A stretch of DNA of 64,000 bases. It comes from an uncultured Acidimicrobiia bacterium. Lineage in GTDB: Bacteria; Acidobacteriota; Terriglobia; Versatilivoradales; Versatilivoraceae. The stretch spans positions 1 to 64,000 of the forward strand of contig CAWBAT010000004.1 of NCBI GenBank assembly GCA_963786955.1, given 5' to 3'. The notes below the pieces were generated by a model. That model had not been told where the DNA came from, made no database searches, and worked only from the letters and a program-made list of their open reading frames with translations. The stretch's first letter is position 1. Each line of letters starts with the position of its first letter. The position numbers and the translations under genes are program-made. Of the stretch, positions 1 to 64,000 are shown piece after piece.

Positions 1-64
1 AGAAATTCGATAATGTTAACGCCCGGTCGTAGACCGGGCCTACACCGTAATTGTGAATACAGCA

Positions 65-312
65 CTAACCTGGATTTTTCCACCACCGGGGGAAAACAGA
101 AACAGTAGAGTAGCGAAACCATTTGAAGTCAGAGCGCTTTGGCAACGTAGGGAACGCTGCGGCGAGCGTCCCCTACAAACAGTTCGACAATTTCTTTCCA
201 CCTCTTCTCTCCTTTGGAAAGAGGAACCCAATAATGAATTATCGGCTCCCCTCGCCCCAACGAGGGAGAGGGGCCCGGGGGTGAGGGGAATGCGGTGCCG
301 GTGGTGAGAAAT
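65..312. mobile_element. MITE-like non-autonomous element (copy A), carries GTAG-type REP hairpins
   Basis: Imperfect terminal inverted repeats GGATTTTTCCACCACCGG / CCGGTGGTGAGAAAT. It is the near-identical reverse complement of 30763-31190 minus that copy's internal insertion. Confidence 0.7.
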
Positions 313-920
313 ACAGTACTCAGTAGGCAAGCCTTTGGCACAGTGCCAGCTGCTCATAGGGGGTCTTAACCGTGGCTTACGAGTTAAGCAGACTCGCAGG
401 GTTGAATTTTGGATACGGACATGGCCGGAATCATGCATTTCACTAATTTTTTCCACTTCATGGAAGCAACCGAGGCGGCCTTTCTTCGGTCGCTGGGGTT
501 TTCGATTTTCCGGGGACCGAAGAAGGGCAAGTGGGATGGCCTAGGGTGCACGCGGATTGTGATTTCAGGCATCCCTTGCGTTTTGAGGATTTAGTGGAAT
601 TCATCTTCTGGTTCGGGAGAAGAAGGAACGAGCTCTTGTTTACACTTTCATTTTTCGTAAGCTCAACGCAATCCCTATCCAAGAAGTAGCCAGAGGCACA
701 ATTATTACAACCTGCGTGACCCATGATCCAGTAACCGGCAAAATCGTGCTGTCCCCATTCCCCTGGACTTTGCCGACAAGATAGAGGTCGCACCCAAAGA
801 CCTACTAATATAAACGCAGTATGTTTTGTGACAATTTCCCCCTCACCTCCAGCCCCTCTCCCTTGGGGAGAGACCTCTGAGGTGATAAGTCAACTATTAT
901 TTGCACAGGAAAATGACAAT

Positions 921-2200
921 TTATTCACAAATGGTCTCCGTGGTTGGAGAGGACAATGCTTCTCCCAGGGGAGACCCACGATGCCGCAAGGTAGCCAGGT
1001 AATATTGTTCGTCGTAAGGTGTATGCTTCCTTCCAACAGCGGAACATGATCCGAAGCCATTTGTAGCCCAGGGCGCGCAGTGCCGCGTGATGAGACTTGC
1101 CGGCCGCGCGGAGGCGGTCATAGCAGGTCCGCGCCCACAGGGACCGGCGAATCGACTGTTCCGAGAATTCCTGGACGCTTTGGCGCAAGAATTTCGGACA
1201 AGCCCACCGCCAATGGACCCGATGGGACTTGCCGCTTTTTTCGGTGACTGGGGCGATGCCCGACAGGAGCTGTACTTCGCAGGCCAAGTGAAAACGGTCC
1301 CGATCCGATCCGAACAAAGTCAGGAGGCGGGGGCCCAAAGCCGGCCCGGCCCCGGGGAAACTGTGGAACACATCGTAGTCGGGATGCTTTTCAAACAGCT
1401 CTTTGATTTGTTGGTTAAATTGGGAGATCGATTCGATCAGGGTCCGAACCTGGCACATCAAGGCCTGCACCATCAGGGCTGAGGCCCGGGTGACGGCAGG
1501 GTCTCGCGTAGGGGTTGAGCCTGGCGAATTTCTTCCAGCAGTGAGTCGATCGACCGGCCCGAGGGGCAACCGTGATGGCGGTAAAATTTCTCCAGAGTGG
1601 TCCTGGAACTCCGGCGCAGCTGATCCAGACTGGACCACTTTTGCAGAAAATCGCAAGCCCGCAAGGTGTCGGGATCTCCCGCCCAGGACAAGGCTTGAGG
1701 GAAATAGCCTTTCAACAGGCTGGTGACCTCGTTGGTCAGAGCGGTCTTCTGGTTGACCAGCTTGCGTCGCGCTTCGCTGAGCAGGCGCAGGCAGCGGGTG
1801 TCGGGGTCGTCGGGAACCCAAACGCGGAGCACTTAAAGATGCTTCTCCAGCAGTTCCAGCAAGAGCGCGGCATCGGTGGGATCATCCTTGGCGCCACTGG
1901 GATAAGAGGGCTTTGCGAAACTTGGCCAAGGTTAGAAGGTTGACTGGATAGAGCCGCAAGAAGTCCACGTCCATCAGGGCATACAACAAGGCGCCCCGCG
2001 ATTGCTCCAGGATGATGGCTACCGGGCGGCCCCCAAATCGCAGTCGCAATTGCTGGATCCAAGCTTGCAGGCTTTCCGGTTTTTGGTCCACCACTAGATA
2101 TTCGACGGTGACCAGAGCCGGCCGCCCGCAGACAAATGACATGTTGTTGGTCGGCCCAATCTAAACCAATGAAGGCAGCAATTTCAGAATCAGAACTCAT
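921..2200 (-). pseudogene. IS110 recombinase/transposase, multiply frameshifted
   Basis: Fragments in ORFs 1736..2257, 1882..2142, 1473..1832, 925..1821 and 921..1121 give FIGLDWAD, ILEQSRG, SFPGAGP, APVTEKSGKS and RALGYKWLRIMFRCWK. They are colinear with the intact copy at 27516-28817. Confidence 0.9.
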
Positions 2201-2242
2201 GATCTCCTCCCGTTCTAGGATAAAGAGAAGGAACCTCGCCAG

Positions 2243-2374
2243 CTGGGGCCCGCGCAACCCTTATAGGGGAGTCCTCTCGGGGCAGCCTCTGAGAATGCGT
2301 TTCAGCTCCAGCCCCCTCCCGTTCGAAAGTCTCTCCCTGATCGTCGCACGATCGGTGGTTTGTTCGTAACGGGA
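2243..2374 (-). ncRNA. Bridge-RNA-like target-binding and donor-binding loops of IS110 copy 1
   Basis: Target loop 2317-2374 has stem TCCCGTT/AACGGGA with guides CCACC and GGGAGAG matching the flanking target. Donor loop 2243-2311 has CTCAGAGG and CTATAAG matching the element's own ends. The RNA's 5' and 3' ends are unknown. Confidence 0.8.
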
Positions 2375-2704
2375 GGATGGCGGGTGACAACCCCTCCATT
2401 TAATCCCAATTCCCTCAACGAGGGGTATGGTTCTGTTGGCCTTCATGGCTTTTGCACAAAATCCACAGCTTCCACAAAGAAAGAAAAAGAGGCAAAAAAG
2501 AAAGAAACGCTACGACGGCTATTCATATACTCATCCTCGGGCAACCCTGTTGTACCGACTATAAGGGTGGCCAAAAGCCGGGTGAGGGGAACGATTCAAG
2601 GGTGACCCAAAGTGTAACTTTACTTCGTGCGTTTGTATTAGCTAAGATTTAATGGTTGGGCAGCGACGTTTCTGTGCCGCTTGCTCCAGATCGCAAGACT
2701 TCTC

Positions 2705-3993
2705 ATGACTTCGCTTTGTCATCCGGATCGTCCATCCATTGAAAACGACCAATTCCTAAAATTGCGCGCACTTCTGGCAGAACTGATCCCCGGTAATCTC
2801 TTCTACTCTCGTAAACTCCAATCGGTGGGGATTGGCCCGGAGATTTCGAGCCTCGATGATTTCCTGGAACGCATGCCCTTCACTTCCAAGAAAGAACTCG
2901 TTGAAGACCAGTCCCGTACTCCACCTTATGGTTCAAACCTGACCTATCCATTAGACAAGTACACGCGATTCAGCCAGACGAGTGCCACGAGTGGGACTCC
3001 CCTGCGGTGGTTGGATACCCGTGAGAGTTGGCAATGGATGCTCGACAATTGGGAACGGATCTACCAGGCCGCCGGGATCGAATCGAAGGACCGGCTCTTT
3101 TTTGCATTTTCTTTCGCTCCTTTCCTGGGATTCTGGACGGCATTTGAAGCGGCCGTGCGCATGGGATGCCTGTGCATTCCGGGAGGAGGGTTGAACGGTG
3201 CCTCACGCTTGAAGCTGATCCTGGATAACCGAGTGACCGTATTGTTGTGCACGCCCACTTATGCACTGCGGTTACAGAAGTCGCAGCCGAACAAAAATTG
3301 GATCTCGCGCGCGGAGAGGTCAGAAAGATCATCGTTGCGGGTGAACCGGGTGGCAGCGTGCCCCGTCTGCGGGCTCGGATCGAAAGGGTGTGGCCAGGCG
3401 CTGCAGTGGTGGACCATCATGGCATGACTGAGACGGGGCCCGTGAGCTACGGGTGCGCAACCCGACCCAATGTGCTGCACATCATCGAATCGGCTTACCT
3501 TGCCGAGGTGTTGGATCCCGAGAGCAGTCGAAGGGTTCTTCCTGGTCAAAAAGGAGAACTCGTCTTGACCAACTTAGGCCGAACTGGTTCTCCACTCTTG
3601 CGCTATCGGACCGGTGACCTGGTGGAAGCCGCACCGGAACAGCCTTGTCAATGTGGGTCCTACGAGCTTGCCTTAGAAGGAGGAATCCTTGGACGAACAG
3701 ATGACATGGTCATTATTCGGGGAGTGAACATCTACCCCTGCGCCATCGATGAGATTCTGCGTCAATTCGAAGAAGTCGGAGAATATCGAGTTGAAGTTAA
3801 CACGACGAATGCCTTGCCTGAATTGAAAATTCAAATTGAGCCAGCGTCTCAGGTCCAGAGTTTGGACATTCTAACCAAACAAATTGAGGCCCTGCTTCAA
3901 AAGACCTTTGCTCTGCGCATCCCTGTTCAGGCTGCACCGAGCGGATCTCTTCCCCGCTTCGAAATGAAAGCGACTCGTTGGGTGAGGTCATAA
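2705..3993 (+). CDS. Phenylacetate-CoA ligase (PaaK)/F390 synthetase-like adenylate-forming enzyme, frameshift near 3270
   Basis: TSATSG P-loop, LLCTPTYAL, VAGEPGG, HHGMTE, LRYRTGD and GRTDDM spread over ORFs 2681..3427 and 3247..3993. Confidence 0.8.
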
Positions 3994-4114
3994 GCCGAAT
4001 TCAACCGGCAGGTATATTTGTCCTCTTGTTTGTAACTTCGTATCCGCTCGCTTATCCGGAGTCCCAAAGGCGAATGCCAAGAACCTGAAGCCGCTTTAAA
4101 GCTAATCCATCTCC

Positions 4115-5382
4115 ATGTCAAATTTTGAAATCTCCTCGCATTTCTTTTTCCAACTTGCTTTCATCCTAACCATCTGCCGCATCGTGGGTTTGGCCGCCCG
4201 GAAAATCAGACGACCGCAAGTGGTTGCTGAAATGATCGCCGGGGCGTTGATGGGGCCTTCTTTTTTCGGGCTTTTTTTCCTGACCTCCAAAGTCGGCTCT
4301 TTCCCAAAGCTTCGATGACGATTCTCTATGCCGTGAGCCAAGTGGGATTGGTTCTTTATATGTTTCTGGTTGGACTGGAATTTCGGTCTGACATTATCCG
4401 CCAGCGCCTCCGGAGTGCTATCTCCGTTTCATTGGCTGGAGTCCTTGCACTACTCCTACTGGGAGGACTCCTGGCGATCTCCCCAATCAATGGTCCGGAA
4501 TTTTTTTCCGCTGGGGTTTCCACTTGGCACAAGATGTTGTTCTTGGGTGCAGCGATGTCAATCACCGCATTTCCGGTACTTGCGCGGATAATTGATGAGA
4601 GTGGCCTTACCGGAACCTCATTGGGAACTCTGACATTGGCCGCCGGGTCAATGGATGATGCATTGGCGTGGTGCCTCCTTGCCATCGTCCTCACCGGTTT
4701 TAGTGGGAATGGGACATTGGCTGTTTCTGCTGTGGGAGGCGGCGTGCTTTATGCAGCCGTGATTCTATTTCCCGGCAAATCTCTCTTAAGGCGACTCGGG
4801 ACATTGGCGGAACGCAGTCAAGGTGTGAGTGGTGGAATGCTCCCCTTCACCTTGATTTTAGTGATGATGGGGGCCTGGTTCACGGATACGATTAGGATTT
4901 ACGCGGTCTTCGGGGCATTCATTCTCGGAGCGGCGATGCCCCGCGGCATCTTCGCACGTGAAGTGCAAGGCTTCTTAGCACCGCTGACCACGAACCTCTT
5001 GTTGCCCTTGTTTTTCGTTTATTCGGGATTAAACACGCGGATTCGATTATTGAATTCGCGCTGGCTTTGGTTGGTCGCACTCCTTGTCTTGTTGGCTTCC
5101 TGCTTCGGAAAAGGTTTCGCTTGCTGGCTGGCTGCACGCTGGAACGGGGAAAGCCCGCGTGATGCCATGGCGATTGGCACCCTCATGAATGCGCGCGGTT
5201 TGATGGAGTTGATTCTCTTGAATATCGGGTTAGAACAAGGAATCATCACTCCGACCCTTTTTACAATGATGGTCATGATGGCAATTGTAACTACCGTGAT
5301 GACATTACCGATTTTCGAGTGGGTTTATCGGCGGCCGCAACAAATTAGAACTGCAGGTGCCGAGGCCACCAGGGGAACATGA
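4115..5382 (+). CDS. Cation:proton antiporter (CPA2 family), frameshift near 4290
   Basis: PQVVAEMIAGALMGPS, LYMFLVGLE, SITAFPVLARI and MNARGLMELI motifs; many TM helices. Confidence 0.85.
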
Positions 5383-5602
5383 AGGAAGATGGGTTGGGTT
5401 TGTTGTGTTCTATAGTCAAGTCGACGCGCTGCACCCTTGCCCAAGTGTAGCGCGGACCCGAAGTCCCCCTTCGACGGGGGTGCCGCTTTACGGCAGGGGA
5501 TGTAAAGGGTCCGCGGCTTTTCACCTTACCGGTTTCAAAAAGCCGCAGAGTTAAAAATCAACTTTGAGCTACCCCCTACATGGGATCATGCAAGACTCGA
5601 CC

Positions 5603-6934
5603 TTATGGTCTTTCCCCTTCTGGAAGTATCAATTCGTTAGCTTTGTGCTGGGCATCTTGCATGGATGTTCCACAATCCCAGGCGGGTGGTGGCTGCTTAC
5701 CACTGGGGTACAACGACTCCATCGGTTGCCAGACTTTGTCCACCGAATCTGTGAATAAATCTCCGATCAACAGGTCGGTGACCGTCCCTTTGAGGTGAGG
5801 GTAATTGCGGACAAATCCGCCAAAACTGAATCCATCATAATACTCACAGACAAGGCGACGCATGCGATCGACGCCTTGGTTAAAGACTTCTCCCCACTTT
5901 CCAAGCTGATGGCCGGAAACATCTCCGCTTTGGAGCCCCTCCACGATGGCATCGGCCGCCATCTCACCCGATTTCAAAGCCAAAAGCACTCCCGAAGAGT
6001 AGAGTGGATCCAGGAATCCGAAGGCGTCGCCGACGGTCACCCAACCATCGCCTGCCACCTGATTTGAGCGGTAGGAATAGTCTTTGGTCGCGAAGTAGCC
6101 GGTCGCTCGCTGTCCGACGGACACGCGTTTCTTCACAGCCGGGCAACTTTCCACTTCTTCCTGATAGGTCTGTTCATGGCTGACCCGACCCGAAAAAAGA
6201 TAGTCAAACGGCGCGACCACCCCGACACTGACACGGTCGTCATGGAGAGGGATGTACCAGAACCAGCCTTGTCGATTAGCGGTCTGGAGAACGAGGGTCG
6301 CGCCTTCGTCTCGCCCGCTATCCCGGTAAGCTCCCTGCCAATAGGTCCAAATGGCTCCTTTGTTGAGCACGGGATCCCAAACTCGAAGCTTAAACTTGTT
6401 CTGCAATAGGCCCGTTTGACCGCTGGCGTCGACAACGACGCGCGCTCGTATTTCCTGGATTGTTCCGTCTGCCTGCTGAATCTTCACGCCCACCGCACGC
6501 TCTTCTTCGAAGAGCACGTCACGGACACGCACCCCCTCATGGGCCTTCACGCCATGTTCTCGAGAGTTATCCAACATCATCAAATCGAACTCGCTGCGCA
6601 CAACCTGCCAGGTCTGCGAAGATTCGTGCGGCTTATTGTCCCAGAAGTAAAATGGGGCCGACTCTCTCCCATTGGCGCTGACGAACTGTACACTGTGCTT
6701 TTTGACGAAGTGGCTTCTCCTCAGTTTTTCGAGCATGCCCAGCCGTTCGAGCACCCAATACGTCTCAGGGATCAGCGATTCGCCAATGTGGAAGCGCGGG
6801 AAGTGTTCACGTTCATAGAGTTCGACGTGATAGCCCTGCTGCGCGATGAGGGCTGAGACGGTGGAACCGGCCGGCCCCCCACCAATAACGACCACGTCTG
6901 GATGCCGAGAGTGGTTTGTGCTGGATGTTCCCAT
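5603..6934 (-). CDS. FAD-dependent oxidoreductase, flavin-dependent halogenase-like
   Basis: GGGPAG, FPRFHIGESL, VVDASG, WFWYIP (WxWxIP) and GDAFGFLDPLYSSGV. Confidence 0.8.
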   Translation of the reverse strand: MGTSSTNHSRHPDVVVIGGGPAGSTVSALIAQQGYHVELYEREHFPRFHIGESLIPETYWVLERLGMLEKLRRSHFVKKHSVQFVSANGRESAPFYFWDNKPHESSQTWQVVRSEFDLMMLDNSREHGVKAHEGVRVRDVLFEEERAVGVKIQQADGTIQEIRARVVVDASGQTGLLQNKFKLRVWDPVLNKGAIWTYWQGAYRDSGRDEGATLVLQTANRQGWFWYIPLHDDRVSVGVVAPFDYLFSGRVSHEQTYQEEVESCPAVKKRVSVGQRATGYFATKDYSYRSNQVAGDGWVTVGDAFGFLDPLYSSGVLLALKSGEMAADAIVEGLQSGDVSGHQLGKWGEVFNQGVDRMRRLVCEYYDGFSFGGFVRNYPHLKGTVTDLLIGDLFTDSVDKVWQPMESLYPSGKQPPPAWDCGTSMQDAQHKANELILPEGERP

Positions 6935-6945
6935 GGGATTCCTTT

Positions 6946-9267
6946 CTATTGAGTCTCCACGAGCACGCAGCTCAATGGAGGAAGTATCATGTCCAACTTT
7001 CCATCATTAACCTGGCGGGTCTCGGATTTCATTTGGTCTAGTGATTCTGAGAGCAGCACTTTTTTCCCCAAGCGATCGTCCACAATCGAAATGGGCTGCT
7101 GTTCTTTTGTCCAGTTGGCAAGGACAACCGCAAACTTCCCTTGCGGGTCACGCCAGGCAGAGTGAAAAACGGCTGGAACATGATTGTCGATTCCCTCCCA
7201 TTGCCACTGGATGGTCTTGATCATTGAGATACTCGCCGGGGACTGCATCCTACCATACACTAGATAGCCTTTAGCTTTTCCACGGCGTAAGGAGATCGCT
7301 CGGCGCAATGTTTCCAGTGAATCCTCGTTGTCGCCGACCTGAGGTTCCCAGGGCGCCCAGTTATTGGTATCCCTGTTCAAAAGCCTGCCGTCACCGGTGA
7401 TTACCCCTCCGGGGATCTCGCCAACAACAAGGTTGTAGGACGTTCGGATCGGCATGTGGTAAGGCTCCGGCGCATATCCAAATCCACCTTGCATCAACAC
7501 AAACTCATGATACAGGAAATGATACAGCGGGATGAAACGCTTCTCATACCCGGAATGCCCAGGAGGAATCACTCGGACATCACAGACCTGGAAATTGGGC
7601 ATGAAATATTCGTTAGGAGGCGTCTCCACCGAGAAAACGATCCTACGCTTCCCCGCGCTTTGCCTCTCAGTTTCTTGGCCCATTTTTTTAAAAGAGTCGA
7701 GGAGCTGCTGCATGCTGCTAGTCATCCAGCCGCCCGGACTGTCTGCATGGCCGTGATCCCGGGCAAAGCACGGAAATGTGGAGCAGCCCACGTTTTGATC
7801 CAGAAACTGGATCCAATCGAGGCCGTCATCGATCAGTCTCTCAACAAAGCGGACCGCAATCTCTTGCGTCTTTGGAACGGAGAGACAACCCGCATAACTC
7901 GGCCGCCAGGTCTGAGCCCAATTCTCTTCCCAGAGTTTCTGGTCGTGTGTTCGGCAAACACTCTTTTCTCCCTCGTGCTCAAGGAAATATTGCTCACCAT
8001 CGTAACCACTCCAGTAATGATGAGTTACCCAACGTGTTCCATTACAGAAACTGCCCACATGCCACCCGCGATTTCTTGCCAGCCCAGTAAATTCCTTGAG
8101 GGATTGGTCTCCCCCTGCCGGTGGAAAGCAGTCCGGGTAAATCCAGGGACCTGGGCGCTCCCAAGACATTACAACGGGAGTTACACCGGAATTAATCCGG
8201 TTCGAAATCTTTTCGAGCAACGGAATAATTTTAGGATAAGGAAGAAACTCAGGATTGGGCTCAGCGGGCCCCACATCCAATTGCCCTTGAATCCGAACGA
8301 TGATGTGGGGCGATGAATCTAAGAGCCAGGATGGGACATCCGTTCGTCGGGACAACGGCTTCTGGGCCCAAGGTTGGGTCAATGACCATTGTCGATACAA
8401 GTCGGCAGCATCGTACCAATCCCCGGCAAAAGTGCGGACCACGACGTCGTAAGGAAGCTGCCTTTCGCCTGTCCTGGGCCAATCACCTACGTGGGAAATA
8501 CCTAATCGTAACCCCCCGGACCGATGATGCACCGGTTTGATCAGCTTAATGCCTCCTGAATGGTCTTGGCAGCTGACGTAGATGCCCGCTCGATCATTGT
8601 AGTACGCCAGGAACTGGGCAAAGGTAAGGCCAGGATAATGGCTGGTGTCACCGTTTTCGGGACGAAACTGCCAGGCGTGGGGACTGTCGGGCTCTAAGTC
8701 CTGCGGATTGGGTGCCCTAAATAGTTGACCCGACGTATATGGCCTCAAAAGAGCTTCGGTACCAGGCTTCCCAGCCAAGTGATATGGAAGGACGATGAAA
8801 GGGAACTGAACGTCCGTGATCAAGAGCCCAGCCTTGTTGTCAATGGAGATCGACCAGTGGCTGGATGGGGCACCGGGCACTACTCGAATCGTGACGATGG
8901 CGTCCAGATCTAACCCGCCCAAGGCGTGAAACTGAATTGCCAGCATCGGCTCGGACTGGCTCGTCGGCTTGATGTCAATTCTTGCCGCCTGGCTGGAGCT
9001 AACCTGATGGAAGTTATGCTTGTCGTCCAGATACTGAACCACGAAAACAGGATCATCGTCGTGCGGAAATATGAATTCCTGATCTGTCGCTTGCGATGCG
9101 CGAAGAGACCTCAACTGGCCAGTTTTTGAGCTGAAAGTGAGCCTGTGATTCCCGTTGTCCAGAAAGATGGTGGACGTATTGGCGTCGGCGTATGATGGCG
9201 CTACGTGTAGGATGAGTATGAAGAATCCCAAAATCAATCCCCTGAAAAACGAGGGAGAGGCGATCAT
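6946..9267 (-). CDS. Large secreted protein, probable glycoside-hydrolase-like TIM barrel (DUF6259-like)
   Basis: Signal-like segment FFRGLILGFFILILHVAPSYA. GDWYDAADLYRQW and WIQFLDQ motifs; Trp/Tyr-rich. Start uncertain (ORF extends to 9399). Confidence 0.55.
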   Translation of the reverse strand: MIASPSFFRGLILGFFILILHVAPSYADANTSTIFLDNGNHRLTFSSKTGQLRSLRASQATDQEFIFPHDDDPVFVVQYLDDKHNFHQVSSSQAARIDIKPTSQSEPMLAIQFHALGGLDLDAIVTIRVVPGAPSSHWSISIDNKAGLLITDVQFPFIVLPYHLAGKPGTEALLRPYTSGQLFRAPNPQDLEPDSPHAWQFRPENGDTSHYPGLTFAQFLAYYNDRAGIYVSCQDHSGGIKLIKPVHHRSGGLRLGISHVGDWPRTGERQLPYDVVVRTFAGDWYDAADLYRQWSLTQPWAQKPLSRRTDVPSWLLDSSPHIIVRIQGQLDVGPAEPNPEFLPYPKIIPLLEKISNRINSGVTPVVMSWERPGPWIYPDCFPPAGGDQSLKEFTGLARNRGWHVGSFCNGTRWVTHHYWSGYDGEQYFLEHEGEKSVCRTHDQKLWEENWAQTWRPSYAGCLSVPKTQEIAVRFVERLIDDGLDWIQFLDQNVGCSTFPCFARDHGHADSPGGWMTSSMQQLLDSFKKMGQETERQSAGKRRIVFSVETPPNEYFMPNFQVCDVRVIPPGHSGYEKRFIPLYHFLYHEFVLMQGGFGYAPEPYHMPIRTSYNLVVGEIPGGVITGDGRLLNRDTNNWAPWEPQVGDNEDSLETLRRAISLRRGKAKGYLVYGRMQSPASISMIKTIQWQWEGIDNHVPAVFHSAWRDPQGKFAVVLANWTKEQQPISIVDDRLGKKVLLSESLDQMKSETRQVNDGKLDMILPPLSCVLVETQ

Positions 9268-9593
9268 CAGTCGCGGCTTTTGATCGGATCTTAAGCCGAG
9301 CATGCTACGGAGAGTCGTAAGAGATTTCCTCACGGATTTTCCTTTCATCAGGGGCAAATGAAGTACAGTGCATGCACATTGCCATCCTTCCAAGACCATC
9401 GAATTATAACTCAGCTATAGCTCAAGGACTAGCCGTCAAGAGTAGCCTGTGAACACATAAGCAAGAGCTTAGACGGAATCGTTGTCGCGCTCCACAGAAA
9501 TTAGCTTGGAACTTACCCTTTCAAGTTTCATCTGAAAATGAATGAGTCGGGATCGCCCGGAAGCGGGCCGATGGCCGCTGCTTCCTCTTGCGA

Positions 9594-9706
9594 GCCCTGA
9601 AAGGCTTCAGAGAATAGCCCAGGCAAAAGCGAGGCAGGGGCCTCGCGCGCCGCCCTGGGGGAGTGATGTCAAGGAGTCCCGACCCTGAAAGGGTCGAACA
9701 GAAAGC
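9594..9706. repeat. 113-bp REP-like palindromic unit (GCCCTGAAAGG...TAGCCCAGG family)
   Basis: Near-identical inverted copy at 24288-24400; internal hairpin GACCCTGAAAGGGTC. Confidence 0.8.
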
Positions 9707-9728
9707 TTAGCAGGCGAATCCATAAAAG

Positions 9729-10416
9729 CTAGAAGTAGATAGAAATTGTCAGGCCAATAGCATTCACATACTTGGGTGTCGATGTTTTATTATTGTCGTG
9801 CTCATAGTAAGGGCAAAAGTCAAAATGCTTTCCTGCTGGAATGTCCACTCCATATTGGTGTGTAATCTTATTCCATGATTCGGAGGCACTGCTATAGAAG
9901 AACTCAGCCTGCGCATAGGGCGAAAACAAGAAACGGTTGATTCTGAATGATCGTTGCAGTACCGGGCGGTTTCGGTAGCGCCAGGAGAAAGCACTCCCTT
10001 CAATGAAACGGAGATCAACCCGGCTGCGAACAGCTAATTGCATTTTCCAGGGCAATGGAACTTGAGGTGTCACGTCAAATTCGGCTCTGTTTTCCGGAGC
10101 CTGATTGAGCCCTGCAGGTATATCGATAACCAATTCCAAACGTTAATAGGTGATCATTCTGCGTGTCGAGAGTCGACAGCCTGGGTTTGATAAAACGTTT
10201 GGCGAAGATGTTGAGTGTTGGCCCGAATTCAACGGATTGATAGTCGATTCCGTCAGTTGATCAAGATGCAACAAGCTTGAGCCGCGTCTTGGGATTAAAG
10301 GAGTGATAGATATCGAGCTCAGGCCAGAACTGGTTGCTGGATGTCTGTGCGCCCGCGAGCTGTCCGAGCGCTACACAAGTCGCAATGAATAGAATACAGC
10401 GAAGAAAATTCTTCAT
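9729..10416 (-). pseudogene. DUF2490-like outer-membrane beta-barrel, broken by a stop and a frameshift
   Basis: Signal peptide MKNFLRCILFIA...AGAQ and QFWPELD upstream. RSRVDLRF, WRYRNR and terminal ISIYF in ORF 9729..10139. Confidence 0.6.
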
Positions 10417-10489
10417 TGGCAAATTTCGCAGCATAGCTGTAGCCGCCCATCTGCCACGTAGCGGAAGGCCGGCCCCAGGCCAAGGGCAG

Positions 10490-10585
10490 TGGTAGCCACG
10501 ATGAATTCGCTTTCCGATTCATCGTGGGCTTGTGCGTTCGGTCTCGAAAAGCCCACGGGGGAAAAAGTACTCGCCGAGGCTACCA
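10490..10585. repeat. Palindromic repeat family B, copy 1
   Basis: TGGTAGCC...GGCTACCA ends and hairpin CACGATGAAT/ATTCATCGTG. Homologous to 11511-11623 and, inverted, to 21107-21249. Confidence 0.75.
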
Positions 10586-10619
10586 ACATTCAAGCCCGAA
10601 AAGACCCTTCAGTAATCGA

Positions 10620-11333
10620 TCATTTTGCAAGCTTCTGATAATTACTGCCACTGATCTTGACTACAATCTGCTTGGCCGCTACATCCAGGATTTTGTCTGC
10701 CGCATAATTCGTACCATCCGGCAGATTCTGAAAATTTACTGTCAGTGAAATCGCATCCTTGTCTTGTTCATCCAGGTAAGTATTCACACTGAGCTGGCGA
10801 ATTGTCTTGGCCGCCTTATCGACTGTAAAAGTTACCGCATCCCCGCTCTTCACGTAGTTCTTGAACTGGAGCTGAATGGCATCAGGACCAGCCTGGCTGA
10901 GAGAAGTGTTCCCGGCTGCCACCACCGCCTTCAACTTGTCCGGGGAAGGAGGTACATAGCGTTCAATCAACGAAACAGCCCGCTCCATGTAGTCCTTCAT
11001 CTCGTCAGTCTTTTTTTCGACGATCTTGCCCCTGAGCCCGCGCTTCTTCTTCTGTTCCGCGGGTTCAGATAACATGGTTTTTTGCACTTTGCCGTCCGGT
11101 CCGTAACGGCACGACTCAATTTTCGTGCTCTTCACCTCGCCCTTCAGGCTAAGCTGAGTCTTTTGGATCCAGCTATAATGGCGCAGAGCCGCCTGGTTTC
11201 GGGCCACAGATTCCTTCAAGGCGGCTACTTTCTGTTGGATCATCTGGTTGAGGTCCTGAGCCCCTGCTGTTAATACCAAAAGCAGACAGGCGCAACAAGC
11301 TATCCACCAGGTCGCTATCCGATTCCGTTTCAT
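10620..11333 (-). CDS. Secreted hypothetical protein
   Basis: Signal peptide MKRNRIATWWIACCACLLLVLTAGA; soluble Lys-rich mature part. Confidence 0.75.
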   Translation of the reverse strand: MKRNRIATWWIACCACLLLVLTAGAQDLNQMIQQKVAALKESVARNQAALRHYSWIQKTQLSLKGEVKSTKIESCRYGPDGKVQKTMLSEPAEQKKKRGLRGKIVEKKTDEMKDYMERAVSLIERYVPPSPDKLKAVVAAGNTSLSQAGPDAIQLQFKNYVKSGDAVTFTVDKAAKTIRQLSVNTYLDEQDKDAISLTVNFQNLPDGTNYAADKILDVAAKQIVVKISGSNYQKLAK

Positions 11334-11510
11334 GTTTCTCGTCCTTTCGATTGAATTAGTTTCCATTTAACAGTTTGCAAAATACCACGGAGCAGACCCC
11401 TGTACATGATTGAATCTTTTTCAGATTCCAAATACCAGGCCATCCCCATAATTCGCAACGGCATTCAAGCGCGAGCGGAGACATCTCAGTTAAGGAGACC
11501 AATCGTGCCT

Positions 11511-11623
11511 TGGAAGCCACAATGAATTCGCATTTCAATTCATCGTGGGCTTGTGTGTTCGGCCTGGAAAAGCTTACGGCGAGCGACAGCGGTCGCGCAG
11601 AAAAGCGCTCGCCGAGGCTACCA
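11511..11623. repeat. Palindromic repeat family B, copy 2, followed by a TGTAGCCGG...CCGGCTACA REP (11631-11685)
   Basis: Direct repeat of 10490-10585. Confidence 0.75.
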
Positions 11624-11699
11624 AAGCTGCTGTAGCCGGCCTCGGTGAGGCCGGCCCCTATCCGGGGCCAGCGGCCCCGGCTACAAATCTCAATGCGTG

Positions 11700-12335
11700 C
11701 TACTCTTGTCCCGGAGTGCTCTTCTGCCCGTAAGCGCTGACTAAGAGTGCCACCGTAATCGCAACGTAGAGAACCCCCGTGACCCCTTCCAGCGCCGCCA
11801 AGATGCGGACCTCACTGTAGAGCGGGACAATATCGCCGTAACCGATCGTCGAGAGCGTGATCAGGCTGAAGTACAACAATTCGCTTTGACGGTCGATCAC
11901 CAGAGAGCTGCTGCGCAAGAAACTGCCAGGATAGAAGGCCTCAATGGCAGTGTAAAGGGCAAACCATAGCATTCCAAGCAATAGGTAAATGCTGACAGCC
12001 GTATAGAGGTGTGCATTGAGAACGGAGTGAGCATTCTTGAGATAGGAGAAGAGAGCGATAACGCTAACTCCGAAGAACAGAGTCAGCATCCCCCATTGTA
12101 TTCCTATAAGTGGTGGATTGGGAAATAGAGTACTGGCCACCGCAAAGATGAAGGCACCGGACATCAGCAAGACCGACGGCCATACCCAGACTTTTATCTG
12201 CGACATTCTGACGGTCGCCACGATCACAGGTACAAAAAACAATACTCCGAGGATCATTCTTCGCAGCTCACCGTGATCCAGCAGCGGATACAGACGATGA
12301 CAATCAGCAGAGAGAACAGAAGAAACAAATCCCAT
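11700..12335 (-). CDS. Potassium channel family protein (Ion_trans_2 pore); N-terminus probably frameshifted (start ~12354)
   Basis: LLYFSLITLSTIGYGDIVP contains the TxGYG selectivity filter. Confidence 0.85.
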   Translation of the reverse strand: MGFVSSVLSADCHRLYPLLDHGELRRMILGVLFFVPVIVATVRMSQIKVWVWPSVLLMSGAFIFAVASTLFPNPPLIGIQWGMLTLFFGVSVIALFSYLKNAHSVLNAHLYTAVSIYLLLGMLWFALYTAIEAFYPGSFLRSSSLVIDRQSELLYFSLITLSTIGYGDIVPLYSEVRILAALEGVTGVLYVAITVALLVSAYGQKSTPGQE

Positions 12336-12624
12336 CGTGTTTGCGCTTGTCCATGCATTTTAATATTCATCATTCCTGTCCCCTTCATCGCTGCAATGTC
12401 GGACTTATCTCGAATTTTGAAGTTACTTTAAGGTCACCAGGCAGTAAAGTGGAGCCGCGGAGCTCCACTCTCCAAATTAGATGCCTCTTCTGGAGGGTCG
12501 AACTCCTGCCAGACCGTAGATGTAGGCTTCGACCGCGATACCGTCCACATCAACAACAGACGATTTAATTGCCGCCTGGCGGACATCCCCAACGAGGCGT
12601 CACAGGGCAGGGGTTCAGACACAT

Positions 12625-13563
12625 TTACGGCGTGTGAAACTTCGGCCAGCCTATCCATGAATACTGCCAGGCTACAGAGACACTTTGATAGTTGCCCCCA
12701 AAACGCACGTAGGTTCCGGTGCTGTAGCTAAACTTAATGGTCTGGTGTTTCGCCAGCGGAAGTGCCACGGTTCCTCCGATGCGCGAACTTGTCTGCCGAG
12801 TTTCAAGATTGGAAACGCCGTTTAAGCTGGTGATGCCGCCGAACCAGAAATTTCCGTCGAGTGAAGCCCAACAACGAAGCTTGTTGAAGTCGTAACTTAA
12901 ATGACCCTCCAAGGAGCCGATAGGACTTTCGGTTTGGGGCTGGGGATTGGGAACTGAGTAGAAAGCATTGTTACTCGTGTAGAACCAAACCCCTCCGTAG
13001 CCATCGAGCACCCAATGTCCCCAGCGCTTCGAATAGCCTAATTCCGGTTTGAACGCCCATCGATTGATACCCCAGTTGATGAGGTGCATCGGGTCGTATT
13101 GACCAGTCGGAGCGATTACGACAAGACTGGCGCCGAGCAAAGCCTTTTGCTTCCACTTAGCGAATTGTTGTGTCTTCATCGCCGGTCCGCCCATCAGGTT
13201 CACGGAGAAACGCAGACCGATGTCAAGGAATCCGGAACGGTAAATCTGACGCTGACTACCTAGGACCTCGCCCTGGAACGTACCCACACCATAAGGCAAC
13301 AAGCCCACGAAGTTTGCCGAGCGCCCAAACAAACTGAACGAATGATAGTAACTGAGGATCGGTACATGGTAGGTGCCGGTGGCGCCCGCGACGGGAATCG
13401 CCCCGTTAAAGTTCAGGCCACCGTCAAAATAAGACCAAGAGAGGGTAATGGCATTGGCGTTCACCGGCGTGATGACATAGGCACGAGGGGCCAGAGTCTG
13501 CGCCATCGCCACGTGCCCAATACACAGCGCGGTACAAAGAAAAATAAGCCTGTGGGCATTCAT
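12625..13563 (-). CDS. Outer-membrane 'transporter' beta-barrel (MetA-pathway phenol degradation-like)
   Basis: Signal peptide; APTGQYDP...INWGINRWAFKPELG motif; C-terminal VAWQYSW. Confidence 0.75.
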   Translation of the reverse strand: MNAHRLIFLCTALCIGHVAMAQTLAPRAYVITPVNANAITLSWSYFDGGLNFNGAIPVAGATGTYHVPILSYYHSFSLFGRSANFVGLLPYGVGTFQGEVLGSQRQIYRSGFLDIGLRFSVNLMGGPAMKTQQFAKWKQKALLGASLVVIAPTGQYDPMHLINWGINRWAFKPELGYSKRWGHWVLDGYGGVWFYTSNNAFYSVPNPQPQTESPIGSLEGHLSYDFNKLRCWASLDGNFWFGGITSLNGVSNLETRQTSSRIGGTVALPLAKHQTIKFSYSTGTYVRFGGNYQSVSVAWQYSWIGWPKFHTP

Positions 13564-13620
13564 GATTTGTGGCCCGTTCTAACGATGCGCACTCAATAAT
13601 TGGTCGTCGAACCATCTGGG

Positions 13621-14412
13621 CTACGGCTTGAAGTTGCTGAAGGGACCGCCGACCCGGTCATACGTGTTGCCGAAGTTGTCCTGCGTGATGTGCGCGGTGC
13701 CGGTCTTGTCCGGGGTGAGGATCAGGTCCTGCTCGAGCACCACCGACCGGAACTTCCAGCCCGCCGGAAGCTTCAGGCGGCTGCCGAGGTTGGCGATCTC
13801 GGCGAAGTTCTGATCCGGGAAGGTGATGAGGCTGAAGGACTTCATGCACCACGAGTTGCCCTCCGGGTCGTCCAGCAAGGATATCCGCGTGCCCTTGTTG
13901 AAGCCGAACTTGGTATGGCGCGTGACGGTGATGTTCTTGTAGTCAGCCGCACCGGGTTCCGTGCTGATGCCCTTGAGGTCCAGCCAGTTCACCCAGCGTG
14001 CCTTCATGCCGCCGAAGTCCAGTTCCTTGCCCATCTCGACCTCGATCCAGTCCAGCGTCCAGAGGCGGGGGCCGTTCTTGAACACGGCAAGCATGTGGAA
14101 CTTCTCCGCCATCACCTTGACGTTGATCTTGTCGAGCAGCGCCGCGGGTGCAGAGTCGCGGGTGGTGTCGCTGCCATTCAGACCCCAGGTGTTGTAGACG
14201 TTCGCCTCCAGATTTTTGGTGATCGCATTGCCGCCGATGAGAAACATCTCGGTGTAGCGGCCCCCGTACGTACCCTTGAACGTGTTCGGCATCGCGTTGG
14301 CGCCGTCAGGCGGCAGGGTCACGACCAGCCTGGGGTACACCACGAACGCGATGACGACGATGAGGGCGGCGACGATGCCGAGCGCCCATTTGATATTCTT
14401 GCTCATTTTCAT
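13621..14412 (-). CDS. Uncharacterised membrane-anchored periplasmic protein (paralog of 14744-15556)
   Basis: N-terminal TM segment. NVYNT, NGPRLWTLD, LKLPAGWKFR and TQDNFGNTY are shared with the neighbour. Confidence 0.75.
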   Translation of the reverse strand: MKMSKNIKWALGIVAALIVVIAFVVYPRLVVTLPPDGANAMPNTFKGTYGGRYTEMFLIGGNAITKNLEANVYNTWGLNGSDTTRDSAPAALLDKINVKVMAEKFHMLAVFKNGPRLWTLDWIEVEMGKELDFGGMKARWVNWLDLKGISTEPGAADYKNITVTRHTKFGFNKGTRISLLDDPEGNSWCMKSFSLITFPDQNFAEIANLGSRLKLPAGWKFRSVVLEQDLILTPDKTGTAHITQDNFGNTYDRVGGPFSNFKP

Positions 14413-14510
14413 GGTTCTCTCCTTTTTGATTGTTGGTAAAAGCCCGAGGAATTCCGGGCCACTGATTAATGCTACGATCTAGAGTTAAGCTCCATAAATT
14501 GGCGCGTATT

Positions 14511-14585
14511 GCTGTAGCCGGGATCGTTGATCCCGGCCCCCTGGGACCACGGCCCCGGCTACAACTCTCAGCGAGGCCAGCTACA
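14511..14585. repeat. GTAG-type REP cluster (TGTAGCCGG...CCGGCTACA)
   Basis: Same family at 11631-11685, ~39580-39628 and ~44331-44375. Confidence 0.7.
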
Positions 14586-14594
14586 ACTGCAGAC

Positions 14595-14732
14595 TTATTG
14601 CGCCTTCCTCAACGGCGGCAGCTTGTAGGTGCCGTCGAGCACTGTTTCAGTCGGCCAGTAGTCGCGCACCGTCAGGTTGAACGGTCCGCTCGCCGGCGAT
14701 GGCAGCCAGTTGGCCGCTTTCTCCGCGCCCAC
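14595..14732 (-). pseudogene. Orphan 3' end of a DUF1214 gene
   Basis: Encodes ANWLPSPASGPFNLTVRDYWPTETVLDGTYKLPP, nearly identical to the C-terminus of 15740-17201. Confidence 0.8.
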
Positions 14733-14743
14733 AGAGTTTGCGT

Positions 14744-15556
14744 CTACGGCGTGTAGTTGCAGGTGTCGTCGTAGCCGCACCCCTGATACGTGTTCCAGAA
14801 CTCGTCCTGCGTCACCCACGCATAGTAAGGCGGGGCCTTGGGCGCGATCATCAGGTCCTGGTCGAGCACCTTCACGCGGAACTTCCAGCCGGGCGGCAGG
14901 AGCTTGAAGTGGCTGCCGAGATCCTTGAGGTTCTCCGCCGTCTCGCCCTTGTTAAAGTGGTCTGTCCAGGATTGCATGACCAGGACCTTACCGTCAGGCA
15001 TGTCGAGCAGATAGACCGTGCTCTCCTTGTTGAACTTGAAGGCGCGGTGGGCAACGATATTGCCGGGGTGGTAGTGGCCCCCGCCGACCGCCTTCTGGGC
15101 GTCTTCCGCCCCAGCGACTCCCATCCATAATGCCTGGACGCCTTCGAAGTCGCGAATATTACCGACCTCGTAGGCCCAGATCTCGTTGAACGTCCAATGT
15201 CGCCTCGGGTTGAGCCAGACCTGGCGTGCCCCAGAGGCCTGCTTGATCCGCTCGCCCTTGTCCGCCAAGATCGGGTCGAACTTCTCCGGCGGGCAATCGC
15301 CCACGCTCGTCGTATTCCAGACGTTGAGCACTGCGTTCTCTTTCGACGTGCCGGTGATGAGCCCGATCTCGCAGAACGCGTAGTTGTTCATGTCGGCAAC
15401 GTGCATCTCCTTGCCTGGGACGACGTATTCCTTCTTGGACTTAGCCATGTTGTCCTGGAGGCTGGCGCACCTGGTGAGGAAAAGAACGCTCGAAACAGCG
15501 GCCAGCAGCGTAAACTTCTGAACTTTCTGTTCAGCGTATTTCATATGACTCTCCAT
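14744..15556 (-). CDS. Uncharacterised putative lipoprotein (paralog of 13621-14412)
   Basis: Hydrophobic stretch ending LTRC. NVWNT, NPRRHWTFN, LLPPGWKFR and TQDEFWNTY. Confidence 0.75.
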   Translation of the reverse strand: MESHMKYAEQKVQKFTLLAAVSSVLFLTRCASLQDNMAKSKKEYVVPGKEMHVADMNNYAFCEIGLITGTSKENAVLNVWNTTSVGDCPPEKFDPILADKGERIKQASGARQVWLNPRRHWTFNEIWAYEVGNIRDFEGVQALWMGVAGAEDAQKAVGGGHYHPGNIVAHRAFKFNKESTVYLLDMPDGKVLVMQSWTDHFNKGETAENLKDLGSHFKLLPPGWKFRVKVLDQDLMIAPKAPPYYAWVTQDEFWNTYQGCGYDDTCNYTP

Positions 15557-15739
15557 TCATGTTGACGATGGTCCGAACTATTCGTGTCCCTTGTTATAAA
15601 CGCTTACTAGAGCTAAGTTGCATAAATTCACGCCTATTGATGTGTCCGGAGTCGATGGCCCCGGACCTCGGCCGGCCTCAGCGAGGTCAGCGACAACACG
15701 AACTTCTGCAATTGGGTATTACTCAATCCAACCGCAAAC

Positions 15740-17201
15740 TCATTGCACCCTCCTCACCGGCGGAAGCTTATAGGTGCCGTCGAGCACCGCTTCCGTTGGC
15801 CAGTAGTCACGCACCGTCAGGTTGAACGGCCCGCTCGCTGGCGATGGCAGCCAGTTGGCCTCCTTGTCCGCGCCAGGCGAAGTCGCCTGAATGTAGAGAT
15901 CCAGCGAGCCGTCAGGGTTGTACTGGAGCGGCATCCACATAGCCAGGTTGTAGCGATTGATGGCATTCGGCACGTAATAGCCTTGCGGGTCGTACATCGA
16001 CACAGACCAGGTAGCATTGGTGGGCGGCGTCTGGCCCTTCTCGAAATGCAGGACATAGCGATTGCCACTGTCCAATGGCTTGTCGTCACCATCAAGGAAA
16101 GCCGTAGGGTAGACCACATCGTGCGGCCGGATTCCGCCAAGTCCGATCAGGGCGATGCCGGCGCGGGTGGTGTAGTCGGTGCCATAGTAGGCAAAATCCT
16201 TCGGTATCACGATCCAGCCGTTCTCGGTCTTCAGTTTCTTGACGGCCTTCTGCAGGATCTCGAACGTGCCCATCGCGCGCTGCAATCCCTGCGCGACGTT
16301 TGGATCGACTCTGGCAATGTCGAAATCCTGTCCGCGCTCAATGCCGATATCTTTCAACTTCTCGACCATCGGGACGTCAGCAGGCGCTGCGGGATTGTCC
16401 TTCATCAGCCGCGCGAGCCGGCCGAAGAAGGCCCCGGCGTCCATCTTCTGCACCTGCTCGAGCCGGCGGGGTCTTCGCGTCAACACCCGCAGCAACTGAC
16501 ACCTCAGCGGGAGGAGTGTAGGGCTGGCCCCAAGCGCTGAGAGGCGTGAGCTTATATTGCTTCTGCAGCGCGTTGACGACTGCGTATTCTTGCGGTCCGT
16601 TGGCCTGCATCTGCCCGTTGACCCAGACGAACCGGGTCGGGGAACGGAACGTCTGTTTGACATCGGCGGGCGCCGTGCCCTGCCAGCCAGGCCCAGCGAT
16701 CAGGAAGTTTGCCGCAACAGTTCCGGTGTTGCGCTTGCCGATTGACGCAAACACATTGCTCCACATGTCGAAGAGCGCGATGACGTAGTAGCGCCCGCTA
16801 GTGTCCGGCACAGAAAGCACGAGTGGTTCTTTGTCGAGATCCGCCCAGGCCGTTGCGAACAGTGTGTCGAGACCCGTTCTTGCCACCGCTCTGAACGAGG
16901 CATCCGGATATTTTGTCATGACCGCAAACTGGTTGATGGGGGCCGTGATCTCACCAGCGGTGGGCACCGCTGTCGCTGCCTCTTTGGTCAGATCCATCAC
17001 AATCATCGGGAACCCGTAGACGTAAACCTCGGTGCCAAAGAGCAACGGCCGGCCTTTCTTCGTGTACCAATAGCCACCGACAACGGCGATCAAAACCACG
17101 ACGATGAGGACGGCGCGGAGCCACCGCTTCTTGCGGCTTCCCTTGCTCGTGTCACTTGATGTCATTTTCGCTCGACTCCTTGTCTCTAAAGTCACTGCCA
17201 A
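15740..17201 (-). CDS. DUF1254/DUF1214 protein, frameshift near 16460
   Basis: YVYGFP, DTLF..AWADL..EPLVLSVPD and FLIAGPGWQG in ORF 16377..17201. WSVSMYD, NPDGSLDLYIQ and NWLP in ORF 15740..16663. Confidence 0.85.
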
Positions 17202-17344
17202 CGCTGCCGCGAACTATGTCCTATGCGCTCGACTGGCCGGTGCAACCCAAGGGGGCAGAGTCGGCGAGCGATGACGGCTTTCTTCGCGCGTCGTCCGTAA
17301 CTGCTAATGATTTTCATTCTTGAAGCCTCACAACCGATCGACCG

Positions 17345-18845
17345 TTACTTAGTGTATTCCACGTGCGCCTGCTCGATCTTCCCGTTGAACGGGAACGGCG
17401 CCTTGTCGTAGTACTCGAGCCCAACTGGTGAGCCGAGGTCGACACCGAAGTCGAGGGCGTCGTTGGCGGTAAACCCCAGCGGTGCACTGACGGGCACGAC
17501 GCCGGAGGCGACTTCCTTGCCGTTGACTTTCAGTACTACCTTGAGCGGGCCAGCCGGCTTGGGCTCGACATACGAAGTCTCAACTTCATCTTCACCTTGC
17601 CAGTGGGTAGTTTGTCCTTGGCCTTGATGTTGGTGCGCATGATCTCAAACAGATTGTATTCGTACGACAACGTGCCGTCCCTGACGTAGCAGGTGAGGCC
17701 GCCGGAGAACCCACCGAGCGCGTAGAGCACGCCGTTGGCATTGGCCGGGACATCGGCCTCAATGGTGACGACGTTGGGCTTGTTGCCCAGGGCAGGAGCG
17801 GCGAATTCAGGCATTCGCGTAATTGCGCCCGGGAATGTCCACGATGAGTAGGGCGGCGCCAGGCGCAGTTCGGGGTGAAGCGCGGGAACGAATCCCACGA
17901 AGCAAGCGTAGCCGGTCGTGGAGTCAACTGCGTATTTTGCGGAATCCAGCCCAGTTGCTTGGCGCGCTGGAAGGCGCGCTCCCGGTACTTGTCCCAGCCG
18001 TCGTCGAACTTGCCTTTGTATTTGTTCGCCCATTCCTTCGGCACCTGATGCGGGCCGTGCGAGGCGCCGCTGGCCCAATACATGAAGAACGGCTTGTCGG
18101 GGGCCAAGGCCTTGTGTTGTCGCAACCAAACGATCGCGTCGTCGGCAAGGTCCTCGCTCAGATGATAGTAATTGTGACCGCCGGAGGTGTGGGGATGTTC
18201 GGCGAAGGCCGTGTTGCGCACAAGACTCGGTTCGTACTGAGACGCTTCCCCGGCAAGGAAGCCATAGAAGTACTCGAAACCGTAGCCGGTGGGCCAATAG
18301 TCAAAGGGACCGGCCGCGGTGGTCTGTTCGGCGGGCGTGTTGTGCCACTTGCCCCACGCCCCAGTATGATAGCCGTAATCCTTGAGCACCTCGGCGACGG
18401 TGGCGCTGCTCTTCGGGATGGTGCCCATGTACCCGTCCCAGTCGTTCGCCAGTTCGGTGATCTGGCCGCTGGCCACGCGGTGGTGGTTGCGCCCGGTCAG
18501 CAGCGCCGCACGCGTGGGCGAACACATCGCGGTCGTGTGGAACCGATTGTAGGAAATGCCCTCCGTGGCAAGCTTGCTCAAGGTCGGCGTATGAATCTCG
18601 CCGCCGTAGGTATCTGCCTGAGCGGGGCCGACGTCGTCGATCAGCACGATGAGAATGTTCGGCGCATCCTTTGGCAGATGGTTTACGGGCGGCAGCGGAG
18701 TGTAAGTCGACTCCTGCATCGTCCGGCCGGCAACGCTGCCGGATGGTTTGGGCGGGAACGGCAGAATCTCTTGCGCCCCTGCCGGCAGCGCAAAGCTCGC
18801 GCCCAGTGCGAGGGTGAGCAACCAGTCGAACGGTTTCGGGATCAT
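17345..18845 (-). pseudogene. Arylsulfatase with apparent internal deletion and frameshifts
   Basis: PNILIVLIDDVG, formylglycine motif CSPTRAALLTGR and GKWH. After TPRPATLASWDS the sequence jumps to the C-terminal GVLYALGGFSGG domain and ends HVEYTK. Confidence 0.8.
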
Positions 18846-18916
18846 AGGGTGTCTCCTTTCGAGTATCAGTGAATCGGGGTGTGCATCCCAGTTCATTGAG
18901 ACCGATGACGTCCGCA

Positions 18917-20338
18917 TTACGGCACGCGTTTCACGGGTGGTGGAGTCCAGGTTCCATCCAGGATCGAAGGCGGGGTTCCCCTGGGCGAGTAGATCCGCAG
19001 TACCAAGTCGAATTTGCCCTTCGGGGCCGGCAGCCAGTTCGCCTCCTTGTCCTTGCCCGGCGATTCTGCCTGGAGATAAAGGTCCACGGAACCGTCCGGG
19101 TTGGTAATGAAATGGTTGCGCTGGCTCAGTTCGTACCGATCGATCGGGTTCGGCACGAAGAAGAAATCGGTATCGTACATGGTAAGCGACCAGAAGGCTT
19201 TGGCGGGCGGCAGTTGGCCTTTCTCGAAACGCATCGCGTACTTGTGCTCGGCGCCGTTGTATTCGTCGCCGTTCGCGTCCTTTTGCGAGAGCGGATACAC
19301 GGCGTCCTGTGGGCGGTTCCAGCCGGGTCCAAGAAGATTGGCCATGCCCCGCAACGGATAGTCGGTACCGAAGTTGCCGACACCCTGGGTGAAGTATAGC
19401 CACCCGTTGGTCGTCTTCTGCCTTTTCAAGAGCAGTCCCATTTCTACCAGCGCCAACTTGGGAACGGTCTTGATCGCCTCCTGATCCATGAACCCGAGCT
19501 TGCTTGGGTCAAAGTCCTGCCCTGGGACTAACCCGATCGTGGCCATCCGCGCAACCATGGGAGCATCCTGCACAGTCGGCGGGTTAGTCTTCATCAGTTT
19601 CGCGAGTTGGCTGAAATAGGTATTGATGTCAAAACCGTTTACCTGCTTGCGCACCGCTGTCTTCATGTCAAGACTAGGATCGACGATGCCGGGCGGCGGC
19701 GTGTAAGGCTTGCCGTAGGCACTGAGCGGAACGACCGAGAACTTGTCTTGCAGGGCATGCACTGCCTGGTAGTCTTCGGGGGTGCCGGTACTGTAAATGC
19801 GCCCGAGGATCCATACCATCCCGGTAGGTGACTTGGCTTGTGTCACGCCTTGCGGAAGTGTGCCCGACCAGCCTGGCCCGGTGATGGCGTACTTCTGGGG
19901 CTTGCCGCCATTTGTTCGCGAGCTCGCCACCTCGAAAACCTCCGACCAGCCATCCAACATCGGCATGATGTAGTACCGATCGCCCATGTCGGGGATGCTG
20001 AAGATCCATGGCTCGCCGGAAACATCGAGCCAGACCTCCGTGTACAGCGTATCGGCGTTGGGCGCGGCACAGCAGTGATTGTCGACGGCGGGATAGGTCC
20101 GCATCCTGATCACCTGGCCCATCGGGGCATGCTCGGCATCCGCCGTGGAGACGTTCGTCTGCTGCTTGCGGACCATGTCGAAGGTGACTAATGGATAGCC
20201 GTAGATATATGCGTCGATGGCAATGCGGGTCGCCTCCACGACGCGCGGCGACGGGGCCTCATCCTTGCGGTTCATAAGCGAGCAGGCAGTCATAGCCATA
20301 AGGCATAAACCTGCAACTGCGCGTATGATCGATCTCAT
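18917..20338 (-). CDS. DUF1254/DUF1214 lipoprotein, intact
   Basis: Lipobox-like MTAC; AYIYGYPLV, PNADTLY, FWSLTMYD and EANWLPAP. Confidence 0.9.
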   Translation of the reverse strand: MRSIIRAVAGLCLMAMTACSLMNRKDEAPSPRVVEATRIAIDAYIYGYPLVTFDMVRKQQTNVSTADAEHAPMGQVIRMRTYPAVDNHCCAAPNADTLYTEVWLDVSGEPWIFSIPDMGDRYYIMPMLDGWSEVFEVASSRTNGGKPQKYAITGPGWSGTLPQGVTQAKSPTGMVWILGRIYSTGTPEDYQAVHALQDKFSVVPLSAYGKPYTPPPGIVDPSLDMKTAVRKQVNGFDINTYFSQLAKLMKTNPPTVQDAPMVARMATIGLVPGQDFDPSKLGFMDQEAIKTVPKLALVEMGLLLKRQKTTNGWLYFTQGVGNFGTDYPLRGMANLLGPGWNRPQDAVYPLSQKDANGDEYNGAEHKYAMRFEKGQLPPAKAFWSLTMYDTDFFFVPNPIDRYELSQRNHFITNPDGSVDLYLQAESPGKDKEANWLPAPKGKFDLVLRIYSPRGTPPSILDGTWTPPPVKRVP

Positions 20339-20443
20339 AAGTGTCCTCCAGCAACGAAAAGTGTGTGTAGGTGTTTAGTGGCAAACGGGCTTTTCACCCG
20401 CGTTCCTCTTTGGGTCGTCTCTGATGCAACACCCGCAGGTTAG

Positions 20444-21022
20444 TTACCGAACGCCAACCCCGCGAGCACCGGCCCCTGCGCCGTGAAATCCGGCGCCAAC
20501 ACCGCCGCCCAAACCGATTGAATCAATGAACAACGCAGTTGCCCCACCGGTGTTGGGCATCGTGCCCTCGATCAGCTTGTAGCTGTAAACCATGTCATTC
20601 CCTTCAATGACCGGATGACTGATCTTGACCACGGTAAGCGTGTTTTCGGGGTGCCCCGGCTCATAGACCGATAGCGTGGCGTTGGGCGGATCGTTGCCGA
20701 AATTGTCCGGGCCTTCGTTTGCTTTCCATTCATCGAGATAGGCAGGCATCTTGAGATGCCCGGCGATACGCTTTGGGCGATCCGTGAAGTACAACGTCTG
20801 CGGGTTTACGTTCACTAGACGGAAGGTGCTTTGAGCAGAGTCTGTCTTCAGATCTTCCGCAATCTGCACGAACATGTACTGCGGCGCTCCCGAAGAGGGA
20901 GTTGAAGTGTTCGAGGTCGTTGACGTTTTCCCACACGCCGCCAGTGACAACAGTACAGCCGCGCAGAGAAACGCTGGGATTGCTTTGTTCAAGCTCATGT
21001 AGAATTCACGAATTGTTTTCAT
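20444..21022 (-). CDS. Uncharacterised lipoprotein
   Basis: Lipobox LAAC, Ser/Thr linker, LYFTDRP.RIAGH and DPPNATLS; Gly-rich tail. Confidence 0.75.
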   Translation of the reverse strand: MKTIREFYMSLNKAIPAFLCAAVLLSLAACGKTSTTSNTSTPSSGAPQYMFVQIAEDLKTDSAQSTFRLVNVNPQTLYFTDRPKRIAGHLKMPAYLDEWKANEGPDNFGNDPPNATLSVYEPGHPENTLTVVKISHPVIEGNDMVYSYKLIEGTMPNTGGATALFIDSIGLGGGVGAGFHGAGAGARGVGVR

Positions 21023-21106
21023 GATGTACTCTCCTTTCTTTACTCTTTTCATTGGCCATATGAATCCTTGTAATCCGTTAGTCACTGGGGAAATACTGGT
21101 AGGGCG

Positions 21107-21249
21107 TGCACGACGAATTCGCTTTGGATTCGGCCCGTGGGTTTGTCCCGACCAACTCAGCGGCCACCAAAAGCCGTGGGCTTTTACGGATCGAACGCAA
21201 AAGCCGACGACGCATAAAAAGCGAACTCACCGTGGCTTCCAAGGCACGA
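21107..21249. repeat. Palindromic repeat family B, copy 3 (inverted, more diverged)
   Basis: Reverse complement begins TCGTGCCTTGGAAGCCACG, as at 11503-11520. Confidence 0.65.
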
Positions 21250-21290
21250 ATACCTGCATCTGTGGCATTACGAATCCCTTTAAAACATTC

Positions 21291-21319
21291 TTGACATCTG
21301 ATGCGTAATATACTATCAT
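21291..21319 (+). promoter_or_regulatory. Sigma70-type promoter of vapBC
   Basis: TTGACA-17 bp-TATCAT, overlapped by inverted TGATG...CATCA (possible operator). Confidence 0.65.
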
Positions 21320-21329
21320 CAAAGCACTC

Positions 21330-21595
21330 ATGAGAACCACCGTAGATATTGATGACCCCATTCTGAAGGATCTGAAGAAGATCCAAGAAAAGGAAGGTAG
21401 ATCCCTCGGTCGGCTGATTTCTGACCTGCTGGCCCAGGCGCTTGGTGAACGCAAATCGCCAAAAGCTCCAGCCAGAGCCCGCTCGGTGGATTTCAAAAGC
21501 ACATGGGCGCCCGGATTGACATAGCAGATCGCGAGGCAGTATACGCCGCCATGGAGCAAGAACCACGACCAACCGAAGCTACCAAGAAAAGATGA
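21330..21595 (+). CDS. vapB: VapB-type antitoxin, frameshift near 21510
   Basis: MRTTVDIDDPIL...GRSLGRLISDLLAQAL ribbon-helix-helix pattern; lies directly before a PIN gene. Confidence 0.75.
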
Positions 21596-22045
21596 GTTTC
21601 GCCTTTGACGTCAATATCCTGCTTTACGCCTCTGATACCAGCAGTCCATACTTCGAGCGGGCCAAGTCATTTATCGAGACCTGCATCGCTCAAGAGGAAG
21701 TTTTCTACCTGGGATGGCCGACAGTGATGGGCTACTTGCGCATTGCGACGCATCCTGCCGTATTTCGACCGTCCATTATCACCCGATGAGGCTATGGCAA
21801 ACATCGAAACACTTCTCAACCTTCCTCACGCGCGTTTCCTATCCGAGGAAGAAGGGTTTTGGGATGTCTACCGCGCCACGACATCAGAGGTCCCTACCCG
21901 GGGAAATCTGGTACCGGATGCCCATCTGGCTGCCTTGCTTCGCCACCATGGCGTGAAGACGCTGTACACCCATGACCGGGATTTCTTGAAGTTTCCTTTC
22001 CTTGATGTGCGAGATCCCTTAGTCGGGGATCCCCCAAAAATCTAA
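21592..22045 (+). CDS. vapC: VapC PIN-domain toxin, frameshift near 21765
   Basis: FDVNILLYA, YLRIATHP, GNLVPDAHLAAL and LYTHDRDF. Confidence 0.85.
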
Positions 22046-22081
22046 TCATCGATATGGCAAACGGGCTTTCCACCTCGTCTT

Positions 22082-23036
22082 TCAGAACGTGATCGCGCCC
22101 GTAATCTGCACGGAATATCCTTGGACTGTTGCCGTATTCGAGTATTCCTTGAAAAACTTGACTCCGAAGCTGGCCTTCCTGACCGGTAAAATGATGTTTG
22201 CCGCCGCCCCCAGGGCATTGACCTTATAGTGGGCGGGGACTGAGGGATTTACTCCCGGGCCACTGTTGTTGCTCGTTTGCCACTGACCGTAACCGACCAG
22301 ACCCACCTGCAGCAGCGTATGCATGTCCTTTTGCAGCGGAAGAATTTGAGTCAGTGAATAGTCCAGGTCAAAGTTTTGGCCAGGGATGGATATTCGTTCC
22401 TTCCTGCGTCGTATGAAATTCGTACATCTGATAAGCAGAGAATGCGGTCCCTTTGTTTTCGGTCAGATAAAAGGTTTCGCCTGCTGTCATGGCATTGGTC
22501 CAGTTGCCGGTGCCGGTGTTGTTGGTCGCGCCCGGATTGAACCGCCCGGTTGGCGCAAAGAAAGCGTAAGCCGCTTGAATGTCAGCTCGTTTCAAATGCC
22601 AACCTAAAGCGACAGGCTCGTAGAAAGAGTCGGCAAAGCCACCTCCACCGCCGATGGGGCCTAGGTTGGCTAAACTCAGCGCACTGTTCGTAATTGGCAG
22701 GCCAGCTACCAAGGCATAGTTGGCGCCCAAGATCTTCCGCTTGCTCACCCACACAAAGACATTAAGATCAACCAATACGGACACGCTGAGGTCAGCGGGA
22801 AGGGTCTGGCCATTAGAACCTTTCGCCTGATCAAACGAGTAGTCCATAAAGGTATTGAGATAGGTAAGTCCTGGCTCCGGCATGACTCCCGAGTTAGTCG
22901 CGTTAAAGCCCGGCGTATACTTACCGCGCACAGGGGGGACGCTTGAGCAAGCAAGAATCAGCACCAGCCAGCAGGACCAGGATCAGTGCCAAGCCGAATG
23001 GCATAGAGACATTATCAATTTCCGATTTAGCATCAT
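22082..23036 (-). CDS. SphA/MetA-like outer-membrane barrel, frameshifted
   Basis: SGVMPEPG, GGFADS, FAPTGRF, GLVGYGQWQ and terminal Phe across ORFs 22368..22964 and 22082..22324. Confidence 0.7.
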
Positions 23037-23146
23037 GAGAAGATCCTTTCTAATTGCCGAGAGGCTAACGACAGTGAACGATTATCGAAGCCTCGCTCCC
23101 CTCCCCTGGACATGACAGATTTGAAACATTATTGATGGCGTTTGCA

Positions 23147-24208
23147 TTATTTTTGCTCAAGAGTACTCTTGATGGTCGCGAGCGACTTCTGCAGATCCGA
23201 GACAGAGCGGTCTACAGCGACCCTTCGAACAATTGAGCCTTTGAAGCCGGTCAGTCCAGCCTGTTCCGATCCCATCGCCTTGACGAGGAAAAAACCAGAT
23301 TGCTTCGGATCGTCGCTGCCGCGGATACAGAACGTGAGGTCGAGCGCCGTCTCGAAATAATGACTCGAATAGATCTGCTTCTCAGCAATGACATAGGCCG
23401 GTTCCTGAGGAGTGGCTCCGTGCATGGTGAAAACCTGCACGATGCGCAGAGTCGGCTTCAGTCCGAATTTCACATTATCCCAATAAAATCTGCTTTCCAC
23501 GTTGGCTGGCTTTGCATCCGGATAATTGAGGAGGTAGTTGTAAAAACCCGGCAGATTCTGGGGTAATGCCTTGCTATAGCTGAGCATGTATTTGAACTGA
23601 TCGGCAACGTTGACCTGTTGACTCTTATCGTTATAAACCGCACCAAGTATCCGACTGCCTTCTTTCTGGTACACGAGCAGACGCGACAGTGCCAGTTTCT
23701 GGACGTATTGGTTTACCTGATCATCTACGTTCGGAGAAGACCAGTTCACCGACTTACGAAGCTCTTCCATGGTACTGCCAGGCAACTGAACCACGCAGTC
23801 CCCGGGCTTGCAGCTCTTCAACCCCTTGACGTCTTCGCTGCCGAATGCGAAGCCCTGGAGGTCAGAGAGTTGCGGCGGGTCGCTGAATGGCTTCACAGCC
23901 AGGTAGCCGGGAAGTTGGCTCAGACGATTAAAATCGCTCGCGAACTTCACGTAACTTTCAGGGTCTGCATTGATGTAAATCACTCCGAGCACGAAAATCT
24001 CTGCCGGGGTGCGGGAAGTTAGAGCCTGGGCAAAAGGTTGCCCGCTTTGAATCGACGCAATCTGCGCTTGGCTCAACCCAAGCGTCTGGCTGAGATAATT
24101 CTTCAGCTTCAAATTTGCCTGAGAAAAACTGGGGGAAACTCCAACCGTAATTAAAGAAACCAACACAGCAACCAGGACGACTCGTTTGATCATAAGTATT
24201 CTCCTCAA
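23147..24208 (-). CDS. Secreted hypothetical protein
   Basis: Signal peptide; FYWDNVKFGLKPTLR and EKQIYSSHYF; 353-aa open frame. Confidence 0.7.
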   Translation of the reverse strand: MRRILMIKRVVLVAVLVSLITVGVSPSFSQANLKLKNYLSQTLGLSQAQIASIQSGQPFAQALTSRTPAEIFVLGVIYINADPESYVKFASDFNRLSQLPGYLAVKPFSDPPQLSDLQGFAFGSEDVKGLKSCKPGDCVVQLPGSTMEELRKSVNWSSPNVDDQVNQYVQKLALSRLLVYQKEGSRILGAVYNDKSQQVNVADQFKYMLSYSKALPQNLPGFYNYLLNYPDAKPANVESRFYWDNVKFGLKPTLRIVQVFTMHGATPQEPAYVIAEKQIYSSHYFETALDLTFCIRGSDDPKQSGFFLVKAMGSEQAGLTGFKGSIVRRVAVDRSVSDLQKSLATIKSTLEQK

Positions 24209-24287
24209 TGGTGATTGATCTGATTTGGTGGTTAGAGGCCTTGCATCCGGCCTGAAGGGTTGAACTAGCAGGAATGGTCAGACTGAC

Positions 24288-24400
24288 GCTTTCTGTTCGA
24301 CCCTTTCAGGGTCGGGTCTTCTTGACGTTACGTCCCCAGGGCGACGCGCGAGGCTCCTGCCTCGCTATTGCCTGGGCTATTCTCTGAAGCCTTTCAGGGC
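24288..24400. repeat. 113-bp REP-like unit, inverted copy of 9594-9706
   Basis: Direct sequence comparison. Confidence 0.8.
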
Positions 24401-24420
24401 CCAAAAGGAAGGGGACAAGC

Positions 24421-25431
24421 TTAATGCACCTCCCCTGCAACTGCGGGTTTCCCTTCCGTCGAAGATTTTTCAATGAATCTTCGTAGCGCGAGCGTGAGCG
24501 GGATCGCTAGAATTGCTCCTGCCGGGCCGAGCAGGAAACCCCATACCATCAGGGAGATCATAATCTCGAGAAGCGAGACATGCAGCCCCTTGATCATGAG
24601 CATGGGTTTGACCACATAGTCTCCCAGCATCTCTGTCAATATGAGTCCCCCCACCACGAGCAGTGCCCGTTTCCAACCCAACATCAGGAGTGCCATCAGG
24701 CTCGGCGGGACGATGGAGATCAGGAAGCCTAAGTTGGGGATGAAGTGGAGGAAGAAATAGAGAAAACACCAGACGAACGCGAAGTCGACACCGAGCGCCA
24801 TCAGGAGCACCAGGTTGGCCAACGCATTAATGGCACCAGTCTGCGCGGAAATGGCGATGAAGCGCTGAACGTCCCCGCCATAATAGACCAAATTCCGGGC
24901 GAGGGGCCCGGTTTTGGCGTCTTCCGGATCAACCATCTCCACCAGAAAAATGAGTGCCAGCAGAGAGATCAGAAATCGATCAGATAAAATGCTGATCATC
25001 GATGGGAGTATCAGGCGTGCCAACTCGATGATCCGATCATAACTATACAAACTCTTTACGGAGAAAGGTGGGCCGATTGATTACCATGAGCACTGAAGTA
25101 GCCTGCGATTCGGTCATACAGGCTCCTCAAATGCTCCTCATAAATCGGCAACCTCTCCCGCAGTTGCAAGACGGCCTCAATCAAGGGAACGGATACAGCC
25201 AGATAAATGGTGATCACGAAAGACGACGGTCAAAATGATTGCCAAGCTCTTGCGAAGCCCGAACCGGTGCATCAGCCACTTCGGAAAGGGGAGGATAACG
25301 TAGGTCAGCAGTAGCGCGATGAGGACGACCGATAGGGGGTGGGATGCAGCCTGGATTCCCCATGCGACAACCACAAAGTAAGCGCCTGCCTGTAGAAGGC
25401 GCAATGGGGATGAAGTCATGTGTTCAATCAT
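24421..25431 (-). CDS. AI-2E (PerM) family transporter, frameshifted
   Basis: FFLHFIPNLG and WGFLLGPAGAILAIPLT; N-terminal part lies in ORF 25177..25431. Confidence 0.8.
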
Positions 25432-25859
25432 TTTACCCTCCTCTAACCCGGGATTCCGAAGTTGCTTTGGGACCGCTTGGTGGAACGGGCGCTCCGACGC
25501 ACAAGCTCAGTGAACGCGCGGCGGAGAGAGCGTCCACCTAAACCGAGAGTTCATTGGAACAATTTTTCCTCTTCGTACTTTGCTCGTAAATTTAAGTGAA
25601 ATCAGTAAATAGAGAGAAATGACACATCCCAAATTCGAAATTCAGGCTAACCCAGAATTCTCACGACGACCCGCCGCATGAGGTCATGCGGCCTGCAAAG
25701 ATGTAGGCCGGGTTACAGACCTGGCGTTAAAGTTTGGGAATTTGTGCAAGTTCGTAGTCCCGGCTTTAGCCGGTCCGGAACATCACCGCCTGAAGGCGGT
25801 ACTACAAGCTTCTTCGCGGTCGCGTCGAAGACCAGAGTGATCGGGTCGCCAGTCGCTCT

Positions 25860-26290
25860 TCACTGCATCCAGCTGGTTGAGGATCTTCGCCTTCGCCGCG
25901 TTATAATCGCTTTCGCTAATAAGTCCTTGATTGTACATCGACTGCAGCTCCTGGAGCTTCTGTTGCGGGGTTTTCGTTGGCCCTGGGACGCAGCCGCTGC
26001 GGCTTGACTGGCGGCTGCGGCCGATGCCGCCGCAGCCTGCGACGCGGCCGCGGCAGACTGCGGCCGCGGTCTGCCGACTGTGCTGCTGCGCGCGCGACTG
26101 TTGGGCAGCCGCCGACTGCTGCTTCTCCGCCGCGCTCTTTTCGGACTCACTGACCACTACCGCCGTCCTCCGGGCGCACCGGCGCCGGGTTCCTAGGACT
26201 GCCGAGCTCTCAGGCGCGAACACCAGCAGGGCGAGGACGACCAGTACGGACGCTCAGCAAGACGGACTTTCGAAATAGGTTTCCCATCAT
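25860..26290 (-). CDS. Secreted Ala/Gln-rich protein with C-terminal SHOCT domain, frameshifted
   Basis: QKLQELQSMYNQGLISESDYNAAKAKIL; RBS AAGGAGG before the ATG. Confidence 0.7.
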
Positions 26291-26313
26291 GACAATCCTC
26301 CTTGTTTGCAGCT

Positions 26314-26948
26314 TCATGACTTTTTGCGCATGTACTCGAGATCCATAATTTTGACCATTTTGCCACTCAGATCAGGCTGCCACAGTTCCGTGAGGTGATT
26401 CCCGTCCGGGTTGATGCTGAGCCTCATTTCTGATTTTCGTGGGCTTAAGGGTGATCGCATCGTAGACCGTCGCGGTTAACTTCGCCGACTTACCGTCCGG
26501 AGCCATAGCCCCTGTGTACCACTCCATGCCCGTGCTGCCCGAATCCATGTAGCATGCCACGTACTTCTGTTGCGACGTTGTCATACCCCGCGTAGCCGAT
26601 GCCGTTGATGGGCTCGCCCATGACGAATCCGGACAGCATCATCTGGATGTAGCGGTGGCCGAGCACCCAGGTGCCAACCGCAACCTGCATCGACTCGATC
26701 GGAGGCTTGGAAGGGTCGAGCCAGACCCGGACCTTCACGTCGAAATTGCCCACCAAAAACTCGAGCTTCTTCTGTCCCTCGCCCGGGTCCATGGCGTTGT
26801 CCATGGCCTTCACGATCGCTGCGTTTCCTGCGGCCGTCGAGCTCACGGGCGCTGGGGCACCCTCCTTCTTCTTATCTTGTGCCAACAGGGGGCTTGCCAG
26901 GGCGAGAATTACGGCCAGTAGAAGTCCCATACGATAGAAGCGCTTCAT
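26314..26948 (-). CDS. DUF1579-family secreted protein, frameshifted
   Basis: PGEGQKKLEFLVGNFD, WVLGHRY, GYAGYDN and MDSGSTG. Confidence 0.75.
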
Positions 26949-27338
26949 CTTCGAACCTCCTTTTCTCATAGAGTCCATGCAGGGAATTTCCGGTTTCAAC
27001 TCTCTTCTTACACGAAACACTATTCTCCCGGCCCTCCTTCGTCAACCTCAAAAACCAGCGGCCTGAAGGGCCGCCACAATCTAGCCCAGGGCAGAACGCA
27101 GGGGCAAGGCCCCGCAGCGCCGCTCCGGGCTTCGCCCTTCACTCTGCCCTTATAGGTATTCAGAGCACGGTAGTGCGAAGTGAAACGGTTAGCAGTAGTG
27201 GCAGCCTCTCTTTCTTTTTTGCTGCTTTTTTCTTTCTCTGTGGAAGCTGTGAGTTCTGTGGAAAACGGTTTAGGAGCGACAGCAGAAGTCTGGACAGGAG
27301 AACGTACTTGAGTGCAGAGTGGAACACACAACACGCAA

Positions 27339-27480
27339 CGCCTGGCTACGAATAACTTGCCCTCACCATGGCGATGGTTAAGCCCAGAGTTTCGAGCCAG
27401 GCGCTGCACCAGGAGCCCTAACGCATTACTCAGATGCGGTCCCCTGAGGACTCTACTATAAGGATTGCGCCGTTTCCTGG
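27339..27480 (+). ncRNA. Bridge-RNA-like target-binding and donor-binding loops of IS110 copy 2
   Basis: Target loop has stem CGCCTGGCT/AGCCAGGCG with guides TGCCCT and AGCCCAG. Donor loop has CTCAGATG and CTATAAG. Confidence 0.82.
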
Positions 27481-27515
27481 CAAGCGTGTTGAAATTCTGC
27501 TGGGAGGTGATTCTC

Positions 27516-28817
27516 ATGACAACATCCTCTGTTCCGATGGAAAGCCCGATCGTGGCCTATGTCGGTTTAGATTGGGCCGATCAACAACATGTCCTCTGTT
27601 GGCGAGCAGCCGATTCCACTCAGGTGCAGACGGCGGTAGTCCGGCAACGCCCCGAGGAACTCCATGCCTGGGTGGCCGAGCTGCGGCAGCGTTTCCCTGA
27701 AGGCCTGGTAGCCATCGCCTTGGAGCAAAGCCGGGGGCCCGTGATCGCGGCCCTGATGCACTATGACTTTCTGCGCCTTTACCCGATTAATCCCAAGTCG
27801 CTGGCCCGCTACCGAGAAACGTTTTCCAGTAGTGGCGCCAAGGATGATCCCAGCGATGCTGCCCTGCTGCTGGATCTGCTGGTCAAACACCGGGAGCGAT
27901 TCTCGCCCTGGGTACCCGACGATGCTTTGAGCCGACAGCTGGCCTTGCGGGTCGAGCATCGCCGCCACCTGGTGGATCTCCAAACGGTGCTGACCCACCA
28001 ACTGAGCAGTTACTTGAAGCTCTATTTCCCTCAAGCCCTCGACTGGAGCGGCGCTCTCGACACTCCTCAGGCCTGCGATTTCCTCCAGCGCTGGCCCACT
28101 CTCGAAGCCGTGCAGAAGGCCCAGCCTGCTCAACTGGAGAAGTTCTACCACCAGCATCATAACCGCCGCCCGCAGTTGATTCGACAGCGGATCGAGCAGA
28201 TTCAACAGGCCAGGCCCTTGACTCAGGACACGGCCTTGGTGGAAGCCTCCTACCGGATGGTCCTGGCCCTAGTCGCCCAACTGCAGCCCTTAATCGCCAC
28301 CCTGCAACAATGGGAAGTGCAGATCGGCCAGCTGTTTGCCCAGCACCCTGATGCCTTGATCTTCACCAGTTTCCCGGGGGCCGGAGCGGTTTTTGCTCCC
28401 CGTCTGCAGGCGGTTTTCGGTTCGCGCCGAGACCGCTTCGGCGCTGCCCAAGACCTGTTGCAGTTCTCGGGGCTGGCCCCGGTCACCCAACGCAGCGGCA
28501 AATCTCGTCAGGTGCATCGCCGCTGGGCGCGTCCGAAATTCCTGCACCAGAGCCTGGTGGAATTTGCTGCCCTGTCGATTCCTCACTGCGGCTGGGCCCG
28601 AGCCCTCTACCACCAGTTGCGCGCCCGGGGCCACCGTCACTGGGCCGCTATTCGAGTGATTGCTTACAAATGGACACGCATCCTGTTTCGTTGTTGGAAA
28701 GAGCGGGTTCCTTATGATGAATCCAAGTATCTTCAAGCCTTGCAGCGGCGCAATCCTCAACTGTGGGTGGCCAGCCAGCAGCCGCCTCCGCCGCGATCCA
28801 AGAAAAAGGCGGCCTGA
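27516..28817 (+). CDS. IS110 DEDD recombinase/transposase
   Basis: VGLDWAD, ALEQSRG and AKDDPSDA give DEDD. SFPGAG and APVTQRSGKS (catalytic Ser region). RBS GGAGGT. Confidence 0.95.
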   Translation: MTTSSVPMESPIVAYVGLDWADQQHVLCWRAADSTQVQTAVVRQRPEELHAWVAELRQRFPEGLVAIALEQSRGPVIAALMHYDFLRLYPINPKSLARYRETFSSSGAKDDPSDAALLLDLLVKHRERFSPWVPDDALSRQLALRVEHRRHLVDLQTVLTHQLSSYLKLYFPQALDWSGALDTPQACDFLQRWPTLEAVQKAQPAQLEKFYHQHHNRRPQLIRQRIEQIQQARPLTQDTALVEASYRMVLALVAQLQPLIATLQQWEVQIGQLFAQHPDALIFTSFPGAGAVFAPRLQAVFGSRRDRFGAAQDLLQFSGLAPVTQRSGKSRQVHRRWARPKFLHQSLVEFAALSIPHCGWARALYHQLRARGHRHWAAIRVIAYKWTRILFRCWKERVPYDESKYLQALQRRNPQLWVASQQPPPPRSKKKAA

Positions 28818-29228
28818 AGGAAATTGGCTGTGAAAAAAATGTACCGGCTTTGAGGATAAATTTACAAGTAACACTTGACAGACCACCTCAGATGTCTGGG
28901 CTATTTTATCTTGCCCTTTCAGGGCAACGGAAATGTCCAATTTTCTGTCCGGGGCCACCGGATTTGAGCTTTTACGAGCTCTCCGAGACGAAGTCTATGG
29001 AGCTCATCGCGGCCCTGAGGAGCTCAGGTGTAGCCTAGCTTCGGGGTCAAGAAATTACATGACTGTGACATTTACAAACCACTGACGGTTATGATGGAGA
29101 AACTATACCTGGAAGGAGGTGAACTTGAGCGTGTTGGGTATCTACTTTAACACCTTTTGCGTTTCAACCGGGACGAACAAGACGTAGTTAAATGTCAACG
29201 GTCCTAATCCTTAAGGAGGATATTTTAA

Positions 29229-29879
29229 ATGAAGAGTAGATTGATACTTCTTGCTGCCCTTTTAAGTCTCTATGCCATCCCGGCAATCGCGGATGACGCA
29301 CCCAAGGCAGAAATTTTTGGGGAGTACTCCTATTTTCGCTTCAATCCAACCCTTCCGGGCATCCGCAACACCAGCTTCAACGGTGGTGGCGGCGGAGTCA
29401 CATTTAACCTAAACAATTTTATCGGAATCAAAGCCGAGTTCATGGGCTATGGCAGCACCAATTACACCATCCCCGCTGGTACAGCAATACCTGGGAGCAA
29501 CCCGGCTGCTGTCACTACGGTTCCAATTACGACTCAGGGCAATATGTTTACCTATTTATTCGGACCTCAAATCACCTATCGCATGCCGAAACTAAATGTC
29601 TTCGGTGAGTTGCTCTTCGGAGGGTCGAACAGCAATGCGTACGCCAACGTGGCCGAAGCCTTTAATGGGGTGGGGGGAAATGTTGCCTCTGGGACCCAGC
29701 ACCCATTCACCATGGCGTTCGGTGGCGGCCTTGACGTGAAAGTCTCCAAAAACTTTGCGGTCCGGCCCGTAGAAATCGATTGGATATTGACCCGCTACAC
29801 CAATCCTTACACGCTGACGAATAACCAGAACAACTTCCGCTACACGGCGGGAGTCGTCTACTACTTCGGAGGCAAGTAG
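29229..29879 (+). CDS. Outer-membrane beta-barrel protein (OmpA-like 8-strand type)
   Basis: Signal peptide, TYLFGPQ, AFGGGLDV, C-terminal GVVYYF; RBS AAGGAGG. Confidence 0.85.
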   Translation: MKSRLILLAALLSLYAIPAIADDAPKAEIFGEYSYFRFNPTLPGIRNTSFNGGGGGVTFNLNNFIGIKAEFMGYGSTNYTIPAGTAIPGSNPAAVTTVPITTQGNMFTYLFGPQITYRMPKLNVFGELLFGGSNSNAYANVAEAFNGVGGNVASGTQHPFTMAFGGGLDVKVSKNFAVRPVEIDWILTRYTNPYTLTNNQNNFRYTAGVVYYFGGK

Positions 29880-29917
29880 TTCAGAATAGTATGGATTCGG
29901 TTCTCTTAGGATAAACC

Positions 29918-29960
29918 AAGGCCGCTTTTCTGGCAGCAGAGGAGCGGCCTTTAGTTTTCT
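29918..29960 (+). terminator. Intrinsic terminator
   Basis: AAGGCCGCT...AGCGGCCTT hairpin followed by a T-rich tail. Confidence 0.65.
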
Positions 29961-30212
29961 TGGAGTGAAAATGCCAACAGGGTATGAAAGCCCTCCAACC
30001 CTTTGTCCATGCTGTCTCGTAATCCCTGCAACCCGCCAATTAGCTTTTCAGTTACGTGATGATCTTTGTCTCAGTCTTTTTCTTCCGCTTTGCCACTGGA
30101 ACTTTGGGGCGAGTTCCCGTTTCGGCAGAGAATCAAACCACGAATTTGGCGTTGCCTGCCGTCATGTGGCCGCATGACGACGTAACCTGAAATTGACCCA
30201 CACCCAGCCGGA

Positions 30213-30241
30213 TTGACAGAAGTAAGCCTAGTGGATAGTAT
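30213..30241 (+). promoter_or_regulatory. Sigma70-type promoter
   Basis: TTGACA-17 bp-TAGTAT upstream of 30281. Confidence 0.5.
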
Positions 30242-30280
30242 GGGTTCGTAAATGAATTTTCTTATCTCGAGAGGGGGGCT

Positions 30281-30592
30281 GTGACTGTGGCGGATTCAAA
30301 CACCCAGGACTTATTCATTACGTGCCCGTGTTGTAACGCCGTCTTGAGAATTGATTCCCGGCTGGGGGAAGTCATTAGCCACGAGGCTCCACCCAAAACC
30401 GCAAATCTTCCCGACCTGGACCATGCCGCAGCGCTTCTCAAAGAGCAGGCCGAACATCGTGAGGCACTTTTCAAGCAAGGGACCGAAAATGAAAAGGTAA
30501 AGTCTCAGTTGCTGGAACGAAAGTTTCAAGCTGCATTCGAGAAAAGCAAGGACGAACCCATCACAAAGCCTATCCGTGACATCGATCTGTAA
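30281..30592 (+). CDS. Small hypothetical protein with CPCC motif and helical tail
   Basis: ITCPCCNAVLRID; charged helical C-terminus ending PIRDIDL. Confidence 0.7.
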   Translation: MTVADSNTQDLFITCPCCNAVLRIDSRLGEVISHEAPPKTANLPDLDHAAALLKEQAEHREALFKQGTENEKVKSQLLERKFQAAFEKSKDEPITKPIRDIDL

Positions 30593-30762
30593 TACAGAAG
30601 GGTGAAAGAGTTGGGCCCGAAAACTTACTGATCATCCGAATTCTTACCGTGGTATTCAATGAGAAGCCTCCTCGATCCGCATTGAGCTGGCAGAATAGAG
30701 TAGAGGAGATGCAATAGAGCTATCTCCTTTGGGTTTGGTCTTCTGCGTTCTCCCGAGGCGCG

Positions 30763-31190
30763 CTAGTTCGGATTTCTCACCACCAGCGCCGCATTCCCCC
30801 CCGCTCCCCTCTCCCGCGTTGGGGCGAGGGGAGCCGATAATTCATTAGTGGGTTCCTCTTTCCAAGGGAGAGAGAAGGTGGAAAGTAATTTTCGAATGTA
30901 ATGCGCTAGCTACGGGGGGGGAATCTTTAAGGGCAAGGCATTCGGTGACGATTTGAGATTGTCGCTTCTGTAGCGGCTGAGTGGGTAGGGACGGACCGCC
31001 GGGCCGTCCGCGGCGCGCTCGGCGAGCGCGCCCTACCAGAAATTCCCCCGATAACTAACGCATAACTTTCGAACTGTTTGTAGGGAACGCTCGCCGCAGC
31101 GTTCCCTACGTTGCCAAGGAGCTCTGAATTCAAATGGTTTCGCTACTCTACTGTTTCTGTTCTCCCCCGGTGGTGAGAAATCCGGGCTAG
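30763..31190. mobile_element. MITE-like element (copy B) with nested insertion
   Basis: CTAG on both sides; TIR CGGATTTCTCACCACC / GGTGGTGAGAAATCCG; homologous to 65-312. Confidence 0.8.
30897..31067. mobile_element. 171-bp nested MITE
   Basis: Flanked by duplicated TTCGAA (30891-30896, 31068-31073), has imperfect ~26-bp TIRs and is absent from copy A. Confidence 0.75.
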
Positions 31191-31235
31191 GTCAAGCCGG
31201 GCCACAGCTCATTCGCTGCGGCGATCGCATGCTAC

Positions 31236-31264
31236 TTGATTAAAGAATACACTGTAATTATAAT
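31236..31264 (+). promoter_or_regulatory. brnTA promoter, probably leaderless
   Basis: TTGATT-17 bp-TATAAT, with ATGs at 31268 and 31271 and no SD sequence. Confidence 0.65.
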
Positions 31265-31267
31265 GTA

Positions 31268-31564
31268 ATGATGAATGATTTGCGATTCATCTGGGATCCT
31301 CAAAAAGCTGTCTCCAACAAATCAAAACATGGAGTGGCATTTTCTGAAGCTGAGACGGTCTTTTTCGACGAAAATGCCATCGAGTATCCCGATCCTGATC
31401 ATTCCGAGGAAGAGGACCATTTTATCATTCTTGGCTTGAGTGGTGGGTTGAGAGTATTGGTGGTTTGTTACTGCTACCGCCACACCGTATCCACTATCCG
31501 CATCATCTCCGCCCGCAAGGCCACCCAAAAAGAAACTCGATTGTATGGAGAACAAAGACGATGA
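31268..31564 (+). CDS. brnT: BrnT-family toxin
   Basis: FIWDPQKAVSNKSKHGVAF, DPDHS..E and IRIISARKAT. Confidence 0.9.
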   Translation: MMNDLRFIWDPQKAVSNKSKHGVAFSEAETVFFDENAIEYPDPDHSEEEDHFIILGLSGGLRVLVVCYCYRHTVSTIRIISARKATQKETRLYGEQRR

Positions 31565-31776
31565 GAAAAGAATACGATTTTTCTAAGATTCCAGGCAAAA
31601 AGAACCCTTATGCCAAACGGCTGAAGAAGCAAATAACAATACGTTTGGGCATTGATGCCATAGAATATTTCAAGCAGATGTCCAAAACCACCGGGATTCC
31701 TTATCAAAGCCTAATCAATTCTTACTTGACTGACTGTGCCCGAAATCAAAAAAAACTGGTGCTCAACTGGTCATAG
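31561..31776 (+). CDS. brnA: BrnA-family antitoxin
   Basis: MRKEYDFS, KNPY, KKQITIRL and GIPYQSLIN; ATGA overlap with brnT. Confidence 0.9.
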   Translation: MRKEYDFSKIPGKKNPYAKRLKKQITIRLGIDAIEYFKQMSKTTGIPYQSLINSYLTDCARNQKKLVLNWS

Positions 31777-31795
31777 GACCACTTCTATTCTTCAT

Positions 31796-33016
31796 CTACT
31801 CGATGACCGAGGATTCAGCCAACGCCATGAATGCCTGGCGTTCGTCGTTGCCCCCTTCCCGGTGAATCATGAAGATCCCTATCAACTCCTTTTGAGGATC
31901 AATGAAACAAAACGTTCCATAGCGCCCCCCATGACCAAAGGTACCTGGGGAAAGCGGCGACGGGGTGCCCGAAGTCTCCTTCATGACAAACCAGCCGAGC
32001 CCCCAGCCCGCACCGGATTGACTGGTGGTCAAGTCACCCGTATGGACACGGGTCATCACCTCAACAGACTGCGGTGAAAGGATGCGAACACCTTTGACCT
32101 GGCCCTTGTTAAGCATCATTTGATAGAGGATGTAAAGATCGCTCGCGGTCGAATAGATCCCCCCTTCCGGGAGCGGGTACTTTGCCCCTTCACGAAACTT
32201 CATCACCCCTTCGCCCAAGGGATCCGTCGTGTATTTGACGGGTTTGCCATCCTTCATAATATAGGCCGTGGGCATCCGGTCGTGCTTTTCCTTCGGAGGA
32301 AAGGTGTAAGTATCCTTCATGCCCAGCGGCTGGAAGATGCGCCGATCGAGGAACTTCTCGAAAGGCATTCCGGAAACCACTTCGATCACTCGGGCCAGCG
32401 CAGCAATTCCGGTATTGGAGTACTGCCACTTCGTGCCAGGATCGAAATCAAGCGGTTGTTGGGACTCTACCAACACCACGTCCGCGAGTGGCATGTGCAG
32501 GGCCTTGTGCAACTCCTTGATGGATTCTGGCGGGTTGGTACTCATCCCGGAAGTATGGGTCATGAGGTCGCGCAACGTGACTGGCCGGGAAGGCCGACGC
32601 AAAGACATTGCTTCGGCGCTCTTTGACTCGGCAACCCACTGGCCGCGGAACTCTGGCAGGATTTTCTCAACAGGATCGCCAATTTCGAGCTTCCCTTCCT
32701 CGACGAGCATCATCACTGCGATCGCAACGATGGGCTTTGTCATGGAATGAATCTGGAAGATATTGTCGACTCGCATCGGCTGTTTGGTTTCCAGATCGGT
32801 AAAGCCTACCGCATTGATCGCGGCCACATGCCCATGGCGCGCCACAAGCGTGACCACTCCGGCCACCGTTCCCTTGTCCACGAACTGTTGCATCCGGATT
32901 GGAATTTGGGCAAGGCGATTCGGGTCAAGACCTGTCTCGTCCGAGTGTTGGGCAATGAGAGGCGAGGCAGCAAATAAAGACGCTGCGAGGAAGAGCACAG
33001 AAAATAGAGCGTACAT
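31796..33016 (-). CDS. Secreted serine hydrolase, class C beta-lactamase-related
   Basis: SMTK (SxxK), WQYSN (YxN) and FGHGG; signal peptide from Met at 33016. Confidence 0.88.
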   Translation of the reverse strand: MYALFSVLFLAASLFAASPLIAQHSDETGLDPNRLAQIPIRMQQFVDKGTVAGVVTLVARHGHVAAINAVGFTDLETKQPMRVDNIFQIHSMTKPIVAIAVMMLVEEGKLEIGDPVEKILPEFRGQWVAESKSAEAMSLRRPSRPVTLRDLMTHTSGMSTNPPESIKELHKALHMPLADVVLVESQQPLDFDPGTKWQYSNTGIAALARVIEVVSGMPFEKFLDRRIFQPLGMKDTYTFPPKEKHDRMPTAYIMKDGKPVKYTTDPLGEGVMKFREGAKYPLPEGGIYSTASDLYILYQMMLNKGQVKGVRILSPQSVEVMTRVHTGDLTTSQSGAGWGLGWFVMKETSGTPSPLSPGTFGHGGRYGTFCFIDPQKELIGIFMIHREGGNDERQAFMALAESSVIE

Positions 33017-33064
33017 TAAGATTCCTTTTGCCGCGGGCGATAGCGGCATACCCAGAAATAAATC

Positions 33065-33490
33065 AACCCTTCCCCCTTTGCAGTGTTTTCTTTTGGGACA
33101 TGCAAGGGGCGTAGGGGGGTGTCCCGTCGGGAGAGAGGATACCCCCCTTGTATTCCCCCCTTGTATTCCCCCCTTGTTCAAGGGGGGAAAGAAATCTCTG
33201 CCTTCCCTTTCGAAGGGGAAGGCGTGAAAAAATACCGCCGGGTCGGGTGACCCGGCCTACAACACGAGGGACACACCCCGGCGCCTGCGGCGTTTCCCCC
33301 CCTCGACAGAGGGGATTCACGGGAGCCGCACATCCCGCTGATCGTCACTCCTCACAGAGGATTACCGGGCGATTCCCCCTTTGAAGGGGGCGTAGGGGGA
33401 TGTCCTAATACCACGCTGTTTGGTTTCTTCCAAAAAGGGACACCCCTCGGCGCCTGCGGCGATTCCCCCCCTTGATAGGGGGGAATCTCG
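33065..33490. repeat. Cluster of TCCCCC...AGGGGG palindromic repeats with a 13-bp tandem (CCCCCCTTGTATT)
   Basis: Repeated AAGGGG(G)CGTAGGGGG and GGCGCCTGCGGCG.TTCCCCCC units. Confidence 0.7.
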
Positions 33491-33498
33491 AAAGATTT

Positions 33499-34938
33499 TC
33501 AAGCGAGAATCCCATTGATGTTGTGGCCATGGACATCCGTGAGGCTGACATTGCGGCCACCAAAACGGTAAGTGAGTTTTTTGTGATCCAATCCTAAAAG
33601 CTGGAGAATCGTGGCATGGAGATCAAACACTTCGGTGACGTTTTCCACTGAGTGCATGCCGACTTCGTCAGTCGCACCGTAAACGAAGCCGCTTTTCAAG
33701 CCTCCTCCCGCCATCCAGACCGTGAAGGCCGTTTCATGATGGTCGCGGCCATCGGGCTTGGGCGCATGAGGGGTTCGGCCAAATTCCGTCGCCCAAACCA
33801 CCAGAGTTTCGTTGAGCAGTCCCCTGGATTTTAAATCTTTGAGTAACCCGGCAATACCCTGGTCCGTAATGAACGCATTGCCCTCATGTCCCTTCTTAAG
33901 TTCGCTATGCTGGTCCCAGGTTCCATTATTTGAGCCATAAACCTCAGGGCAGGTGATCTCGACAAAGCGGACACCGGATTCAATCAACTTTCGCGCACGC
34001 AAACACTGTGTGCTATACAACCGTTTATTCTGATCGGTGGCATCCAATCCGTAGAGGCGCTTAGTCGCCTCACTCTCTTTGTCCAGATTCAAAACGTCAG
34101 GCACGGAAGATTGCATCTTGTAAGCCAACTCGTAATTTTGAATGGCGGAATCCACTGCATCATCGTTCCGAATCGACTTCAAGAATTGCTGGTCCTCCTG
34201 AAGCAGCGCGTCCAGTTTTGCACGCTGAATTTTGGGATTCTTATCCGCGGGTTCGATATTCACAACCGGTTTCCCTTCCGCCTGCATCGGAGTGGCTTGA
34301 TAAGTTGCCGGCAAGAAACCATTGGAGAAATTCTCGAGACCTCCGGGCGGCACGGCTCCGGCATGAAGAAGGACATATCCCGGCAAGTTCTTATTTTCGC
34401 TGCCGAGTGCGTAGTTCACCCAGGATCCCAGACTCGGATATCCGCCGCCGTTACGGCCCGTATGCATCAGCAGATTAGCGCGCGGGTGCAGGGGAAATCC
34501 AGAAACCATCGAGCGGATGACCGTGATCTCATCCACACAACCGGATAAGTACGGAAATAATTCGCTGACCCAAATTCCAGACTGTCCATATTGCTTAAAC
34601 TGCCAGGGACTTTTAACCCACTTGCGATCGGTTTCTTTCTTGGCTCCTACCTGATAAATGCCCTCGTAAGGTTTGCCATCCAGTTCAGCCAGCTTGGGCT
34701 TTGGATCAAAGGTATCAATATGTGAAACGGCTCCGGGCATGAAGCAAAAAATCACATTCTTGACTTTGGGAAGGAAGTGCGGCAATTGAGTCGACAGTTC
34801 CGCATAGGCTTTATCGGCCATCAGCGCCGAAAGTGCCATCAGTCCGAACCCACTGGAAGCGTATTTGAGAACGTCACGCCGGGAAAGCGGTGTGGCCACA
34901 TAACCTGGACATCCTGTTTTTCGCATGCCTTGACTCAT
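33499..34938 (-). CDS. DUF1501 family protein (Tat signal)
   Basis: SRRDVLK, SHIDTFDPKP, GVRFVEI, WDQH, TEFGRTP and GRDHH. Confidence 0.9.
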   Translation of the reverse strand: MSQGMRKTGCPGYVATPLSRRDVLKYASSGFGLMALSALMADKAYAELSTQLPHFLPKVKNVIFCFMPGAVSHIDTFDPKPKLAELDGKPYEGIYQVGAKKETDRKWVKSPWQFKQYGQSGIWVSELFPYLSGCVDEITVIRSMVSGFPLHPRANLLMHTGRNGGGYPSLGSWVNYALGSENKNLPGYVLLHAGAVPPGGLENFSNGFLPATYQATPMQAEGKPVVNIEPADKNPKIQRAKLDALLQEDQQFLKSIRNDDAVDSAIQNYELAYKMQSSVPDVLNLDKESEATKRLYGLDATDQNKRLYSTQCLRARKLIESGVRFVEITCPEVYGSNNGTWDQHSELKKGHEGNAFITDQGIAGLLKDLKSRGLLNETLVVWATEFGRTPHAPKPDGRDHHETAFTVWMAGGGLKSGFVYGATDEVGMHSVENVTEVFDLHATILQLLGLDHKKLTYRFGGRNVSLTDVHGHNINGILA

Positions 34939-34956
34939 CCGCTCAGCTCCCCCGTT

Positions 34957-37900
34957 TTATCTCAAATAGATAAATTCTTTTAGATTGAAAATAGCATGGG
35001 CCATGTCCTTCCAGACATCACGGCTCGTGAGGATCTGGCCTGGTGCCGTTTCGTGAAGACTCGCCAATTCGTTGACGAGGCCTTTGAATCGAGTCTGCTC
35101 GGCATCGTCCGGGGGTCTGCCGAGCGCAGTGAGAAACATCCCATTCAGCCTTCCTTCCAACGTTGGGGCCTGGGCCTCGAGTAAACGGTCCGCCCAGAAG
35201 CCCGCCTGGTCAAGGACGAAAGGATCATTCAACAGAGCCAGTGCCTGAGACGGCACGTTCGTTGTATCCCGATTTCCTCGAGTGACCGCCGGATTCGGAA
35301 AATCGAAAGTCTCGAGAAAACGCGAGCCTTCATGCCGAGTCACCTTGATATAGATACTTCTTCGACCGTTTCCATCAAGCGGGCCCTGGTGCAGTTTACG
35401 ATAGTCCTTGGGCTCTTCCCGGTAGGGCTGAATGCTCGGGCCGTACATGGTTCGATCCAGGCGTCCGGATACAGCGAGGATCGCGTCGCGAATCGATTCG
35501 CCTTCGAGGCGGTGAATCGGGTAATACGATAATAGCCGGTCTTGGGGGTCGAGCGTCAAAGACTCCGGTGAAGGCTCACTCGACTGCTGGAAAGTTTGTG
35601 ACATCACGAGAAAGCGAATCTGCTTCTTGATCGACCAACCCTCACGCATGAACCGCAGAGCCAAATAGTCGAGTAGTTCTTGATTCGACGGCCGCTCGCC
35701 ATAAACTCCGAAATTGTCTGCGGTGGGCACGATGCCGCGTCCAAAGAGGTGAAGCCACATTCGATTCACCATCACGCGCGCGGTCAACGGATTCGTCGGA
35801 CTCGCAATCAATTCAGCAATCTCCCGCCTCCCGCTGCCGGTCACCTTGAGTCCATCCGCTGTTCCCGTAATAATCTGCAAGAAACCACGCGGCACCGGAT
35901 TGCCGGGATGGGTCGCATCCCCCGCCGGCAACACCGGAAAATTGTAGCCAGGGTCAAGATCCGCCATCCCATCAAAATCTCTTGGGGCCGAGATCCGCGC
36001 TTCGGTGAGACGGTACTCTTCAATGAGTGCACGCAGCCGAGGAGTCTCGGCGTTTGCATTGGCAAGCAACCGGTTTTCCAGAAGCCAGCTGATCCAGCGG
36101 CAATCCTCGTCATTTGACTTTCCGTCGGTCCAACGGGTGAGAGCCTTTTTGACTATGGCGACATATCGGTCGGCGAGCTCCTCCAGACGGCTCGGCGCAT
36201 TGCCCTCGAATAGTCGAGCCATATGGGAGAGTTCATCCCGCGGAGACTCGTCGATGTCATGTAATACGGCCCGGGTCATCCCAAAATAGGAATAGGGCGA
36301 ACTCATCTGTTCTGGCGTGACTTTGAGTCGCTTGGGACGGTCTGGGATTCTCGGATTCTCCGATTTGGTGACGAGTTCCACATAGAACGGCAAGGCTGGC
36401 TGGTCGTCGCGGTTTGGAATCTTCAGCCACCGTGGGGTCCCCCAATCGAGTAACTTGTAATCCTCTCCGAGCATACAATTATCAAGCACAGTCCGCCACG
36501 CTCCCATTTTGCCGCCCATCACTTGAAGACTCACAAACTTCTTTTCCTTGGGAACGAGAGGCGAGCGCATCGCCCCATCGAGCCGTTCGGACAGCACATG
36601 GGTATAGACCCCTGCCGGAAACACGCCCGTGATGGCGTCGGGACCACTAATAGCCACTGCAAATTCTCCACTGGAGGAAGGCCCATCGCCGGAAGCATTT
36701 CCATCCGCGTGCCAGCCATCAAAACGGTCTCGGGTCAAGTCTCCAAATGGAATGAAGTTCTCGCGATTAAAAGCAATGCGTTTTTGTGCCTCTTCCTCGT
36801 AGCGAGGCTTCAGTTTGCTCCATGCCGGCAGAACCTCCGAATCGGCCACTTGCAACCATGGATACAGAGGTTCTTCCATCCCGGGGTTTTGTTTCTGGAG
36901 CAGAGTGAGCCAGGCCTGAATCCGGTCGAGCGAAAGGTCGGTGAGATCCTCCGGCTTGGGAGAAAGTCCTTTCGAAGCCCGCTGTGCGGCCATCAAGTAG
37001 CGTGGAATCAGGCTCGCTTCTTGAAACCATTGTTTCGCGACTTCTGTCCGAATCTGCGGCTTTAAATCACGCAAGCGCTGTTTGGCCGCCGCATTGACTT
37101 CTGAAGTATCCGCACTGCGCATAACCATCCGTGAACTCGTCAGGGCTCCGTAGAGTGCATAATAGTCTGCGGTGGGAATAGGGTCGAGTTTGTGATCGTG
37201 ACAGCGGGCGCAAGCCACCGTGAGGCCTTGAAAGGCCTTTCCCAGTGTGTCGATCTGGTTATCGACCACGTCGGTTCGGATTTGCCGAAAACGAATGCAA
37301 TCGTCATGCCCCAGTTCTCCGAAACGCAAAAAAGAGGTTCCGATCAGCGATTCGTTAATTCCCTCTTGGTTGTTGATGCGGGGCTTTTCGAGCAAGTCAC
37401 CGGCGAGATGCTCGCGGATGAGCTGGTCGTAGGGGACATCCTGATTGAACGCCCGGATGAGGTAATCACGGTAGAGCCACGCCCCCTTGATTTCATAATT
37501 CCAATCGTTGCCAAAAGTCTCGGCAAAGCGCATGACGTCCATCCAGTGACGCGCCCACTGTTCTCCAAAATGGGGTGAGGCCAACAGTCGATCGACAAGC
37601 CTGGCGTAGGCCCCCGGCGATTCGTCATGGACGAACAAACTGACTTCGAGCGGCGTTGGCGGAAATCCAGTGAGCACAAAACTCAACCTGCGGATTAGAG
37701 CTTTCCGGTCGGCAGGTTCGGCGGGCTTCAGGCCCTCTTTGCGAAGGGCCGCGAGGATAAATCGATCAACCGGGTGGCTGGTGTTTGCCATTTCCTCAGG
37801 CTGTGATTCGCGCAGTCGCTGATAGGCCCAATGCTCTTTTTTAATTTGGTCATAGCTAGCCCGAGCCCCCTTAACTGGAGATGACACGGCACCCACCGTT

Positions 37901-38301
37901 GGCCAGGGCGCTCCTAAGTTGATCCATTTTTCGATGGCGGCGATTTCTTCGATTGCCAGCTTCCCCCCGAGCGGCATATTGAGGCCGTCGTGGTGGATCG
38001 CTTTCACAAGCAGGCTAACCTTTGCATCGCCTGGCGCGATGGCAGGACCGCGAGTACCCCCTTTCAAGAGGGCCTCACGGGAATCAACGCGCAGTGACGA
38101 GAGTTGCTGCGCTGGCCCGTGACAGGACACACAATACTTCACAAGCAAAGGTCTGACATCTTTCTCAAAGAATTCGATAGAGCTTGGGTCTGGCTTCGGG
38201 TCTTCCAAAGCTAAAAGAGGGGAAGTCGCGATCACTAAAAGTAAAACTGAGAGCCAGTGGAATTTGCTGCGGCGGCTTGATATCGAAGCATTCCTAATCA
38301 T
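34957..38301 (-). CDS. Planctomycete-type cytochrome c / DUF1549 / DUF1553 (PSD1) protein
   Basis: CVSCH and CARCHDHK heme motifs; HPVDRFI, NPLTARVMVNRMW and PSQALALLN. Confidence 0.9.
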   Translation of the reverse strand: MIRNASISSRRSKFHWLSVLLLVIATSPLLALEDPKPDPSSIEFFEKDVRPLLVKYCVSCHGPAQQLSSLRVDSREALLKGGTRGPAIAPGDAKVSLLVKAIHHDGLNMPLGGKLAIEEIAAIEKWINLGAPWPTVGAVSSPVKGARASYDQIKKEHWAYQRLRESQPEEMANTSHPVDRFILAALRKEGLKPAEPADRKALIRRLSFVLTGFPPTPLEVSLFVHDESPGAYARLVDRLLASPHFGEQWARHWMDVMRFAETFGNDWNYEIKGAWLYRDYLIRAFNQDVPYDQLIREHLAGDLLEKPRINNQEGINESLIGTSFLRFGELGHDDCIRFRQIRTDVVDNQIDTLGKAFQGLTVACARCHDHKLDPIPTADYYALYGALTSSRMVMRSADTSEVNAAAKQRLRDLKPQIRTEVAKQWFQEASLIPRYLMAAQRASKGLSPKPEDLTDLSLDRIQAWLTLLQKQNPGMEEPLYPWLQVADSEVLPAWSKLKPRYEEEAQKRIAFNRENFIPFGDLTRDRFDGWHADGNASGDGPSSSGEFAVAISGPDAITGVFPAGVYTHVLSERLDGAMRSPLVPKEKKFVSLQVMGGKMGAWRTVLDNCMLGEDYKLLDWGTPRWLKIPNRDDQPALPFYVELVTKSENPRIPDRPKRLKVTPEQMSSPYSYFGMTRAVLHDIDESPRDELSHMARLFEGNAPSRLEELADRYVAIVKKALTRWTDGKSNDEDCRWISWLLENRLLANANAETPRLRALIEEYRLTEARISAPRDFDGMADLDPGYNFPVLPAGDATHPGNPVPRGFLQIITGTADGLKVTGSGRREIAELIASPTNPLTARVMVNRMWLHLFGRGIVPTADNFGVYGERPSNQELLDYLALRFMREGWSIKKQIRFLVMSQTFQQSSEPSPESLTLDPQDRLLSYYPIHRLEGESIRDAILAVSGRLDRTMYGPSIQPYREEPKDYRKLHQGPLDGNGRRSIYIKVTRHEGSRFLETFDFPNPAVTRGNRDTTNVPSQALALLNDPFVLDQAGFWADRLLEAQAPTLEGRLNGMFLTALGRPPDDAEQTRFKGLVNELASLHETAPGQILTSRDVWKDMAHAIFNLKEFIYLR

Positions 38302-38612
38302 GAATAGGCCATTGGGCTTTGGCGAATCGACAGCAGCGCAAACGACATTTCTGCTCCAAAGCCGAGGGGAAGTGTGAAAGAATTCCGCCCGGTTAGGGAC
38401 GAACCATTCGGTCGCTTTCTTTTCTAGAATAACATATTCAGTGAGGATACGTATTGCCGTTTGCTCGATCTGCCGCAGATTCCTGGGAGTAATGGTTCTC
38501 CCGGTTCCTGAGTGCTCTGTTTCAAAAATACGATCACGTATTTTCAGCGCTCTGACCGGCTAGTGGTGGCGCGCATGAAACTTCGGAATTCGGGCTTACG
38601 GCAAAAACTTTG

Positions 38613-39479
38613 TCAAGGCCGCGATCTCGAGGAGCCCGCCAAAAGATTCTCTCGGAGAAAAGCCAGGCCTTGCCGGGCTAAAGTATCCGGAGAGTCAGAC
38701 AAAGGTCGCCATAAACGAGCCAGGGGAGCCAATCGGCCTTCAGGGTTGAAGGACTCGATCACCACGTAACCCTTGTATCGGATCTTCTGGAGCGCGCTGG
38801 CCACTTGGCCCCAGGGGACATGCCCCTCTCCGGGAATCCCCCGGTGGCTGTCTGAGCCATGCAGGTGAAAGAGCTTGTCCCCTGCCAAATTGATGGCACC
38901 GGCAATATCTTCTTCTTCAATGTTCATATGAAAACTGTCCAGATGGATGCCAACGAATGGGGATTGAACCAGCTCGATTAGCTCGCGAGCCTGCTTTGCT
39001 GTGTTGATCAAATTGTTTTCGTAACGGTTGAGCACTTCCACCCCCAAACGGACTCCGACTTTAGCGGCATATTGGCCCAATTGATCCAGCCCTTCAGCAG
39101 CTCTTTGAATGCTCGCCTGCCACTGGCTGGCAGATAGTCCTTTCTCTCCGCCTACTCCCGCCACGGATCCGGAAAAAATTGAAGCCCCTGCTTCTGCGCA
39201 GATGTCCAAGCCTCGCTTGGCATATTCCAAAGCACGGCTCCGACTCTTGGCATCCTCACTGGAGAGGTCACGCTCAGAACTAAACAAGCCGATGATGGAA
39301 CAGCCCAGTTCATAATTTGCGAGCTCTCTACGAAGCGCATGAGTGTCAATAGTGGCGTCATCTTCGAATCCAAATTCGATGACCGATCCTCCCAGCGACT
39401 TCACCTTCGCAAGCAAAGGCAAATCTCGCGCCGTGCTGAAGGGAGATGTCCAGACCCAAAGATTGATGCCAATTTTCAT
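38613..39479 (-). CDS. Sugar-phosphate isomerase/epimerase (D-psicose/D-tagatose 3-epimerase-like)
   Basis: EVLNRYE, HLDSFHMNIEE, SHRGIPGEG and VIESF. Confidence 0.85.
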   Translation of the reverse strand: MKIGINLWVWTSPFSTARDLPLLAKVKSLGGSVIEFGFEDDATIDTHALRRELANYELGCSIIGLFSSERDLSSEDAKSRSRALEYAKRGLDICAEAGASIFSGSVAGVGGEKGLSASQWQASIQRAAEGLDQLGQYAAKVGVRLGVEVLNRYENNLINTAKQARELIELVQSPFVGIHLDSFHMNIEEEDIAGAINLAGDKLFHLHGSDSHRGIPGEGHVPWGQVASALQKIRYKGYVVIESFNPEGRLAPLARLWRPLSDSPDTLARQGLAFLRENLLAGSSRSRP

Positions 39480-39679
39480 ATTGCTCTACCCACCTCACGA
39501 CAAATGAGAGAACCGGAATAATTAAAATGCAGGGGAGCGGGGGATATCAAACCTTGTCCTAATTTGCAAAAGTCCGTGTTGTAGCTATTCCCGCTGTTTA
39601 GGCCCGGGGTCAACGACCCCGGCTACAACACTTACCGCGAATTTGTGCAACTTAACCCTAGTTTGGGCTGTTAGAGGAT

Positions 39680-40642
39680 CTATTCAAACCAGAGTTTGGT
39701 GGAAGGTTTTTCGAGCATCACCTTTCGGAGCAGACCGACTGCTAATTCAAATCCTTCCTCGGAACCAATCAATGGGTCTTCATGTTCAATGGAGAGTACG
39801 TCATCGTAACCGATGAGCCTAAGCGTGCTCACAAACGATCGCCAAAACTCTTCGGCATGACCAAAACCAGCCGTCCGGAAGACCCAACTCCGGTTCTGTT
39901 TGTCTTGAAAGGATTTTGAGTCGAGAATTCCATTGATGCGGACCACATGTTCATCTAACCGGCTGTCCTTGGCATGAACGTGATAGATCGCGTCGCCCAG
40001 GAACCGAATCACTTCAATGATGTCGATGCCTTGCCAAAATAAATGAGAGGGATCCAAGTTGCATCCCACCACAGGACCCACGGCATTCCTGAGTCGCAGC
40101 AAGGCTTCCGGTTTGTAAACCATATCGACAGGATGCATCTCGAAACACAAACGGATGCCATGATCTTGGGCGATCTGTCCGTGCTCCTTCCAATAAGGAA
40201 TAAGCCGTTTCTCCCATTGCCATTCAAACATTTCCAGATTCCGCGGAGGATAGGGATACAAGATCCAGTTGGGCACTTGGTCTCCTGGGGCTGCTTCCGG
40301 AAGGCCAGAAAGTAATGTGAGACGCCTCACCCCAAGCTTCTCAGCCAAACGGCAAGTATCTCGGAATTCCTGATCATATCCCTTGGCGATCAGAGGATCT
40401 GGATGAAGCGGTTCACCGTGCATGGCCAAGGCACTGATCGTGAGTCCAAACTCCGCCAGAGTCTCTTGGAATTTCTTGAACTTTGATGGATCTGAAAGTA
40501 ACTCGGCCGGGTCGCAATGGTTCTTTGGAAAGAAGCCCCCCGTACCGATCTCGATCGCCTTTAGCCCCAATTTGTGCATCCGCTCGGCTGCTTCACGAAG
40601 GGATAAGTGCACAAATACGGTAGTGATGGCTCCTAAATGCAT
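39680..40642 (-). CDS. Sugar-phosphate isomerase/epimerase (xylose-isomerase-like TIM barrel)
   Basis: FEMHP, NLDPSHLFWQG, HVHAKD and SIEHED. Confidence 0.85.
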   Translation of the reverse strand: MHLGAITTVFVHLSLREAAERMHKLGLKAIEIGTGGFFPKNHCDPAELLSDPSKFKKFQETLAEFGLTISALAMHGEPLHPDPLIAKGYDQEFRDTCRLAEKLGVRRLTLLSGLPEAAPGDQVPNWILYPYPPRNLEMFEWQWEKRLIPYWKEHGQIAQDHGIRLCFEMHPVDMVYKPEALLRLRNAVGPVVGCNLDPSHLFWQGIDIIEVIRFLGDAIYHVHAKDSRLDEHVVRINGILDSKSFQDKQNRSWVFRTAGFGHAEEFWRSFVSTLRLIGYDDVLSIEHEDPLIGSEEGFELAVGLLRKVMLEKPSTKLWFE

Positions 40643-40795
40643 TCATCTCCCTCCGATTGGAATTACAGTGACCTAGTTGGGATTGGCGCCGTGTGGGGTT
40701 GAGGCTTTAGAAAGCCTCAATGGCCTACAAAATTGTTGGCTGGGTCACCGACCCGGCGTTAACTTCACCGTATTTATGAAAAGCAGTACTAAATC

Positions 40796-41873
40796 TCACG
40801 AATGGCTTGGGATCTTGGAACCGCCAACCCACTTTACTCCGACAGATTCTGCATTGAGGCAAATTTGTTCCCAGGTTTTTGGATCGATCGGAATTCCATG
40901 GGCGCTCCGCTCTTTCAACAGGCGAAAGTCTAATTCTCCAGGCAGCACGACTTCTTTATGGTTAGGTGCCACAGGAGAAGATTTAAGGTGATCTCTCAGC
41001 TCTTTGGTGAGCCCATCAAATTCTTGACGAGAAAGGAATGCCGAAACATTGACCACAATGAAACAGATCCCGTTCCCCGGCTGGGGGACAGTCGTCCTGG
41101 TACCAGCCAAAAGCCCTGCCAGGACCTCCATCAAGATCCCAAGCGCAAACCCTCGGTACCCCAAGTCCCCTCCAAAGGGCAAAATACCGCCTCTGGGGGG
41201 GCCATAAAAATCAGCCGGATCGTTGCTGGGGTTGCCTTTTGCGTCAACAATCCAGCCGTTAGGCAATAGTTTCTTTTGGTTTAGATACAGCCTGATCTTC
41301 CCTTCCGGAGCCTGGGAAGTCGAAAAATCGGCCAAGATAGGAGCGTCCGATCCACAAGGAATAGCAAAAGAAATCGGGTTTGTAGAGAGACGTCCTTCGC
41401 GTCCTCCCCAGGGGAGAACAAAATGCCCGTCTCCGGGCGGGGAGTTACATGCCGCAATGGCAATAAAGCCCTGCTCTGCTGCCGCTTGAGTGTAAGCGCC
41501 CAGTCGACCCACGTGACTACAGCGCCGGGTCACGACAGTTGCCGTGTTGTGGTTGCGTGCTTTATCGACCGCACATTGTACTGCTCTCAAGGCCCCCACT
41601 TGGCCATAATTCCAGCCGCAGTCCAGGATTGCGGTTGTCTCCGTTTCGTTGCTCAAGCGAATGGGTGCGCCCGGGATCGATTCTTCCATCCCGGACTTCT
41701 GGCACATACTGACAAATTCGAATGATTCCATGCGAATCGTAACCCATCAGGTTTGCCTTAACCAGATGGTCCGCGATCATCACGGCTTCATCCTGCGGCG
41801 CTCCGCATCCGACGAAGACTCTTGCTGCAAATTCTTTCAGGTCTTGAGCTACAAAGTTCAGGGTTTCAGGCAT
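40796..41873 (-). CDS. Ldh_2-family (malate/L-lactate/L-sulfolactate) dehydrogenase, frameshift near 41700
   Basis: ANLMGYDSHG, SHVGRLGAY, LSTNPISFA and PFGG..GYRGFAL. Confidence 0.85.
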
Positions 41874-42027
41874 AAAACTCCAAAAGGGGATAATTAATCT
41901 TGAAAACTCCCGCCAAATTTATTCAGTCCACTTGACAAAAAATTAACCTTCGCCTGCGAAGATCTCAGCCTTTCTTTTCCCTGTCAAGCGTATCCGCTCA
42001 AGGCCAATCTCAGAAAAATCTACTCCC

Positions 42028-42441
42028 TCAAAACACGTCCACTTTTGCAAGGATGCTGAAGAGGACAAGAATGCCGATGAAAAAGACCAGGAGTGAGACC
42101 ACGATCGTCACTTTCCAAGATTGTTACCGGTTGTGGAAGCCAAGTGCCTTCACATATTTCCAATAAGCAATCGTGGCGGCCAGCAACGAAAATGTTCCCG
42201 TTGCGATCAAGGTGAGGCCGAGGTTCCGCGGCCCATTGGGAAGGATAAGGGCCACCATCCCTGACTTGTGTAGAGATTCCATGACGCGGTAGATTGTGAA
42301 ACCAAAGGCAATCAAGGCCACTGCGGTTCGAATCCAAGCCAGCAAGGTGCGGTCGGCTGCGAGCAGGTTTCGGGCAGCCGCCAAATCTGTCCGTTCACTG
42401 GCAAGCATTAGGCCTTCATCACGTTTCTTTCCTTCGTCCAT
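42028..42441 (-). CDS. YidH/DUF202 membrane protein, probable frameshift near 42125
   Basis: LAADRTLLAWIRTAVALIAFGF. Confidence 0.8.
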
Positions 42442-42534
42442 GTACTCCTTCCCAAGTCGAGAGTGGTCCCAGGCTGGAGTAGCTCGTGGCTTCCTTCATT
42501 TGTGCGGAACGGGCTCTCTGTCGCGCGTTCTTTT

Positions 42535-42838
42535 ATTTACCCCTCGATTTATCGAGGGGTTTGCGTGTCAGAGTAAGGCCCGTTAACCGTTTTAACGGTT
42601 TCTTCTTTCATGTAGATGCCTTTGGATTCTGCATAGTTCGACAAAAACCCTGACACTCTGCCTGCCACTTCCCCAAATAGCATCCGTTCTCGATTCAAGG
42701 TTGTCCAAATCAAGTGAAGCCAGCAGCGTGAGTATGAGTGAATAGACACTGGAAATCCCTCCTCCCGAGGAAACCGTTAAAACGGTTGGCCGCCAATGTA
42801 GGTTGGGATACCCCTCGATGAATCGAGGGGTAAATGAA
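42535..42838 (-). mobile_element. tnpA: Internally deleted IS200/IS605-type (Y1) element flanked by paired hairpins
   Basis: HSYSRCWLHLIWTTLNRE is a Y1 TnpA N-terminus. It is flanked in inverted orientation by CCCCTCGAT.(T/A)ATCGAGGGG and AACCGTT(T/A)(T/A)AACGGTT hairpins. Confidence 0.75.
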
Positions 42839-42860
42839 ACCCTCAAGGCAGGGTTTCTAG

Positions 42861-43655
42861 CTATTGGACCTTCAAGCTGGCTTGTAGAGTGAATTCCAGG
42901 CGCGTCTCTGAGGGAATTTTCAGGTGTTGCTGCCCGCTGGCTGACAAGATAGCTCCGCCGGTCCCGCCTGCGGCTGCACCAATGGCGGCGCCTTTGCCTC
43001 CCCCGGCAATCCCACCAATGATGGCACCCAGCCCTGCACCACCTAACGTTTTCTTGGCTGTGCTCTTCCCTTCAGACCCGCCTTTAGATTCAGCTACGCT
43101 GCTAACCACAGGATAGGAAGTCCCATGCACTTTGATGCTAATCACTTTGAGCTGGATTAAGTCGTTTCCCTTCATGCGTCCGGACTGCTGCACTTTCACA
43201 GCCTGCAAGACCACATCGGCTCCCCTGGGAATCTCCACAGCACCGCCCACCATCACCGGATCATCCAAACTCGCCTGATACTTGGCCCCAGCCTTCGAGA
43301 CGTCCACATCGATGGGATCGATGGTTCTCACCCGCAACAGGGTTCCGCTCGAGACAATGACGGGGGGCCTGGAAGCTGTCGTGGGAGCGGGTTTCGCCGC
43401 AGCGGCTCCGCCGGATGAAGGTGACAGCGTGGATGCTGAAAAGCTGAGGCTGACTACCGACTGAATGGGATAGCTTTCCATCTTCCCCGCTTGGGACATA
43501 AAATCAATCTGGCGCGTGTTGCCTCCCAGGAAAGTTCCTTGAATGGCACGCCCGTCCCGGAGCTTGATCGTGTCTGCTCGTAAGGACGGTATGTTGAACA
43601 GGAACGATAAACTCAAGATAATCGCAATGAACCATTTCATCGATAAGTCCTCCAA
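42861..43655 (-). CDS. Secreted protein with glycine-zipper motif
   Basis: Signal peptide, DTIKLRDG, GGAGLGAIIGGIAGGGKGAAIGAAAGG and IPSETRLEF. Confidence 0.75.
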   Translation of the reverse strand: MEDLSMKWFIAIILSLSFLFNIPSLRADTIKLRDGRAIQGTFLGGNTRQIDFMSQAGKMESYPIQSVVSLSFSASTLSPSSGGAAAAKPAPTTASRPPVIVSSGTLLRVRTIDPIDVDVSKAGAKYQASLDDPVMVGGAVEIPRGADVVLQAVKVQQSGRMKGNDLIQLKVISIKVHGTSYPVVSSVAESKGGSEGKSTAKKTLGGAGLGAIIGGIAGGGKGAAIGAAAGGTGGAILSASGQQHLKIPSETRLEFTLQASLKVQ

Positions 43656-43656
43656 A

Positions 43657-44193
43657 TTATTTGACCACCGGTAGTGAGGCCTCGACCTGGAGATCGAGCA
43701 GCATGAGCAATTGGCTTTCTACTTGTAGAAAGCGCACCGCCGTGATCGCGTCAAGCGATTGCTTGATCCGTTCGTAATATTTTAGCTTCAGGTCGTGCCT
43801 TTCCTGCTCCAGCCTGAGGGCGCCACGGGCCAATTCGTCGGCAATCGCATCCGTCATGTTCTGGTAGTGATCGGCATACTTCTTGATCAGGGCCAGCTTT
43901 TCGTCACCGCTACGGATGAGCTCAACCTCATATTCCTTGTAAATGGGCCAGAACTTGGCCGCCTCCGCAGGCTCGAGTTTCATGACTTCATCAAGCACCC
44001 TGGCATTCTCCTTTCGGACATCCGAGCGTAACAGTTCGATGTAGGCCCGCAGATTCAGATCCATGTCAGATGGAACAGTCTCCGATTGAGGAGCCGCGGT
44101 TGGATGATCCGTCTTGGCTTTCTCCGAGGTTTGCCCAAACGTGATGACCGTGGCCAGGAAAACTCCTGCCACGACTCCTGCGATTTTCTTCAT
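43657..44193 (-). CDS. Secreted helical hypothetical protein
   Basis: Signal peptide; EAAKFWPIYKEY and AVRFLQVE. Confidence 0.75.
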   Translation of the reverse strand: MKKIAGVVAGVFLATVITFGQTSEKAKTDHPTAAPQSETVPSDMDLNLRAYIELLRSDVRKENARVLDEVMKLEPAEAAKFWPIYKEYEVELIRSGDEKLALIKKYADHYQNMTDAIADELARGALRLEQERHDLKLKYYERIKQSLDAITAVRFLQVESQLLMLLDLQVEASLPVVK

Positions 44194-44218
44194 AGGCTAA
44201 GACCTCCTTGTTTCATTA

Positions 44219-44603
44219 GATTGCGTTGCCCTTACAGGACAACGGACCTATTGGATTCGTCATCGAGGGCGTTGCCCTCGGCTACGGTGTTACAAGGCCT
44301 TTCAGGCCGTTGGCATACCGCGGACGTTCGTTGTAGCCAGGGTCGTTGACCCGGCCTCACCGAGGCCGGCTACAATAACACGCGGTAGGGCGGTCTCGCC
44401 GAGACCGCCGCGGAGATTCGGCGCGCTCGGCGAGTGCGCCCTACCAACACCGTCTACGAATAACATTTAAGGACGTGCCACACAGATCGTGTCGAACTAC
44501 AGTCCTCGGCATGTCTTCAGCCTGAATAGGCTGACACACCATAGCCGAGGGCAACGCCCGGTTCGAGGCCCAACGTATCTCCTGTCCTGTAAGGGCAATA
44601 CAA
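44219..44603. repeat. Composite REP cluster bounded by long inverted arms
   Basis: TTGCCCTTACAGGACA...GGGCGTTGCCCTCGGCTA versus TAGCCGAGGGCAACGCCC...TGTCCTGTAAGGGCAA, enclosing TGTAGCC..GGCTACA and GTAGGGC..GCCCTAC units. Confidence 0.75.
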
Positions 44604-44624
44604 CATGCGGTTCAATGGTCCTGT

Positions 44625-45128
44625 TTATTGTTTCTCTAGGGGAAGCTTGAAAACTATACGGTTCCAATGGCCTTGTTCCCCTCTAATTTGAAGCAGGAAA
44701 TAGGCCGCATTGCTTGCAGAGGATTTGTATACTCGAAGCGTTGCCTTCCAGTCCCGGTTTTCTTCTTCATATTGGGTTGCGCCGGTCTTGCTAAAACGAC
44801 GCTCTTCTCCGGTCAACACAGGTTCTGCTGAGGAACGCATATAATGAGTTCCAACCAGCGGGATACGCGCAGAGGCAAGCTCAGAATTAGGATCTGGTAG
44901 GGGCTTGACGATGGCTATGACTTTTCCCGCCGATGAAAAGGTCAATACATAATCATCCTTCTCCGGTTTAGCTTCTAACTCGTACTCCCCAATTTCCAGC
45001 GTGGCTCCTTGCGGCGTAGACAGCTGGACAGGAATCCGCATCAGGCCTTTGTAAGAAGGCAAATCTGCAGCAAAGGAGCGAGTGGATATTAAACTAAGAA
45101 GGAAAAAGACAAGTACCCGAAACTGCAT
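44625..45128 (-). CDS. Secreted hypothetical protein
   Basis: Signal peptide ending SFA; 167-aa ORF; AGGA upstream. Confidence 0.65.
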   Translation of the reverse strand: MQFRVLVFFLLSLISTRSFAADLPSYKGLMRIPVQLSTPQGATLEIGEYELEAKPEKDDYVLTFSSAGKVIAIVKPLPDPNSELASARIPLVGTHYMRSSAEPVLTGEERRFSKTGATQYEEENRDWKATLRVYKSSASNAAYFLLQIRGEQGHWNRIVFKLPLEKQ

Positions 45129-45572
45129 TCCTGGGGCTCCTGGGTCGAATTAACGAGCTGTTGCTACGATCGGAATTTCGAGATGGACAAGAATTCTTCA
45201 AGCTAGGGCGCGCTCGCTGAGCGCGCCGCCAGTCGGCGGTTTCAGCGAAACCGCCCTACCCTTAACCCTGCCAAAATTCTGCGCTTGCACATTTGGCTTT
45301 TAGAGCTGCTTGTGTAAACTCCTGGCGCCGAAAAATCGAAACGCCAAGAGCACCAAGAAAAAGACTCGATACCCGTTGAGGGAATTGTCAACATTCTCCT
45401 CAGTCACCGCGTCTGCAGTCATGAAAGCTCCTATCCTGGCGATCTTTGTGTTTTTGGCGTTTCCATCTTCCGGCCATAACGGGAATGACAAGCAACGGTT
45501 GAGGGCAGTTAGGAGGCTTCGCAGTGCTCAGCCCTTCAACACAATCTGGGAGCCCGAAATAAGAAAAGTTAT

Positions 45573-47035
45573 TCAGCTAACTTTGAATGAGTTCTTGGCA
45601 ACCTCGACTCCATACTCGCCGTCGCCTCCGACTCCCGTGAGCCGCTTTTCAAGCCCAGAGACCTGGACATTCAATTTTTTGTGATCCAGACCCAATAGGG
45701 TGAGCATGGCGGCGTGAAGATCATTCGCGTGGACCTTATCTTCTACAGCACGAAATCCTAACTCATCTGTTGAGCCGATGACCTTGCCACCTTTTATTCC
45801 CCCCCCGCCATCCAGGCCGTAAAGCCGTAAGGGTTGTGGTCGCGACCCTCTCTTCCCTGCATCATCGGGGTTCGACCAAACTCCCCTACGCAGACGACCA
45901 AGGTACTCTCCAGTAATCCCCTCTGTTTCAGATCCCCCAGCAGTCCTGCAATCGGGAGATCGGTTTTGGCAGCATTGAGTCGGTGAAGGCGATCATTCTC
46001 GGAATGACCGTCCCAATCGCTGTTATATAGATGAACAAAACGGACCCCTCGTTCGACCATGCGTCGAGCCAACAGACAAATGCGCCCAAACTTGGCGGTA
46101 GGTTCGGTATCCATGCCGTACATCTTCCGCACATGATCCGGCTCCTGGCCAATATCGATTAACTCAGGACCTTCGGTCTGCATCCGGAAGGCCAGCTCAA
46201 AATTACTGATTCGGGCGGATAGAGCCGTATCGTCGGATCTCTCCTCAAGATGTCGCAGATTCCAACTCTTCAATTGCTCCAAAATCGCCATCTGACTTGG
46301 AGCATCAATTTGTGGCGGGGGAGCGAGATTTTCTAAAGGGACGCCCTCGGTTGCTAGGACTGTAGCCTGGTAGAGTGCCGGCAAAAATCCTGACCCAATA
46401 GCGGCTTTCCCGTTTCGCATAAAGCTGTCCGCCATGACGATATAAGAAGGCAAATTTTGGGTTTCACTGCCAAGCCCATAGAGGACCCAGGCCCCCATAC
46501 TGGGATAGCCGAGACGAATCGTCCCTGTATGAATGATCCCAAGAGCCGGCCCATGAACAAAGGATTCGTGGTAGCAGGACCGGATAATCGCTAGATCGTC
46601 CGCATGCTTGGCCAAATTCTGGAAAAGATCTGAGATCTCCAGGCCTGAACTGCCGTAGCGCCCGAAAACTCTTCGCGAGCCCATGAGTTTAGCCTCTTCG
46701 GCCTTGATCTGAGCCAGACCCAGCATCCCTTCCCGGAAGCTGGCCGGAAGCAGTTGCCCGTCAAGCTTTGCCAGTTCTGGCTTCGGGTCAAATGTATCGA
46801 CCTGGCTAGGCCCGCCTTGCAGGAAAATGAAAATGACACTCCTGGCTTTGGCCGGAAATTGCGGCGACTTTGCAGCAAGCGGGTTACTCCTTTCCGGCAA
46901 GCTTGTCGAACCATGGACTGATCTTGAATTGAGCAGATAACTGAGCGCGAGTGAACCGAAACCAAAACTCGATTTTTCTAGGAAGTCACGGCGGGAATTC
47001 ACTGGAACGGATCGATTGCAAGAATATATATTCAA
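45573..47035 (-). CDS. DUF1501 family protein (Tat signal), frameshift in C-run near 45800
   Basis: SRRDFLE, GGPSQVDTFDPKP, GVRFVHL, WDGH, GEFGRTP and GRDHNP; the C-terminus continues in another frame. Confidence 0.88.
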
Positions 47036-47052
47036 TAGTTTCGCTCCCCAAA

Positions 47053-49962
47053 TTAATCGATAAAAACAAATTCGTTAAGATTCAATACGGTGAGGCACAA
47101 CTCTGTGAGGGCATGCATTTGAGCTGGGTCGCGGTCCTCAAACTCCTTGGGATGCTCGTCATCAGTGCCTTTGGCGGCTTTTTCATTCGCAAGCCCCTGC
47201 ATGAAGTTGAGGGCCTCCTCAGCCTCCTGGGCGGAAGGTGGCCGGGCCAGAGCGATGCGCCAGGCAGCGTTGATCCAGGACGAGGGATTGGGCCCATAGT
47301 CCCGGACCAATCGAGCCGCAAACTGTTGGGCCTGCCGATAGGACATGTAGTTATTCAAGCCCCAAAGCGCTTGTGGAGCCACCGTCGTCATATCCCGTCG
47401 GGGGCAACTTGCCGAAGAGTCAGGACGGTCAAATTTATCAAACAGAGGAAACATGAAATTCCGGCGCGAAAGAATGTAGACACCGCGACGAAGGCCCTCA
47501 TTGGGATCAGAGGGTGTGACCCAGACGTCCTTGATTCTCAGTGCTGTCAGTTCCGACTTAGAAAGCGGAGGCATGATGGGGCGTCCGCCCATTTTCAAAT
47601 TTAAATTACCGGCAACAGCATGGACCGAATCCCAGACAGCTTCAGCTTCCAACCGCTGCCGGTTCATGCGCCATAAATAAGCGTTTCCCGGATCAATTTT
47701 GGAATTGTCAGAGGAAGTAAAACGGCTGTCGCGTTGGTAGGCATCTGACAACATGATCAGTCGATGCAGGGATTTCAGACTCCAATCTTGCTCCACAAAC
47801 TCAGAAGCAAGCCAATCCAGCAGCTCTGGATGTGACGGGCGTTGCCCTTGCCGGCCAAAGTCATTTGCCGTGCTCACGATTCCCTGACCGAAGTGACCTT
47901 GCCAGACCCGATTTACCAAGACCCTTGCAGTCAACGGGTGATCCGGACGAGTCAACCAGAGAGCGAATTGTTTGCGATAACGCGGGGCAGCCGAGTCAAT
48001 GCTTAGTTTTTCGGGATCTTCGTCGTTGAGGAGGATGGCGGGCAGGGCCGGTCCGACTTTGCTCTTGTATTTTCCAAGGTCCCCTCTCTCCAAAACATAG
48101 ACATCTGGCAACAGTTCGGGCTCGATGTGTCCCAACACCGTGGCAGAAGGAAGGTCAAAGAAACCATCAAAGCGAACTGAATGGGACACATCTTTCTGGG
48201 GCACCCGGATGACCGATTTGACTAAATCTTCGCCCAACTTTTCATGAAGAGCCTTCTCTTGCGGCGTGAAGTTCTCTTCGACTTTAATAGATTCGGCGAA
48301 TTTGGCGAGAGGAGTTGCTAACTCGGTGAGCTGCATTGTCCGCTTTTCTGGCGGAGTCTCATAGGCGATCACTATTTCCGGCGAAAATTCTCTCTTTTTG
48401 GCCTCAATGACTCGTTCCCTGACGCTCTTGTCTAAGGCCAGATAGGCCTTCCGAGCCTCATCTAAGGCAATCATTCTAAAGTAGTCTTCATTACGATGGG
48501 ACGCCGTCGCGCCCGTCGCCACCGGGATTATTACAGGAGTGCTCGGGGCAAAAACGGCCTGCAGTTGAAAGTAATCTTTTTGCGAGATGGGATCGAATTT
48601 GTGATCGTGGCAACGAGCACAATTGAACGTCAATCCGAGGAAGGCAGAGGCTGTCGTGTCAACAGCATCGGTAAGCCGTTCATATCTGAGCTTGGTGCCA
48701 TCCAGCTGGGACTCCTGGATTTCTTGACCAAACGTATAGAGGGATGTGCCAATCCGCGCCTCCATATGTTCTAATTTTTCATAGGGCACATCAAAGAAAC
48801 CCTTGAGATCCAAATTGTCTGGCCAAAGTTCATCACCCGCGATTTGTTCCTGGACAAAGCGGTCGTAGGGCTTGTCGTCGTTGAAGGACTTAATCACATA
48901 ATCCCGGTAACGCCAGGCGTTGGGGTAGTAAACATCGCCTTCGAATCCAGCACTATCTGCGTATCGGACAACATCCAACCAGTGTCTTCCCCAACGCTCT
49001 CCATACTGGGGCAAGCTCAAGAGCGTATCGATGACCTTCTCGAAGGCATCTGGTGAAGTGTCCTGAAGAAATTGGTCGACCTGATCGGGGGTCGGCGGCA
49101 GACCGATAAGATCAAAGTAGGCCCGGCGGATGAGCGTCCGCTTATCGGCTTTTGGAGCTGGCTTCAGCCCTTTCTCTTGTAATTTCGTAAAAACAAAGGC
49201 ATCGATGGGATTCGGAATTGGATGTGCAGGATCCGATCGAGGAACGGGGGTACTGTGCAGCTTCTTAAATGACCACCACGAGGGTTCCGGTCTACGCCCT
49301 GGCCCGGTTGCCAGACTCCAAGGAGCTCCTTCCAAGATCCAGTTTCTCAATACTTCCAGCTCGTTGGCAGGGAGTGCGGCTCTGCCCATTGGCATCTTAA
49401 GCTCTCCCTGCCGTAAAATAGATTGGTAAAGAAGGCTCTGCTCTGGCTTTCCCGGAATCAGCACTGGCCCCCGATTCCCCCCTTTCATGGCTGTTTCCTT
49501 GCTTCGCAGGTCCAAGCCCGACGTTTGATTCGCGCCATGGCACTCGATGCAATGACTGGTCAGAATCATTAAGGCCGCTTGTTCGGCAGAAGATTCTAAA
49601 GAAGCCCAGGGGGCTCCTTCATCAATCCATTTCCGTAAGATTTCCTGTTCCTCTCGAGAAATAGGATCTTTGCCTGGAGGCATCTTCAATTCGGCCTGAT
49701 GAGAAAGGGACTGATAGAGGAGGCTGCCCGCGGCCTTCCCCGGAACGATGGCGGGGCCCCTCTTCCCTCCCTTGAGCATGGTCTCTCGCTGCCTTAAGTC
49801 TAAACCGGACATCTGGCTGGCCCCATGACAGGTCATGCAATTTCTGTCCAATACCGCCTTGGCATCTTGTCCGTTAGAGTCTCCCGAATAGATGAATACG
49901 GAAGCCTCCAGCAAACAAGCGAGGACCATTGCTGCACGAATTTTCAGCCTAAAAGATGTCAT
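47053..49962 (-). CDS. PSD1/DUF1549/DUF1553 protein with two N-terminal cytochrome c domains
   Basis: CMTCH, CIECH and CARCHDHK; the duplicated SGLDLR..ET..KGG.RGP..PGK unit. Confidence 0.9.
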   Translation of the reverse strand: MTSFRLKIRAAMVLACLLEASVFIYSGDSNGQDAKAVLDRNCMTCHGASQMSGLDLRQRETMLKGGKRGPAIVPGKAAGSLLYQSLSHQAELKMPPGKDPISREEQEILRKWIDEGAPWASLESSAEQAALMILTSHCIECHGANQTSGLDLRSKETAMKGGNRGPVLIPGKPEQSLLYQSILRQGELKMPMGRAALPANELEVLRNWILEGAPWSLATGPGRRPEPSWWSFKKLHSTPVPRSDPAHPIPNPIDAFVFTKLQEKGLKPAPKADKRTLIRRAYFDLIGLPPTPDQVDQFLQDTSPDAFEKVIDTLLSLPQYGERWGRHWLDVVRYADSAGFEGDVYYPNAWRYRDYVIKSFNDDKPYDRFVQEQIAGDELWPDNLDLKGFFDVPYEKLEHMEARIGTSLYTFGQEIQESQLDGTKLRYERLTDAVDTTASAFLGLTFNCARCHDHKFDPISQKDYFQLQAVFAPSTPVIIPVATGATASHRNEDYFRMIALDEARKAYLALDKSVRERVIEAKKREFSPEIVIAYETPPEKRTMQLTELATPLAKFAESIKVEENFTPQEKALHEKLGEDLVKSVIRVPQKDVSHSVRFDGFFDLPSATVLGHIEPELLPDVYVLERGDLGKYKSKVGPALPAILLNDEDPEKLSIDSAAPRYRKQFALWLTRPDHPLTARVLVNRVWQGHFGQGIVSTANDFGRQGQRPSHPELLDWLASEFVEQDWSLKSLHRLIMLSDAYQRDSRFTSSDNSKIDPGNAYLWRMNRQRLEAEAVWDSVHAVAGNLNLKMGGRPIMPPLSKSELTALRIKDVWVTPSDPNEGLRRGVYILSRRNFMFPLFDKFDRPDSSASCPRRDMTTVAPQALWGLNNYMSYRQAQQFAARLVRDYGPNPSSWINAAWRIALARPPSAQEAEEALNFMQGLANEKAAKGTDDEHPKEFEDRDPAQMHALTELCLTVLNLNEFVFID

Positions 49963-50201
49963 CGTTTCACGCGCTATAAGCTATCATAATACACGACTTC
50001 CCAAGATCTTTCCACTCCAGGAGTATCGCTTGTATCCAGGCCGGATAGCGGGTGAAGCATTGAGAATGCTTCACCCGTACAGCAGTTGCAGGCTGCACGC
50101 CGGGGGGATGATCCTTTATACAATGGATCACTGTTTACATGGCTATCAAGAGCTTGATCGACACTGGGCGGGAGACAGGTCTCTATCTTCAAGAAATTTC
50201 A

Positions 50202-51062
50202 TTACCACGTCTTTTTGAATGGATCACCGTCATCGGCCCGCCTCTCCAATGTATTTAGAGTCCATTGGGAATTCCGCTCCAGCTCAAAAGTAGAAACCGT
50301 CAAACCACTGGCATGAAGGGCAAGAGCTTCAAAAATTCGATTAGCGATCAAAAGGTTCCCCACTTTGTGCGCATGCACTCCGTCATAATGGATTAACCAA
50401 TCGGCCCCTTTTTCAGCTTCCCATACATCCGCCAGTATGCAATCGAACTCTTCAGCTAGACTGCGAATACAATCGTTATATGTGAGCGTTAGTTCAATGC
50501 CCCCTTTGTCAATGGGGGACCAGCTTCTATATCCGGTCATATAGTAAACGTTCGTGAGCACACATACCGGTGAACAGGCCTCCTTCACATCGCGAAGGAT
50601 CGTCGCCATGTCTTCTCGAAATTCTTGAATTGGCATGCCCGCCCGCATGTCATTCAGGCCATAGGCCAGAATGAACAAGTCCGGCTTGAAATCGATGACG
50701 TCCTTCTTATACCTTTCCAAAGCACTTGGCTTGGCTGATTGTGAATATCCAGGACTGCGTGGTGAGATGGAGTTATTGCTGATTCCCTTGTTGATGTACT
50801 CGATTGATTTTTTCTGGCAGGAATTAATCAACCGCACCAGCACATCCGGGTAGCGATCTTTCTGGTTATCAAGCCAGGGACCACCTTGAACTGTACTCTC
50901 TCCAAGAATGACCAGACGCTTAAATGGTTCTTTCTTATAATCCTTGGGTTTTTGAATCCCTTCAGCGGGCCCAGCCCAAAGCTTGCCGCTTAGGAGTAAG
51001 GGGCTACTACTCGCTGCAAGCCCGATGGATGAGTTTTTCAGAAATTCACGACGTCGCATCAT
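50202..51062 (-). CDS. SGNH/GDSL hydrolase with Tat signal
   Basis: RRREFLK, ILGEST (block I), NKGIS, YGLND and DGVH. Confidence 0.8.
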   Translation of the reverse strand: MMRRREFLKNSSIGLAASSSPLLLSGKLWAGPAEGIQKPKDYKKEPFKRLVILGESTVQGGPWLDNQKDRYPDVLVRLINSCQKKSIEYINKGISNNSISPRSPGYSQSAKPSALERYKKDVIDFKPDLFILAYGLNDMRAGMPIQEFREDMATILRDVKEACSPVCVLTNVYYMTGYRSWSPIDKGGIELTLTYNDCIRSLAEEFDCILADVWEAEKGADWLIHYDGVHAHKVGNLLIANRIFEALALHASGLTVSTFELERNSQWTLNTLERRADDGDPFKKTW

Positions 51063-51216
51063 TAGTTTTACCCTCGCCAAAAATCTGGCAGCAATGTAAC
51101 TCTGAGGAATGAAAGAGTCAAGGTTGCTTGACAAGATCTCAAAGTCGAGGTGTTATTGAGCAGTATTTAACAAGGATTTTTGATTACTCCGCCAAAACGT
51201 GATCAGGAGAGTGACA

Positions 51217-51990
51217 GTGAAGACCAACCAGGTTCGTGAGAAATTGAGGGCTGGACAATCATCCCTCGGGTGTTTTGTAGGATTGGGGAGTCCAAATGCA
51301 GCTGAGCTTTTGGCGCACGCCGGTTTCGAATGGCTCATCATCGAGACTGAACATAGTGCGCTCGACTCAGCCGAAATTGAACACATGCTGATGGCAGTCA
51401 ACGGGACAGAAGCCGTTCCTATTGTGAGAGTCCCATCCGATGATCCCGTTTACATCCAACGCGCGCTGGATTTTGGAGCCTTGGGAATCATGGTTCCCAT
51501 GGTAAGAACGGTCGAAGAGGCTCAGGCAGTGGTTCGGGCTACACGCTACCCACCGGCAGGCACACGCGGCTACAATCCACTTAGGGCTGCGCATTACTCG
51601 TTTGACAGCAAAGACTATTTTTATCGCGCCAATGACAACCTTCTTATTGCATTGATTTTGGAGACTAAAGAAGCTGTTCAGAATATGGAAGCCATTGCTT
51701 CTGTACCTGGCGTAGACGTTTTGTTTCTAGGTCCTTTTGATTTGTGCCTTTCCCTGGGACTGGATCCCATGAAACAACCGCACCCCCAGGTGGAAGCCGT
51801 CATTGAACAGATGCTTTCAATCGCGAAAAAGACCGGGGTCGGCACCGGGATTCATGCCTTCAGTACAGATCAATTGCACAAGAGGCAGGCTCAGGGATTT
51901 ACGATGATCAGCTACAGTACGGACTATGTACTCCTGGCGGAGGCTGCCCGAACCGGGTTGGAGGCATATCGCAAACGGCCACAACAGTGA
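51217..51990 (+). CDS. HpcH/HpaI aldolase family
   Basis: IETEHS, RALDFGALGIMVP, RYPPAGTRG and LFLGPFDL. Confidence 0.88.
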   Translation: MKTNQVREKLRAGQSSLGCFVGLGSPNAAELLAHAGFEWLIIETEHSALDSAEIEHMLMAVNGTEAVPIVRVPSDDPVYIQRALDFGALGIMVPMVRTVEEAQAVVRATRYPPAGTRGYNPLRAAHYSFDSKDYFYRANDNLLIALILETKEAVQNMEAIASVPGVDVLFLGPFDLCLSLGLDPMKQPHPQVEAVIEQMLSIAKKTGVGTGIHAFSTDQLHKRQAQGFTMISYSTDYVLLAEAARTGLEAYRKRPQQ

Positions 51991-52102
51991 TGGCTTTTCT
52001 TTTTATTACAAGAGTGGCTTCTTCGAACCCGGCCCTCTCATTCTCTTCATTTGCAGGAGGACCCAGATCTACGAGGTCTCCTGAATTCCTAAGGAGGTTG
52101 TC

Positions 52103-53080
52103 TTGATGAAAGTCTTGTTTCTCGGCATTCCGAACCAGTTGCATCCTTGGTATGACGACGTCTTGAAAGCGGTTGGCAACCGCTGGCCCATCGAATTATT
52201 CGACCCAGCCAAATCCAAACACGAGCAGTTCAAAGGTGTTAACGTCGTGGTGGATCAAGGAGGTCAATCTGGTAAACGTGAGATGATCGACCTCGGTCTC
52301 GCGGTCGGCGTGAAGCTCTGGCAAGTCTTGGGAGTTGGTGTCGATCATGTGGATGTTCGCTACTTGTTAGAAAAGAAGCTTCCCCTGGCTAATACTCCCG
52401 GCCCATCGAGTGCTGTGGCACTTGCTGAACATGCTCTCTTCTTGATGTTGTTATTTGCGAAGAATTTTTACCAAAGCCAGGAAAATATTTCAGCGAAAAT
52501 CCTCTGTTACCCCATCAATGAAGAATTGGAAGGGAAAACACTGGGCCTCTTGGGGCTGGGAGCCAGTGGCCGGGCTTTGGCCAAACGTGCCGCAGCCATG
52601 GGGATGCGTATTCTGGCCACCGATCTGGTTGAGATTCCGCCAGCAGTGATCGAAGAATGTCATCTTGGCTTTTTTGGAACCCCTGACCAGATGGGCCGCG
52701 TGCTGAGTGAGGCTGATTACTTCTCCATTCACGTTCCACTGACATCTAAAACCCGCCACATGGTCGGGCGAGAGCAACTCAAACAAATGAAAAAGACAGC
52801 GGTGCTGATTAATATCGCACGAGGTGGAGTCGTCGATGAGGCCGCCCTGCTCGAGACACTTCGAGAAGGTGGGATCAAAGGCGCAGGATTAGATGTCTTC
52901 TCGAAAGAACCGATTGACCCTCAGCACTCACTTCTTCAGTTTAAAAATGTCATCGCCACACCCCATATTGCAGGGGTGACCTACGGCACCTCGCGTCGGC
53001 GCGGCGAAGCAGTAGCTGAGAACATTGACCGAATTTCACGGGGGTTAGCACCGCTCTTTCAGATCAATTCGGTGGATTAA
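52103..53080 (+). CDS. D-isomer-specific 2-hydroxyacid dehydrogenase
   Basis: GLLGLGASG, LINIARG, AGLDVF and TPHIAG. Confidence 0.9.
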   Translation: MMKVLFLGIPNQLHPWYDDVLKAVGNRWPIELFDPAKSKHEQFKGVNVVVDQGGQSGKREMIDLGLAVGVKLWQVLGVGVDHVDVRYLLEKKLPLANTPGPSSAVALAEHALFLMLLFAKNFYQSQENISAKILCYPINEELEGKTLGLLGLGASGRALAKRAAAMGMRILATDLVEIPPAVIEECHLGFFGTPDQMGRVLSEADYFSIHVPLTSKTRHMVGREQLKQMKKTAVLINIARGGVVDEAALLETLREGGIKGAGLDVFSKEPIDPQHSLLQFKNVIATPHIAGVTYGTSRRRGEAVAENIDRISRGLAPLFQINSVD

Positions 53081-53265
53081 GATTGGGAATCCGCCAGCGG
53101 GAATTTTGCTTTCGCTGCATGGCGAGGGGGAACCTGGAGATTTATGGGGAACGGCTCAGGCTTTCGACTTCCTAGGGACTCTTTACAATTAAGAAAGTCT
53201 TTGAGACCGGGAGCCGTTCCTAAGAGAGTGTTTTGTTCGAACTCACGGCGCTTGTGAGCTAAACA

Positions 53266-53589
53266 TTACCTCTTGCCCGGGGAGCGATATTTCACCACTT
53301 TCTTGGACGCCTGATCTACTTCCTGTGGAGTGAGAAGCACTGTCGTTTTGAGGGTAACGGCTCCGCTGGCGTTGACCGCCATCGAGATGGCCGCAACGGT
53401 TGCCTGATTCGGTGCATCGACAATTATATAGACATCCGAATCCCCAAAAGCAAAATAAAACGCCTCAATTTTTCCGCCAGCGGCCTTGGTCATTTCCTCG
53501 ACCATCGCCTTGCGTTTTGACCCACCGTCTTTCAAAAGCCCTTTTGTTCCATCGGCAGTGTAAGATGCCTGCAAGAGATATTTAGGCAT
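53266..53589 (-). CDS. GYD-domain protein
   Basis: MPKYLLQASYT..G and AFYFAFGDSDVY. Confidence 0.8.
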   Translation of the reverse strand: MPKYLLQASYTADGTKGLLKDGGSKRKAMVEEMTKAAGGKIEAFYFAFGDSDVYIIVDAPNQATVAAISMAVNASGAVTLKTTVLLTPQEVDQASKKVVKYRSPGKR

Positions 53590-53723
53590 ATACCACCTCC
53601 ATGATTTTTTTATTGTCGTCAAGGGGAACGTTACCACATTTTCTTTAGAATATCACTTTGACTCCTTGAGTATTGATCATTCGTGTCAGTTGCGTGTTCA
53701 TGCATCACAAAACAAAATAACAA

Positions 53724-54191
53724 TCATCCCTTTGGAATGACTTTGCGCCGGACCAGCCATCGAATCCAGAATTCCGAAAAACCATAGACCAAAATCGCCA
53801 GTGCAGAATAAACCAACTGCTTCGGGTTGTGGAGAAATTCCGCTAGAGTCTTTTGAAAACGCAGCTTTGCCGCTTGTTGGGTTGAGAGGGGTCTCCCCAT
53901 CTCGTCTTCCTCGCGGTCAGCCTTCGCGTCGCCATTATCATCAAAGCTAACGATCTGAGGAGGACCTGCCCGTTCATCGATCCATTTATCCCACTTCCCA
54001 TTCCGATCCAAGTCGCAAAATGTACGCCAAGGCCGGCCATTTCGAGTGTAGCGAACCATAGTTCCCGTTTCTGGCGAATCTTGACACCAGTCTTTATGCA
54101 AGGTGCCATAGCCAAAATAGTAGGCCATAGCTATCAAGATTAAAAGTGCGGCCGCTCTCAAAGGAAGGGAAATGAGATCCACCGAATTCAT
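53724..54191 (-). CDS. Hypothetical 2-TM protein with DxDxNG/DxNxD loops
   Basis: CDLDRNGKWD and FDDNGDAKAD between two hydrophobic segments. Confidence 0.55.
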   Translation of the reverse strand: MNSVDLISLPLRAAALLILIAMAYYFGYGTLHKDWCQDSPETGTMVRYTRNGRPWRTFCDLDRNGKWDKWIDERAGPPQIVSFDDNGDAKADREEDEMGRPLSTQQAAKLRFQKTLAEFLHNPKQLVYSALAILVYGFSEFWIRWLVRRKVIPKG

Positions 54192-54360
54192 AGAATTCCC
54201 CTTAAATTTCATTTCTTTTGAATTTATCACGCCTAAGATATATTTCAGGTCTTGGATTTTAAGATAGATTTGATTGGAAATCCTCAAGCAAGAAACCACG
54301 TCGCAACTTGTCAGGGTTTCACAAATCATTGACCTCATACAAAAGCCAGGAGGAAGGCTG

Positions 54361-55575
54361 ATGACGCATTATGAGCAGATGATGCGAACGATCCGAGGAG
54401 AACCAACAGACCAGATTCCGTGGGCTCCCCGGATGGATCTGTGGTGTATTTCACTGCGTGCGCGGCAAGAATTACCGGCAAAGTTCACTGGACGAAATAC
54501 GGCTGAGATTGCGGATGTGCTCGACGTCGCCTGCCATGCCGTCCGTGCGGATTACACCCAGACACGGGATCCGCGCGATTTAATGCTGCGAGGGTTTGCT
54601 TTGGACAATCACCAGGATTACCCCTACCGAGTTGAAATGCATGACTTCCCTGTCGAATTCCATCATGACGACGAGAACTTGAGGACCACCATCCGAACTC
54701 CGAAGGGCGAAATCACGACACACTTACAATTTAATGCCGAGATGAAACGAACAGGGATCTCTATCCCCTTTGTGAAGCAATACCCCATTAGTTCCGTCAA
54801 AGACTTTGAGGCTGTGGGTCTCATATTCGACCACCTGGAGGTAATTCCAACTCCTGAAGCATACGCTCGTTTTCACGAACGGGTTGGCGAACGCGGCTTG
54901 GCTGTTGCCAACGGGCTGTCCCTGGCCTCTCCAATGCATCTGATCTTGCATGACCTGATGCACATGGAACAGTTCTTCTATGCGCAAGCCGATGAACCTG
55001 AAGCATTGAACGAACTGGCAGAACGAATGGTTCCCTTTTTTGAGAAGGCCTTGAGCGCGGCGTTGTTGTCCAATGCGGAAGTACTCTTCTGTGGCGGAAA
55101 TTATGATGATGCGCTTACTCCTCCCCCTTTCTTCAAGAAAGAGATTGCCCCCTGGTTGCGAAAACTGAGTGAGCGGATCCGGGCGGCTGGAAAGCTTTTG
55201 CTGACCCATTGCGACGGGGAGAACCGCCGCTTGATGACACAATATCCGGCATGCGGATTTGATGTGGCTGAGTCGGTCTGTCCAACCCCGATGACTTACT
55301 GTACTCTCGCTGAACTGCGTGCCGGTATGGGACCCAATATTACCATTTGGGGAGGGATTCCGGCTGTTGCTCTGCTCGATAACTCAATGGATGAAGCCAC
55401 CTTTGAGGCCTACCTGGATGAGTTGTTTGCTCATCTGGGTAGCGGAGAGCGGTTGATTCTTGGGGTATCGGATAATGTTCCTCCCGATGCCAATCTCGCG
55501 CGAATAGAAAGGATCAAGGAGCGAGTCGAGGCGTTCGGACCCGTCCGACCTTTGAAAAAAAACCCCGTCTCATGA
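54361..55575 (+). CDS. Uroporphyrinogen decarboxylase (URO-D/CIMS-like) family protein
   Basis: LTHCDG, IWGGIP and LILGVSDNVPP; RBS GGAGG. Confidence 0.8.
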   Translation: MTHYEQMMRTIRGEPTDQIPWAPRMDLWCISLRARQELPAKFTGRNTAEIADVLDVACHAVRADYTQTRDPRDLMLRGFALDNHQDYPYRVEMHDFPVEFHHDDENLRTTIRTPKGEITTHLQFNAEMKRTGISIPFVKQYPISSVKDFEAVGLIFDHLEVIPTPEAYARFHERVGERGLAVANGLSLASPMHLILHDLMHMEQFFYAQADEPEALNELAERMVPFFEKALSAALLSNAEVLFCGGNYDDALTPPPFFKKEIAPWLRKLSERIRAAGKLLLTHCDGENRRLMTQYPACGFDVAESVCPTPMTYCTLAELRAGMGPNITIWGGIPAVALLDNSMDEATFEAYLDELFAHLGSGERLILGVSDNVPPDANLARIERIKERVEAFGPVRPLKKNPVS

Positions 55576-55597
55576 TGTGCGAGCGGGGGATTTTTTG
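55555..55597 (+). terminator. Probable bidirectional terminator overlapping the stop codon
   Basis: A-run, CCCCGTCTC...GAGCGGGG, then T-run. Confidence 0.5.
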
Positions 55598-55824
55598 GGC
55601 ACGTTTTACGATTCCCATTTAGCCTGGCGTCGCGTGAGGCTGGGGCTTTGAGAAAATCCAAAGCCGACGACAGTTCTCATATTGTTGCAGGCTGAGTTAC
55701 CGACCGGGCGCAAACTTTTCCAAGCGTCGAGCGTGCTGAAGGATTTCTCTTAAGGTCTGTAGCGTTTCATTTCGAAAACAAATCATCGAATTTTAGAGGT
55801 CGCAGACCTCCACACCTGGGAGGT

Positions 55825-57081
55825 ATGGACTTTAATACTTTAAAGGAGACTGGTGACATGAGAAGAGTGCAGCTTCAACAGTTCATCGATTTAACCCAAT
55901 CTAAGGGAATGGATTCCGCCACAGCCCCATCCCTCCCCCTGTCCCACTCCCAACGGGATAGGACGATCCACCGGCCGGAAGGACCTACTCAGACGGATCG
56001 AAGCTCGGGAGTTAAGCTGGATCGCCGCTCGTTCTTTTCAGTGGCGGCCAGCCTAGCGGCACTGACGAGCATGGCTCCAACAGCCTTTGCGCGAAATTTT
56101 GGGCAGGATGCAGAACCGCAGCGATATCCGGACCCGGATATCGTTGTCCTCGACAAACGATTCAAATACAAGATCGGAAATACCCCAATCCAGCGGCTGT
56201 ATCGTGGGACACTCTGGGCGGAAGGGCCGGCTTGGAGTGGCGTCGGACGCTATCTGCTCTGGAGCGACATTCCGAATAACGAACAACTTCGTTGGCTCGA
56301 GGAAGACGGATATGTAGCCCGCCGATTTCGCTTTCCCACCGGGAATAGTAATGGAAATACGTTCGATTTTCAGGGCCGCCAGATCGCCTGTGAGCACGGA
56401 ACTCACCGGGTCGTTCGTTATGAACTGGATGGCAGCGTGACCGTCCTTGCCGAGAACTTCAATGGCAAGCCGCTCAACGCCCCCAATGATGTTGTCGTCT
56501 ATCCCAACGATGGATCTATCTGGTTTACCGATCCCGGTTACGGTAGTTTGATGAATTATGAAGGGCACCGGGCCAATACGAGTTCCGTCCAGCCTTTCCA
56601 GAAGGAAGCGGTGTACCGCATTGACGCTCAGACCGGCAAGATCGAGCTTGTTGCCGATCAGCCCTACAAACCAAACGGAATCTGTTTTTCCAATGATTAC
56701 AAGCGACTCTATATCGCGGACACCGGCGGGTCTCATTATCCCGAAGCCAAGAATATTATCTGGGTTTATGACTTCGATGGCCGAACCCTCAAGAATCCGA
56801 GAACATTCATTAATATGGAATTAAATGGAAAATCTGGATTCTCGGACGGGATTCGTTGTGATGAAGATGGCAACGTCTGGTCGAGTGCCGGTTGGGTGGG
56901 CGATGGCTACGACGGAGTTCACGTATTCGCTCCGAATGGAGACCGGATTGGGCAAATCCGCCTGCCTGAAATCTGTTCCAATGTGTGTTTCGGTGGAACG
57001 AAACGCAACCGGCTATTCATGACTGGCAGCCAATCTCTCTATGCCGTGTTCGTCGAGACGAGAGGCGCGCACATCACGTAG
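55825..57081 (+). CDS. SMP-30/gluconolactonase family protein, Tat-like signal (start uncertain)
   Basis: DRRSFF, WAEGPAW, SDIPNN, NAPND, FTDPGYG, PNGICFS and SDGIRCD. Confidence 0.88.
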   Translation: MDFNTLKETGDMRRVQLQQFIDLTQSKGMDSATAPSLPLSHSQRDRTIHRPEGPTQTDRSSGVKLDRRSFFSVAASLAALTSMAPTAFARNFGQDAEPQRYPDPDIVVLDKRFKYKIGNTPIQRLYRGTLWAEGPAWSGVGRYLLWSDIPNNEQLRWLEEDGYVARRFRFPTGNSNGNTFDFQGRQIACEHGTHRVVRYELDGSVTVLAENFNGKPLNAPNDVVVYPNDGSIWFTDPGYGSLMNYEGHRANTSSVQPFQKEAVYRIDAQTGKIELVADQPYKPNGICFSNDYKRLYIADTGGSHYPEAKNIIWVYDFDGRTLKNPRTFINMELNGKSGFSDGIRCDEDGNVWSSAGWVGDGYDGVHVFAPNGDRIGQIRLPEICSNVCFGGTKRNRLFMTGSQSLYAVFVETRGAHIT

Positions 57082-57111
57082 TCTTGGAATCACAGGCTAC
57101 TCCCTGGCGTC

Positions 57112-57310
57112 TTCATTTGCCATTGTTCATCGTTCATTTCTCATTTGCCATTTTCAAGTGGTGTTACGTGTGCGGGGTTCTCACACGGCAAATCACAATG
57201 GCGAATGCTCGTTTCGTTCATTTATTCATTGGTGGGTACCGTCGTTGTGATTTCATCAAATCCTCCAATAGGAAATGGGAAATGAACGATGAACAATGGC
57301 AAATAAGAAA
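57112..57310. repeat. Inverted arms built of 7-bp tandem units (TCATTTG/TCATTGT-like)
   Basis: TTCATTTGCCATTGTTCATCGTTCATTTCTCATTT versus AAATGGGAAATGAACGATGAACAATGGCAAAT; a second copy lies at 59643-59728. Confidence 0.7.
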
Positions 57311-57326
57311 CTATTGACACGGCTGA

Positions 57327-58691
57327 ATGCACTGGGGGGGGGCGGACGGGAATATGATGAATGATCCTATGCAGAACTTGCCACATTGGTTCCACCCAAC
57401 CCAGCGCCCCTATCGTTTCACGGTTCTGCTTTTTGCCAGCCTCATCACTTCCGGGAGTTACTTTGCATATGACAGCGTGGGGGCTATCCCCGATCAGCTC
57501 ATGCGGAAATGGGGAGTGGATCAGGCTTCAATCGGCAGCTTGTATTCGGTGTACAGCTTGTCTGCCATATTGACTCTGCTATTTGGCGGAATCTTGATCG
57601 ACAAAATTGGGACTAGAAAATCGAGTTTGCTCTTTTCCGGGGTGGTGACGATGGGAGCCGCGCTGGTAGCCTTTGCCCCCAATATTCAGGTCGCTTACGC
57701 CGGGCGCTTCCTTTTTGGAGCTGGTTCTGAGTCCCTCATCACCGCCCAGAATGCTATCCTGGCACGCTGGTTCAAAGGCAAGGAACTCGCTCTGGCTTTT
57801 GGTGCCACACTGACAATCTGTCGGCTGGGAACCCTGTTTAGTTTCAACTCCGAAGCCTTGATTGCGGAGCGTTTCAGCCCCGAGATGGCGCTTTGGGCAG
57901 CCGTTCTATTCTGTGCGCTTAGTTTACTCACTAACCTGATTTTCGTTTTTCTGGACAAACGAGGAGAACGGGCATTAGGACTGGTTAACGGGGCATCGAG
58001 TGACAGAATTGTATTCAAAGAGATCCGCGATTTCTCGAAATCATATTGGTATGTCACTCTCCTTTGCCTGACGTTTTATTCTGCCATCTTCCCTTTTACT
58101 GCCCTTTCCACCAACTTTTTCGCCGAAAAATGGGGTCTGCCTAGCGCTTCGGGCGAGGGGTTAGGTTTTTTCCAGGCGGTCTTCTCCAACTTCATGCATT
58201 TGTTTTCAACTGCCCCCGGGACTTCATCAATCATCATCTTCGCGTCGATGGTGTTTGCTCCATTCGCCGGGGGACTGGTAGATCGGATCGGGAAAAGGGC
58301 TACCATGATGTTGTTCGGATCCTTGCTCATGATTCCCTCATACCTGCTGCTGGCATTCACAACCTTACCTCCCAAATTTGCGATGTGCCTCCTGGGAGCC
58401 TCATTCGTTCTGGTCCCAGCAGCCATGTGGCCGTCGATTCCACTGGTTGTCAAACCGCAGTTAATCGGAACCGCCTTTGGTCTGACGAATATGATCCAGA
58501 ATATCGGCCTGATGACTTTCCCGTGGCTTAATGGTCATTTGCGAGTGCTGACACAGAACTACACCGCCAGCATGATCATGTTCGCCAGTCTGGGCTTGCT
58601 CGGTTTTGTTCTTTCGATTGCTTTAAGATCTGCAGATGCCAAGAGTGGGGGCATTCTGGAGAACCCCGGGAGCCAAGGGGAAAAAGACTGA
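57327..58691 (+). CDS. MFS transporter, MFSD1-like
   Basis: GSYFAYD, GGILIDKIG, GRFLFGAGSES, WFKGKELALAFG and GTAFGL. Confidence 0.85.
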   Translation: MHWGGADGNMMNDPMQNLPHWFHPTQRPYRFTVLLFASLITSGSYFAYDSVGAIPDQLMRKWGVDQASIGSLYSVYSLSAILTLLFGGILIDKIGTRKSSLLFSGVVTMGAALVAFAPNIQVAYAGRFLFGAGSESLITAQNAILARWFKGKELALAFGATLTICRLGTLFSFNSEALIAERFSPEMALWAAVLFCALSLLTNLIFVFLDKRGERALGLVNGASSDRIVFKEIRDFSKSYWYVTLLCLTFYSAIFPFTALSTNFFAEKWGLPSASGEGLGFFQAVFSNFMHLFSTAPGTSSIIIFASMVFAPFAGGLVDRIGKRATMMLFGSLLMIPSYLLLAFTTLPPKFAMCLLGASFVLVPAAMWPSIPLVVKPQLIGTAFGLTNMIQNIGLMTFPWLNGHLRVLTQNYTASMIMFASLGLLGFVLSIALRSADAKSGGILENPGSQGEKD

Positions 58692-58779
58692 GCTAAGGAC
58701 CTGCTGATCCAGTCCTATGTCGTTGGGGTAGGAATCTATTCCGATAACGATTTGAGGTAGGCTCCCAAGATAATAAGGT

Positions 58780-59241
58780 CTACCAGAAGATCACGAGCAG
58801 CAACGCGAAAGTCATAAGACAAAAAGGAGCCAATGCAGGTAGCCCTTCATTATAAGAGGAAGCCGCTAAAGCAGAGCCGTAGAAGCATAACAAGAGCGCC
58901 GCAAGCTTTACGGGGACCTTATACAAACCTTTCCTTCGGGTTATTACTACGCCAAGCCCCATAGCTCCGCAAGCAATGAGGAGGGACCCGAACGGGCTGC
59001 TAGGAAGCACCGAACATAGATCCGCGGCCCTTGCAGCTGCGGTGGGTGATGACATCAGTGTTACGGCAAATAATACCGATGATAGGCACACTGCCAGTTT
59101 GAGAATTTTCACGCAGAGTTCTTTCGAGAGTCCTTCGGGAGTCTTCGTCCAAACTTGACTCATTCTTGCAAGTGGGCAGCCAAACGATGACGCCAGCAAA
59201 CTCGCGCTGTGAAAGGATTCTGTGGGTTTCAACTTTGTCAT
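58780..59241 (-). CDS. Hypothetical membrane protein (start uncertain)
   Basis: About four hydrophobic segments; no recognised motif. Confidence 0.4.
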   Translation of the reverse strand: MTKLKPTESFHSASLLASSFGCPLARMSQVWTKTPEGLSKELCVKILKLAVCLSSVLFAVTLMSSPTAAARAADLCSVLPSSPFGSLLIACGAMGLGVVITRRKGLYKVPVKLAALLLCFYGSALAASSYNEGLPALAPFCLMTFALLLVIFW

Positions 59242-59441
59242 TGGAAAAAAATTCTATTTAAGTGGAATGATTGTGATGCAGGTGAGCCCCGAGGGTTAAC
59301 CGTTCGAAGAAGAGTGGTGTACGGTGCGTCTGAGCCGGCGAGGAAAAACAGTCAGCAGCCCTATTGAGGAGAGGTGCAGAGCACGCGTGAAGGTGTGAAA
59401 GAATTGAGAGCTCCGTAGGGAACGGACGCTGTTCCGTTCCT

Positions 59442-59545
59442 TGTAGAGTTGCGAAACCATTTGAATTCACTGCTCCTCGGCAACGGGGAACGCTACGGCG
59501 AGCGTTCCCTACAACCAGTTCGACAATTCTTTCACACCTTCCCTC
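59442..59545. repeat. Partial third copy of the MITE A/B internal segment
   Basis: GTAGAGT(T/A)GCGAAACCATTTGAA...CCCTACAA.CAGTTCGACAATT matches 105-200; no TIRs seen. Confidence 0.7.
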
Positions 59546-59642
59546 CGGCGGAGGGGAATCATTCGGACTCCTCTTGGGAGGAGAATAATTCGGTGCCATT
59601 AGCCCTCAGGAGTGGGTCTTTGACGGTTGCAACAACCCAATT

Positions 59643-59728
59643 TTTCATTGGTCAATTTCCATTTGCCATCATTCATTTAAGCCTCTCAATGGAAAATGAG
59701 AAATGAACAGTGAACAATAACAAATGAG
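59643..59728. repeat. Second 7-bp-unit inverted repeat
   Basis: TCATTGGTCAATTTCCATTTGCCAT... versus AATGGAAAATGAGAAATGAACAGTGAACAAT. Confidence 0.6.
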
Positions 59729-59774
59729 CCCCTTTGAAAATCCCATTCTTTAAAGGATGGAGCGGACAAACAGA

Positions 59775-60821
59775 TCACCCATTGAGGGTATTTGCAACGC
59801 CAAGGAGCAGTATGGCAACAATGAGTAAGGCGACGCCTACAGCCATAAGCTGCAACGCAGTGCGGCCGGCATGTTTCCATTCCCCATTCACAAAACCCAA
59901 GACGTTCCCGGTCAGGATGGAAGCGATCAACATCATCGGAAAACCAATGTAAGCCCCCAAATGTCCCAATCGAACAGCCCCGGCACCATAAACAATAATG
60001 CCACCTGCCCATACGATCCCCATAATTGCAGCCGCTATCCAGTACCATCCCGTACCGTTTTCTCTGAAGAGAGGTCCCGTTCCATTCCGGCGGATTAGAA
60101 AGGCACAATAAGCCACATTCACAAGAAAGTTTGCGGTGAAGACTAATGCCCATACGGCGTTGCTGGCATTGGCCGTATGGGCACCATGTTTAATTGCTTG
60201 TTCAGAGATCTCGGTTCCGAAGATGAGCCCAAAGTTCACGAGTGCGGAAAAAAGGCCTGCAGCGACGCAAAAGAATAAACCCTTAGAGAAATTAGACTGA
60301 TGCGGCGAAACATCCAGGGTCAGGGAATTGTGCTGGTTTTGATGTTCCCCTTTCCTTTTGCCAGCCAAAGCACAGACAATCAGACCTGAGATCATGACAG
60401 CGATACCACACAGAACGACCAGTCCCGAGGGCTTAGCCAACTGTTCAGGATGTTCCATCAAGAGAGGAATCAAAGATCCGTTAATCGCAATAAGGCCAAA
60501 AATCAAAGATAATCCCAGAGACAGCCCCACCGTACTGATGCCCAGTCCAAAAAAAACTCCTCCAGCCCCCCATCCTGCGCCAAAGAGCAGAGCCATCAGG
60601 ATTGATTGCAGCGAAGAGCTTCGATAGACCTCCACCAACTCGGGAATTGTCAACACCGCAACGGGCCATGGAATCAAGAGTAAGGCCATCAAGGAACCGG
60701 CGCCCCAAATATTTTCCCACTTCCATTTCGGCGTCAGTTTCAGAGGCAGGGCAAAAGCGCCCTCCATGACCCCACCGAGCAGGATCAACAAAATTCCGGT
60801 GATGTACGAGTTTGTTTCCAT
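59775..60821 (-). CDS. rhaT: L-rhamnose/H+ symporter family
   Basis: LPLK..PKWKWENIW, LFGAGWG.GG..FG and GEWK; 10 TM segments. Confidence 0.85.
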   Translation of the reverse strand: METNSYITGILLILLGGVMEGAFALPLKLTPKWKWENIWGAGSLMALLLIPWPVAVLTIPELVEVYRSSSLQSILMALLFGAGWGAGGVFFGLGISTVGLSLGLSLIFGLIAINGSLIPLLMEHPEQLAKPSGLVVLCGIAVMISGLIVCALAGKRKGEHQNQHNSLTLDVSPHQSNFSKGLFFCVAAGLFSALVNFGLIFGTEISEQAIKHGAHTANASNAVWALVFTANFLVNVAYCAFLIRRNGTGPLFRENGTGWYWIAAAIMGIVWAGGIIVYGAGAVRLGHLGAYIGFPMMLIASILTGNVLGFVNGEWKHAGRTALQLMAVGVALLIVAILLLGVANTLNG

Positions 60822-60833
60822 TGGGTTCTTCGC

Positions 60834-61661
60834 CTATTGTGATCCGGCAAATGTACTTGCCTTGCCCAAACCTTCGCTTCCCAGCCCCTGGTATCCTCCG
60901 TCAATAGCCAAATCGGCTGCCGTGATGAAAGAAGCATCATCGCTCAGCAAAAAGAGGATAGGGCCGGCGCATTCAACCGGTTCCCCGCAGCGTTCGAGCA
61001 TATGAAACTGCCCCCAGATTGGCTCCCACTTGGCTCGGTCACCCATGGCCGCTTTGTCGACTTCGCGAGTCCAGATCCACCCGGGACTCACACTGTTCAC
61101 CCGGATACCGTAAGGGGCCAAATCCAGGGCCATACACTTCGTCATGGTATGAACGGCTCCCTTAGCGGCGTTATAGGTCCAGCGATTGGGCTGGGCAATA
61201 AAAGCGGAAATGCTGGACATATTCACGATAGCCCCTCCTCCCAGTTCCTTCATGGATGGGACGACTTCCTGCGCCATCACAGCATAGGCAATCGGGCCGG
61301 CCTGGAAGACGCGATCCCAATCTTCCTTCGTGCTATCCAAACCTTTCGCCGTGAAAGAAAAGGCGTTGTTCACCAAGTAATTAACCTTTCCCCATTTGGC
61401 AATTGTTTGTTCGACAACATCTTTGCAGAATAGCTCTATGGCCATGTCACCGCGACAGAAGAGGACGTCATGGCCAGTGTCTGTCAACTGCTTCGCGGTG
61501 GTTAGCCCGATTTCGCTAATCCCGGTGAAGGCAACCCGTGCGCCTTCCTTGCAAAGTTCTTCAACCGTGGCTCTTCCAATTCCTGATGATCCGCCGGTAA
61601 CAATAGCCACTTTATCTTTGAAACGGTCTTTAATCGGTTCTCGGTTTTTCATCTGTATCAC
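60834..61661 (-). CDS. SDR-family oxidoreductase
   Basis: TGGSSGIG, VNNA, YNAAK and IRVNSVSPG. Confidence 0.9.
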   Translation of the reverse strand: MIQMKNREPIKDRFKDKVAIVTGGSSGIGRATVEELCKEGARVAFTGISEIGLTTAKQLTDTGHDVLFCRGDMAIELFCKDVVEQTIAKWGKVNYLVNNAFSFTAKGLDSTKEDWDRVFQAGPIAYAVMAQEVVPSMKELGGGAIVNMSSISAFIAQPNRWTYNAAKGAVHTMTKCMALDLAPYGIRVNSVSPGWIWTREVDKAAMGDRAKWEPIWGQFHMLERCGEPVECAGPILFLLSDDASFITAADLAIDGGYQGLGSEGLGKASTFAGSQ

Positions 61662-61759
61662 CCTCGTATCATCGATTGTCTATGGGACCGCGAAGGGATA
61701 TCCCTTGCACAAACCTGTCCAGTCCGGGGAAGAAGTGAGATGAGTTCCCGGTTTCACCT

Positions 61760-64000
61760 TTAATACGCCGCCGTAAACTCGTAAGTTCCGGAACCAACAC
61801 GATATTTTAATGCCCCTTCTTCCCTGCCCAATACGATTACGCCTTTGGCTGCGTGAACGGGATTTCCGCTCTCTTCCACCGATTTTTCATCTCGGGTTGG
61901 AATGTAGACCGTTGCTGAAGTATTCACTGGAATAACGATTTTTAGCTTGAAGAGCTGGTTGTCTATCTTCCAATCGCTCACGATCGGGCCTCGGATCGAG
62001 TCATAGGAACCTCTCGCCCAGCTGAGACCGCCTCCAGGTCGGGGATGAATGATGAAATGCTGATATCCAGGAGTTGATGCTTCCGGATTAATTCCGATGA
62101 CGTTCCGCCACAACCATTCTCCCACAGCTCCAAAGGCCCAGTGATTAAAGGAGTTCATCGATGGGTCCTGAAAACCACGGCCTTTCACGTATCCATCCCA
62201 ACGCTCCCAAATCGTGGTGGCTCCATTATCTATCATAAATCCCCACGATGGAAAGCTGCGCGAGTTCAGCAGACGATAGGCCTCTTCATTCAATCCATTT
62301 CGGGTCAATTCCAACAAGAAGCGGTGAGTTGACTGAATGCCGGTCGAAAGCTGGCCCTGGTAAGGCTTCAAGGCCTCAACCAAATGCTCTGTGGTTTTGG
62401 AGCGAAGTGCTTCAGGCAGTAAGTCAAAATAGAGCGCCAGAGCATATCCTGCCTGGGTGTTTCCTTCGATTCGCCCATCCGAAGAAACGTAGGCTTGATT
62501 AAAGGCGGTTTTGACTTGCTCAAATAATTGACCGTAGTGTTTGGCCTCTTCCGAACGTCCCAATACCGCTGCCATTTTCGCAACAAGATCGACCGAACGG
62601 GCATAGAAGGCCGTCGCAAAGACGTGTTTGGGTACAGCTCCCCCTTTTACGGGCCAACCCTCTAAAATTAACGTGTCCGCGTTGAGCCAGTCATTGTAAT
62701 CTCCGCCGCGAGCGTTTTCCCAGAGATGATTCGGGTTCTTGCTTCGGACAAAATCCACCCAATGTTTTGCGGATTCGAAATGTTCTTCGAGCAGACGCGT
62801 ATCAGCATAATTCAGATAAACTCGCCACGGGATAATCGTTCCGGCATCAGCCCAGGCTGGTGCACCAAACCCATTTTCCTGCCCAATCGTGATGAAGGGG
62901 TTGGGCGCGAAATCAGGGAAACGGCCATCTGCCAGCTGATCATCGCGGACATCTCTCAGCCACTTGGTAAAGAAGGCCGCCATGTCCATGTTAAAGATGG
63001 CCGTCTGACTAAATGCTTGGATATCCCCCATCCAGCCTAAACGCTCGTCTCGCTGCGGACAATCTGTCGGGATGCTCTCCAAATTGGCGCGCTGCGTCCA
63101 GAGGATGTTATGCATCAACTGATTCAAGAGAAGACTGGAAGTTTCAAAGACACCGGTTTCAGGCGCAGACGAATAGAAAACCATTCCCAAGGCATCTTCC
63201 AATGAGGGTCTGTATGAGATCCCCGCAACTTCGACATAACGAAATCCATGATAAGTAAAATGGGGTTCAAGAATCTCTTCCCTTCCTCCGCGGAGGATAA
63301 AGCGGTCCGTAGCCGGTGCGCCACGGAGATTTGCCGTATAAATGGCACCGTCATCATTGAGCATCTCGGCATAGCGGGCGGTGACAATATCACCTGCTCT
63401 GCCATGCACCTTCAAGCGGCACCAACCAACCATGTTTTGTCCTAGGTCATATATGTAGGTGCCCGGCTTGGGTTCGGTGAGACTGAGCGGAACCATTTTT
63501 TTGAGAACTCGAATGGGTTCATTCGGTTGCCAAACCAGTTTGGCTGTCCCGAGATCAGTATCTGCCTCAACATTCTGCCAATCCTTCCCCTGAAAATCCG
63601 GAGAGTCCCAACCTTTCATTTCTTTTCGGGCGTCATAAATCTCTCCATCCAGGATGTCGGAGGATTCTAAAGGAACCTGAAGCGCCTTCTGCCAGGACTC
63701 ATCGCTTACCACGGACAGAGACTTTCCATTCTTTAGCTCCACATCAAGGTGCAAGAGAAGTTGTGGATACGATCCGTAAACCCGTCTCCGGGGAACCAAA
63801 CCGATTCGCCCTGAATACCAACCTGCCCCAATGATTGCTCCTACCGCATTCTGGCCTTGATGCAACTGCGCGGTGACATCATAAGTCTGGTACTGAATCC
63901 GGTGGCGGTAACTGGTCCATTCCGGGGCCAGCAAGTGGTCTCCGACACGTTGCCCATTCAACCGAAGCTCATAGACCCCCCGGGCGGTGGCATAAACCGT
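61760..64000 (-). CDS. Alpha-L-rhamnosidase (GH78), 5' end outside the window
   Basis: DLGQNMVGW, FTYHGFRY, IPTDCPQRDERLGWMGD, GATTIWERW and SFNH. Confidence 0.92.
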   Translation of the reverse strand, partial: TVYATARGVYELRLNGQRVGDHLLAPEWTSYRHRIQYQTYDVTAQLHQGQNAVGAIIGAGWYSGRIGLVPRRRVYGSYPQLLLHLDVELKNGKSLSVVSDESWQKALQVPLESSDILDGEIYDARKEMKGWDSPDFQGKDWQNVEADTDLGTAKLVWQPNEPIRVLKKMVPLSLTEPKPGTYIYDLGQNMVGWCRLKVHGRAGDIVTARYAEMLNDDGAIYTANLRGAPATDRFILRGGREEILEPHFTYHGFRYVEVAGISYRPSLEDALGMVFYSSAPETGVFETSSLLLNQLMHNILWTQRANLESIPTDCPQRDERLGWMGDIQAFSQTAIFNMDMAAFFTKWLRDVRDDQLADGRFPDFAPNPFITIGQENGFGAPAWADAGTIIPWRVYLNYADTRLLEEHFESAKHWVDFVRSKNPNHLWENARGGDYNDWLNADTLILEGWPVKGGAVPKHVFATAFYARSVDLVAKMAAVLGRSEEAKHYGQLFEQVKTAFNQAYVSSDGRIEGNTQAGYALALYFDLLPEALRSKTTEHLVEALKPYQGQLSTGIQSTHRFLLELTRNGLNEEAYRLLNSRSFPSWGFMIDNGATTIWERWDGYVKGRGFQDPSMNSFNHWAFGAVGEWLWRNVIGINPEASTPGYQHFIIHPRPGGGLSWARGSYDSIRGPIVSDWKIDNQLFKLKIVIPVNTSATVYIPTRDEKSVEESGNPVHAAKGVIVLGREEGALKYRVGSGTYEFTAAY

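Follow-up and report, generated by a model that had tools for sequence, protein, structure and literature searches.

Two IS110-family insertion sequences with CT cores

The window analyzed here, a stretch of 64,000 nucleotides from a sediment or soil bacterium (genome 5.65 Mb in 9 contigs), carries two IS110-family insertion sequences, copy 1 and copy 2, with 59% DNA identity. An earlier note had read them as IS110 elements whose left end (LE) encodes a bridge RNA and whose target loops each match their own site. This raises the question of whether the pair works by the rules published for IS621. Our answer is that both loci are very probably IS110-group insertion sequences working like IS621. 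The two represent two element types with one scaffold and different guides, and they offer a readable case of an RNA-guided recombinase system of a known class. The sequence strings quoted in the earlier note were all found in their places in both copies, and the features are listed in Table 1.

Table 1. Features of the two elements and their surroundings, in window coordinates
Feature	Position	Strand	Basis or detail
Copy 1, whole element (type 1), both CT cores included	871..2565	-	recombinase frame broken
RE end, copy 1	871..893	-	-35 TTGACT 893-888, CTCAGAGGT, core CT 872-871
Bridge RNA gene, copy 1	2231..2382	-	covariance-model match, 103.4 bits
Leader module, copy 1	2450..2507	-	mirror repeat 2507-2476, repeats 2475-2450
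REP-like palindromic repeat cut by copy 2, left arm and spacer	27069..27148	+	right arm resumes at 28898
Copy 2, whole IS110-family element	27149..28897	+	ends from alignment with copy 1 and relatives, plus paralogous empty sites
TATAGG, first bases of LE, putative -10 of junction promoter	27151..27156	+	motif and spacing
Leader module, copy 2	27190..27265	+	TAG-rich run, mirror repeat 27206-27239, then three 9-nt repeats
Bridge RNA gene, copy 2	27333..27492	+	covariance-model match, 157.2 bits; covariation backs structure
Target-binding loop, copy 2	27339..27403	+	outer stem arms 27339-27352 / 27390-27403
Donor-binding loop, copy 2	27409..27480	+	outer stem arms 27409-27414 / 27475-27480; closing stem CGCA/TGCG
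Recombinase gene, open, 433 aa	27516..28817	+	DEDD RuvC-like and Tnp domains (Pfam)
RE end, copy 2	28875..28897	+	-35 TTGACA 28875-28880, left donor sequence, core CT 28896-28897

The element ends at 871 and 28897 are exact. In copy 2, whose coordinates include a CT core at each junction (27149-50 and 28896-97, the same dinucleotide at both), 1747 nt lie between the cores, with an LE of 365 nt (27151-27515) and a right end (RE) of 78 nt (28818-28895). Terminal inverted repeats are absent and the CT core is single in the empty site, as is characteristic of the IS110 group. In empty paralogous target repeats, the flanks overlap by exactly one CT in 8 of 11 adjacent flank-hit pairs for copy 2 and by one CT in one of three for copy 1. 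Furthermore, contigs of one DNA run and one RNA-library run jump exactly from 27148 to 28896 (short sides 29-32 nt), and this 1747-nt skip agrees with the empty-site evidence on the CT core. Elsewhere in the genome, type 1 is represented by two sisters of copy 1 (C3 and C4:200k), giving three copies, and type 2, besides its one full copy, by one remnant at CT|GGGCTAC.

A two-loop RNA structure is maintained by compensatory changes

In each copy, a gene of about 155 nt for a bridge RNA lies 5' of the recombinase gene, and the RNA has two stem-bounded internal loops. It is encoded in the LE on the recombinase strand, and copy 2 has the long LE and short RE of the group. In the target loop of copy 2, the outer stem CGCCTGGCT/AGCCAGGCG encloses the left guide TTGCCCT (27357-27363), the inner hairpin ACCAT-GGCG-ATGGT (27365-27378), the right guide AGCCCAG (27381-27387) and the handshake position AG (27388-27389). 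The donor loop holds the left guide CTCAGATGC (27429-27437), an inner hairpin (27438-27452), the right guide CTATAAG (27456-27462) and the handshake position GA (27463-27464). The corresponding parts of copy 1, on the minus strand, are the outer stem CCTCCCGTT/AACGGGAGG (2376-2315), the left target guide CCACC (2358-2354), the hairpin GATCGT-GCG-ACGATC (2353-2339), the right target guide GGGAGAG (2337-2331), and the donor guides CTCAGAGGCT (2293-2284) and CTATAAG (2266-2260). The left target guide of copy 1 is one base short of the CCACCC of both sisters.

The covariation of stems across homologues that the earlier note had proposed to look for was evident in a MAFFT alignment of 23 relatives made blind to structure. 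For the five-helix structure, 78.8% of the cells were paired, compared with 66.4 ± 0.9% in shuffles, and two-sided changes were seen at 24 of 33 pairs; none of 500 shuffles matched the observed values on any of four measures. When the partner was slid by 1-3 columns as a control, at most 51.4% were paired. The model-fitted alignment of 29 sequences gave 84.1% paired and two-sided changes at 25 of 33 pairs, with helix 1 at 97% paired and two-sided changes at 11 of its 13 pairs. RNAalifold returned 27 pairs, 20 of them with a compensatory change. Folded singly, the sequences were only weakly better than their shuffles (copy 1, z -1.58; copy 2, z -2.45). The strong model matches, 29 in all, each sit upstream of a recombinase gene. 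TACGAA/TTTCGA and AACGCA/TTGCG, which the earlier note had described as conserved linkers, are present as strings, but they pair mutually and close the two internal loops, so that the linker role does not hold. Rfam contained no family for comparison with the bridge RNA.

Target guides vary with the flanks of the elements

The first loop of copy 2 fits the target TTGCC-CT / CT-GGGCT, and the flanks read ...TCTGCC|CT on the left and CT|GGGCTATTTT on the right. That of copy 1 fits CCACC-C / CT-CTCCC, with flanks GGCCACC|CT and CT|CTCCCCAAGG. In both, the left guide reads as the top strand does and the right guide is antisense, the core included, which is the strand rule published for IS621 (PMC11208160). 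Each target loop matches its own site, as claimed earlier. The three type-1 copies in the genome have the right flank CT|CTCCC in common and the left flank (C/T)CA(C/T)C.

Both flanks were available for 23 of 32 elements, and matches were compared over 14 independent guide classes. The guide-flank correlation across homologues, another check put forward earlier, was clear: the exact matches summed to 161, and 20,000 permutations gave 134 at most. Guides matched their own flanks over a mean of 5.4 nt (left) and 6.1 nt (right), and the flanks of others over 3.1 and 3.1 nt. Five of the 14 classes had an exact left-guide match of 3 nt and a sixth one of 1 nt, usually owing to one internal mismatch. 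Relatives with other guides are inserted in unrelated sequences.

The targets of the window elements are repeats. Type 2 appears to be aimed at TTGCC-CT-GGGCT(A) within a REP-like palindrome, and type 1 at CCACC-CT-CTCCC, a site at the base of a CCCTCTCCC...GGGAGAGGG hairpin. The genome contains 27 copies of TGCCCTGGGCT (3.1 expected), mostly within one repeat family, ACCCAGGGC...GCCCTGGGCTA, at the 3' arm. About 25 further copies of the cognate type-2 repeat are unoccupied.

The second loop matches the ends of its own element

The earlier note had missed that the second loop reads the right and left ends of the element itself. The left donor guides, CTCAGATG for copy 2 and CTCAGAGG for copy 1, are identical to the RE ends of their own copies (in copy 2, CTCAGATG(T)CT), and CTATAAG, the right donor guide, reverse-complements the LE start CTTATAG. 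The variants CTCAGATG, CTCAGAGG, CTCAGTTG and CTCAGACA are each found again at their own RE end, and ATATAAG guides go with the LE start CTTATAT as CTATAAG guides do with CTTATAG. At the RE, 27 of 32 rows contain the left donor guide's first 8 nt, and 26 of 32 have the right donor guide's reverse complement at the LE start, several of the misses being contigs that end early.

Of 25 RE ends inspected, 24 had a TTGACN -35 box, and the 23 elements with both ends had an LE beginning with TATAGG, TATAGT or TATATG. Across the RE-LE circle junction, the -35 to -10 spacing was 17 nt in 22 elements and 18 nt in two, suggesting that a sigma-70-like promoter would be rebuilt there, as in the IS621 rules. 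The base that follows the right target guide on its 3' side is complementary to donor position 7 in 23/23 rows and to target position 7 in none; the one that follows the right donor guide is complementary to target position 7 in 22/23 and to donor position 7 in none. These handshake positions are nearly invariant among related rows and thus agree with the IS621 rule without counting as covariation evidence. The strand rule, the core and the putative junction promoter follow the published IS621 rules.

A mechanism can be proposed on this basis. In the circle formed after excision, the TTGACN of the RE and the TATAGN at the LE start would make a sigma-70-type promoter, from which a transcript would run through the leader and the two-loop bridge RNA into the recombinase gene. 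The second (donor) loop would act on the RE-LE junction of the element, and the DEDD/Ser recombinase would swap strands at the common CT core. The anatomy, the covariation, the correspondence of guides to flanks and to element ends, and the exact boundaries are observed; by analogy with IS621, we infer that the RNA would be made, bound by the protein and direct recombination.

The recombinase is open in copy 2

The protein of copy 2 matches PF01548 (DEDD_Tnp_IS110) at residues 16-172 with E=5.3e-24 and PF02371 (Transposase_20) with E=8.8e-10, both above the cut-off. The catalytic residues are conserved: among 12 relatives, D19, D111 and D114 are invariant, E70 is nearly so, and S327-G328 are invariant. 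Alignment to IS621 (8wt6) was significant for the Tnp domain alone (E=5.3e-08) and places S327-G328 against the ESGSS stretch of IS621; S241-G242 is the pair named in PMC11208158. The NCBIfam model NF033542, "IS110 family RNA-guided transposase", was matched over profile positions 1-342 of 343 with 137.3 bits against a cut-off of 140, a near miss of the score threshold in which no feature is missing. Copy 2 alone has an open recombinase frame and is probably competent.

Alternative readings of the left end, the targets and copy 1

A reading without RNA would have the left-end region act as DNA alone, as recombinase sites or a 5' UTR, with flank matches that arose by chance or are copied remnants of the target. 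The flank matches in the two window copies span only 5-7 nt, the single-sequence folding scores are modest, and the metatranscriptome contigs do not show transcription of the bridge RNA: those of two RNA-library runs are 90-97% alike, hence from relatives, and the one that bears 26 nt of foreign flank could reflect read-through or DNA carry-over. However, five helices are kept by compensatory changes, guides vary with target over 14 independent classes, and the second loop matches the core as well as each end of the element. Moreover, the half-guides are opposite in sense, which fits pairing with opposite strands and not a copied target. We therefore regard action as DNA alone as highly improbable. 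Within the bridge RNA reading, target choice could still be set largely by recognition of a hairpin-forming REP-like repeat through structure or protein contacts, with RNA pairing as one layer, as proposed for ISPpu10 in a 2026 preprint (10.64898/2026.03.19.712850). The palindromic context of both target types, the enrichment of TGCCCTGGGCT with nearly all copies at the 3' arm of one family, the hairpins at type-1 targets and the mismatch tolerated by several left guides fit this proposal. Relatives with other guides, however, sit in unrelated sequences, so that pairing alone predicts their sites, and we consider a leading role of the hairpin unlikely. The roughly 25 empty repeat copies, set against one full and one remnant type-2 copy, are neutral on a structural requirement.

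As assembled, copy 1 is not competent: its recombinase is found as four matching pieces in different frames, with a TAA within one of them. Assembly indels may be the source of part of these frameshifts and of the missing guide base. A stronger version of this idea, that copy 1 and its two sisters are all intact and active and the frameshifts are assembly errors and not decay, is possible but doubtful. Every indel that separates the three type-1 copies is a private single-base event (six in copy 1, two in C3 and one in C4:200k), the 5.65-Mb genome is in 9 contigs, and the neighboring AMP-binding ligase gene (2681-3993) is likewise split over two frames. Against this, copy 1 carries clustered substitutions relative to its sisters (alignment columns 732-739 and 1620-1623), and one sister has an in-frame TAG.

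Comparison with known systems

The closest described parallel to the two-loop reading is IS621 of E. coli (Durrant et al. 2024, PMC11208160; Hiraizumi et al. 2024, PMC11208158), whose RNA gene also sits in a long LE, 5' of the gene for a DEDD and Ser recombinase. In IS621, as here, the target loop precedes the donor loop, pairing is with the bottom strand for left guides and with the top strand for right guides, and the CT core takes part in all four pairings; PMC11208158 places the handshake bases 3' of the right guides. The promoter of IS621 is likewise described as remade at the RE-LE junction and its target as lying in a REP-type repeat. In contrast to the 433 aa found here, the IS621 recombinase is given as 326-328 aa, and its 177-nt RNA as beginning at the promoter, whereas a leader of 107-184 nt separates the LE start from the first loop across our elements (about 180 nt between the junction promoter and that loop). 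The left donor guide of both window copies, unlike that of IS621, omits the T before the core (CTCAGATG-C versus CTCAGATGTC).

The covariance model of the scaffold (R1) matched the LE just upstream of the recombinase gene in ISEsa2 of a Citrobacter plasmid (52.9 bits), in an element of Burkholderia sp. YI23 (89.8 bits) and in one of Leptolyngbya (27.1 bits); ISEsa2 and related element names are as annotated in the database records. ISEsa2 and other plasmid IS110-family elements differ in protein (41-48% identity), in their guides and apparently in their core (right donor guide CTATAAT or CTATATT), and they are without the pyrimidine/CCACA leader module. The earlier note had suggested that both the members and their scaffold might not be known. 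The members indeed appear to be new; the scaffold, matched also in the left end of the named ISEsa2, is not.

ISPpu9 and ISPpu10 of Pseudomonas putida (PMC12288879, 10.64898/2026.03.19.712850) are also described as IS110-family elements that insert in repetitive extragenic palindromic sequences; they belong to another host and sequence family, and the likeness is by description, not by sequence. The IS1111 group, with the seekRNA elements, shares a DEDD recombinase guided by an RNA of the element that has both target and donor guides. According to PMC11208160, however, that RNA is encoded in a long RE, and the ends bear subterminal inverted repeats of 7-17 bp. The RNA of the present elements is encoded in the LE (365 nt in copy 2), and membership in this group was rejected on the 78-nt RE and the position of all strong model matches upstream of the recombinase gene.

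The leader module

The leader of copy 2 contains a 34-nt homopyrimidine mirror repeat and the 9-nt repeats TGTGGAAGC, TGTGAGTTC and TGTGGAAAA. Within one subclade of relatives this module is near-identical despite a differing leader around it. We considered whether it could be the basal unwinding system of a chromosome origin, described in PMC8287927 as DnaA box(es), a spacer of at most about 16 nt and then at least three NAN trinucleotides. This was rejected, as a homopurine/homopyrimidine tract of about 34-40 nt parts the box-like repeats from the TAG/TAC run. The module, with its homopyrimidine mirror repeat and DnaA-box-like repeats, was also observed at the end of an unrelated repeat/transposon.

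Two IS110-family elements and their empty sites

Copy 1 and copy 2, the two IS110-family insertion sequences in the window, represent kinds of element that are called type 1 and type 2 below. The protein of copy 2 matched the Pfam families DEDD_Tnp_IS110 (E=5.3e-24) and Transposase_20 (E=8.8e-10) and has the full catalytic set, D19, E70, D111, D114 and S327-G328, which is conserved in 12 relatives. Judged from its sequence, copy 2 is apparently an intact, well-delimited orthologue. The recombinase of copy 1 aligned with that of copy 2 at 50–64% identity in four pieces of differing frames, one of them containing a TAA. Across 1690 aligned positions the DNA of the two copies is 59.1% identical; within the RNA region the figure is 65.4%.

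Features of the two elements, of related copies in the same genome and of their surroundings (window positions unless a contig is named; C3, C4, C6 and C8 are contigs of the window's own genome; RE, right element end)
Feature	Position	Strand	Remark
Copy 1, IS110-family insertion sequence (type 1)	2565–871	−	recombinase frame broken
Copy 2, IS110-family insertion sequence (type 2)	27149–28897	+	
Recombinase gene of copy 2	27516–28817	+	open, 433 aa
Left donor guide, copy 1	2293–2284		
Left donor guide, copy 2	27429–27437		
Leader module, copy 1	2507–2450	−	
Leader module, copy 2	27190–27265	+	
Leader module	C3:362351–362413		
Leader module	C6:975754–975816		
Repeat with putative DDE-type transposase fragment	C6:975113–975902		further copies on C3, C8 and C4
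Type-1 sister copy	C4:199649–201344		left guide CCACCC; site CCATC-CT-CTCCC
Type-1 sister copy	C3:348527–350219		left guide CCACCC; site TCACC-CT-CTCCC
Type-2 RE remnant	C4:214605–214864	+	260 nt, 99.6% identical to copy 2, then CT-GGGCTAC
Third IS110-type copy	C8:261342–262356	−	55% protein identity over residues 7–313
REP-like palindromic repeat interrupted by copy 2	27069–27148 with 28898–28940		
AMP-binding (acyl-CoA ligase-like) gene	2681–3993	+	divided between two overlapping frames
DUF1579 protein	26490–27020	−	only first half of profile matched
Outward frame, 165 aa	27020–27517	−	
Outward frame, 81 aa	2360–2605	+	

Compared with its sister copies, copy 1 has two substitution clusters and six private single-base indels, one of which deletes a C of the left target guide. 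Each of the two sister copies also has a private frame-breaking change. The AMP-binding gene near copy 1 and the half DUF1579 protein are either pseudogenes or the result of single-base indel errors in the assembly. Because the AMP-binding neighbour is split and the genome is in nine contigs, part of the frame damage in the type-1 copies may be assembly error. The open frames of 165 and 81 aa run outward across the two left ends. Their common KKEKE-rich stretch arises only from translation of a conserved homopurine strand, and neither frame is likely to be a gene.

Both elements start with CT-TATAG(G/T) and finish with CACCTCAGA(T/G)GT-CT (hyphens mark the junctions), sharing the CT dinucleotide that we call the core. 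Empty sites were sought with two genome-wide queries per element, one for the 100 nt to its left and one for the 100 nt to its right. The flanks of copy 2 were adjacent at 11 places, with an overlap of exactly CT in eight, and those of copy 1 showed the exact CT overlap at one of three adjacent places. These places are unoccupied paralogues of the target repeats, and their CT overlap shows that insertion is a simple interruption at a single CT. Two contigs of one DNA run and one contig of an RNA-library run skip from 27148 to 28896 (1747 nt). Since their sides are just 29–32 nt long and lie inside a repeat family, these contigs may derive from paralogous empty repeats rather than from excision at this locus.

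Guides of both loops match the element's own targets and ends

To compare relatives, we used R1, a covariance model of the scaffold of the bridge RNA, the two-loop RNA upstream of the recombinase gene. Relatives comprised 25 loci from species-representative genomes at 45–85% protein identity (depositor labels Acidobacteriota, Terriglobia, Acidimicrobiia, Nitrospiraceae, Verrucomicrobiae and others), plus further copies found in the genome of the window and in its family. After removal of seven duplicate genomic places and two short reverse-strand partials, 41 model matches left 32 rows.

For the first loop, the 23 rows with both flanks and a CT core fell into 19 exact guide classes. Fourteen of these, set apart by differences at more than 3 of their 18 letters, served as the independent set. 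The longest exact match of a guide to its own flank averaged 5.4 nt for the left guide and 6.1 nt for the right in these 14 classes, against 3.1 nt on left and right alike for the 182 non-self pairings. The summed score was 161, compared with a maximum of 134 among 20,000 permutations, so that the guide–flank correlation proposed as a check in the earlier note exceeds every permutation. Copy 2 has the left guide TTGCC-CT at the left flank cTGCC-CT and the right guide AGCCCAG at the right flank CT-GGGCT; in copy 1, CCACC stands at CCACC-CT and GGGAGAG at CT-CTCCC. According to PMC11208160, the 3' guide of IS621 is the reverse complement of the core plus the right target. The matches found here have the same sense, and the 5' guide, being the top-strand sequence of the left target, therefore pairs with the bottom strand.

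The second loop was read against the left and right element ends (LE and RE). In 26 of the 32 rows the LE start contains the right donor guide (7 nt) as its reverse complement, and in 27 of 32 the RE end repeats the left donor guide over its first 8 nt; several of the misses are contigs that stop short. The left donor guide variants CTCAGATG, CTCAGAGG, CTCAGTTG and CTCAGACA are each repeated at their own RE, and the right donor guide ATATAAG occurs together with an LE starting CTTATAT. This tracking of variant ends by variant guides identifies the second loop as the donor-binding loop. The earlier note had described the two elements as a bridge-RNA IS110 pair in which each guide set fits its own target; all its strings and coordinates for them were correct on re-reading, and our data support this description and extend it to the donor loop. 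We infer the mechanism of both elements by close analogy with IS621.

Neither window copy has, in its left donor guide, the T found before the core in the RE (CTCAGATG-C versus CTCAGATGTC), and donor position 7 is thereby left unpaired by the element's own loop; many relatives have a contiguous CTCAGATGTC at this point. At locus L017 (1021–1181), CC is the core expected from the right target guide and from the right donor guide alike, and CC also stands at the RE junction. At L028 and in a Burkholderia element (L063) the right donor guide is CTATAAT and TT precedes the LE. On this reading of their sequences, the three loci are possible natural core variants.

The bases 3' of the right guides, called the handshake, were examined at the positions given by Hiraizumi et al. 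(PMC11208158). The base following the right target guide is complementary to donor position 7 in 23/23 rows and to target position 7 in 0/23; for the base following the right donor guide, the counts are 22/23 for target position 7 and 0/23 for donor position 7. As these positions are near-invariant and the rows related, the counts are consistent with the rule rather than proof of it. TTGACN was found in 24 of 25 RE ends, 17 nt (22 cases) or 18 nt (two cases) before TATAGG, TATAGT or TATATG of the LE. With TTGACN in the RE and a TATAGN-like LE start, a sigma-70-type promoter is predicted only across the RE–LE junction.

A predicted five-helix scaffold supported by covariation

RNAalifold on a structure-blind alignment of the upstream region (23 sequences) returned 27 pairs, 20 of them with compensatory change. 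A hand-written five-helix structure was then scored on two alignments. Its first loop has an outer stem, which CGAA/UUCG closes, and an inner hairpin; its second loop has a further outer stem, a CGCA/UGCG closing stem and an inner hairpin of its own. In the MAFFT alignment of 23 sequences, 78.8% of cells were paired (shuffled 66.4 ± 0.9%) and 24 of 33 pairs had changed on both sides. None of 500 shuffles reached the observed values in four of five measures, and at most 51.4% of cells were paired when the partner was slid by 1–3 columns. In the model-fitted alignment of 29 sequences, which is itself biased towards the structure, the figures were 84.1% against 69.8% and 25 of 33 pairs, again with 0/500 shuffles reaching the observed values; in this structure-leaning alignment the first outer helix was 97% paired, and 11 of its 13 pairs had two-sided changes. 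Thus the stems covary, as the earlier note had expected, and what it had taken for conserved linkers turn out to be stems that close the two internal loops. Single-sequence folding recovered the first stem-loop in both copies with a modest gain over shuffles (z −1.58 and −2.45).

No Rfam family reached its gathering score across the whole window. Loose thresholds on 27100–27560 gave chance-level matches only, the best being SNORD103, a C/D-box snoRNA model, on the first loop (27341–27401, +); its score was 23.3 bits where the gathering score is 45 (E=0.02), and the match is probably due to chance. An evolutionary relationship of IS110 systems to C/D-box guide RNPs has been argued in a preprint (10.1101/2024.06.21.599552). 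Two RNA-library and two DNA runs were compared as assembled contigs; those of the RNA libraries, 90–97% alike, span most of the element, including 27145–27630, and are uninformative on transcription, strand and ends.

Relation to known bridge RNA systems

The copy 2 protein aligned with IS621 (8wt6, E=5.3e-08) and ISCro4 (9t56, E=5e-07) over residues 254–405 only, in the Tnp domain. It scored 137.3 bits with NCBIfam NF033542, just below the cut-off of 140, and annotated plasmid relatives are at most 48% identical to it. The scaffold nonetheless recurs elsewhere: R1 found it in the left ends of the Burkholderia element (89.8 bits), of the named ISEsa2 (52.9 bits) and of a Leptolyngbya element (27.1 bits). 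The members are apparently new, and the kind of system is already known. Bridge RNAs have been predicted for 85.7% of ISfinder IS110-group elements, with guide/target covariation over 5,511 target pairs (PMC11208160), and 181,180 IS110-adjacent intergenic sequences have been clustered (10.64898/2026.10.21.760802); large catalogues of bridge RNA variants are also available. With such analyses in print, the guide code raises no new question. The window does provide a clean natural case of bridge-RNA reprogramming in one genome, with one scaffold, two guide sets and cognate repeats, and copy 2 adds a readable guide code of 5+2+5 to 9+2+6 nt. The clade is distant from IS621 yet follows the same strand and core rules and is consistent with the handshake rule, which widens the range over which these rules can be trusted.

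A leader module shared with an unrelated transposon

The leader between the LE start and the first loop is 107–184 nt long and usually opens with a hairpin. Within it, a module of about 70 nt is near-invariant in one subclade (both window copies and loci L012, L014, L015, L016, L020, L030, L036 and L052) while its surroundings diverge. The module combines a TAG/TAC run and a perfect homopyrimidine mirror repeat with three or four direct repeats of 9–10 nt ending in CCACA. In the subclade, the mirror repeat is TTTCTTTCTTTTTT-GCNNC-TTTTTTCTTTCTTT and the three 9-nt direct repeats are TGTGGAAGC, TGTGGATTC and TGTGGAAAA; the mirror arms of copy 2 have two private changes, which are symmetric to each other. 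An unrelated repeat with a putative DDE-type transposase fragment contains the same module about 85 nt in from its end; there the four direct repeats are TGATCCACA, TTTTCACA, TTTTCCACA and TCATTCACA. Its orientation relative to the terminus is the same in the IS110 elements and the DDE-type repeat, and in both transposon families it sits about 50–90 nt inside one terminus. The 209-aa ORF of this repeat looks DDE/rve-like by eye and matched no Pfam family at E≤0.001. Three CACA-ending repeats at 9–10-nt spacing occur ten times in the genome, eight times within six module copies, and 0–1 times in five shuffled genomes. Of 401 genomes of the phylum that were sampled, three matched a pattern search for the mirror repeat, the window's own among them.

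The module resembles an array of DnaA boxes with a tract prone to unwinding. The 9-mer TTTTCCACA, identical to one of the module's repeats, occurs twice in the dnaA–dnaN spacer of the same genome, followed after 16 nt by TACTATTACTAA; against this reading, lone TTTTCCACA is common, with 74 occurrences in the genome. Tn5 offers a precedent for DnaA sites in transposon ends (PMC3347997). A portable DnaA-binding, origin-like cassette is a candidate that we consider rather unlikely. The spacing rule between box and trinucleotide described in PMC8287927 does not hold here, which speaks against a canonical origin unwinding module, and an intrinsic terminator as a reading of the T-rich block was rejected because no conserved hairpin precedes the block. 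If the cassette reading were true, the module might recruit the host initiator, serve to melt the donor end or to mark it, tie the timing of transposition to replication, or allow an excised circle to replicate. Our full-text literature searches, read at the level of titles and abstract starts, returned no link between such a module and IS110 or bridge-RNA elements. The module, which an unrelated transposon also carries, could matter more than the guide code.

Target repeats and further copies

A REP-like palindrome, ACCCAGGGC...GCCCTGGGCTA, holds the type-2 target in its 3' arm, and TGCCCTGGGCT occurs 27 times in the genome (3.1 expected). Repeats of this family are followed by GGCCCTTCAGGCC-type hairpins; about 25 further copies of the target repeat exist genome-wide, most of them unoccupied. 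Type-1 targets are at the foot of CCCTCTCCC...GGGAGAGGG hairpins, CCCTCTCCC occurring 159 times against 52 expected.

The type-2 RE remnant still lies between cognate repeat arms (...CTTGCC, 14 nt, remnant, CT-GGGCTAC) and is probably an internal-deletion derivative. The left end of the third IS110-type copy has kept the donor-binding loop alone, with C-rich repeat sequence in place of the target loop. At L049, on contig C12 of a genome of the same genus, two bridge-RNA matches (43–200 and 1501–1661) lie 1.3 kb apart; the second begins a few bases past the recombinase stop codon of the first element, is followed by no recombinase gene and reads as an orphan or tandem arrangement.

Follow-up and report, generated by a model that had tools for sequence, protein, structure and literature searches.

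Putative donor-binding loops of two IS110-group elements carry guides that co-vary with the elements' own ends

IS621 of Escherichia coli, characterised by Durrant et al. 2024 (PMC11208160) and Hiraizumi et al. 2024 (PMC11208158) and solved in structures 8wt6-8wt9, is among the closest described systems to the elements analysed here. As set out in the second of these papers, its bridge RNA has two loops, each composed of a stem, a guide, a stem-loop and a second guide. Two elements found in the window, by which we mean the whole stretch of 64,000 nucleotides that was analysed, resemble IS621 in a series of features: the recombinase combines a DEDD/RuvC-like and a Ser-Tnp domain, and a long left end encodes the RNA; this is predicted to form two pseudo-symmetric loops, in each of which a stem is followed by a 5' guide, a hairpin and a 3' guide; the 5' guides read in the same sense as the left half-sites, and core and right half-sites are complemented by the 3' guides; the core is CT, and handshake bases lie 3' of both right guides (target and donor); a -35 box lies in the right end, and the target is a repeated extragenic element. 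On the other hand, the protein is distant (433 residues for copy 2 versus 328 in the solved IS621 chain), and a leader of about 190 nt with a pyrimidine mirror repeat precedes the target-binding loop. The left donor guide (LDG) pairs here with positions -9 to -2, whereas the 8-nt LDG of IS621 is described as covering left-donor positions 1-7 together with the first core base (PMC11208158). For the right donor, the guide of IS621 is described as discontiguous (9 RNA bases on 7 DNA bases), and the one here is contiguous.

The ISCro4 transposase (9t56), the second solved relative found by sequence, is as distant as IS621 and is likened to the present elements by its protein alone. ISPpu9 and ISPpu10 of Pseudomonas putida, also of the IS110 family, are described as inserting into one conserved many-copy intergenic repeat (REP) (PMC12288879; bioRxiv 10.64898/2026.03.19.712850); these elements have other hosts and other target repeats, and the comparison is one of description, not of sequence. 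The IS1111 group is described as sharing both the recombinase family and the principle of a guide RNA (PMC11208160). It differs in carrying the RNA in a long right end, together with long subterminal inverted repeats, whereas the RNA lies here in the left end. The guide RNA of the IS1111 group is called 'seekRNA'. Set against these systems, the donor-loop finding presented below is a correct but ordinary new example of the published IS110 bridge RNAs and leaves the published mechanism unchanged; as the mechanism, like co-variation analysis of this sort, has been in print since 2024, it is of lower interest than first thought. The supplements of PMC11208160 may already list relatives of these elements.

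The window (C4:1-64000 of a genome of 5.65 Mb in 9 contigs) contains two alignable, diverged mobile elements (alignment A1). Copy 1 (type A) occupies 873..2563 on the minus strand (1691 bp, delimited by junction strings), with the core CT at 2564-2565 and 871-872 in minus-strand reading. Copy 2 (type B) occupies 27151..28895 on the plus strand (1745 bp, delimited by junction strings and a contig joint), with the core CT at 27149-27150 and 28896-28897. The ends of copy 2, a long left one of 365 nt and a short right one of 78 nt, correspond to the layout of the IS110 group, with a structured ncRNA upstream of the recombinase. This recombinase is intact (27516..28817, plus strand) and matches Pfam families PF01548 (DEDD_Tnp_IS110, E 5.3e-24) and PF02371 (Transposase_20, E 8.8e-10); against NCBIfam NF033542 ('IS110 family RNA-guided transposase') it reaches 137.3 bits, 2.7 under the cut-off of 140. 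A phmmer search by sequence recovered as solved relatives only IS621 (8wt6, E 5.3e-8) and ISCro4 (9t56, E 5e-7). The alignment with IS621 spans the C-terminal domain only, the serine of ..QRSGKS.. in copy 2 being aligned with that of ..YESGSS.. in IS621; K-D-D-P-x-D-A of copy 2 was aligned to K-T-D-T-V-D-A of IS621. The combination of a DEDD (RuvC-like) N-terminal domain with a Ser-bearing Tnp C-terminal domain is found in copy 2 alone, copy 1 being broken: its transposase is a pseudogene, the match to which is split into four frame pieces with one TAA.

Elsewhere the genome holds two more type-A copies, both with a broken transposase, a right-end-only fragment of the copy 2 type and a doubly truncated element of a third type; the copy on contig C8, truncated at both ends, is uninformative. 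As the recombinase genes of copy 1 and of its two siblings are broken, their loops are relics of once-active elements, and from their sequences we read these three as dead copies that still display their former code. Copy 2 looks competent and, by analogy, is most likely an active bridge-RNA-guided element. Its boundaries can be seen in empty sites, since paralogues of its target repeat in the same genome read ..CTCTGCC-CT-GGGCTA.. without interruption. Moreover, 27148 is joined to 28896 in contigs of runs X1 and X19 (one a DNA, one an RNA library), with 1747 bases skipped, 2 ambiguous; these contigs most likely represent paralogues of the target repeat. The termini of copy 2 and its 2-nt CT core are independently confirmed by the empty paralogues and the contig joints, the core, as is characteristic of the IS110 group, being single in the empty site, flanking the element left and right and recurring in the guides. 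RNA-library contigs of X19 and X20 cover parts of close relatives of copy 2, one of them with flank sequence, and are uninformative on transcription, ends and strand.

In the loop assigned to donor binding in copy 1, the LDG CTCAGAGG was read from the loop string at 2286..2293 (minus strand), and 2258..2266 on the same strand comprises the right donor guide CTATA (2262-2266), the core complement AG (2260-2261) and the handshake guide GG (2258-2259), the last of which complements the CC at left-target positions -1 and -2 (..CCACC|CT). The right end of this copy (873..893, minus strand) contains the -35-like TTGACT at 888-893, the left donor CTCAGAGG at 874-881 and T at 873. The corresponding features of copy 2, all on the plus strand, are the LDG CTCAGATG at 27429..27436, again read from the loop string, the right donor guide CTATA with the core complement AG and the handshake guide GA at 27456..27464, and a right end at 28875..28895 with the -35-like TTGACA at 28875-28880 and the left donor CTCAGATG-T at 28887-28895. 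An initial sequence-only reading had claimed that the loop word of each copy recurs in that copy's own right end, and the strings were indeed found in their places, CTCAGAGG-T-CT as the reverse complement of 871-881 and CTCAGATG-T-CT at 28887-28897. It had likewise placed CTATAAG in both loops, where we recovered it (copy 1, reverse complement of 2260-2266; copy 2, 27456-27462) as the complement of the left junction CT-TATAG (copy 1, reverse complement of 2559-2565; copy 2, 27149-27155). The same G/T change in guide and DNA end is borne out by the strings of both copies and by the coupling of ..AGG in relatives, and the donor that had been predicted, CTCAGA(G/T)GT-CT-TATAG, is consistent with the junctions and the empty sites. 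As a bare word, CTCAGAKG occurs 5 times in the window versus 4.9 expected from shuffles, and CTTATAG 8 times versus 2.47 expected, a count reached in 0 of 100 shuffles. Since CTCAGAKG is not rare as a bare word, the weight rests on the placement of the words, at homologous loop sites and exact termini, and on co-variation in relatives.

The RNA that would carry these loops was modelled from a consensus fold of 15 left ends (those of the window and of relatives), and a covariance model, R1, was built from that alignment. The fold consists of two modules, each with an outer stem, a 5' single strand, a small hairpin and a 3' single strand, and double changes are present in 23 of the 28 pairs predicted from the 15 sequences. 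R1 locates the bridge RNA core of copy 1, with target- and donor-binding loops, at 2235..2377 on the minus strand (112.2 bits, E 2.5e-26) and that of copy 2 at 27338..27487 on the plus strand (139.9 bits); in the consensus structure of the latter, the target-binding loop extends over 27347-27398 and the donor-binding loop over about 27408-27480. The model was run on the window and on 99 of 116 loci, the 17 omitted being duplicates, near-identical copies or loci without RNA, and gave 102 matches in 100 sources, 98 of the 102 upstream of the gene. In the 102 matches as aligned by the model (90 distinct rows), 28 of the 31 pairs have changed on both sides, and 93.9% of cells pair, versus 26-42% with slid partners, the observed value being reached in 0 of 500 shuffles; as the alignment of the 102 matches was fitted to the model, it favours the structure. 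Single-sequence folds recover the outer stems and mispair the loops (z -2.29 for copy 2, -1.31 for copy 1) and are uninformative by themselves. By analogy with IS621, the RNA would be made, would bind the recombinase and would drive recombination.

A scan of 27100-28950 against Rfam, with E up to 10, matched no bridge-RNA or other relevant family. Membership of Acido-Lenti-1 (Rfam) was considered and rejected, as the match, across the right junction of copy 2, scores 25.6 bits versus a cut-off of 37; genome-wide, 32 sub-threshold matches and none above the cut-off were obtained, and 2 of 14 control genomes also give matches. We take the signal to reflect a similarity of the target repeat, short of membership in the family.

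Co-variation of guides and ends was analysed in 105 related loci, 25 from genomes and the best 80 of 312 metagenome relatives. In order to avoid circularity, right junctions were located without recourse to the donor loop: in 67 rows through the target loop, the right target guide plus core being matched in reverse complement at the expected distance, and in 20 further rows through the -35 box together with the invariant CTCAG. In this sample, which includes the best 80 of the 312, the 8-nt LDG is identical to the last 8 right-end bases before -1 in 83 of 87 rows. After clustering at 95% RNA identity the match holds in 61 of 65 clusters, versus 38.7 on average and 47 at most when right ends were permuted among clusters 10,000 times. 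The misses of L071 and L033 are artefacts of the method: in L071 the first match to the right target guide arose by chance and the second is concordant, and in L033 a two-column shift of the model alignment hides a match of 12 bases between loop and end, seen on direct reading. Real discordance was observed in L056 (guide ..ATG, right end ..AGG, -1 = G), the ORF of which is open, and in L087 (guide ..ATC, right end ..ATG), the ORF of which is split. The right end of L056, about 1335 nt after the RNA, is unlike its guide, and the sister element L070 carries ..ATG and T; the L056 end could be a hybrid end or a recent mutation.

Within the clade, L033 apart, only positions 6-8 of the 8-mer vary, and one guide word is common to 79 of 102 rows. 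Six states in which guide and end are coupled were recovered, namely ..AGG, ..ACC, ..TTG, ..GTC, ..ATA and the wholly different string of L033, and a tree of 84 distinct elements assigns them six separate origins. The ..AGG state, which is the G of the window, arose once and is kept in one group of 10 sequences including copy 1, so that the window's own G/T difference represents a single evolutionary event. Variants of the right donor guide are coupled to the left end in the same manner, as CGATA/TATCG in L026 and GTATA/TATAC in L033. Independent variation of end and guide, which the sequence-only reading had named as the observation that would speak against it, was looked for in these relatives and is not what they display, since guide and end change together in them, as the 83 of 87 rows and the six coupled states attest. 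The sequence comparison supports the assignment of this loop as the donor-binding loop of an IS110-type bridge RNA, with guides that co-vary with the element's own ends.

The target-binding loop of copy 1 (2329..2364, minus strand) has the left target guide ..AACAAACCACC at 2354-2364, followed by a hairpin, the right target guide GGGAG at 2333-2337, the core complement AG at 2331-2332 and the handshake guide AC at 2329-2330; the element is flanked as ..GGCCACC-CT-(element)-CT-CTCCCC... Its left target guide is without one C of its two siblings (ACCACCG versus ACCACCCG), which reads as a further sign of decay. In the target-binding loop of copy 2 (27354..27389, plus strand), the left target guide AACTTGCC with the core CT (27354-27363) is followed by a hairpin, the right target guide AGCCC (27381-27385) and the core complement AG with the handshake guide AG (27386-27389), and the flanks are ..CTCTGCC-CT-(element)-CT-GGGCTA... 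The guides of this loop differ widely between lineages, each matching its own flanks, and among 68 unique pairs of left target guide and left target, 36 have 7-9 nt as their longest exact match. The donor loop, unlike the target-loop guides, is conserved here too, as noted for the family by Durrant et al. (PMC11208160).

Cores other than CT are read in the guides as well. Two of them are carried by both 3' guides and by the right junction: GT (L017/L018), for which the left junction lies outside the contigs, and CC (L015), for which it reads CA. CG (L057) is present in both guides and at the left as well as the right junction. No simple fit was obtained for L015 at its left junction or for L022 at its right one. 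As for the handshake, Watson-Crick pairing with left-target -1 is seen for the base 3' of the right donor guide in 68 of 73 insertions, and with right-end -1 for the base 3' of the right target guide in 62 of 64 clusters, including T:A in L017/L018; the rare variants are coupled for both of these bases. Pairing at the second handshake positions is Watson-Crick in 45/73 and 25/64 and, for the one tested, no better than in shuffles. A bottom-strand handshake, in which guide -1 would track left-target -1, was dropped from consideration (21 of 73 versus 17.3 expected, a value reached by 81 of 5000 shuffles with kinship uncorrected).

Copy 2 lies inside a repeat family of about 300 nt with imperfect inverted ends (window 27059-27150 and 28896-28940), other copies of which are found at C8:619625-619867, C6:1021828-1022064 and C3:291551-291790, among others. 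The sub-threshold match to Acido-Lenti-1 mentioned above is composed of right flank and right end, and the 32 matches of the genome are often inverted pairs about 200 nt apart; the Acido-Lenti-1-like motifs here may be the ends of the REP-like repeat targeted by the IS type of copy 2. Targets of type A, ..CCACC-CT-CTCCC..GGGAGAGG, are hairpin repeats (window 241-290 and 841-870), and an unoccupied type-A site is located upstream of the L032 element.

Taken together, the recombinase, the RNA model and the guide matches lead us to assign a probability of about 0.9, by analogy with IS621, to both copies being insertion sequences of the IS110 group whose movement relies on recombination guided by a bridge RNA. 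The left end would encode an ncRNA with two internal loops, the guides of the first specifying the insertion site. In the donor loop, the 5' guide, which has the sense of the last right-end bases, would pair with the bottom strand, and the 3' guide, which complements the core CT and the first five left-end bases, with the top strand. The donor would be the right end-CT-left end junction of the excised circle, and this junction would also supply a spacer and a -10 box, the -35 box sitting in the right end. As the RNA must pair with its own ends, an end change would survive only with a matching guide change, which would explain the G/T difference between the copies; types A and B would probably not recognise each other's ends. 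In IS621 the position of the window's G/T would be a programmable one, poorly tolerant of mismatch (PMC11208160).

When the ends are abutted with one core, TTGACN lies 17 or 18 bp from the left-end TATAG in 67 of 70 distinct right-end tails, and in the circle junction of copy 2 TTGACA and the left-end TATAGG (27151-27156) give a predicted promoter with 17-bp spacing. The position of TTGACN relative to TATAG places the left donor within the spacer and makes the right donor the -10 box. From its sequence, the promoter would exist only in the circle, and we offer this as a reason for the conservation of the donor. The natural sigma-70 promoter of IS621 is likewise described with its -35 box in the right end (PMC11208160).

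The identity of loop words and terminal words has two further explanations, in which no RNA would read the ends. The repeated words might be DNA sites bound by the recombinase at the termini and at an internal subterminal site, the motif co-evolving with the specificity of the protein. Many transposases do bind subterminal repeats, and each internal word exactly repeats or complements a terminal one, as such sites would. However, these words lie on the single-stranded loop sides of an RNA that has compensatory changes in 28 of 31 stem pairs, and they follow the strand rule of IS621, the 5' side being sense and the 3' side complement, core included; moreover, close recombinases are found with different words (L066 beside L094 and L080, L076 beside L057). 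Across loci, the words of the sister loop follow insertion sites that vary greatly, a correspondence for which protein specificity cannot account, and we hold recognition of the words as DNA sites to be very improbable.

Inherited conservation without current constraint, the ends being kept for the junction promoter, the loop for folding or protein binding and the G/T difference being due to chance, seems to us slighter still as an explanation. It would fit the overlap of the donor with promoter spacer and -10 box, the single guide word of 79 of the 102 rows and the fact that the two copies of the window, taken alone, give one co-varying position. Against it stand six independent coupled changes versus two uncoupled ones, one of the latter in a decaying copy (L087), a concordance that permutation never reaches, and the coupling of core and right-donor-guide variants as well.

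The register in which the LDG meets the donor deserves separate consideration, because the sequence-only reading had suggested, from a guide match that stops one base short of the core, that it differs from that of IS621. Indeed, the constant pairing covers positions -9 to -2, and both copies of the window mismatch at -1 and core (C|TG and C|GG versus T|CT), the base after the LDG being C (2285 in copy 1, 27437 in copy 2) where the right end has T. Pairing of the LDG through the first core base in the style of IS621 was not found in the two copies; it is a feature of IS621 itself and no published requirement of the family. Among 65 clusters, the match ends before -1 in 24, extends through -1 in 26, to the first core base in 14 and to both core bases in 1, i.e., -1 is matched in 41/65 and the match runs through the first core base in 15/65, and right-end -1 is T in 61 of 64 clusters irrespective of the guide base. 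The suggestion holds as far as the difference from IS621 is concerned, the match being one base short of the core in both copies, and fails if it is taken as special to them; as the guide stops before -1 in 24 of 65 clusters, variation of the register is common in the clade. Judged from sequence, the register is unlike that of IS621, yet appears neither unique to the window copies nor outside what is known.

A bridge RNA of shifted register, in which the LDG would read -9 to -2 only and -1 and the core would be read solely by 3' guides and handshake, would represent a mechanistic variant. The 24 clusters in which the match stops before -1, both window copies included, the 15 of 65 in which the first core base is reached and the prevalence of T at right-end -1 whatever the guide base (61/64) speak for such a variant, but -1 is matched in 41 of the 65 clusters, IS621 is itself described as accepting mismatches where the left donor adjoins the core (PMC11208160), and guide lengths are known to differ between families, 86 of which were modelled in a 2026 preprint (bioRxiv 10.64898/2026.10.21.760802, as described there). 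We consider this variant possible and, on the counts above, rather doubtful. Appreciably less likely is a donor code that differs in kind from that of IS621, with a 9-nt left donor and a core-adjacent base that would be deliberately free (unpaired in 24/65) and checked only after strand exchange by the handshake base of the target loop; in this scheme the mirror repeat in the RNA leader and left-end DNA could form a triplex, by which the bridge RNA might be tethered to, or regulated on, its own donor DNA, and types A and B would be mutually orthogonal.

What the elements add is a natural clade of bridge recombinases from bacteria of soil, sediment and wetland metagenomes, with about 65 lineages in a sample that includes the best 80 of 312 relatives. 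The natural reprogramming of the donor at three guide positions and the four different cores may help in choosing orthologues for engineering, as may the contiguous right donor guide and the longer left donor. The genome analysed keeps two related elements with distinct donor and target codes.

A homopyrimidine mirror repeat was noticed by reading the left-end sequence upstream of the target-binding loop (copy 2, 27207..27239, plus strand), with a counterpart in copy 1 at about 2470-2505 on the minus strand. Its form is T3CT3CT6, a spacer of 2-5 nt and T6CT3CT3, 50-140 nt upstream of the target loop. Homopyrimidine mirror repeats are a sequence type that forms H-DNA or triplex. Literature searches on mirror repeats, H-DNA, triplex and polypyrimidine tracts returned no mention of IS110 among the matches listed. 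The repeat is also present in L012, L013, L032, L037-L042, L057, L072, L076, L098, L101, L107-L109 and L113 and is absent from sub-clades with a leader of about 119 nt. Mirror symmetry is kept in variants, copy 2 and L038 having TCTC.. on the left and ..CTCT on the right, and L098, L107 and L113 having T5CT5 in both arms.

Two further arrangements were observed among the relatives. L022 carries tandem target-binding-loop modules (1162-1290 and 1317-1473) with a common right target guide and different left ones, followed by a single donor loop. On one metagenome contig, two different elements of the family (L037:238-387 and 2003-2150) are arranged head to tail, the second starting shortly after the end of the first.

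What the first reader, a model, noticed from the sequence alone, without database searches (positions are those of the whole stretch)
27204..27265. Unexplained conserved module 5' of the bridge loops: pyrimidine tract plus three tandem DnaA-box-like 9-mers
Both left ends are ~360 nt, with ~180 nt ahead of the target loop; the whole IS621 bridge RNA is ~177 nt. In otherwise diverged sequence both keep TTTCTTTTTTGC..CTTTTTCTTTCT followed by three head-to-tail 9-mers. Copy 2 has TGTGGAAGC TGTGAGTTC TGTGGAAAA (27239-27265). Copy 1 has TGTGGAAGC TGTGGATTT TGTGCAAAA (rc of 2450-2476). The third 9-mer matches the DnaA box consensus TTWTNCACA exactly in both, differing only at N. A DnaA site in the IS50 outside end is a precedent. 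Inference: this could be a host-factor site coupling excision or bridge-RNA expression to replication, a mini-origin-like module for the circle, or an extra RNA domain or processing site. I do not know of this being described for IS110.
Basis: partly seen in the sequence, partly recalled or inferred. Interest (0 to 1): 0.78.

Follow-up and report, generated by a model that had tools for sequence, protein, structure and literature searches.

The report
Origin-like DnaA cassette inside insertion sequences
The conserved stretch is a portable DNA cassette, shared by several unrelated families of jumping genes, that combines binding sites for the host replication initiator DnaA with a triplex-prone T-rich mirror repeat, so it may link transposition to host DNA replication.

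Summary
Both IS110 left ends carry the tract and the three 9-mers, with 82% identity in the module against 47% in the rest of the left end.

The module is not specific to IS110 or to the bridge RNA. It has three parts:
- a stretch with 3-nt periodicity (27190-27204);
- a perfect 14-nt homopyrimidine mirror repeat with a 5-nt G..C loop (27207-27239, H-DNA type);
- 9-mers abutting the repeat, the last an exact DnaA box.

The same cassette, in the same order and polarity relative to the nearest element end, lies in a DDE-transposon remnant of this genome. Elsewhere it lies in IS110, IS3-like, other rve and IS21 elements and in elements with unassigned ORFs. Only 4 of 78 related IS110 loci have it.

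An exact box sits 17-19 nt after the repeat in many independent cases. It occurs in 15 of 67 metagenome hits, 11 of 1810 control windows and 0 of 80 viral hits. The box type, TTTTCCACA, is the one flanking dnaA in five genomes of the phylum.

My best reading (about 0.4) is a DnaA-binding, origin-like unwinding cassette that serves the replicative copy-out step. No binding or function was tested. I found no prior description.

The parts
27149..28897 (+). IS110-family element 'copy 2', 1747 bp counting one CT core. The cores are at 27149-27150 and 28896-28897.
   Evidence: An empty-site joint 27148->28896 skips 1747 nt with 2 ambiguous letters. It is seen in contigs of DNA run X1 (2 contigs, side 32) and RNA-library run X19 (1 contig, side 29) (laid at likeness 85, so corroborative only). 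It fits the CT at both ends read.
27151..27515 (+). Left non-coding end (LE), 365 nt. It holds the cassette and then the presumed bridge-RNA core.
   Evidence: The donor-loop guide words CTCAGATG (27429-27436, the same as the right end) and CTATAAGG (27456-27463, the reverse complement of the left-end start) were read. The guide assignment is inference by analogy with IS621 (PMC11208160, passages).
27190..27204 (+). Trinucleotide-periodic stretch TAG CAG TAG TGG CAG (DnaA-trio-like; 4 of 5 triplets fit NAN).
   Evidence: Across 44 module instances, identity at lag 3 is 0.45 and at lag 6 is 0.415, against 0.20-0.24 at other lags. Control windows give 0.27-0.31.
27207..27220 (+). Left arm of the homopyrimidine mirror repeat, TCTCTTTCTTTTTT.
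27221..27225 (+). Loop GCTGC between the arms. In 37 of 38 arm/loop combinations the loop is 5 nt and reads G..C.
27226..27239 (+). Right arm TTTTTTCTTTCTCT, the exact mirror image of the left arm.
   Evidence: 28 of 31 C positions outside the forced search pattern are mirrored.
27239..27247 (+). 9-mer 1, TGTGGAAGC. It is a weak box (7 of 9 to TGTGGATAA) that abuts the right arm (offset 0).
   Evidence: A box with at most 1 mismatch lies at offset 0 in 15 instances.
27248..27256 (+). 9-mer 2, TGTGAGTTC, degenerate.
27257..27265 (+). 9-mer 3, TGTGGAAAA. It is the reverse complement of TTTTCCACA, an exact DnaA-box consensus, at offset 18 from the right arm.
   Evidence: exact boxes cluster at offsets 17-19. 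It is the same 9-mer as 12 of 13 exact boxes flanking dnaA in five genomes of the phylum.
28829..28837 (+). Second exact DnaA-box 9-mer of the element (TGTGAAAAA), in the right end, about 67 nt from the terminus.
   Evidence: This and 27257 are the only exact boxes in the 1747-bp element. Copy 1 has TGTGAATAA at the aligned place (929-921, - strand).
28875..28880 (+). TTGACA, the predicted -35 of a promoter formed only on the circle junction. The -10, TATAGG, is at 27151-27156, and the spacer across the CT core is 17 nt.
   Evidence: Read. The principle comes from PMC11208160 (passages). Not tested here.
27516..28817 (+). IS110-family recombinase gene, 433 aa, intact.
   Evidence: Pfam DEDD_Tnp_IS110 (5.3e-24) and Transposase_20 (8.8e-10).
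2450..2507 (-). Copy-1 cassette. Left arm 2507-2494, loop GCCTC 2493-2489, right arm 2488-2476 (one T shorter than in its two sister copies), 9-mers 2476-2450.
871..2565 (-). IS110-family element 'copy 1' with a degraded recombinase gene. Boundaries are inferred from CT cores at 2565-2564 and 872-871.
   Evidence: The tblastn match is in three pieces (2151-1900, 1898-1572, 1509-1027). No empty site was seen for this copy.

Best explanation
The segment is the core of a roughly 75-90-bp DNA-level cassette that works with the host replication initiator DnaA. It is not part of the bridge RNA.

Reading inward from the element's end, the cassette has three parts: (1) a 3-nt periodic, DnaA-trio-like stretch; (2) a homopyrimidine/homopurine mirror repeat that can fold into an intramolecular triplex (H-DNA) or melt easily under negative supercoiling; (3) DnaA boxes, a weak one abutting the repeat and a consensus one two helical turns further in.

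What is shown:
- the anatomy;
- its conservation, with mirror-preserving variation;
- its fixed polarity relative to the nearest terminus;
- its presence in several transposase families;
- its match to the host's own oriC box type and box-trio polarity.

What is inferred: DnaA binds the boxes, and together with the triplex-prone tract it opens the duplex near the element's end, as at a chromosomal origin. The opening then helps the host replication step that copy-out transposition needs. That step could be helicase or primosome loading on the strand-transfer intermediate, second-strand synthesis, or transient replication of the excised circle. Folding of the mirror repeat would also bring the boxes next to the trio-like stretch. 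Which of these sub-steps is served is unknown.
For: Anatomy and conservation:
- Module identity between the two IS110 types is 82% (51 of 62), against 47% (147 of 312) in the rest of the left end.
- The same cassette lies in a 790-bp DDE (weak rve) remnant of this genome at C6:975113-975902 and C3:362265-363054, with four TGTG 9-mers.
- It is in IS110 left ends of four other genomes of the phylum sample (G361, G393, G190, G282), and in another setting at a contig end in unpublished G049.
- It is in 4 of 78 related IS110 loci: L034, L103, L107, L109.

Spread across families:
- A metagenome scan with the inner T pattern returned 80 fetched loci.
- Their module-bearing members encode IS110, IS3-like (HTH_21+rve+rve_3), other rve and IS21 IstB proteins, plus unassigned ORFs.
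- Orientation is regular. In 9 of 9 IS110 loci the ORF is sense and 158-216 nt downstream.
- In 19 of 20 rve, IS3-like and IS21 loci the cassette is antisense, with the 3' end of the gene 110 nt or less past the repeat, or overlapping it by 11-12 nt. In L148 and L184 the reading frame runs through the cassette.

Boxes:
- 25 of 77 mirror instances have an exact TGTGNAWAA/TTWTNCACA within 60 nt downstream, and 46 of 77 have one with at most 1 mismatch.
- Among metagenome hits the count is 15 of 67, against 11 of 1810 control windows and 0 of 80 viral-contig hits of the same pattern.
- Offsets of exact boxes are 18 (9), 19 (5), 17 (3) and other offsets (7).
- The arrangement of the boxes varies (direct at 9-10 nt, direct at about 19 nt, inverted pair) while the 9-mer is kept. 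That pattern suits a protein site.

Host match:
- 12 of 13 exact boxes flanking dnaA in five genomes of the phylum are TTTTCCACA.
- 9 of the 10 distinct instances from this genome, the phylum sample and the related IS110 loci carry TGTGGAAAA as the exact downstream box. The copy-1 type carries TGTGCAAAA.
- In the own oriC, TTTTCCACA-N15-CTACTATTACTA gives, on the trio strand, trios 5' of TGTGGAAAA. That is the polarity of the cassette.

Mirror symmetry:
- There are 38 distinct arm/loop combinations, and 28 of 31 free C positions are mirrored.

Context from papers:
- IS110 elements are now reported to excise by copy-out, through a single strand (Sun 2025, abstract; Xie 2026, abstract and discussion).
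- A DnaA box on ssDNA can nucleate DnaB loading and replication (PMC6127211, passages).
Against: - No binding, unwinding, triplex or replication assay was possible. Everything functional is inference.
- The box-to-trio distance is 34 nt here (27205-27238) and a 27-45-nt mirror unit elsewhere, plus any extra letters. This breaks the published rule for the origin unwinding unit, a spacer of at most 16 bp (PMC8287927).
- Many AT-rich instances carry TGTT(G/A/C)ATAA instead of TGTG.ATAA. That is a mismatch at a position which, by recall, matters for E. coli DnaA. Their hosts are unknown.
- The trio-like triplets vary (TAG, TAC, CAT, GAT, and TCG/TGG in GC-rich cases). Not all have the central A.
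- The cassette is absent from most related IS110 elements (74 of 78 loci), so it is dispensable.
- One bearer (L181, DUF772) has no box with at most one mismatch within 25 nt of the repeat. It comes from a family that I do not know to use copy-out.
- The T pattern used in the scan forces part of the mirror, so prevalence and arm statistics are biased. The free-position count corrects for this only in the metagenome rows. In the 10 rows from this genome, the phylum sample and the related loci all positions were counted, though those rows were found by likeness to the query.
- ssDNA hairpins presenting a duplex box are weak in most instances. An A-site-like mechanism is therefore not generally supported.
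Confidence: 0.4

Rival explanations
1. Regulatory roadblock or sensor. DnaA, or another protein that reads TGTGNAWAA, bound beside a triplex-prone tract blocks or gates transcription that enters the element from the flank. It could also gate circle-junction transcription. Transposase and guide-RNA expression would then follow the host's DnaA-ATP level or cell cycle, with no role in DNA synthesis.
For: - The cassette always points inward from the nearest end, so RNA entering from outside meets it in one orientation.
- In copy 2 it lies between the predicted junction promoter and the bridge-RNA core.
- H-DNA analogues are reported to block transcription (PMC4538819, search listing and start of abstract only).
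- DnaA competes at Tn5 ends and its level depends on growth rate (PMC3347997, passages).
Against: - In rve-type elements the cassette lies after the transposase gene, where it cannot gate sense expression.
- The 3-nt periodic stretch and the strict mirror symmetry are not needed for a simple operator.
- A block in the IS110 left end would also hinder the element's own junction-promoter transcript.
Confidence: 0.2
2. Architectural host-factor site. DnaA binding plus phased A/T tracts bends or kinks the DNA near one end. This helps the recombinase or transposase assemble its synaptic complex, as IHF or DnaA do for other transposons.
For: - The cassette is subterminal at one end only.
- The two T6 runs start 11 bp apart (27215 and 27226, my count), close to one helical turn.
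- Host proteins, DnaA among them, are named as promoters of transposition, and the Tn5 ends hold a DnaA site (PMC3347997, passages).
Against: - The same cassette serves mechanistically unrelated enzymes: the DEDD/serine bridge recombinase, DDE rve enzymes and IS21. It lies 50-115 nt from the terminus, outside the end-recognition sequences.
- Bending does not require mirror symmetry with covarying segment lengths.
Confidence: 0.12
3. RNA-level element. The tract and 9-mers form a 5' domain, a processing site or a protein-binding platform of the left-end transcript (an extension of the bridge RNA).
For: - If the junction promoter fires at about 27163, the cassette is transcribed at about +28 to +103 (inference).
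- One contig from an RNA library covers 27145-27630 of a related copy without a break (DNA carry-over is not excluded).
Against: - The cassette is antisense to, and 3' of, the gene in rve-type elements.
- It is absent from 74 of 78 related IS110 loci, whose left ends run about 240-320 nt in five of the six groups measured and 439 nt in the sixth. A seventh group gave no usable boundary.
- The left-end RNA fold gives z = 0.55.
- No Rfam family matches at E <= 10.
- A mirror repeat cannot pair with itself.
- The number, spacing and orientation of the boxes vary.
Confidence: 0.08
4. Passenger. The cassette is a small selfish or hitch-hiking sequence, such as a remnant of a miniature element or of an origin. 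It spreads between insertion sequences by recombination and does nothing for them.
For: - Its distribution within the IS110 clade is sporadic (4 of 78).
- Cassettes in otherwise unrelated elements of one genome are nearly identical.
- In some rve-type loci an inverted copy of the terminal repeat flanks the cassette on its inner side (L125, L156, L170, L173; read).
Against: - Its position and polarity relative to the terminus are fixed in all families.
- Mirror symmetry is kept through many arm variants, and a consensus box is kept at a fixed offset. Both indicate purifying selection on the parts.
- All six copies found in the own genome lie inside IS sequences.
Confidence: 0.1

Closest known systems
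Basal unwinding system (BUS) of bacterial chromosome origins: DnaA boxes plus DnaA-trios (PMC8287927, passages read)
   Same: It has DnaA-box 9-mers of the host's oriC type and a neighbouring run of NAN-type trinucleotides on the strand that reads 5'-trios...TGTGGAAAA-3'. That is the polarity seen at this organism's own dnaA-dnaN origin. T-rich, easily melted DNA lies beside the boxes.
   Different: - The cassette lies in mobile elements, not beside dnaA.
- A 27-45-nt mirror repeat separates boxes and trios, where the BUS rule allows at most 16 bp.
- The triplets are more varied.
- Unwinding was not tested.
DnaA site in the IS50/Tn5 ends (PMC3347997, passages)
   Same: A transposable element carries a DnaA box near an end, and a host replication protein is implicated in transposition.
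   Different: - In Tn5 a single box lies inside the 19-bp end bound by the transposase.
- Here there are 1-4 boxes 50-115 nt from the terminus, outside any end-recognition sequence.
- They are always coupled to a mirror repeat and a periodic stretch, and are shared by several families.
H-DNA / H-palindromes: homopurine-homopyrimidine mirror repeats (PMC11667243 and PMC4538819, search listing and start of abstract only)
   Same: It is a perfect homopyrimidine mirror repeat with arms of 10-20 nt and a 5-nt spacer. This is the defining sequence requirement for an intramolecular pyrimidine-motif triplex.
   Different: - It is short, T-rich, bacterial and IS-borne.
- It has a conserved G..C loop and fixed neighbours.
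- Triplex formation was not shown.
- The abundant bacterial triplex motifs of Holder 2015 (PMC4666352; abstract, section 16 and passages) are a different G/C-rich three-segment motif. Those authors reported finding no remnants of transposases or integrases around the TMECO sites.
ABC-primosome A site / single-strand initiation signals (PMC6127211, passages)
   Same: A DnaA box used outside oriC can load DnaB and start DNA synthesis on single-stranded circles. That would fit the single-stranded IS110 circles reported in 2026.
   Different: The A site needs a hairpin that presents the box as duplex. The window's cassette and most others fold weakly as ssDNA. Only 3 of 9 members of one subgroup have a strong box-bearing hairpin upstream of the repeat.
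IS621-type left end with bridge RNA (PMC11208160, passages)
   Same: It shares a CT core, a promoter split across the circle junction, and a donor-loop-like segment with words matching both element ends. The recombinase has the DEDD and Tnp domains.
   Different: In IS621 the 177-nt RNA starts right at the junction promoter. Here about 115 nt (27151-27265), including the cassette, precede the presumed RNA core. Left ends of relatives without the cassette are about 45-125 nt shorter in five of the six groups measured, and 74 nt longer in the sixth.

Membership tests
DnaA box (TTWTNCACA) site | 9-mer match to the consensus | tested here: met
   27257-27265 and copy-1 2458-2450 match exactly. 9-mers 1 and 2 do not.
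DnaA box (TTWTNCACA) site | Conserved in homologous or analogous elements beyond chance | tested here: met
   An exact box is present in 25 of 77 mirror instances. Among metagenome hits it is 15 of 67, against 11 of 1810 control windows and 0 of 80 viral hits. Offsets cluster at 17-19.
DnaA box (TTWTNCACA) site | Same variant as the host's origin boxes | tested here: met
   12 of 13 exact boxes flanking dnaA in 5 genomes of the phylum are TTTTCCACA. 9 of the 10 distinct instances from this genome, the phylum sample and the related IS110 loci carry TGTGGAAAA as the exact downstream box. The hosts of the TGTT-type variants are unknown.
DnaA box (TTWTNCACA) site | Bound by DnaA | not testable with these tools
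   This needs EMSA, footprinting or ChIP.
Origin basal unwinding system (BUS) | DnaA box with at most 2 mismatches | tested here: met
   The rule is from PMC8287927.
Origin basal unwinding system (BUS) | At least three NAN trinucleotides | tested here: inconclusive
   Copy 2 has TAG CAG TAG TGG CAG, 4 of 5 as NAN. Periodicity at lags 3 and 6 is 0.45 and 0.415 in 44 instances. Several GC-rich instances use TCG or TGG.
Origin basal unwinding system (BUS) | Spacer of 0-16 bp between box and first trio | tested here: not met
   34 nt (27205-27238) separate the trio-like stretch from the first 9-mer. Elsewhere the separation is a 27-45-nt mirror unit plus any extra letters.
Origin basal unwinding system (BUS) | Located in oriC, required for initiation | tested here: not met
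   The cassette lies inside a 1747-bp insertion sequence. The organism's dnaA-dnaN origin is on another contig.
H-DNA-forming H-palindrome | Homopurine/homopyrimidine tract with mirror symmetry and a short spacer | tested here: met
   The arms are 14 nt and perfectly mirrored, with a 5-nt loop. Symmetry is kept in 38 arm/loop variants, and 28 of 31 free C positions are mirrored.
H-DNA-forming H-palindrome | Forms a triplex under supercoiling or low pH | not testable with these tools
   This needs chemical or nuclease probing. The folding tools here do not model triplexes.
Bridge RNA (IS110 left-end ncRNA) | Conserved across left ends of related recombinases, with a conserved fold | tested here: not met
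   Only 4 of 78 related loci have the cassette. The fold gives z = 0.55. There is no Rfam match. The cassette also occurs in non-IS110 elements.
Bridge RNA (IS110 left-end ncRNA) | Transcribed as part of the ncRNA | not tested
   I found no raw-read RNA data for this organism. Contigs cannot show RNA ends.
Tn5/IS50-type terminal DnaA site | Box lies within the end sequence bound by the transposase | tested here: not met
   The boxes lie 88-114 nt inside the left-end start (27151). The right-end box is about 58 nt from the last right-end base before the core.
ABC-primosome A site | ssDNA hairpin presenting a duplex DnaA box | tested here: not met
   DNA folds of the box regions give -0.9 to -7.6 kcal/mol (copy 2 -5.0, z = -1.81), with z between -1.9 and +0.74 (median about -0.2). 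In copy 2 the exact box is not held in a duplex stem. Only L147 has an 8-bp box hairpin. Upstream box hairpins are strong in L128, L153 and L160 only (3 of 9).

The most novel reading that the evidence does not exclude
Insertion sequences of several families carry a portable, origin-like 'replication starter'. DnaA binds the boxes. Negative supercoiling folds the T-rich mirror repeat into a triplex hinge, which places the boxes next to the trio stretch and exposes single-stranded DNA. The host helicase or primosome is then loaded at the element's end. This would be the missing cis-acting site for the replication step of copy-out-paste-in transposition, which by the 2025-2026 reports includes the conversion or amplification of single-stranded IS110 circles. 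It would also be a natural supercoil- and DnaA-gated switch built from H-DNA.
Probability: 0.3. Interest if true: 0.9.

Novelty: new variant of a known kind. Interest (0 to 1): 0.78.

Why it matters
[quoted passage not shown] This pathway is used by IS3, IS21 and others and, according to 2025-2026 preprints, by IS110 bridge recombinases. No cis-acting site for that step is known to me. A conserved, easily mutated cassette that looks like the unwinding half of a chromosomal origin gives a direct experimental handle.

It would also be a rare case of a selected H-DNA motif with a defined partner in bacteria.

It bears on bridge-recombinase engineering too. Natural donors may carry accessory DNA that raises circle yield. 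Left-end length is not all guide RNA, and the extra roughly 115 nt here are not.

Even if the function proves regulatory, a module shared across transposase families and phyla is a new piece of IS anatomy. Annotation pipelines and RNA-motif searches should know about it.

Tried and rejected
- **Rfam.** A scan of 26500-29500 at E <= 10 gave nothing on the cassette. The only hits were weak, sub-threshold Acido-Lenti-1 matches in the flanks.
- **RNA fold.** The fold of 27160-27515 gave z = 0.55, so there is no RNA-structure signal.
- **Promoter scan.** A sigma-70 scan of 26950-27600 found no + strand promoter in or after the cassette. I therefore dropped the idea that the cassette is the bridge-RNA promoter or its UP element.
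- **ssDNA hairpins.** Hairpins presenting a box are weak. The A-site model is rejected for the window's copy.
- **Third purine segment.** I looked for one in cis, which would allow an intrastrand triplex. None lies near the IS cassettes. It exists only in non-IS loci (L115, L124, L172, L182, L254, L266, L277).
- **Plasmid collection.** BLAST of the copy-2 left end and of an AT-rich IS110 left end (L157) gave no match. I can therefore name no curated IS that carries the cassette.
- **Read laying.** All runs are held as contigs, so RNA starts, ends and levels cannot be read. The uneven cover of the two RNA libraries across the left end says nothing. The RNA-library contig over 27145-27630 may be DNA carry-over.
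- **Right-end box in relatives.** It is present in 1 of 23 cassette-less loci and 0 of 3 cassette-bearing loci. It is therefore a feature of the two IS types of this genome only.
- **Holder 2015 triplex survey**. It describes a different motif, with no link to mobile elements.
- **The search of earlier findings.** No earlier findings were seen.
- **Not consulted.** Supplements of the bridge-RNA papers and of the bioRxiv preprints were not consulted, and the preprints' supplements are closed. Left-end alignments there could show the cassette.
Full report
**1.

The + strand at 27207-27265 reads TCTCTTTCTTTTTT GCTGC TTTTTTCTTTCTCT. The last T of that tract starts three head-to-tail 9-mers: TGTGGAAGC, TGTGAGTTC and TGTGGAAAA. 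The reverse strand at 2507-2450 reads TTTCTTTCTTTTTT GCCTC TTTTTCTTTCTTT, followed by TGTGGAAGC, TGTGGATTT and TGTGCAAAA.

In the alignment of the two left ends, 51 of 62 module columns are identical. In the rest of the left end 147 of 312 are identical. The two recombinases share only about 52-55% of residues.

Three TGTG words at 9-10-nt spacing occur 10 times in the whole 5.65-Mb genome on both strands. Eight of the ten are in this module. Single exact TTWTNCACA words are at chance level genome-wide: 303 found, against about 305 by my composition estimate.

**2. Where the module sits**

Copy 2 is an intact IS110-family element. Its 433-aa ORF at 27516-28817 carries DEDD_Tnp_IS110 and Transposase_20.

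Contigs of a DNA run (two) and of an RNA library (one) join 27148 to 28896. They skip 1747 nt, with a 2-nt ambiguity. This was laid at likeness 85, so it is corroborative only. It fits an empty target site with a CT core, and CT is present at 27149-27150 and 28896-28897.

Joining the ends gives TTGACA (28875-28880), a 17-nt spacer across the core, and TATAGG (27151-27156). That is a promoter split over the circle junction, as described for IS621 (PMC11208160, passages). It is a prediction only.

The words CTCAGATG (27429-27436) and CTATAAGG (27456-27463) match the right-end and left-end termini. They mark a donor-loop-like segment, by analogy.

The left end is 365 nt. The module lies 40-115 nt into it, upstream of the presumed guide-RNA core. 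Relatives without the module have left ends of roughly 240-320 nt in five of the six groups measured and 439 nt in the sixth. For a seventh group the method gave no usable boundary.

**3. What the 'pyrimidine tract' is**

It is a perfect homopyrimidine mirror repeat: arms of 14 nt at 27207-27220 and 27226-27239, and a loop GCTGC. The copy-1 type has TTTCTTTCTTTTTT / TTTTTTCTTTCTTT in its two sister copies.

Across 38 distinct arm/loop combinations, the segment pattern of the left arm is mirrored in the right arm. One example is TTTT-C-TT-C-TTT-C-TTTTTT | TTTTTT-C-TTT-C-TT-C-TTTT in L169. Of 31 C positions lying outside the part forced by my search pattern, 28 are mirrored. In the 10 rows that did not come from the pattern scan all positions were counted, although those rows were found by likeness to the query. 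The loop is 5 nt and reads G..C in 37 of the 38 combinations.

Mirror symmetry of a homopurine/homopyrimidine tract is the sequence requirement for H-DNA. It cannot give a hairpin.

Immediately 5' of the left arm lies a 3-nt periodic stretch, TAG CAG TAG TGG CAG at 27190-27204. In 44 module instances, identity at lag 3 is 0.45 and at lag 6 is 0.415, against 0.20-0.24 at other lags. Control windows give 0.27-0.31.

**4. The module is not an IS110 feature**

In the own genome it occurs in:
- copy 2;
- the three copies of the copy-1 type (C4:2k, C4:199.7k, C3:348.6k);
- a 790-bp remnant of a DDE element (C6:975113-975902 and C3:362265-363054; weak rve match).

In the remnant it has four 9-mers, TGTGAATGA, TGTGGAAAA, TGTGAAAAT and TGTGGATCA. 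There it lies antisense to, and at the 3' end of, the transposase frame. A fifth IS110 relative, at C8:262k, lacks it.

In a 401-genome sample of the phylum, BLAST gave matches in 21 genomes. By reading them, I saw the composite module in G000 and five others: G361, G393, G190, G282 and G049 (the last unpublished). A degenerate form is in G263. The rest were T-rich chance matches.

Of 78 loci encoding relatives of the recombinase (mostly Acidobacteriota, 48-56% identity; 68 distinct left ends), four have it: L034, L103, L107 and L109.

**5. The module is widespread**

Reading them shows the same order again and again: an element boundary, 30-90 nt, 3-nt repeats such as TACTACTATTACTAC, the T-rich mirror repeat, then 9-mers such as TGTGAATTA...TGTGGAAAA or ...TGTGGATAA. 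The remaining hits are lysine-rich coding or other low-complexity DNA.

I ran Pfam on 85 ORFs of at least 230 aa (of 162 of at least 150 aa). It finds these proteins in the loci of the scan that hold a mirror repeat; those marked with an asterisk lack a box with at most one mismatch within 25 nt of the repeat, so they are not counted as module-type:
- IS110 recombinases in 9 loci (L187*);
- IS3-like proteins (HTH_21+rve+rve_3) in 9 loci (L128*, L176*);
- other rve proteins in 10 loci;
- IS21 IstB in 1 locus;
- DUF772 in 1 locus (L181*);
- unassigned 382-446-aa ORFs and one HTH_28 ORF (L137*, L185*).

The geometry is regular.
- In 9 of 9 IS110 loci the gene is sense, and its frame starts 158-216 nt after the repeat.
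- In 19 of 20 rve, IS3-like and IS21 loci the gene is antisense, and its 3' end lies 110 nt or less past the repeat or overlaps it by 11-12 nt. In L148 and L184 the frame runs through the module.
- The four loci with unassigned or HTH_28 ORFs (L117, L185, L137, L175) follow the same pattern.
- The exceptions are L140 (sense, 624 nt away) and L181 (DUF772; antisense, but on the trio side, 77 nt upstream).

The rule is therefore: element end, then periodic stretch, then mirror repeat, then boxes, then interior.

**6. The 9-mers behave as DnaA boxes**

I found 82 mirror instances. Five were dropped for having fewer than 30 nt of downstream sequence, leaving 77. Of these, 25 have an exact TGTGNAWAA/TTWTNCACA within 60 nt downstream and 46 have one with at most one mismatch.

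Among the metagenome instances, with false hits included, the count is 15 of 67. That compares with 11 of 1810 control windows from the same loci and 0 of 80 hits of the same T pattern in viral contigs.

Exact boxes lie at offsets 18 (9 cases), 19 (5), 17 (3) and other offsets (7). A weaker box abuts the arm at offset 0 in 15 cases.

The arrangement differs between lineages: three at 9 nt here, two about 19 nt apart, or an inverted pair such as AATTCACA-N6-TGTGGATAA. The 9-mer itself is kept. That suits a protein site and not an RNA fold or a promoter.

The organism has one dnaA. The dnaA-dnaN spacer holds TTTTCCACA twice and TTATCCACA once. It also reads TTTTCCACA-N15-CTACTATTACTA. On the trio strand this gives trios 5' of TGTGGAAAA, which is the polarity of the IS cassette.

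In five genomes of the phylum, 12 of 13 exact boxes next to dnaA are TTTTCCACA. Of the 10 distinct instances from this genome, the phylum sample and the related IS110 loci, 9 carry TGTGGAAAA as the exact downstream box. The copy-1 type carries TGTGCAAAA. AT-rich metagenome instances mostly use TGTGGATAA or TGTGAATAA.

Within copy 2 the only other exact box is TGTGAAAAA at 28829-28837 in the right end. Copy 1 has TGTGAATAA at the aligned place.

**7. What it is not**

- It is not a member of the origin basal unwinding system as defined by box, spacer of at most 16 bp, and at least three NAN trinucleotides (PMC8287927). The spacer rule fails and the location is not oriC.
- It is not a Tn5-type terminal site, because the boxes lie outside the termini.
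- It is not an ABC-primosome A site in this copy, because the ssDNA folds are weak. Three of nine members of a subgroup do carry a strong box-bearing hairpin upstream of the repeat.
- It is not an RNA domain, and it is not a + strand sigma-70 promoter.

**8. How it most likely works**

The features are DnaA boxes of the host's type, a trio-like stretch with origin polarity, and a supercoil-sensitive, easily opened mirror repeat between them. All are placed near one terminus in elements that form circles. These features are best explained by an origin-like DnaA-dependent unwinding site. Folding of the repeat would also bring the boxes and trios together.

Two preprints report that IS110 elements excise by copy-out, IS621 as a single-stranded circle (10.1101/2025.10.25.684509, abstract; 10.64898/2026.08.31.748434, abstract and discussion). 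This puts IS110 beside the IS3 and IS21 families, which by recall need host replication to resolve their intermediates. DnaA can nucleate DnaB loading away from oriC (PMC6127211, passages).

I therefore put about 0.4 on a role in the replicative step. I put less on transcriptional gating, architecture, RNA or passenger readings. All functional steps are inference.

**9. Novelty**

Full-text searches found no description of such a cassette. The searches were:
- DnaA box / insertion sequence / transposase / mirror repeat;
- IS110 / DnaA / bridge RNA (of the 20 papers listed, the 19 that hold 'bridge RNA' have no occurrence of 'DnaA');
- H-DNA / insertion sequence / triplex;
- copy-out / DnaA / figure-eight / primosome.

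The library lacks most subscription journals, and I did not read supplements, so earlier notes on single elements may exist.

**10. Limits**

- The metagenome and viral scans used one exact T pattern. Prevalence is therefore unknown, and variants with five-T runs (L034, L103, G282) are missed.
- Many contigs are short, so element ends outside this genome are mostly inferred.
- The hosts of the TGTT-type boxes are unknown.

Noticed in passing
window 28887-28926 (+) and 27059-27091 (-): Weak, sub-threshold Rfam matches to Acido-Lenti-1 RNA (25.6 and 22.8 bits; gathering score 37) lie on both sides of copy 2. The flanks hold short GC hairpins (GGCCTGAAGGGCC, TTGCCCTTTCAGGGCAA). The element seems to have inserted beside or into a repeated hairpin element, as IS110 members often do. 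Copy 1's right flank also has a hairpin (CTCTCCCCAAGGGAGAG).
   Followed up: partly
window 28829-28837 (+); 929-921 (-): An exact DnaA-box 9-mer lies in the right end of both IS110 types of this genome (TGTGAAAAA and TGTGAATAA) at aligned positions, about 40 nt upstream of the -35 of the predicted junction promoter. On the circle it would lie about 165 nt from the left-end box, in the same orientation. It is not seen in the right ends of relatives (1 of 26 loci has any exact box).
   Followed up: yes
window 27483-27455 (- strand): A sigma-70-like site, TTGCCA-17-TATAGT (10 of 12), lies antisense to the left end inside the donor-loop region. Transcription from it would run toward the cassette and give purine-rich RNA. 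The -35 is not kept in the copy-1 type.
   Followed up: partly
window 871-2565 (-): The copy-1 recombinase gene is broken. The tblastn match falls into three pieces (2151-1900, 1898-1572, 1509-1027). Two sister copies elsewhere (C4:200k, C3:349k) also match in two overlapping pieces.
   Followed up: partly
own genome C4:214605-214730 (outside the window): A 42-aa fragment 100% identical to the C-terminus of the copy-2 recombinase. It is probably a solo right-end remnant.
   Followed up: no
own genome C6:975113-975902, C3:362265-363054, C8:289858-290408, C4:195253-195555: Four copies of a truncated DDE-element right end share the same inner breakpoint but have different outer extents. Beyond the breakpoint in C6 lies an inverted, related terminal-repeat-like sequence. 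This suggests nested or rearranged insertions.
   Followed up: partly
L115, L124, L172, L182 (metagenome); L254, L266, L277 (viral contigs): The same T-rich mirror repeat is followed a few nt later by the matching purine tract (e.g. AAAGAAAAAAG). This is a three-segment intrastrand triplex or hairpin motif with no boxes and no transposase nearby. It is a different class of element sharing the T pattern.
   Followed up: no
L125, L156, L170, L173: In one rve-type IS family an inverted copy of the terminal repeat (GCCTAAAATAGG... / ...CATTTTAGGC) lies about 170-190 nt inside the end. The cassette is thus bracketed by two inverted repeats, like a miniature element.
   Followed up: no
L128, L153, L160 (and weaker in L107, L109, L113, L118, L146, L148): In one subgroup the 3-nt periodic stretch is replaced by a GC-rich segment ending in (G/T)TTTCCACAGGCC. 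In three loci it forms a strong hairpin (DNA fold z -4.5 to -9.4) whose stem holds box-like words.
   Followed up: partly
L064-L078 (Terriglobia MAG, CBDAPB...): A multi-copy IS110 relative without the cassette has an unusually long left end (about 439 nt), with a purine-rich run (GGAGAAGAAGGAGAGAAGAA) about 25 nt from its start.
   Followed up: no
own genome C5:1127094-1127328 (L007 2518-2700): The dnaA-dnaN spacer holds three exact DnaA boxes and a box-N15-CTACTATTACTA unit. This is the likely oriC with a canonical box-trio arrangement.
   Followed up: partly
G190 and G393 (same phylum): The Bac_DnaA profile gave 36 and 30 matches in these two complete genomes. All but the dnaA gene itself are partial matches in frames of mostly 257-299 aa, as IS21 IstB gives. 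They suggest large IS21-type expansions but were not looked at.
   Followed up: no
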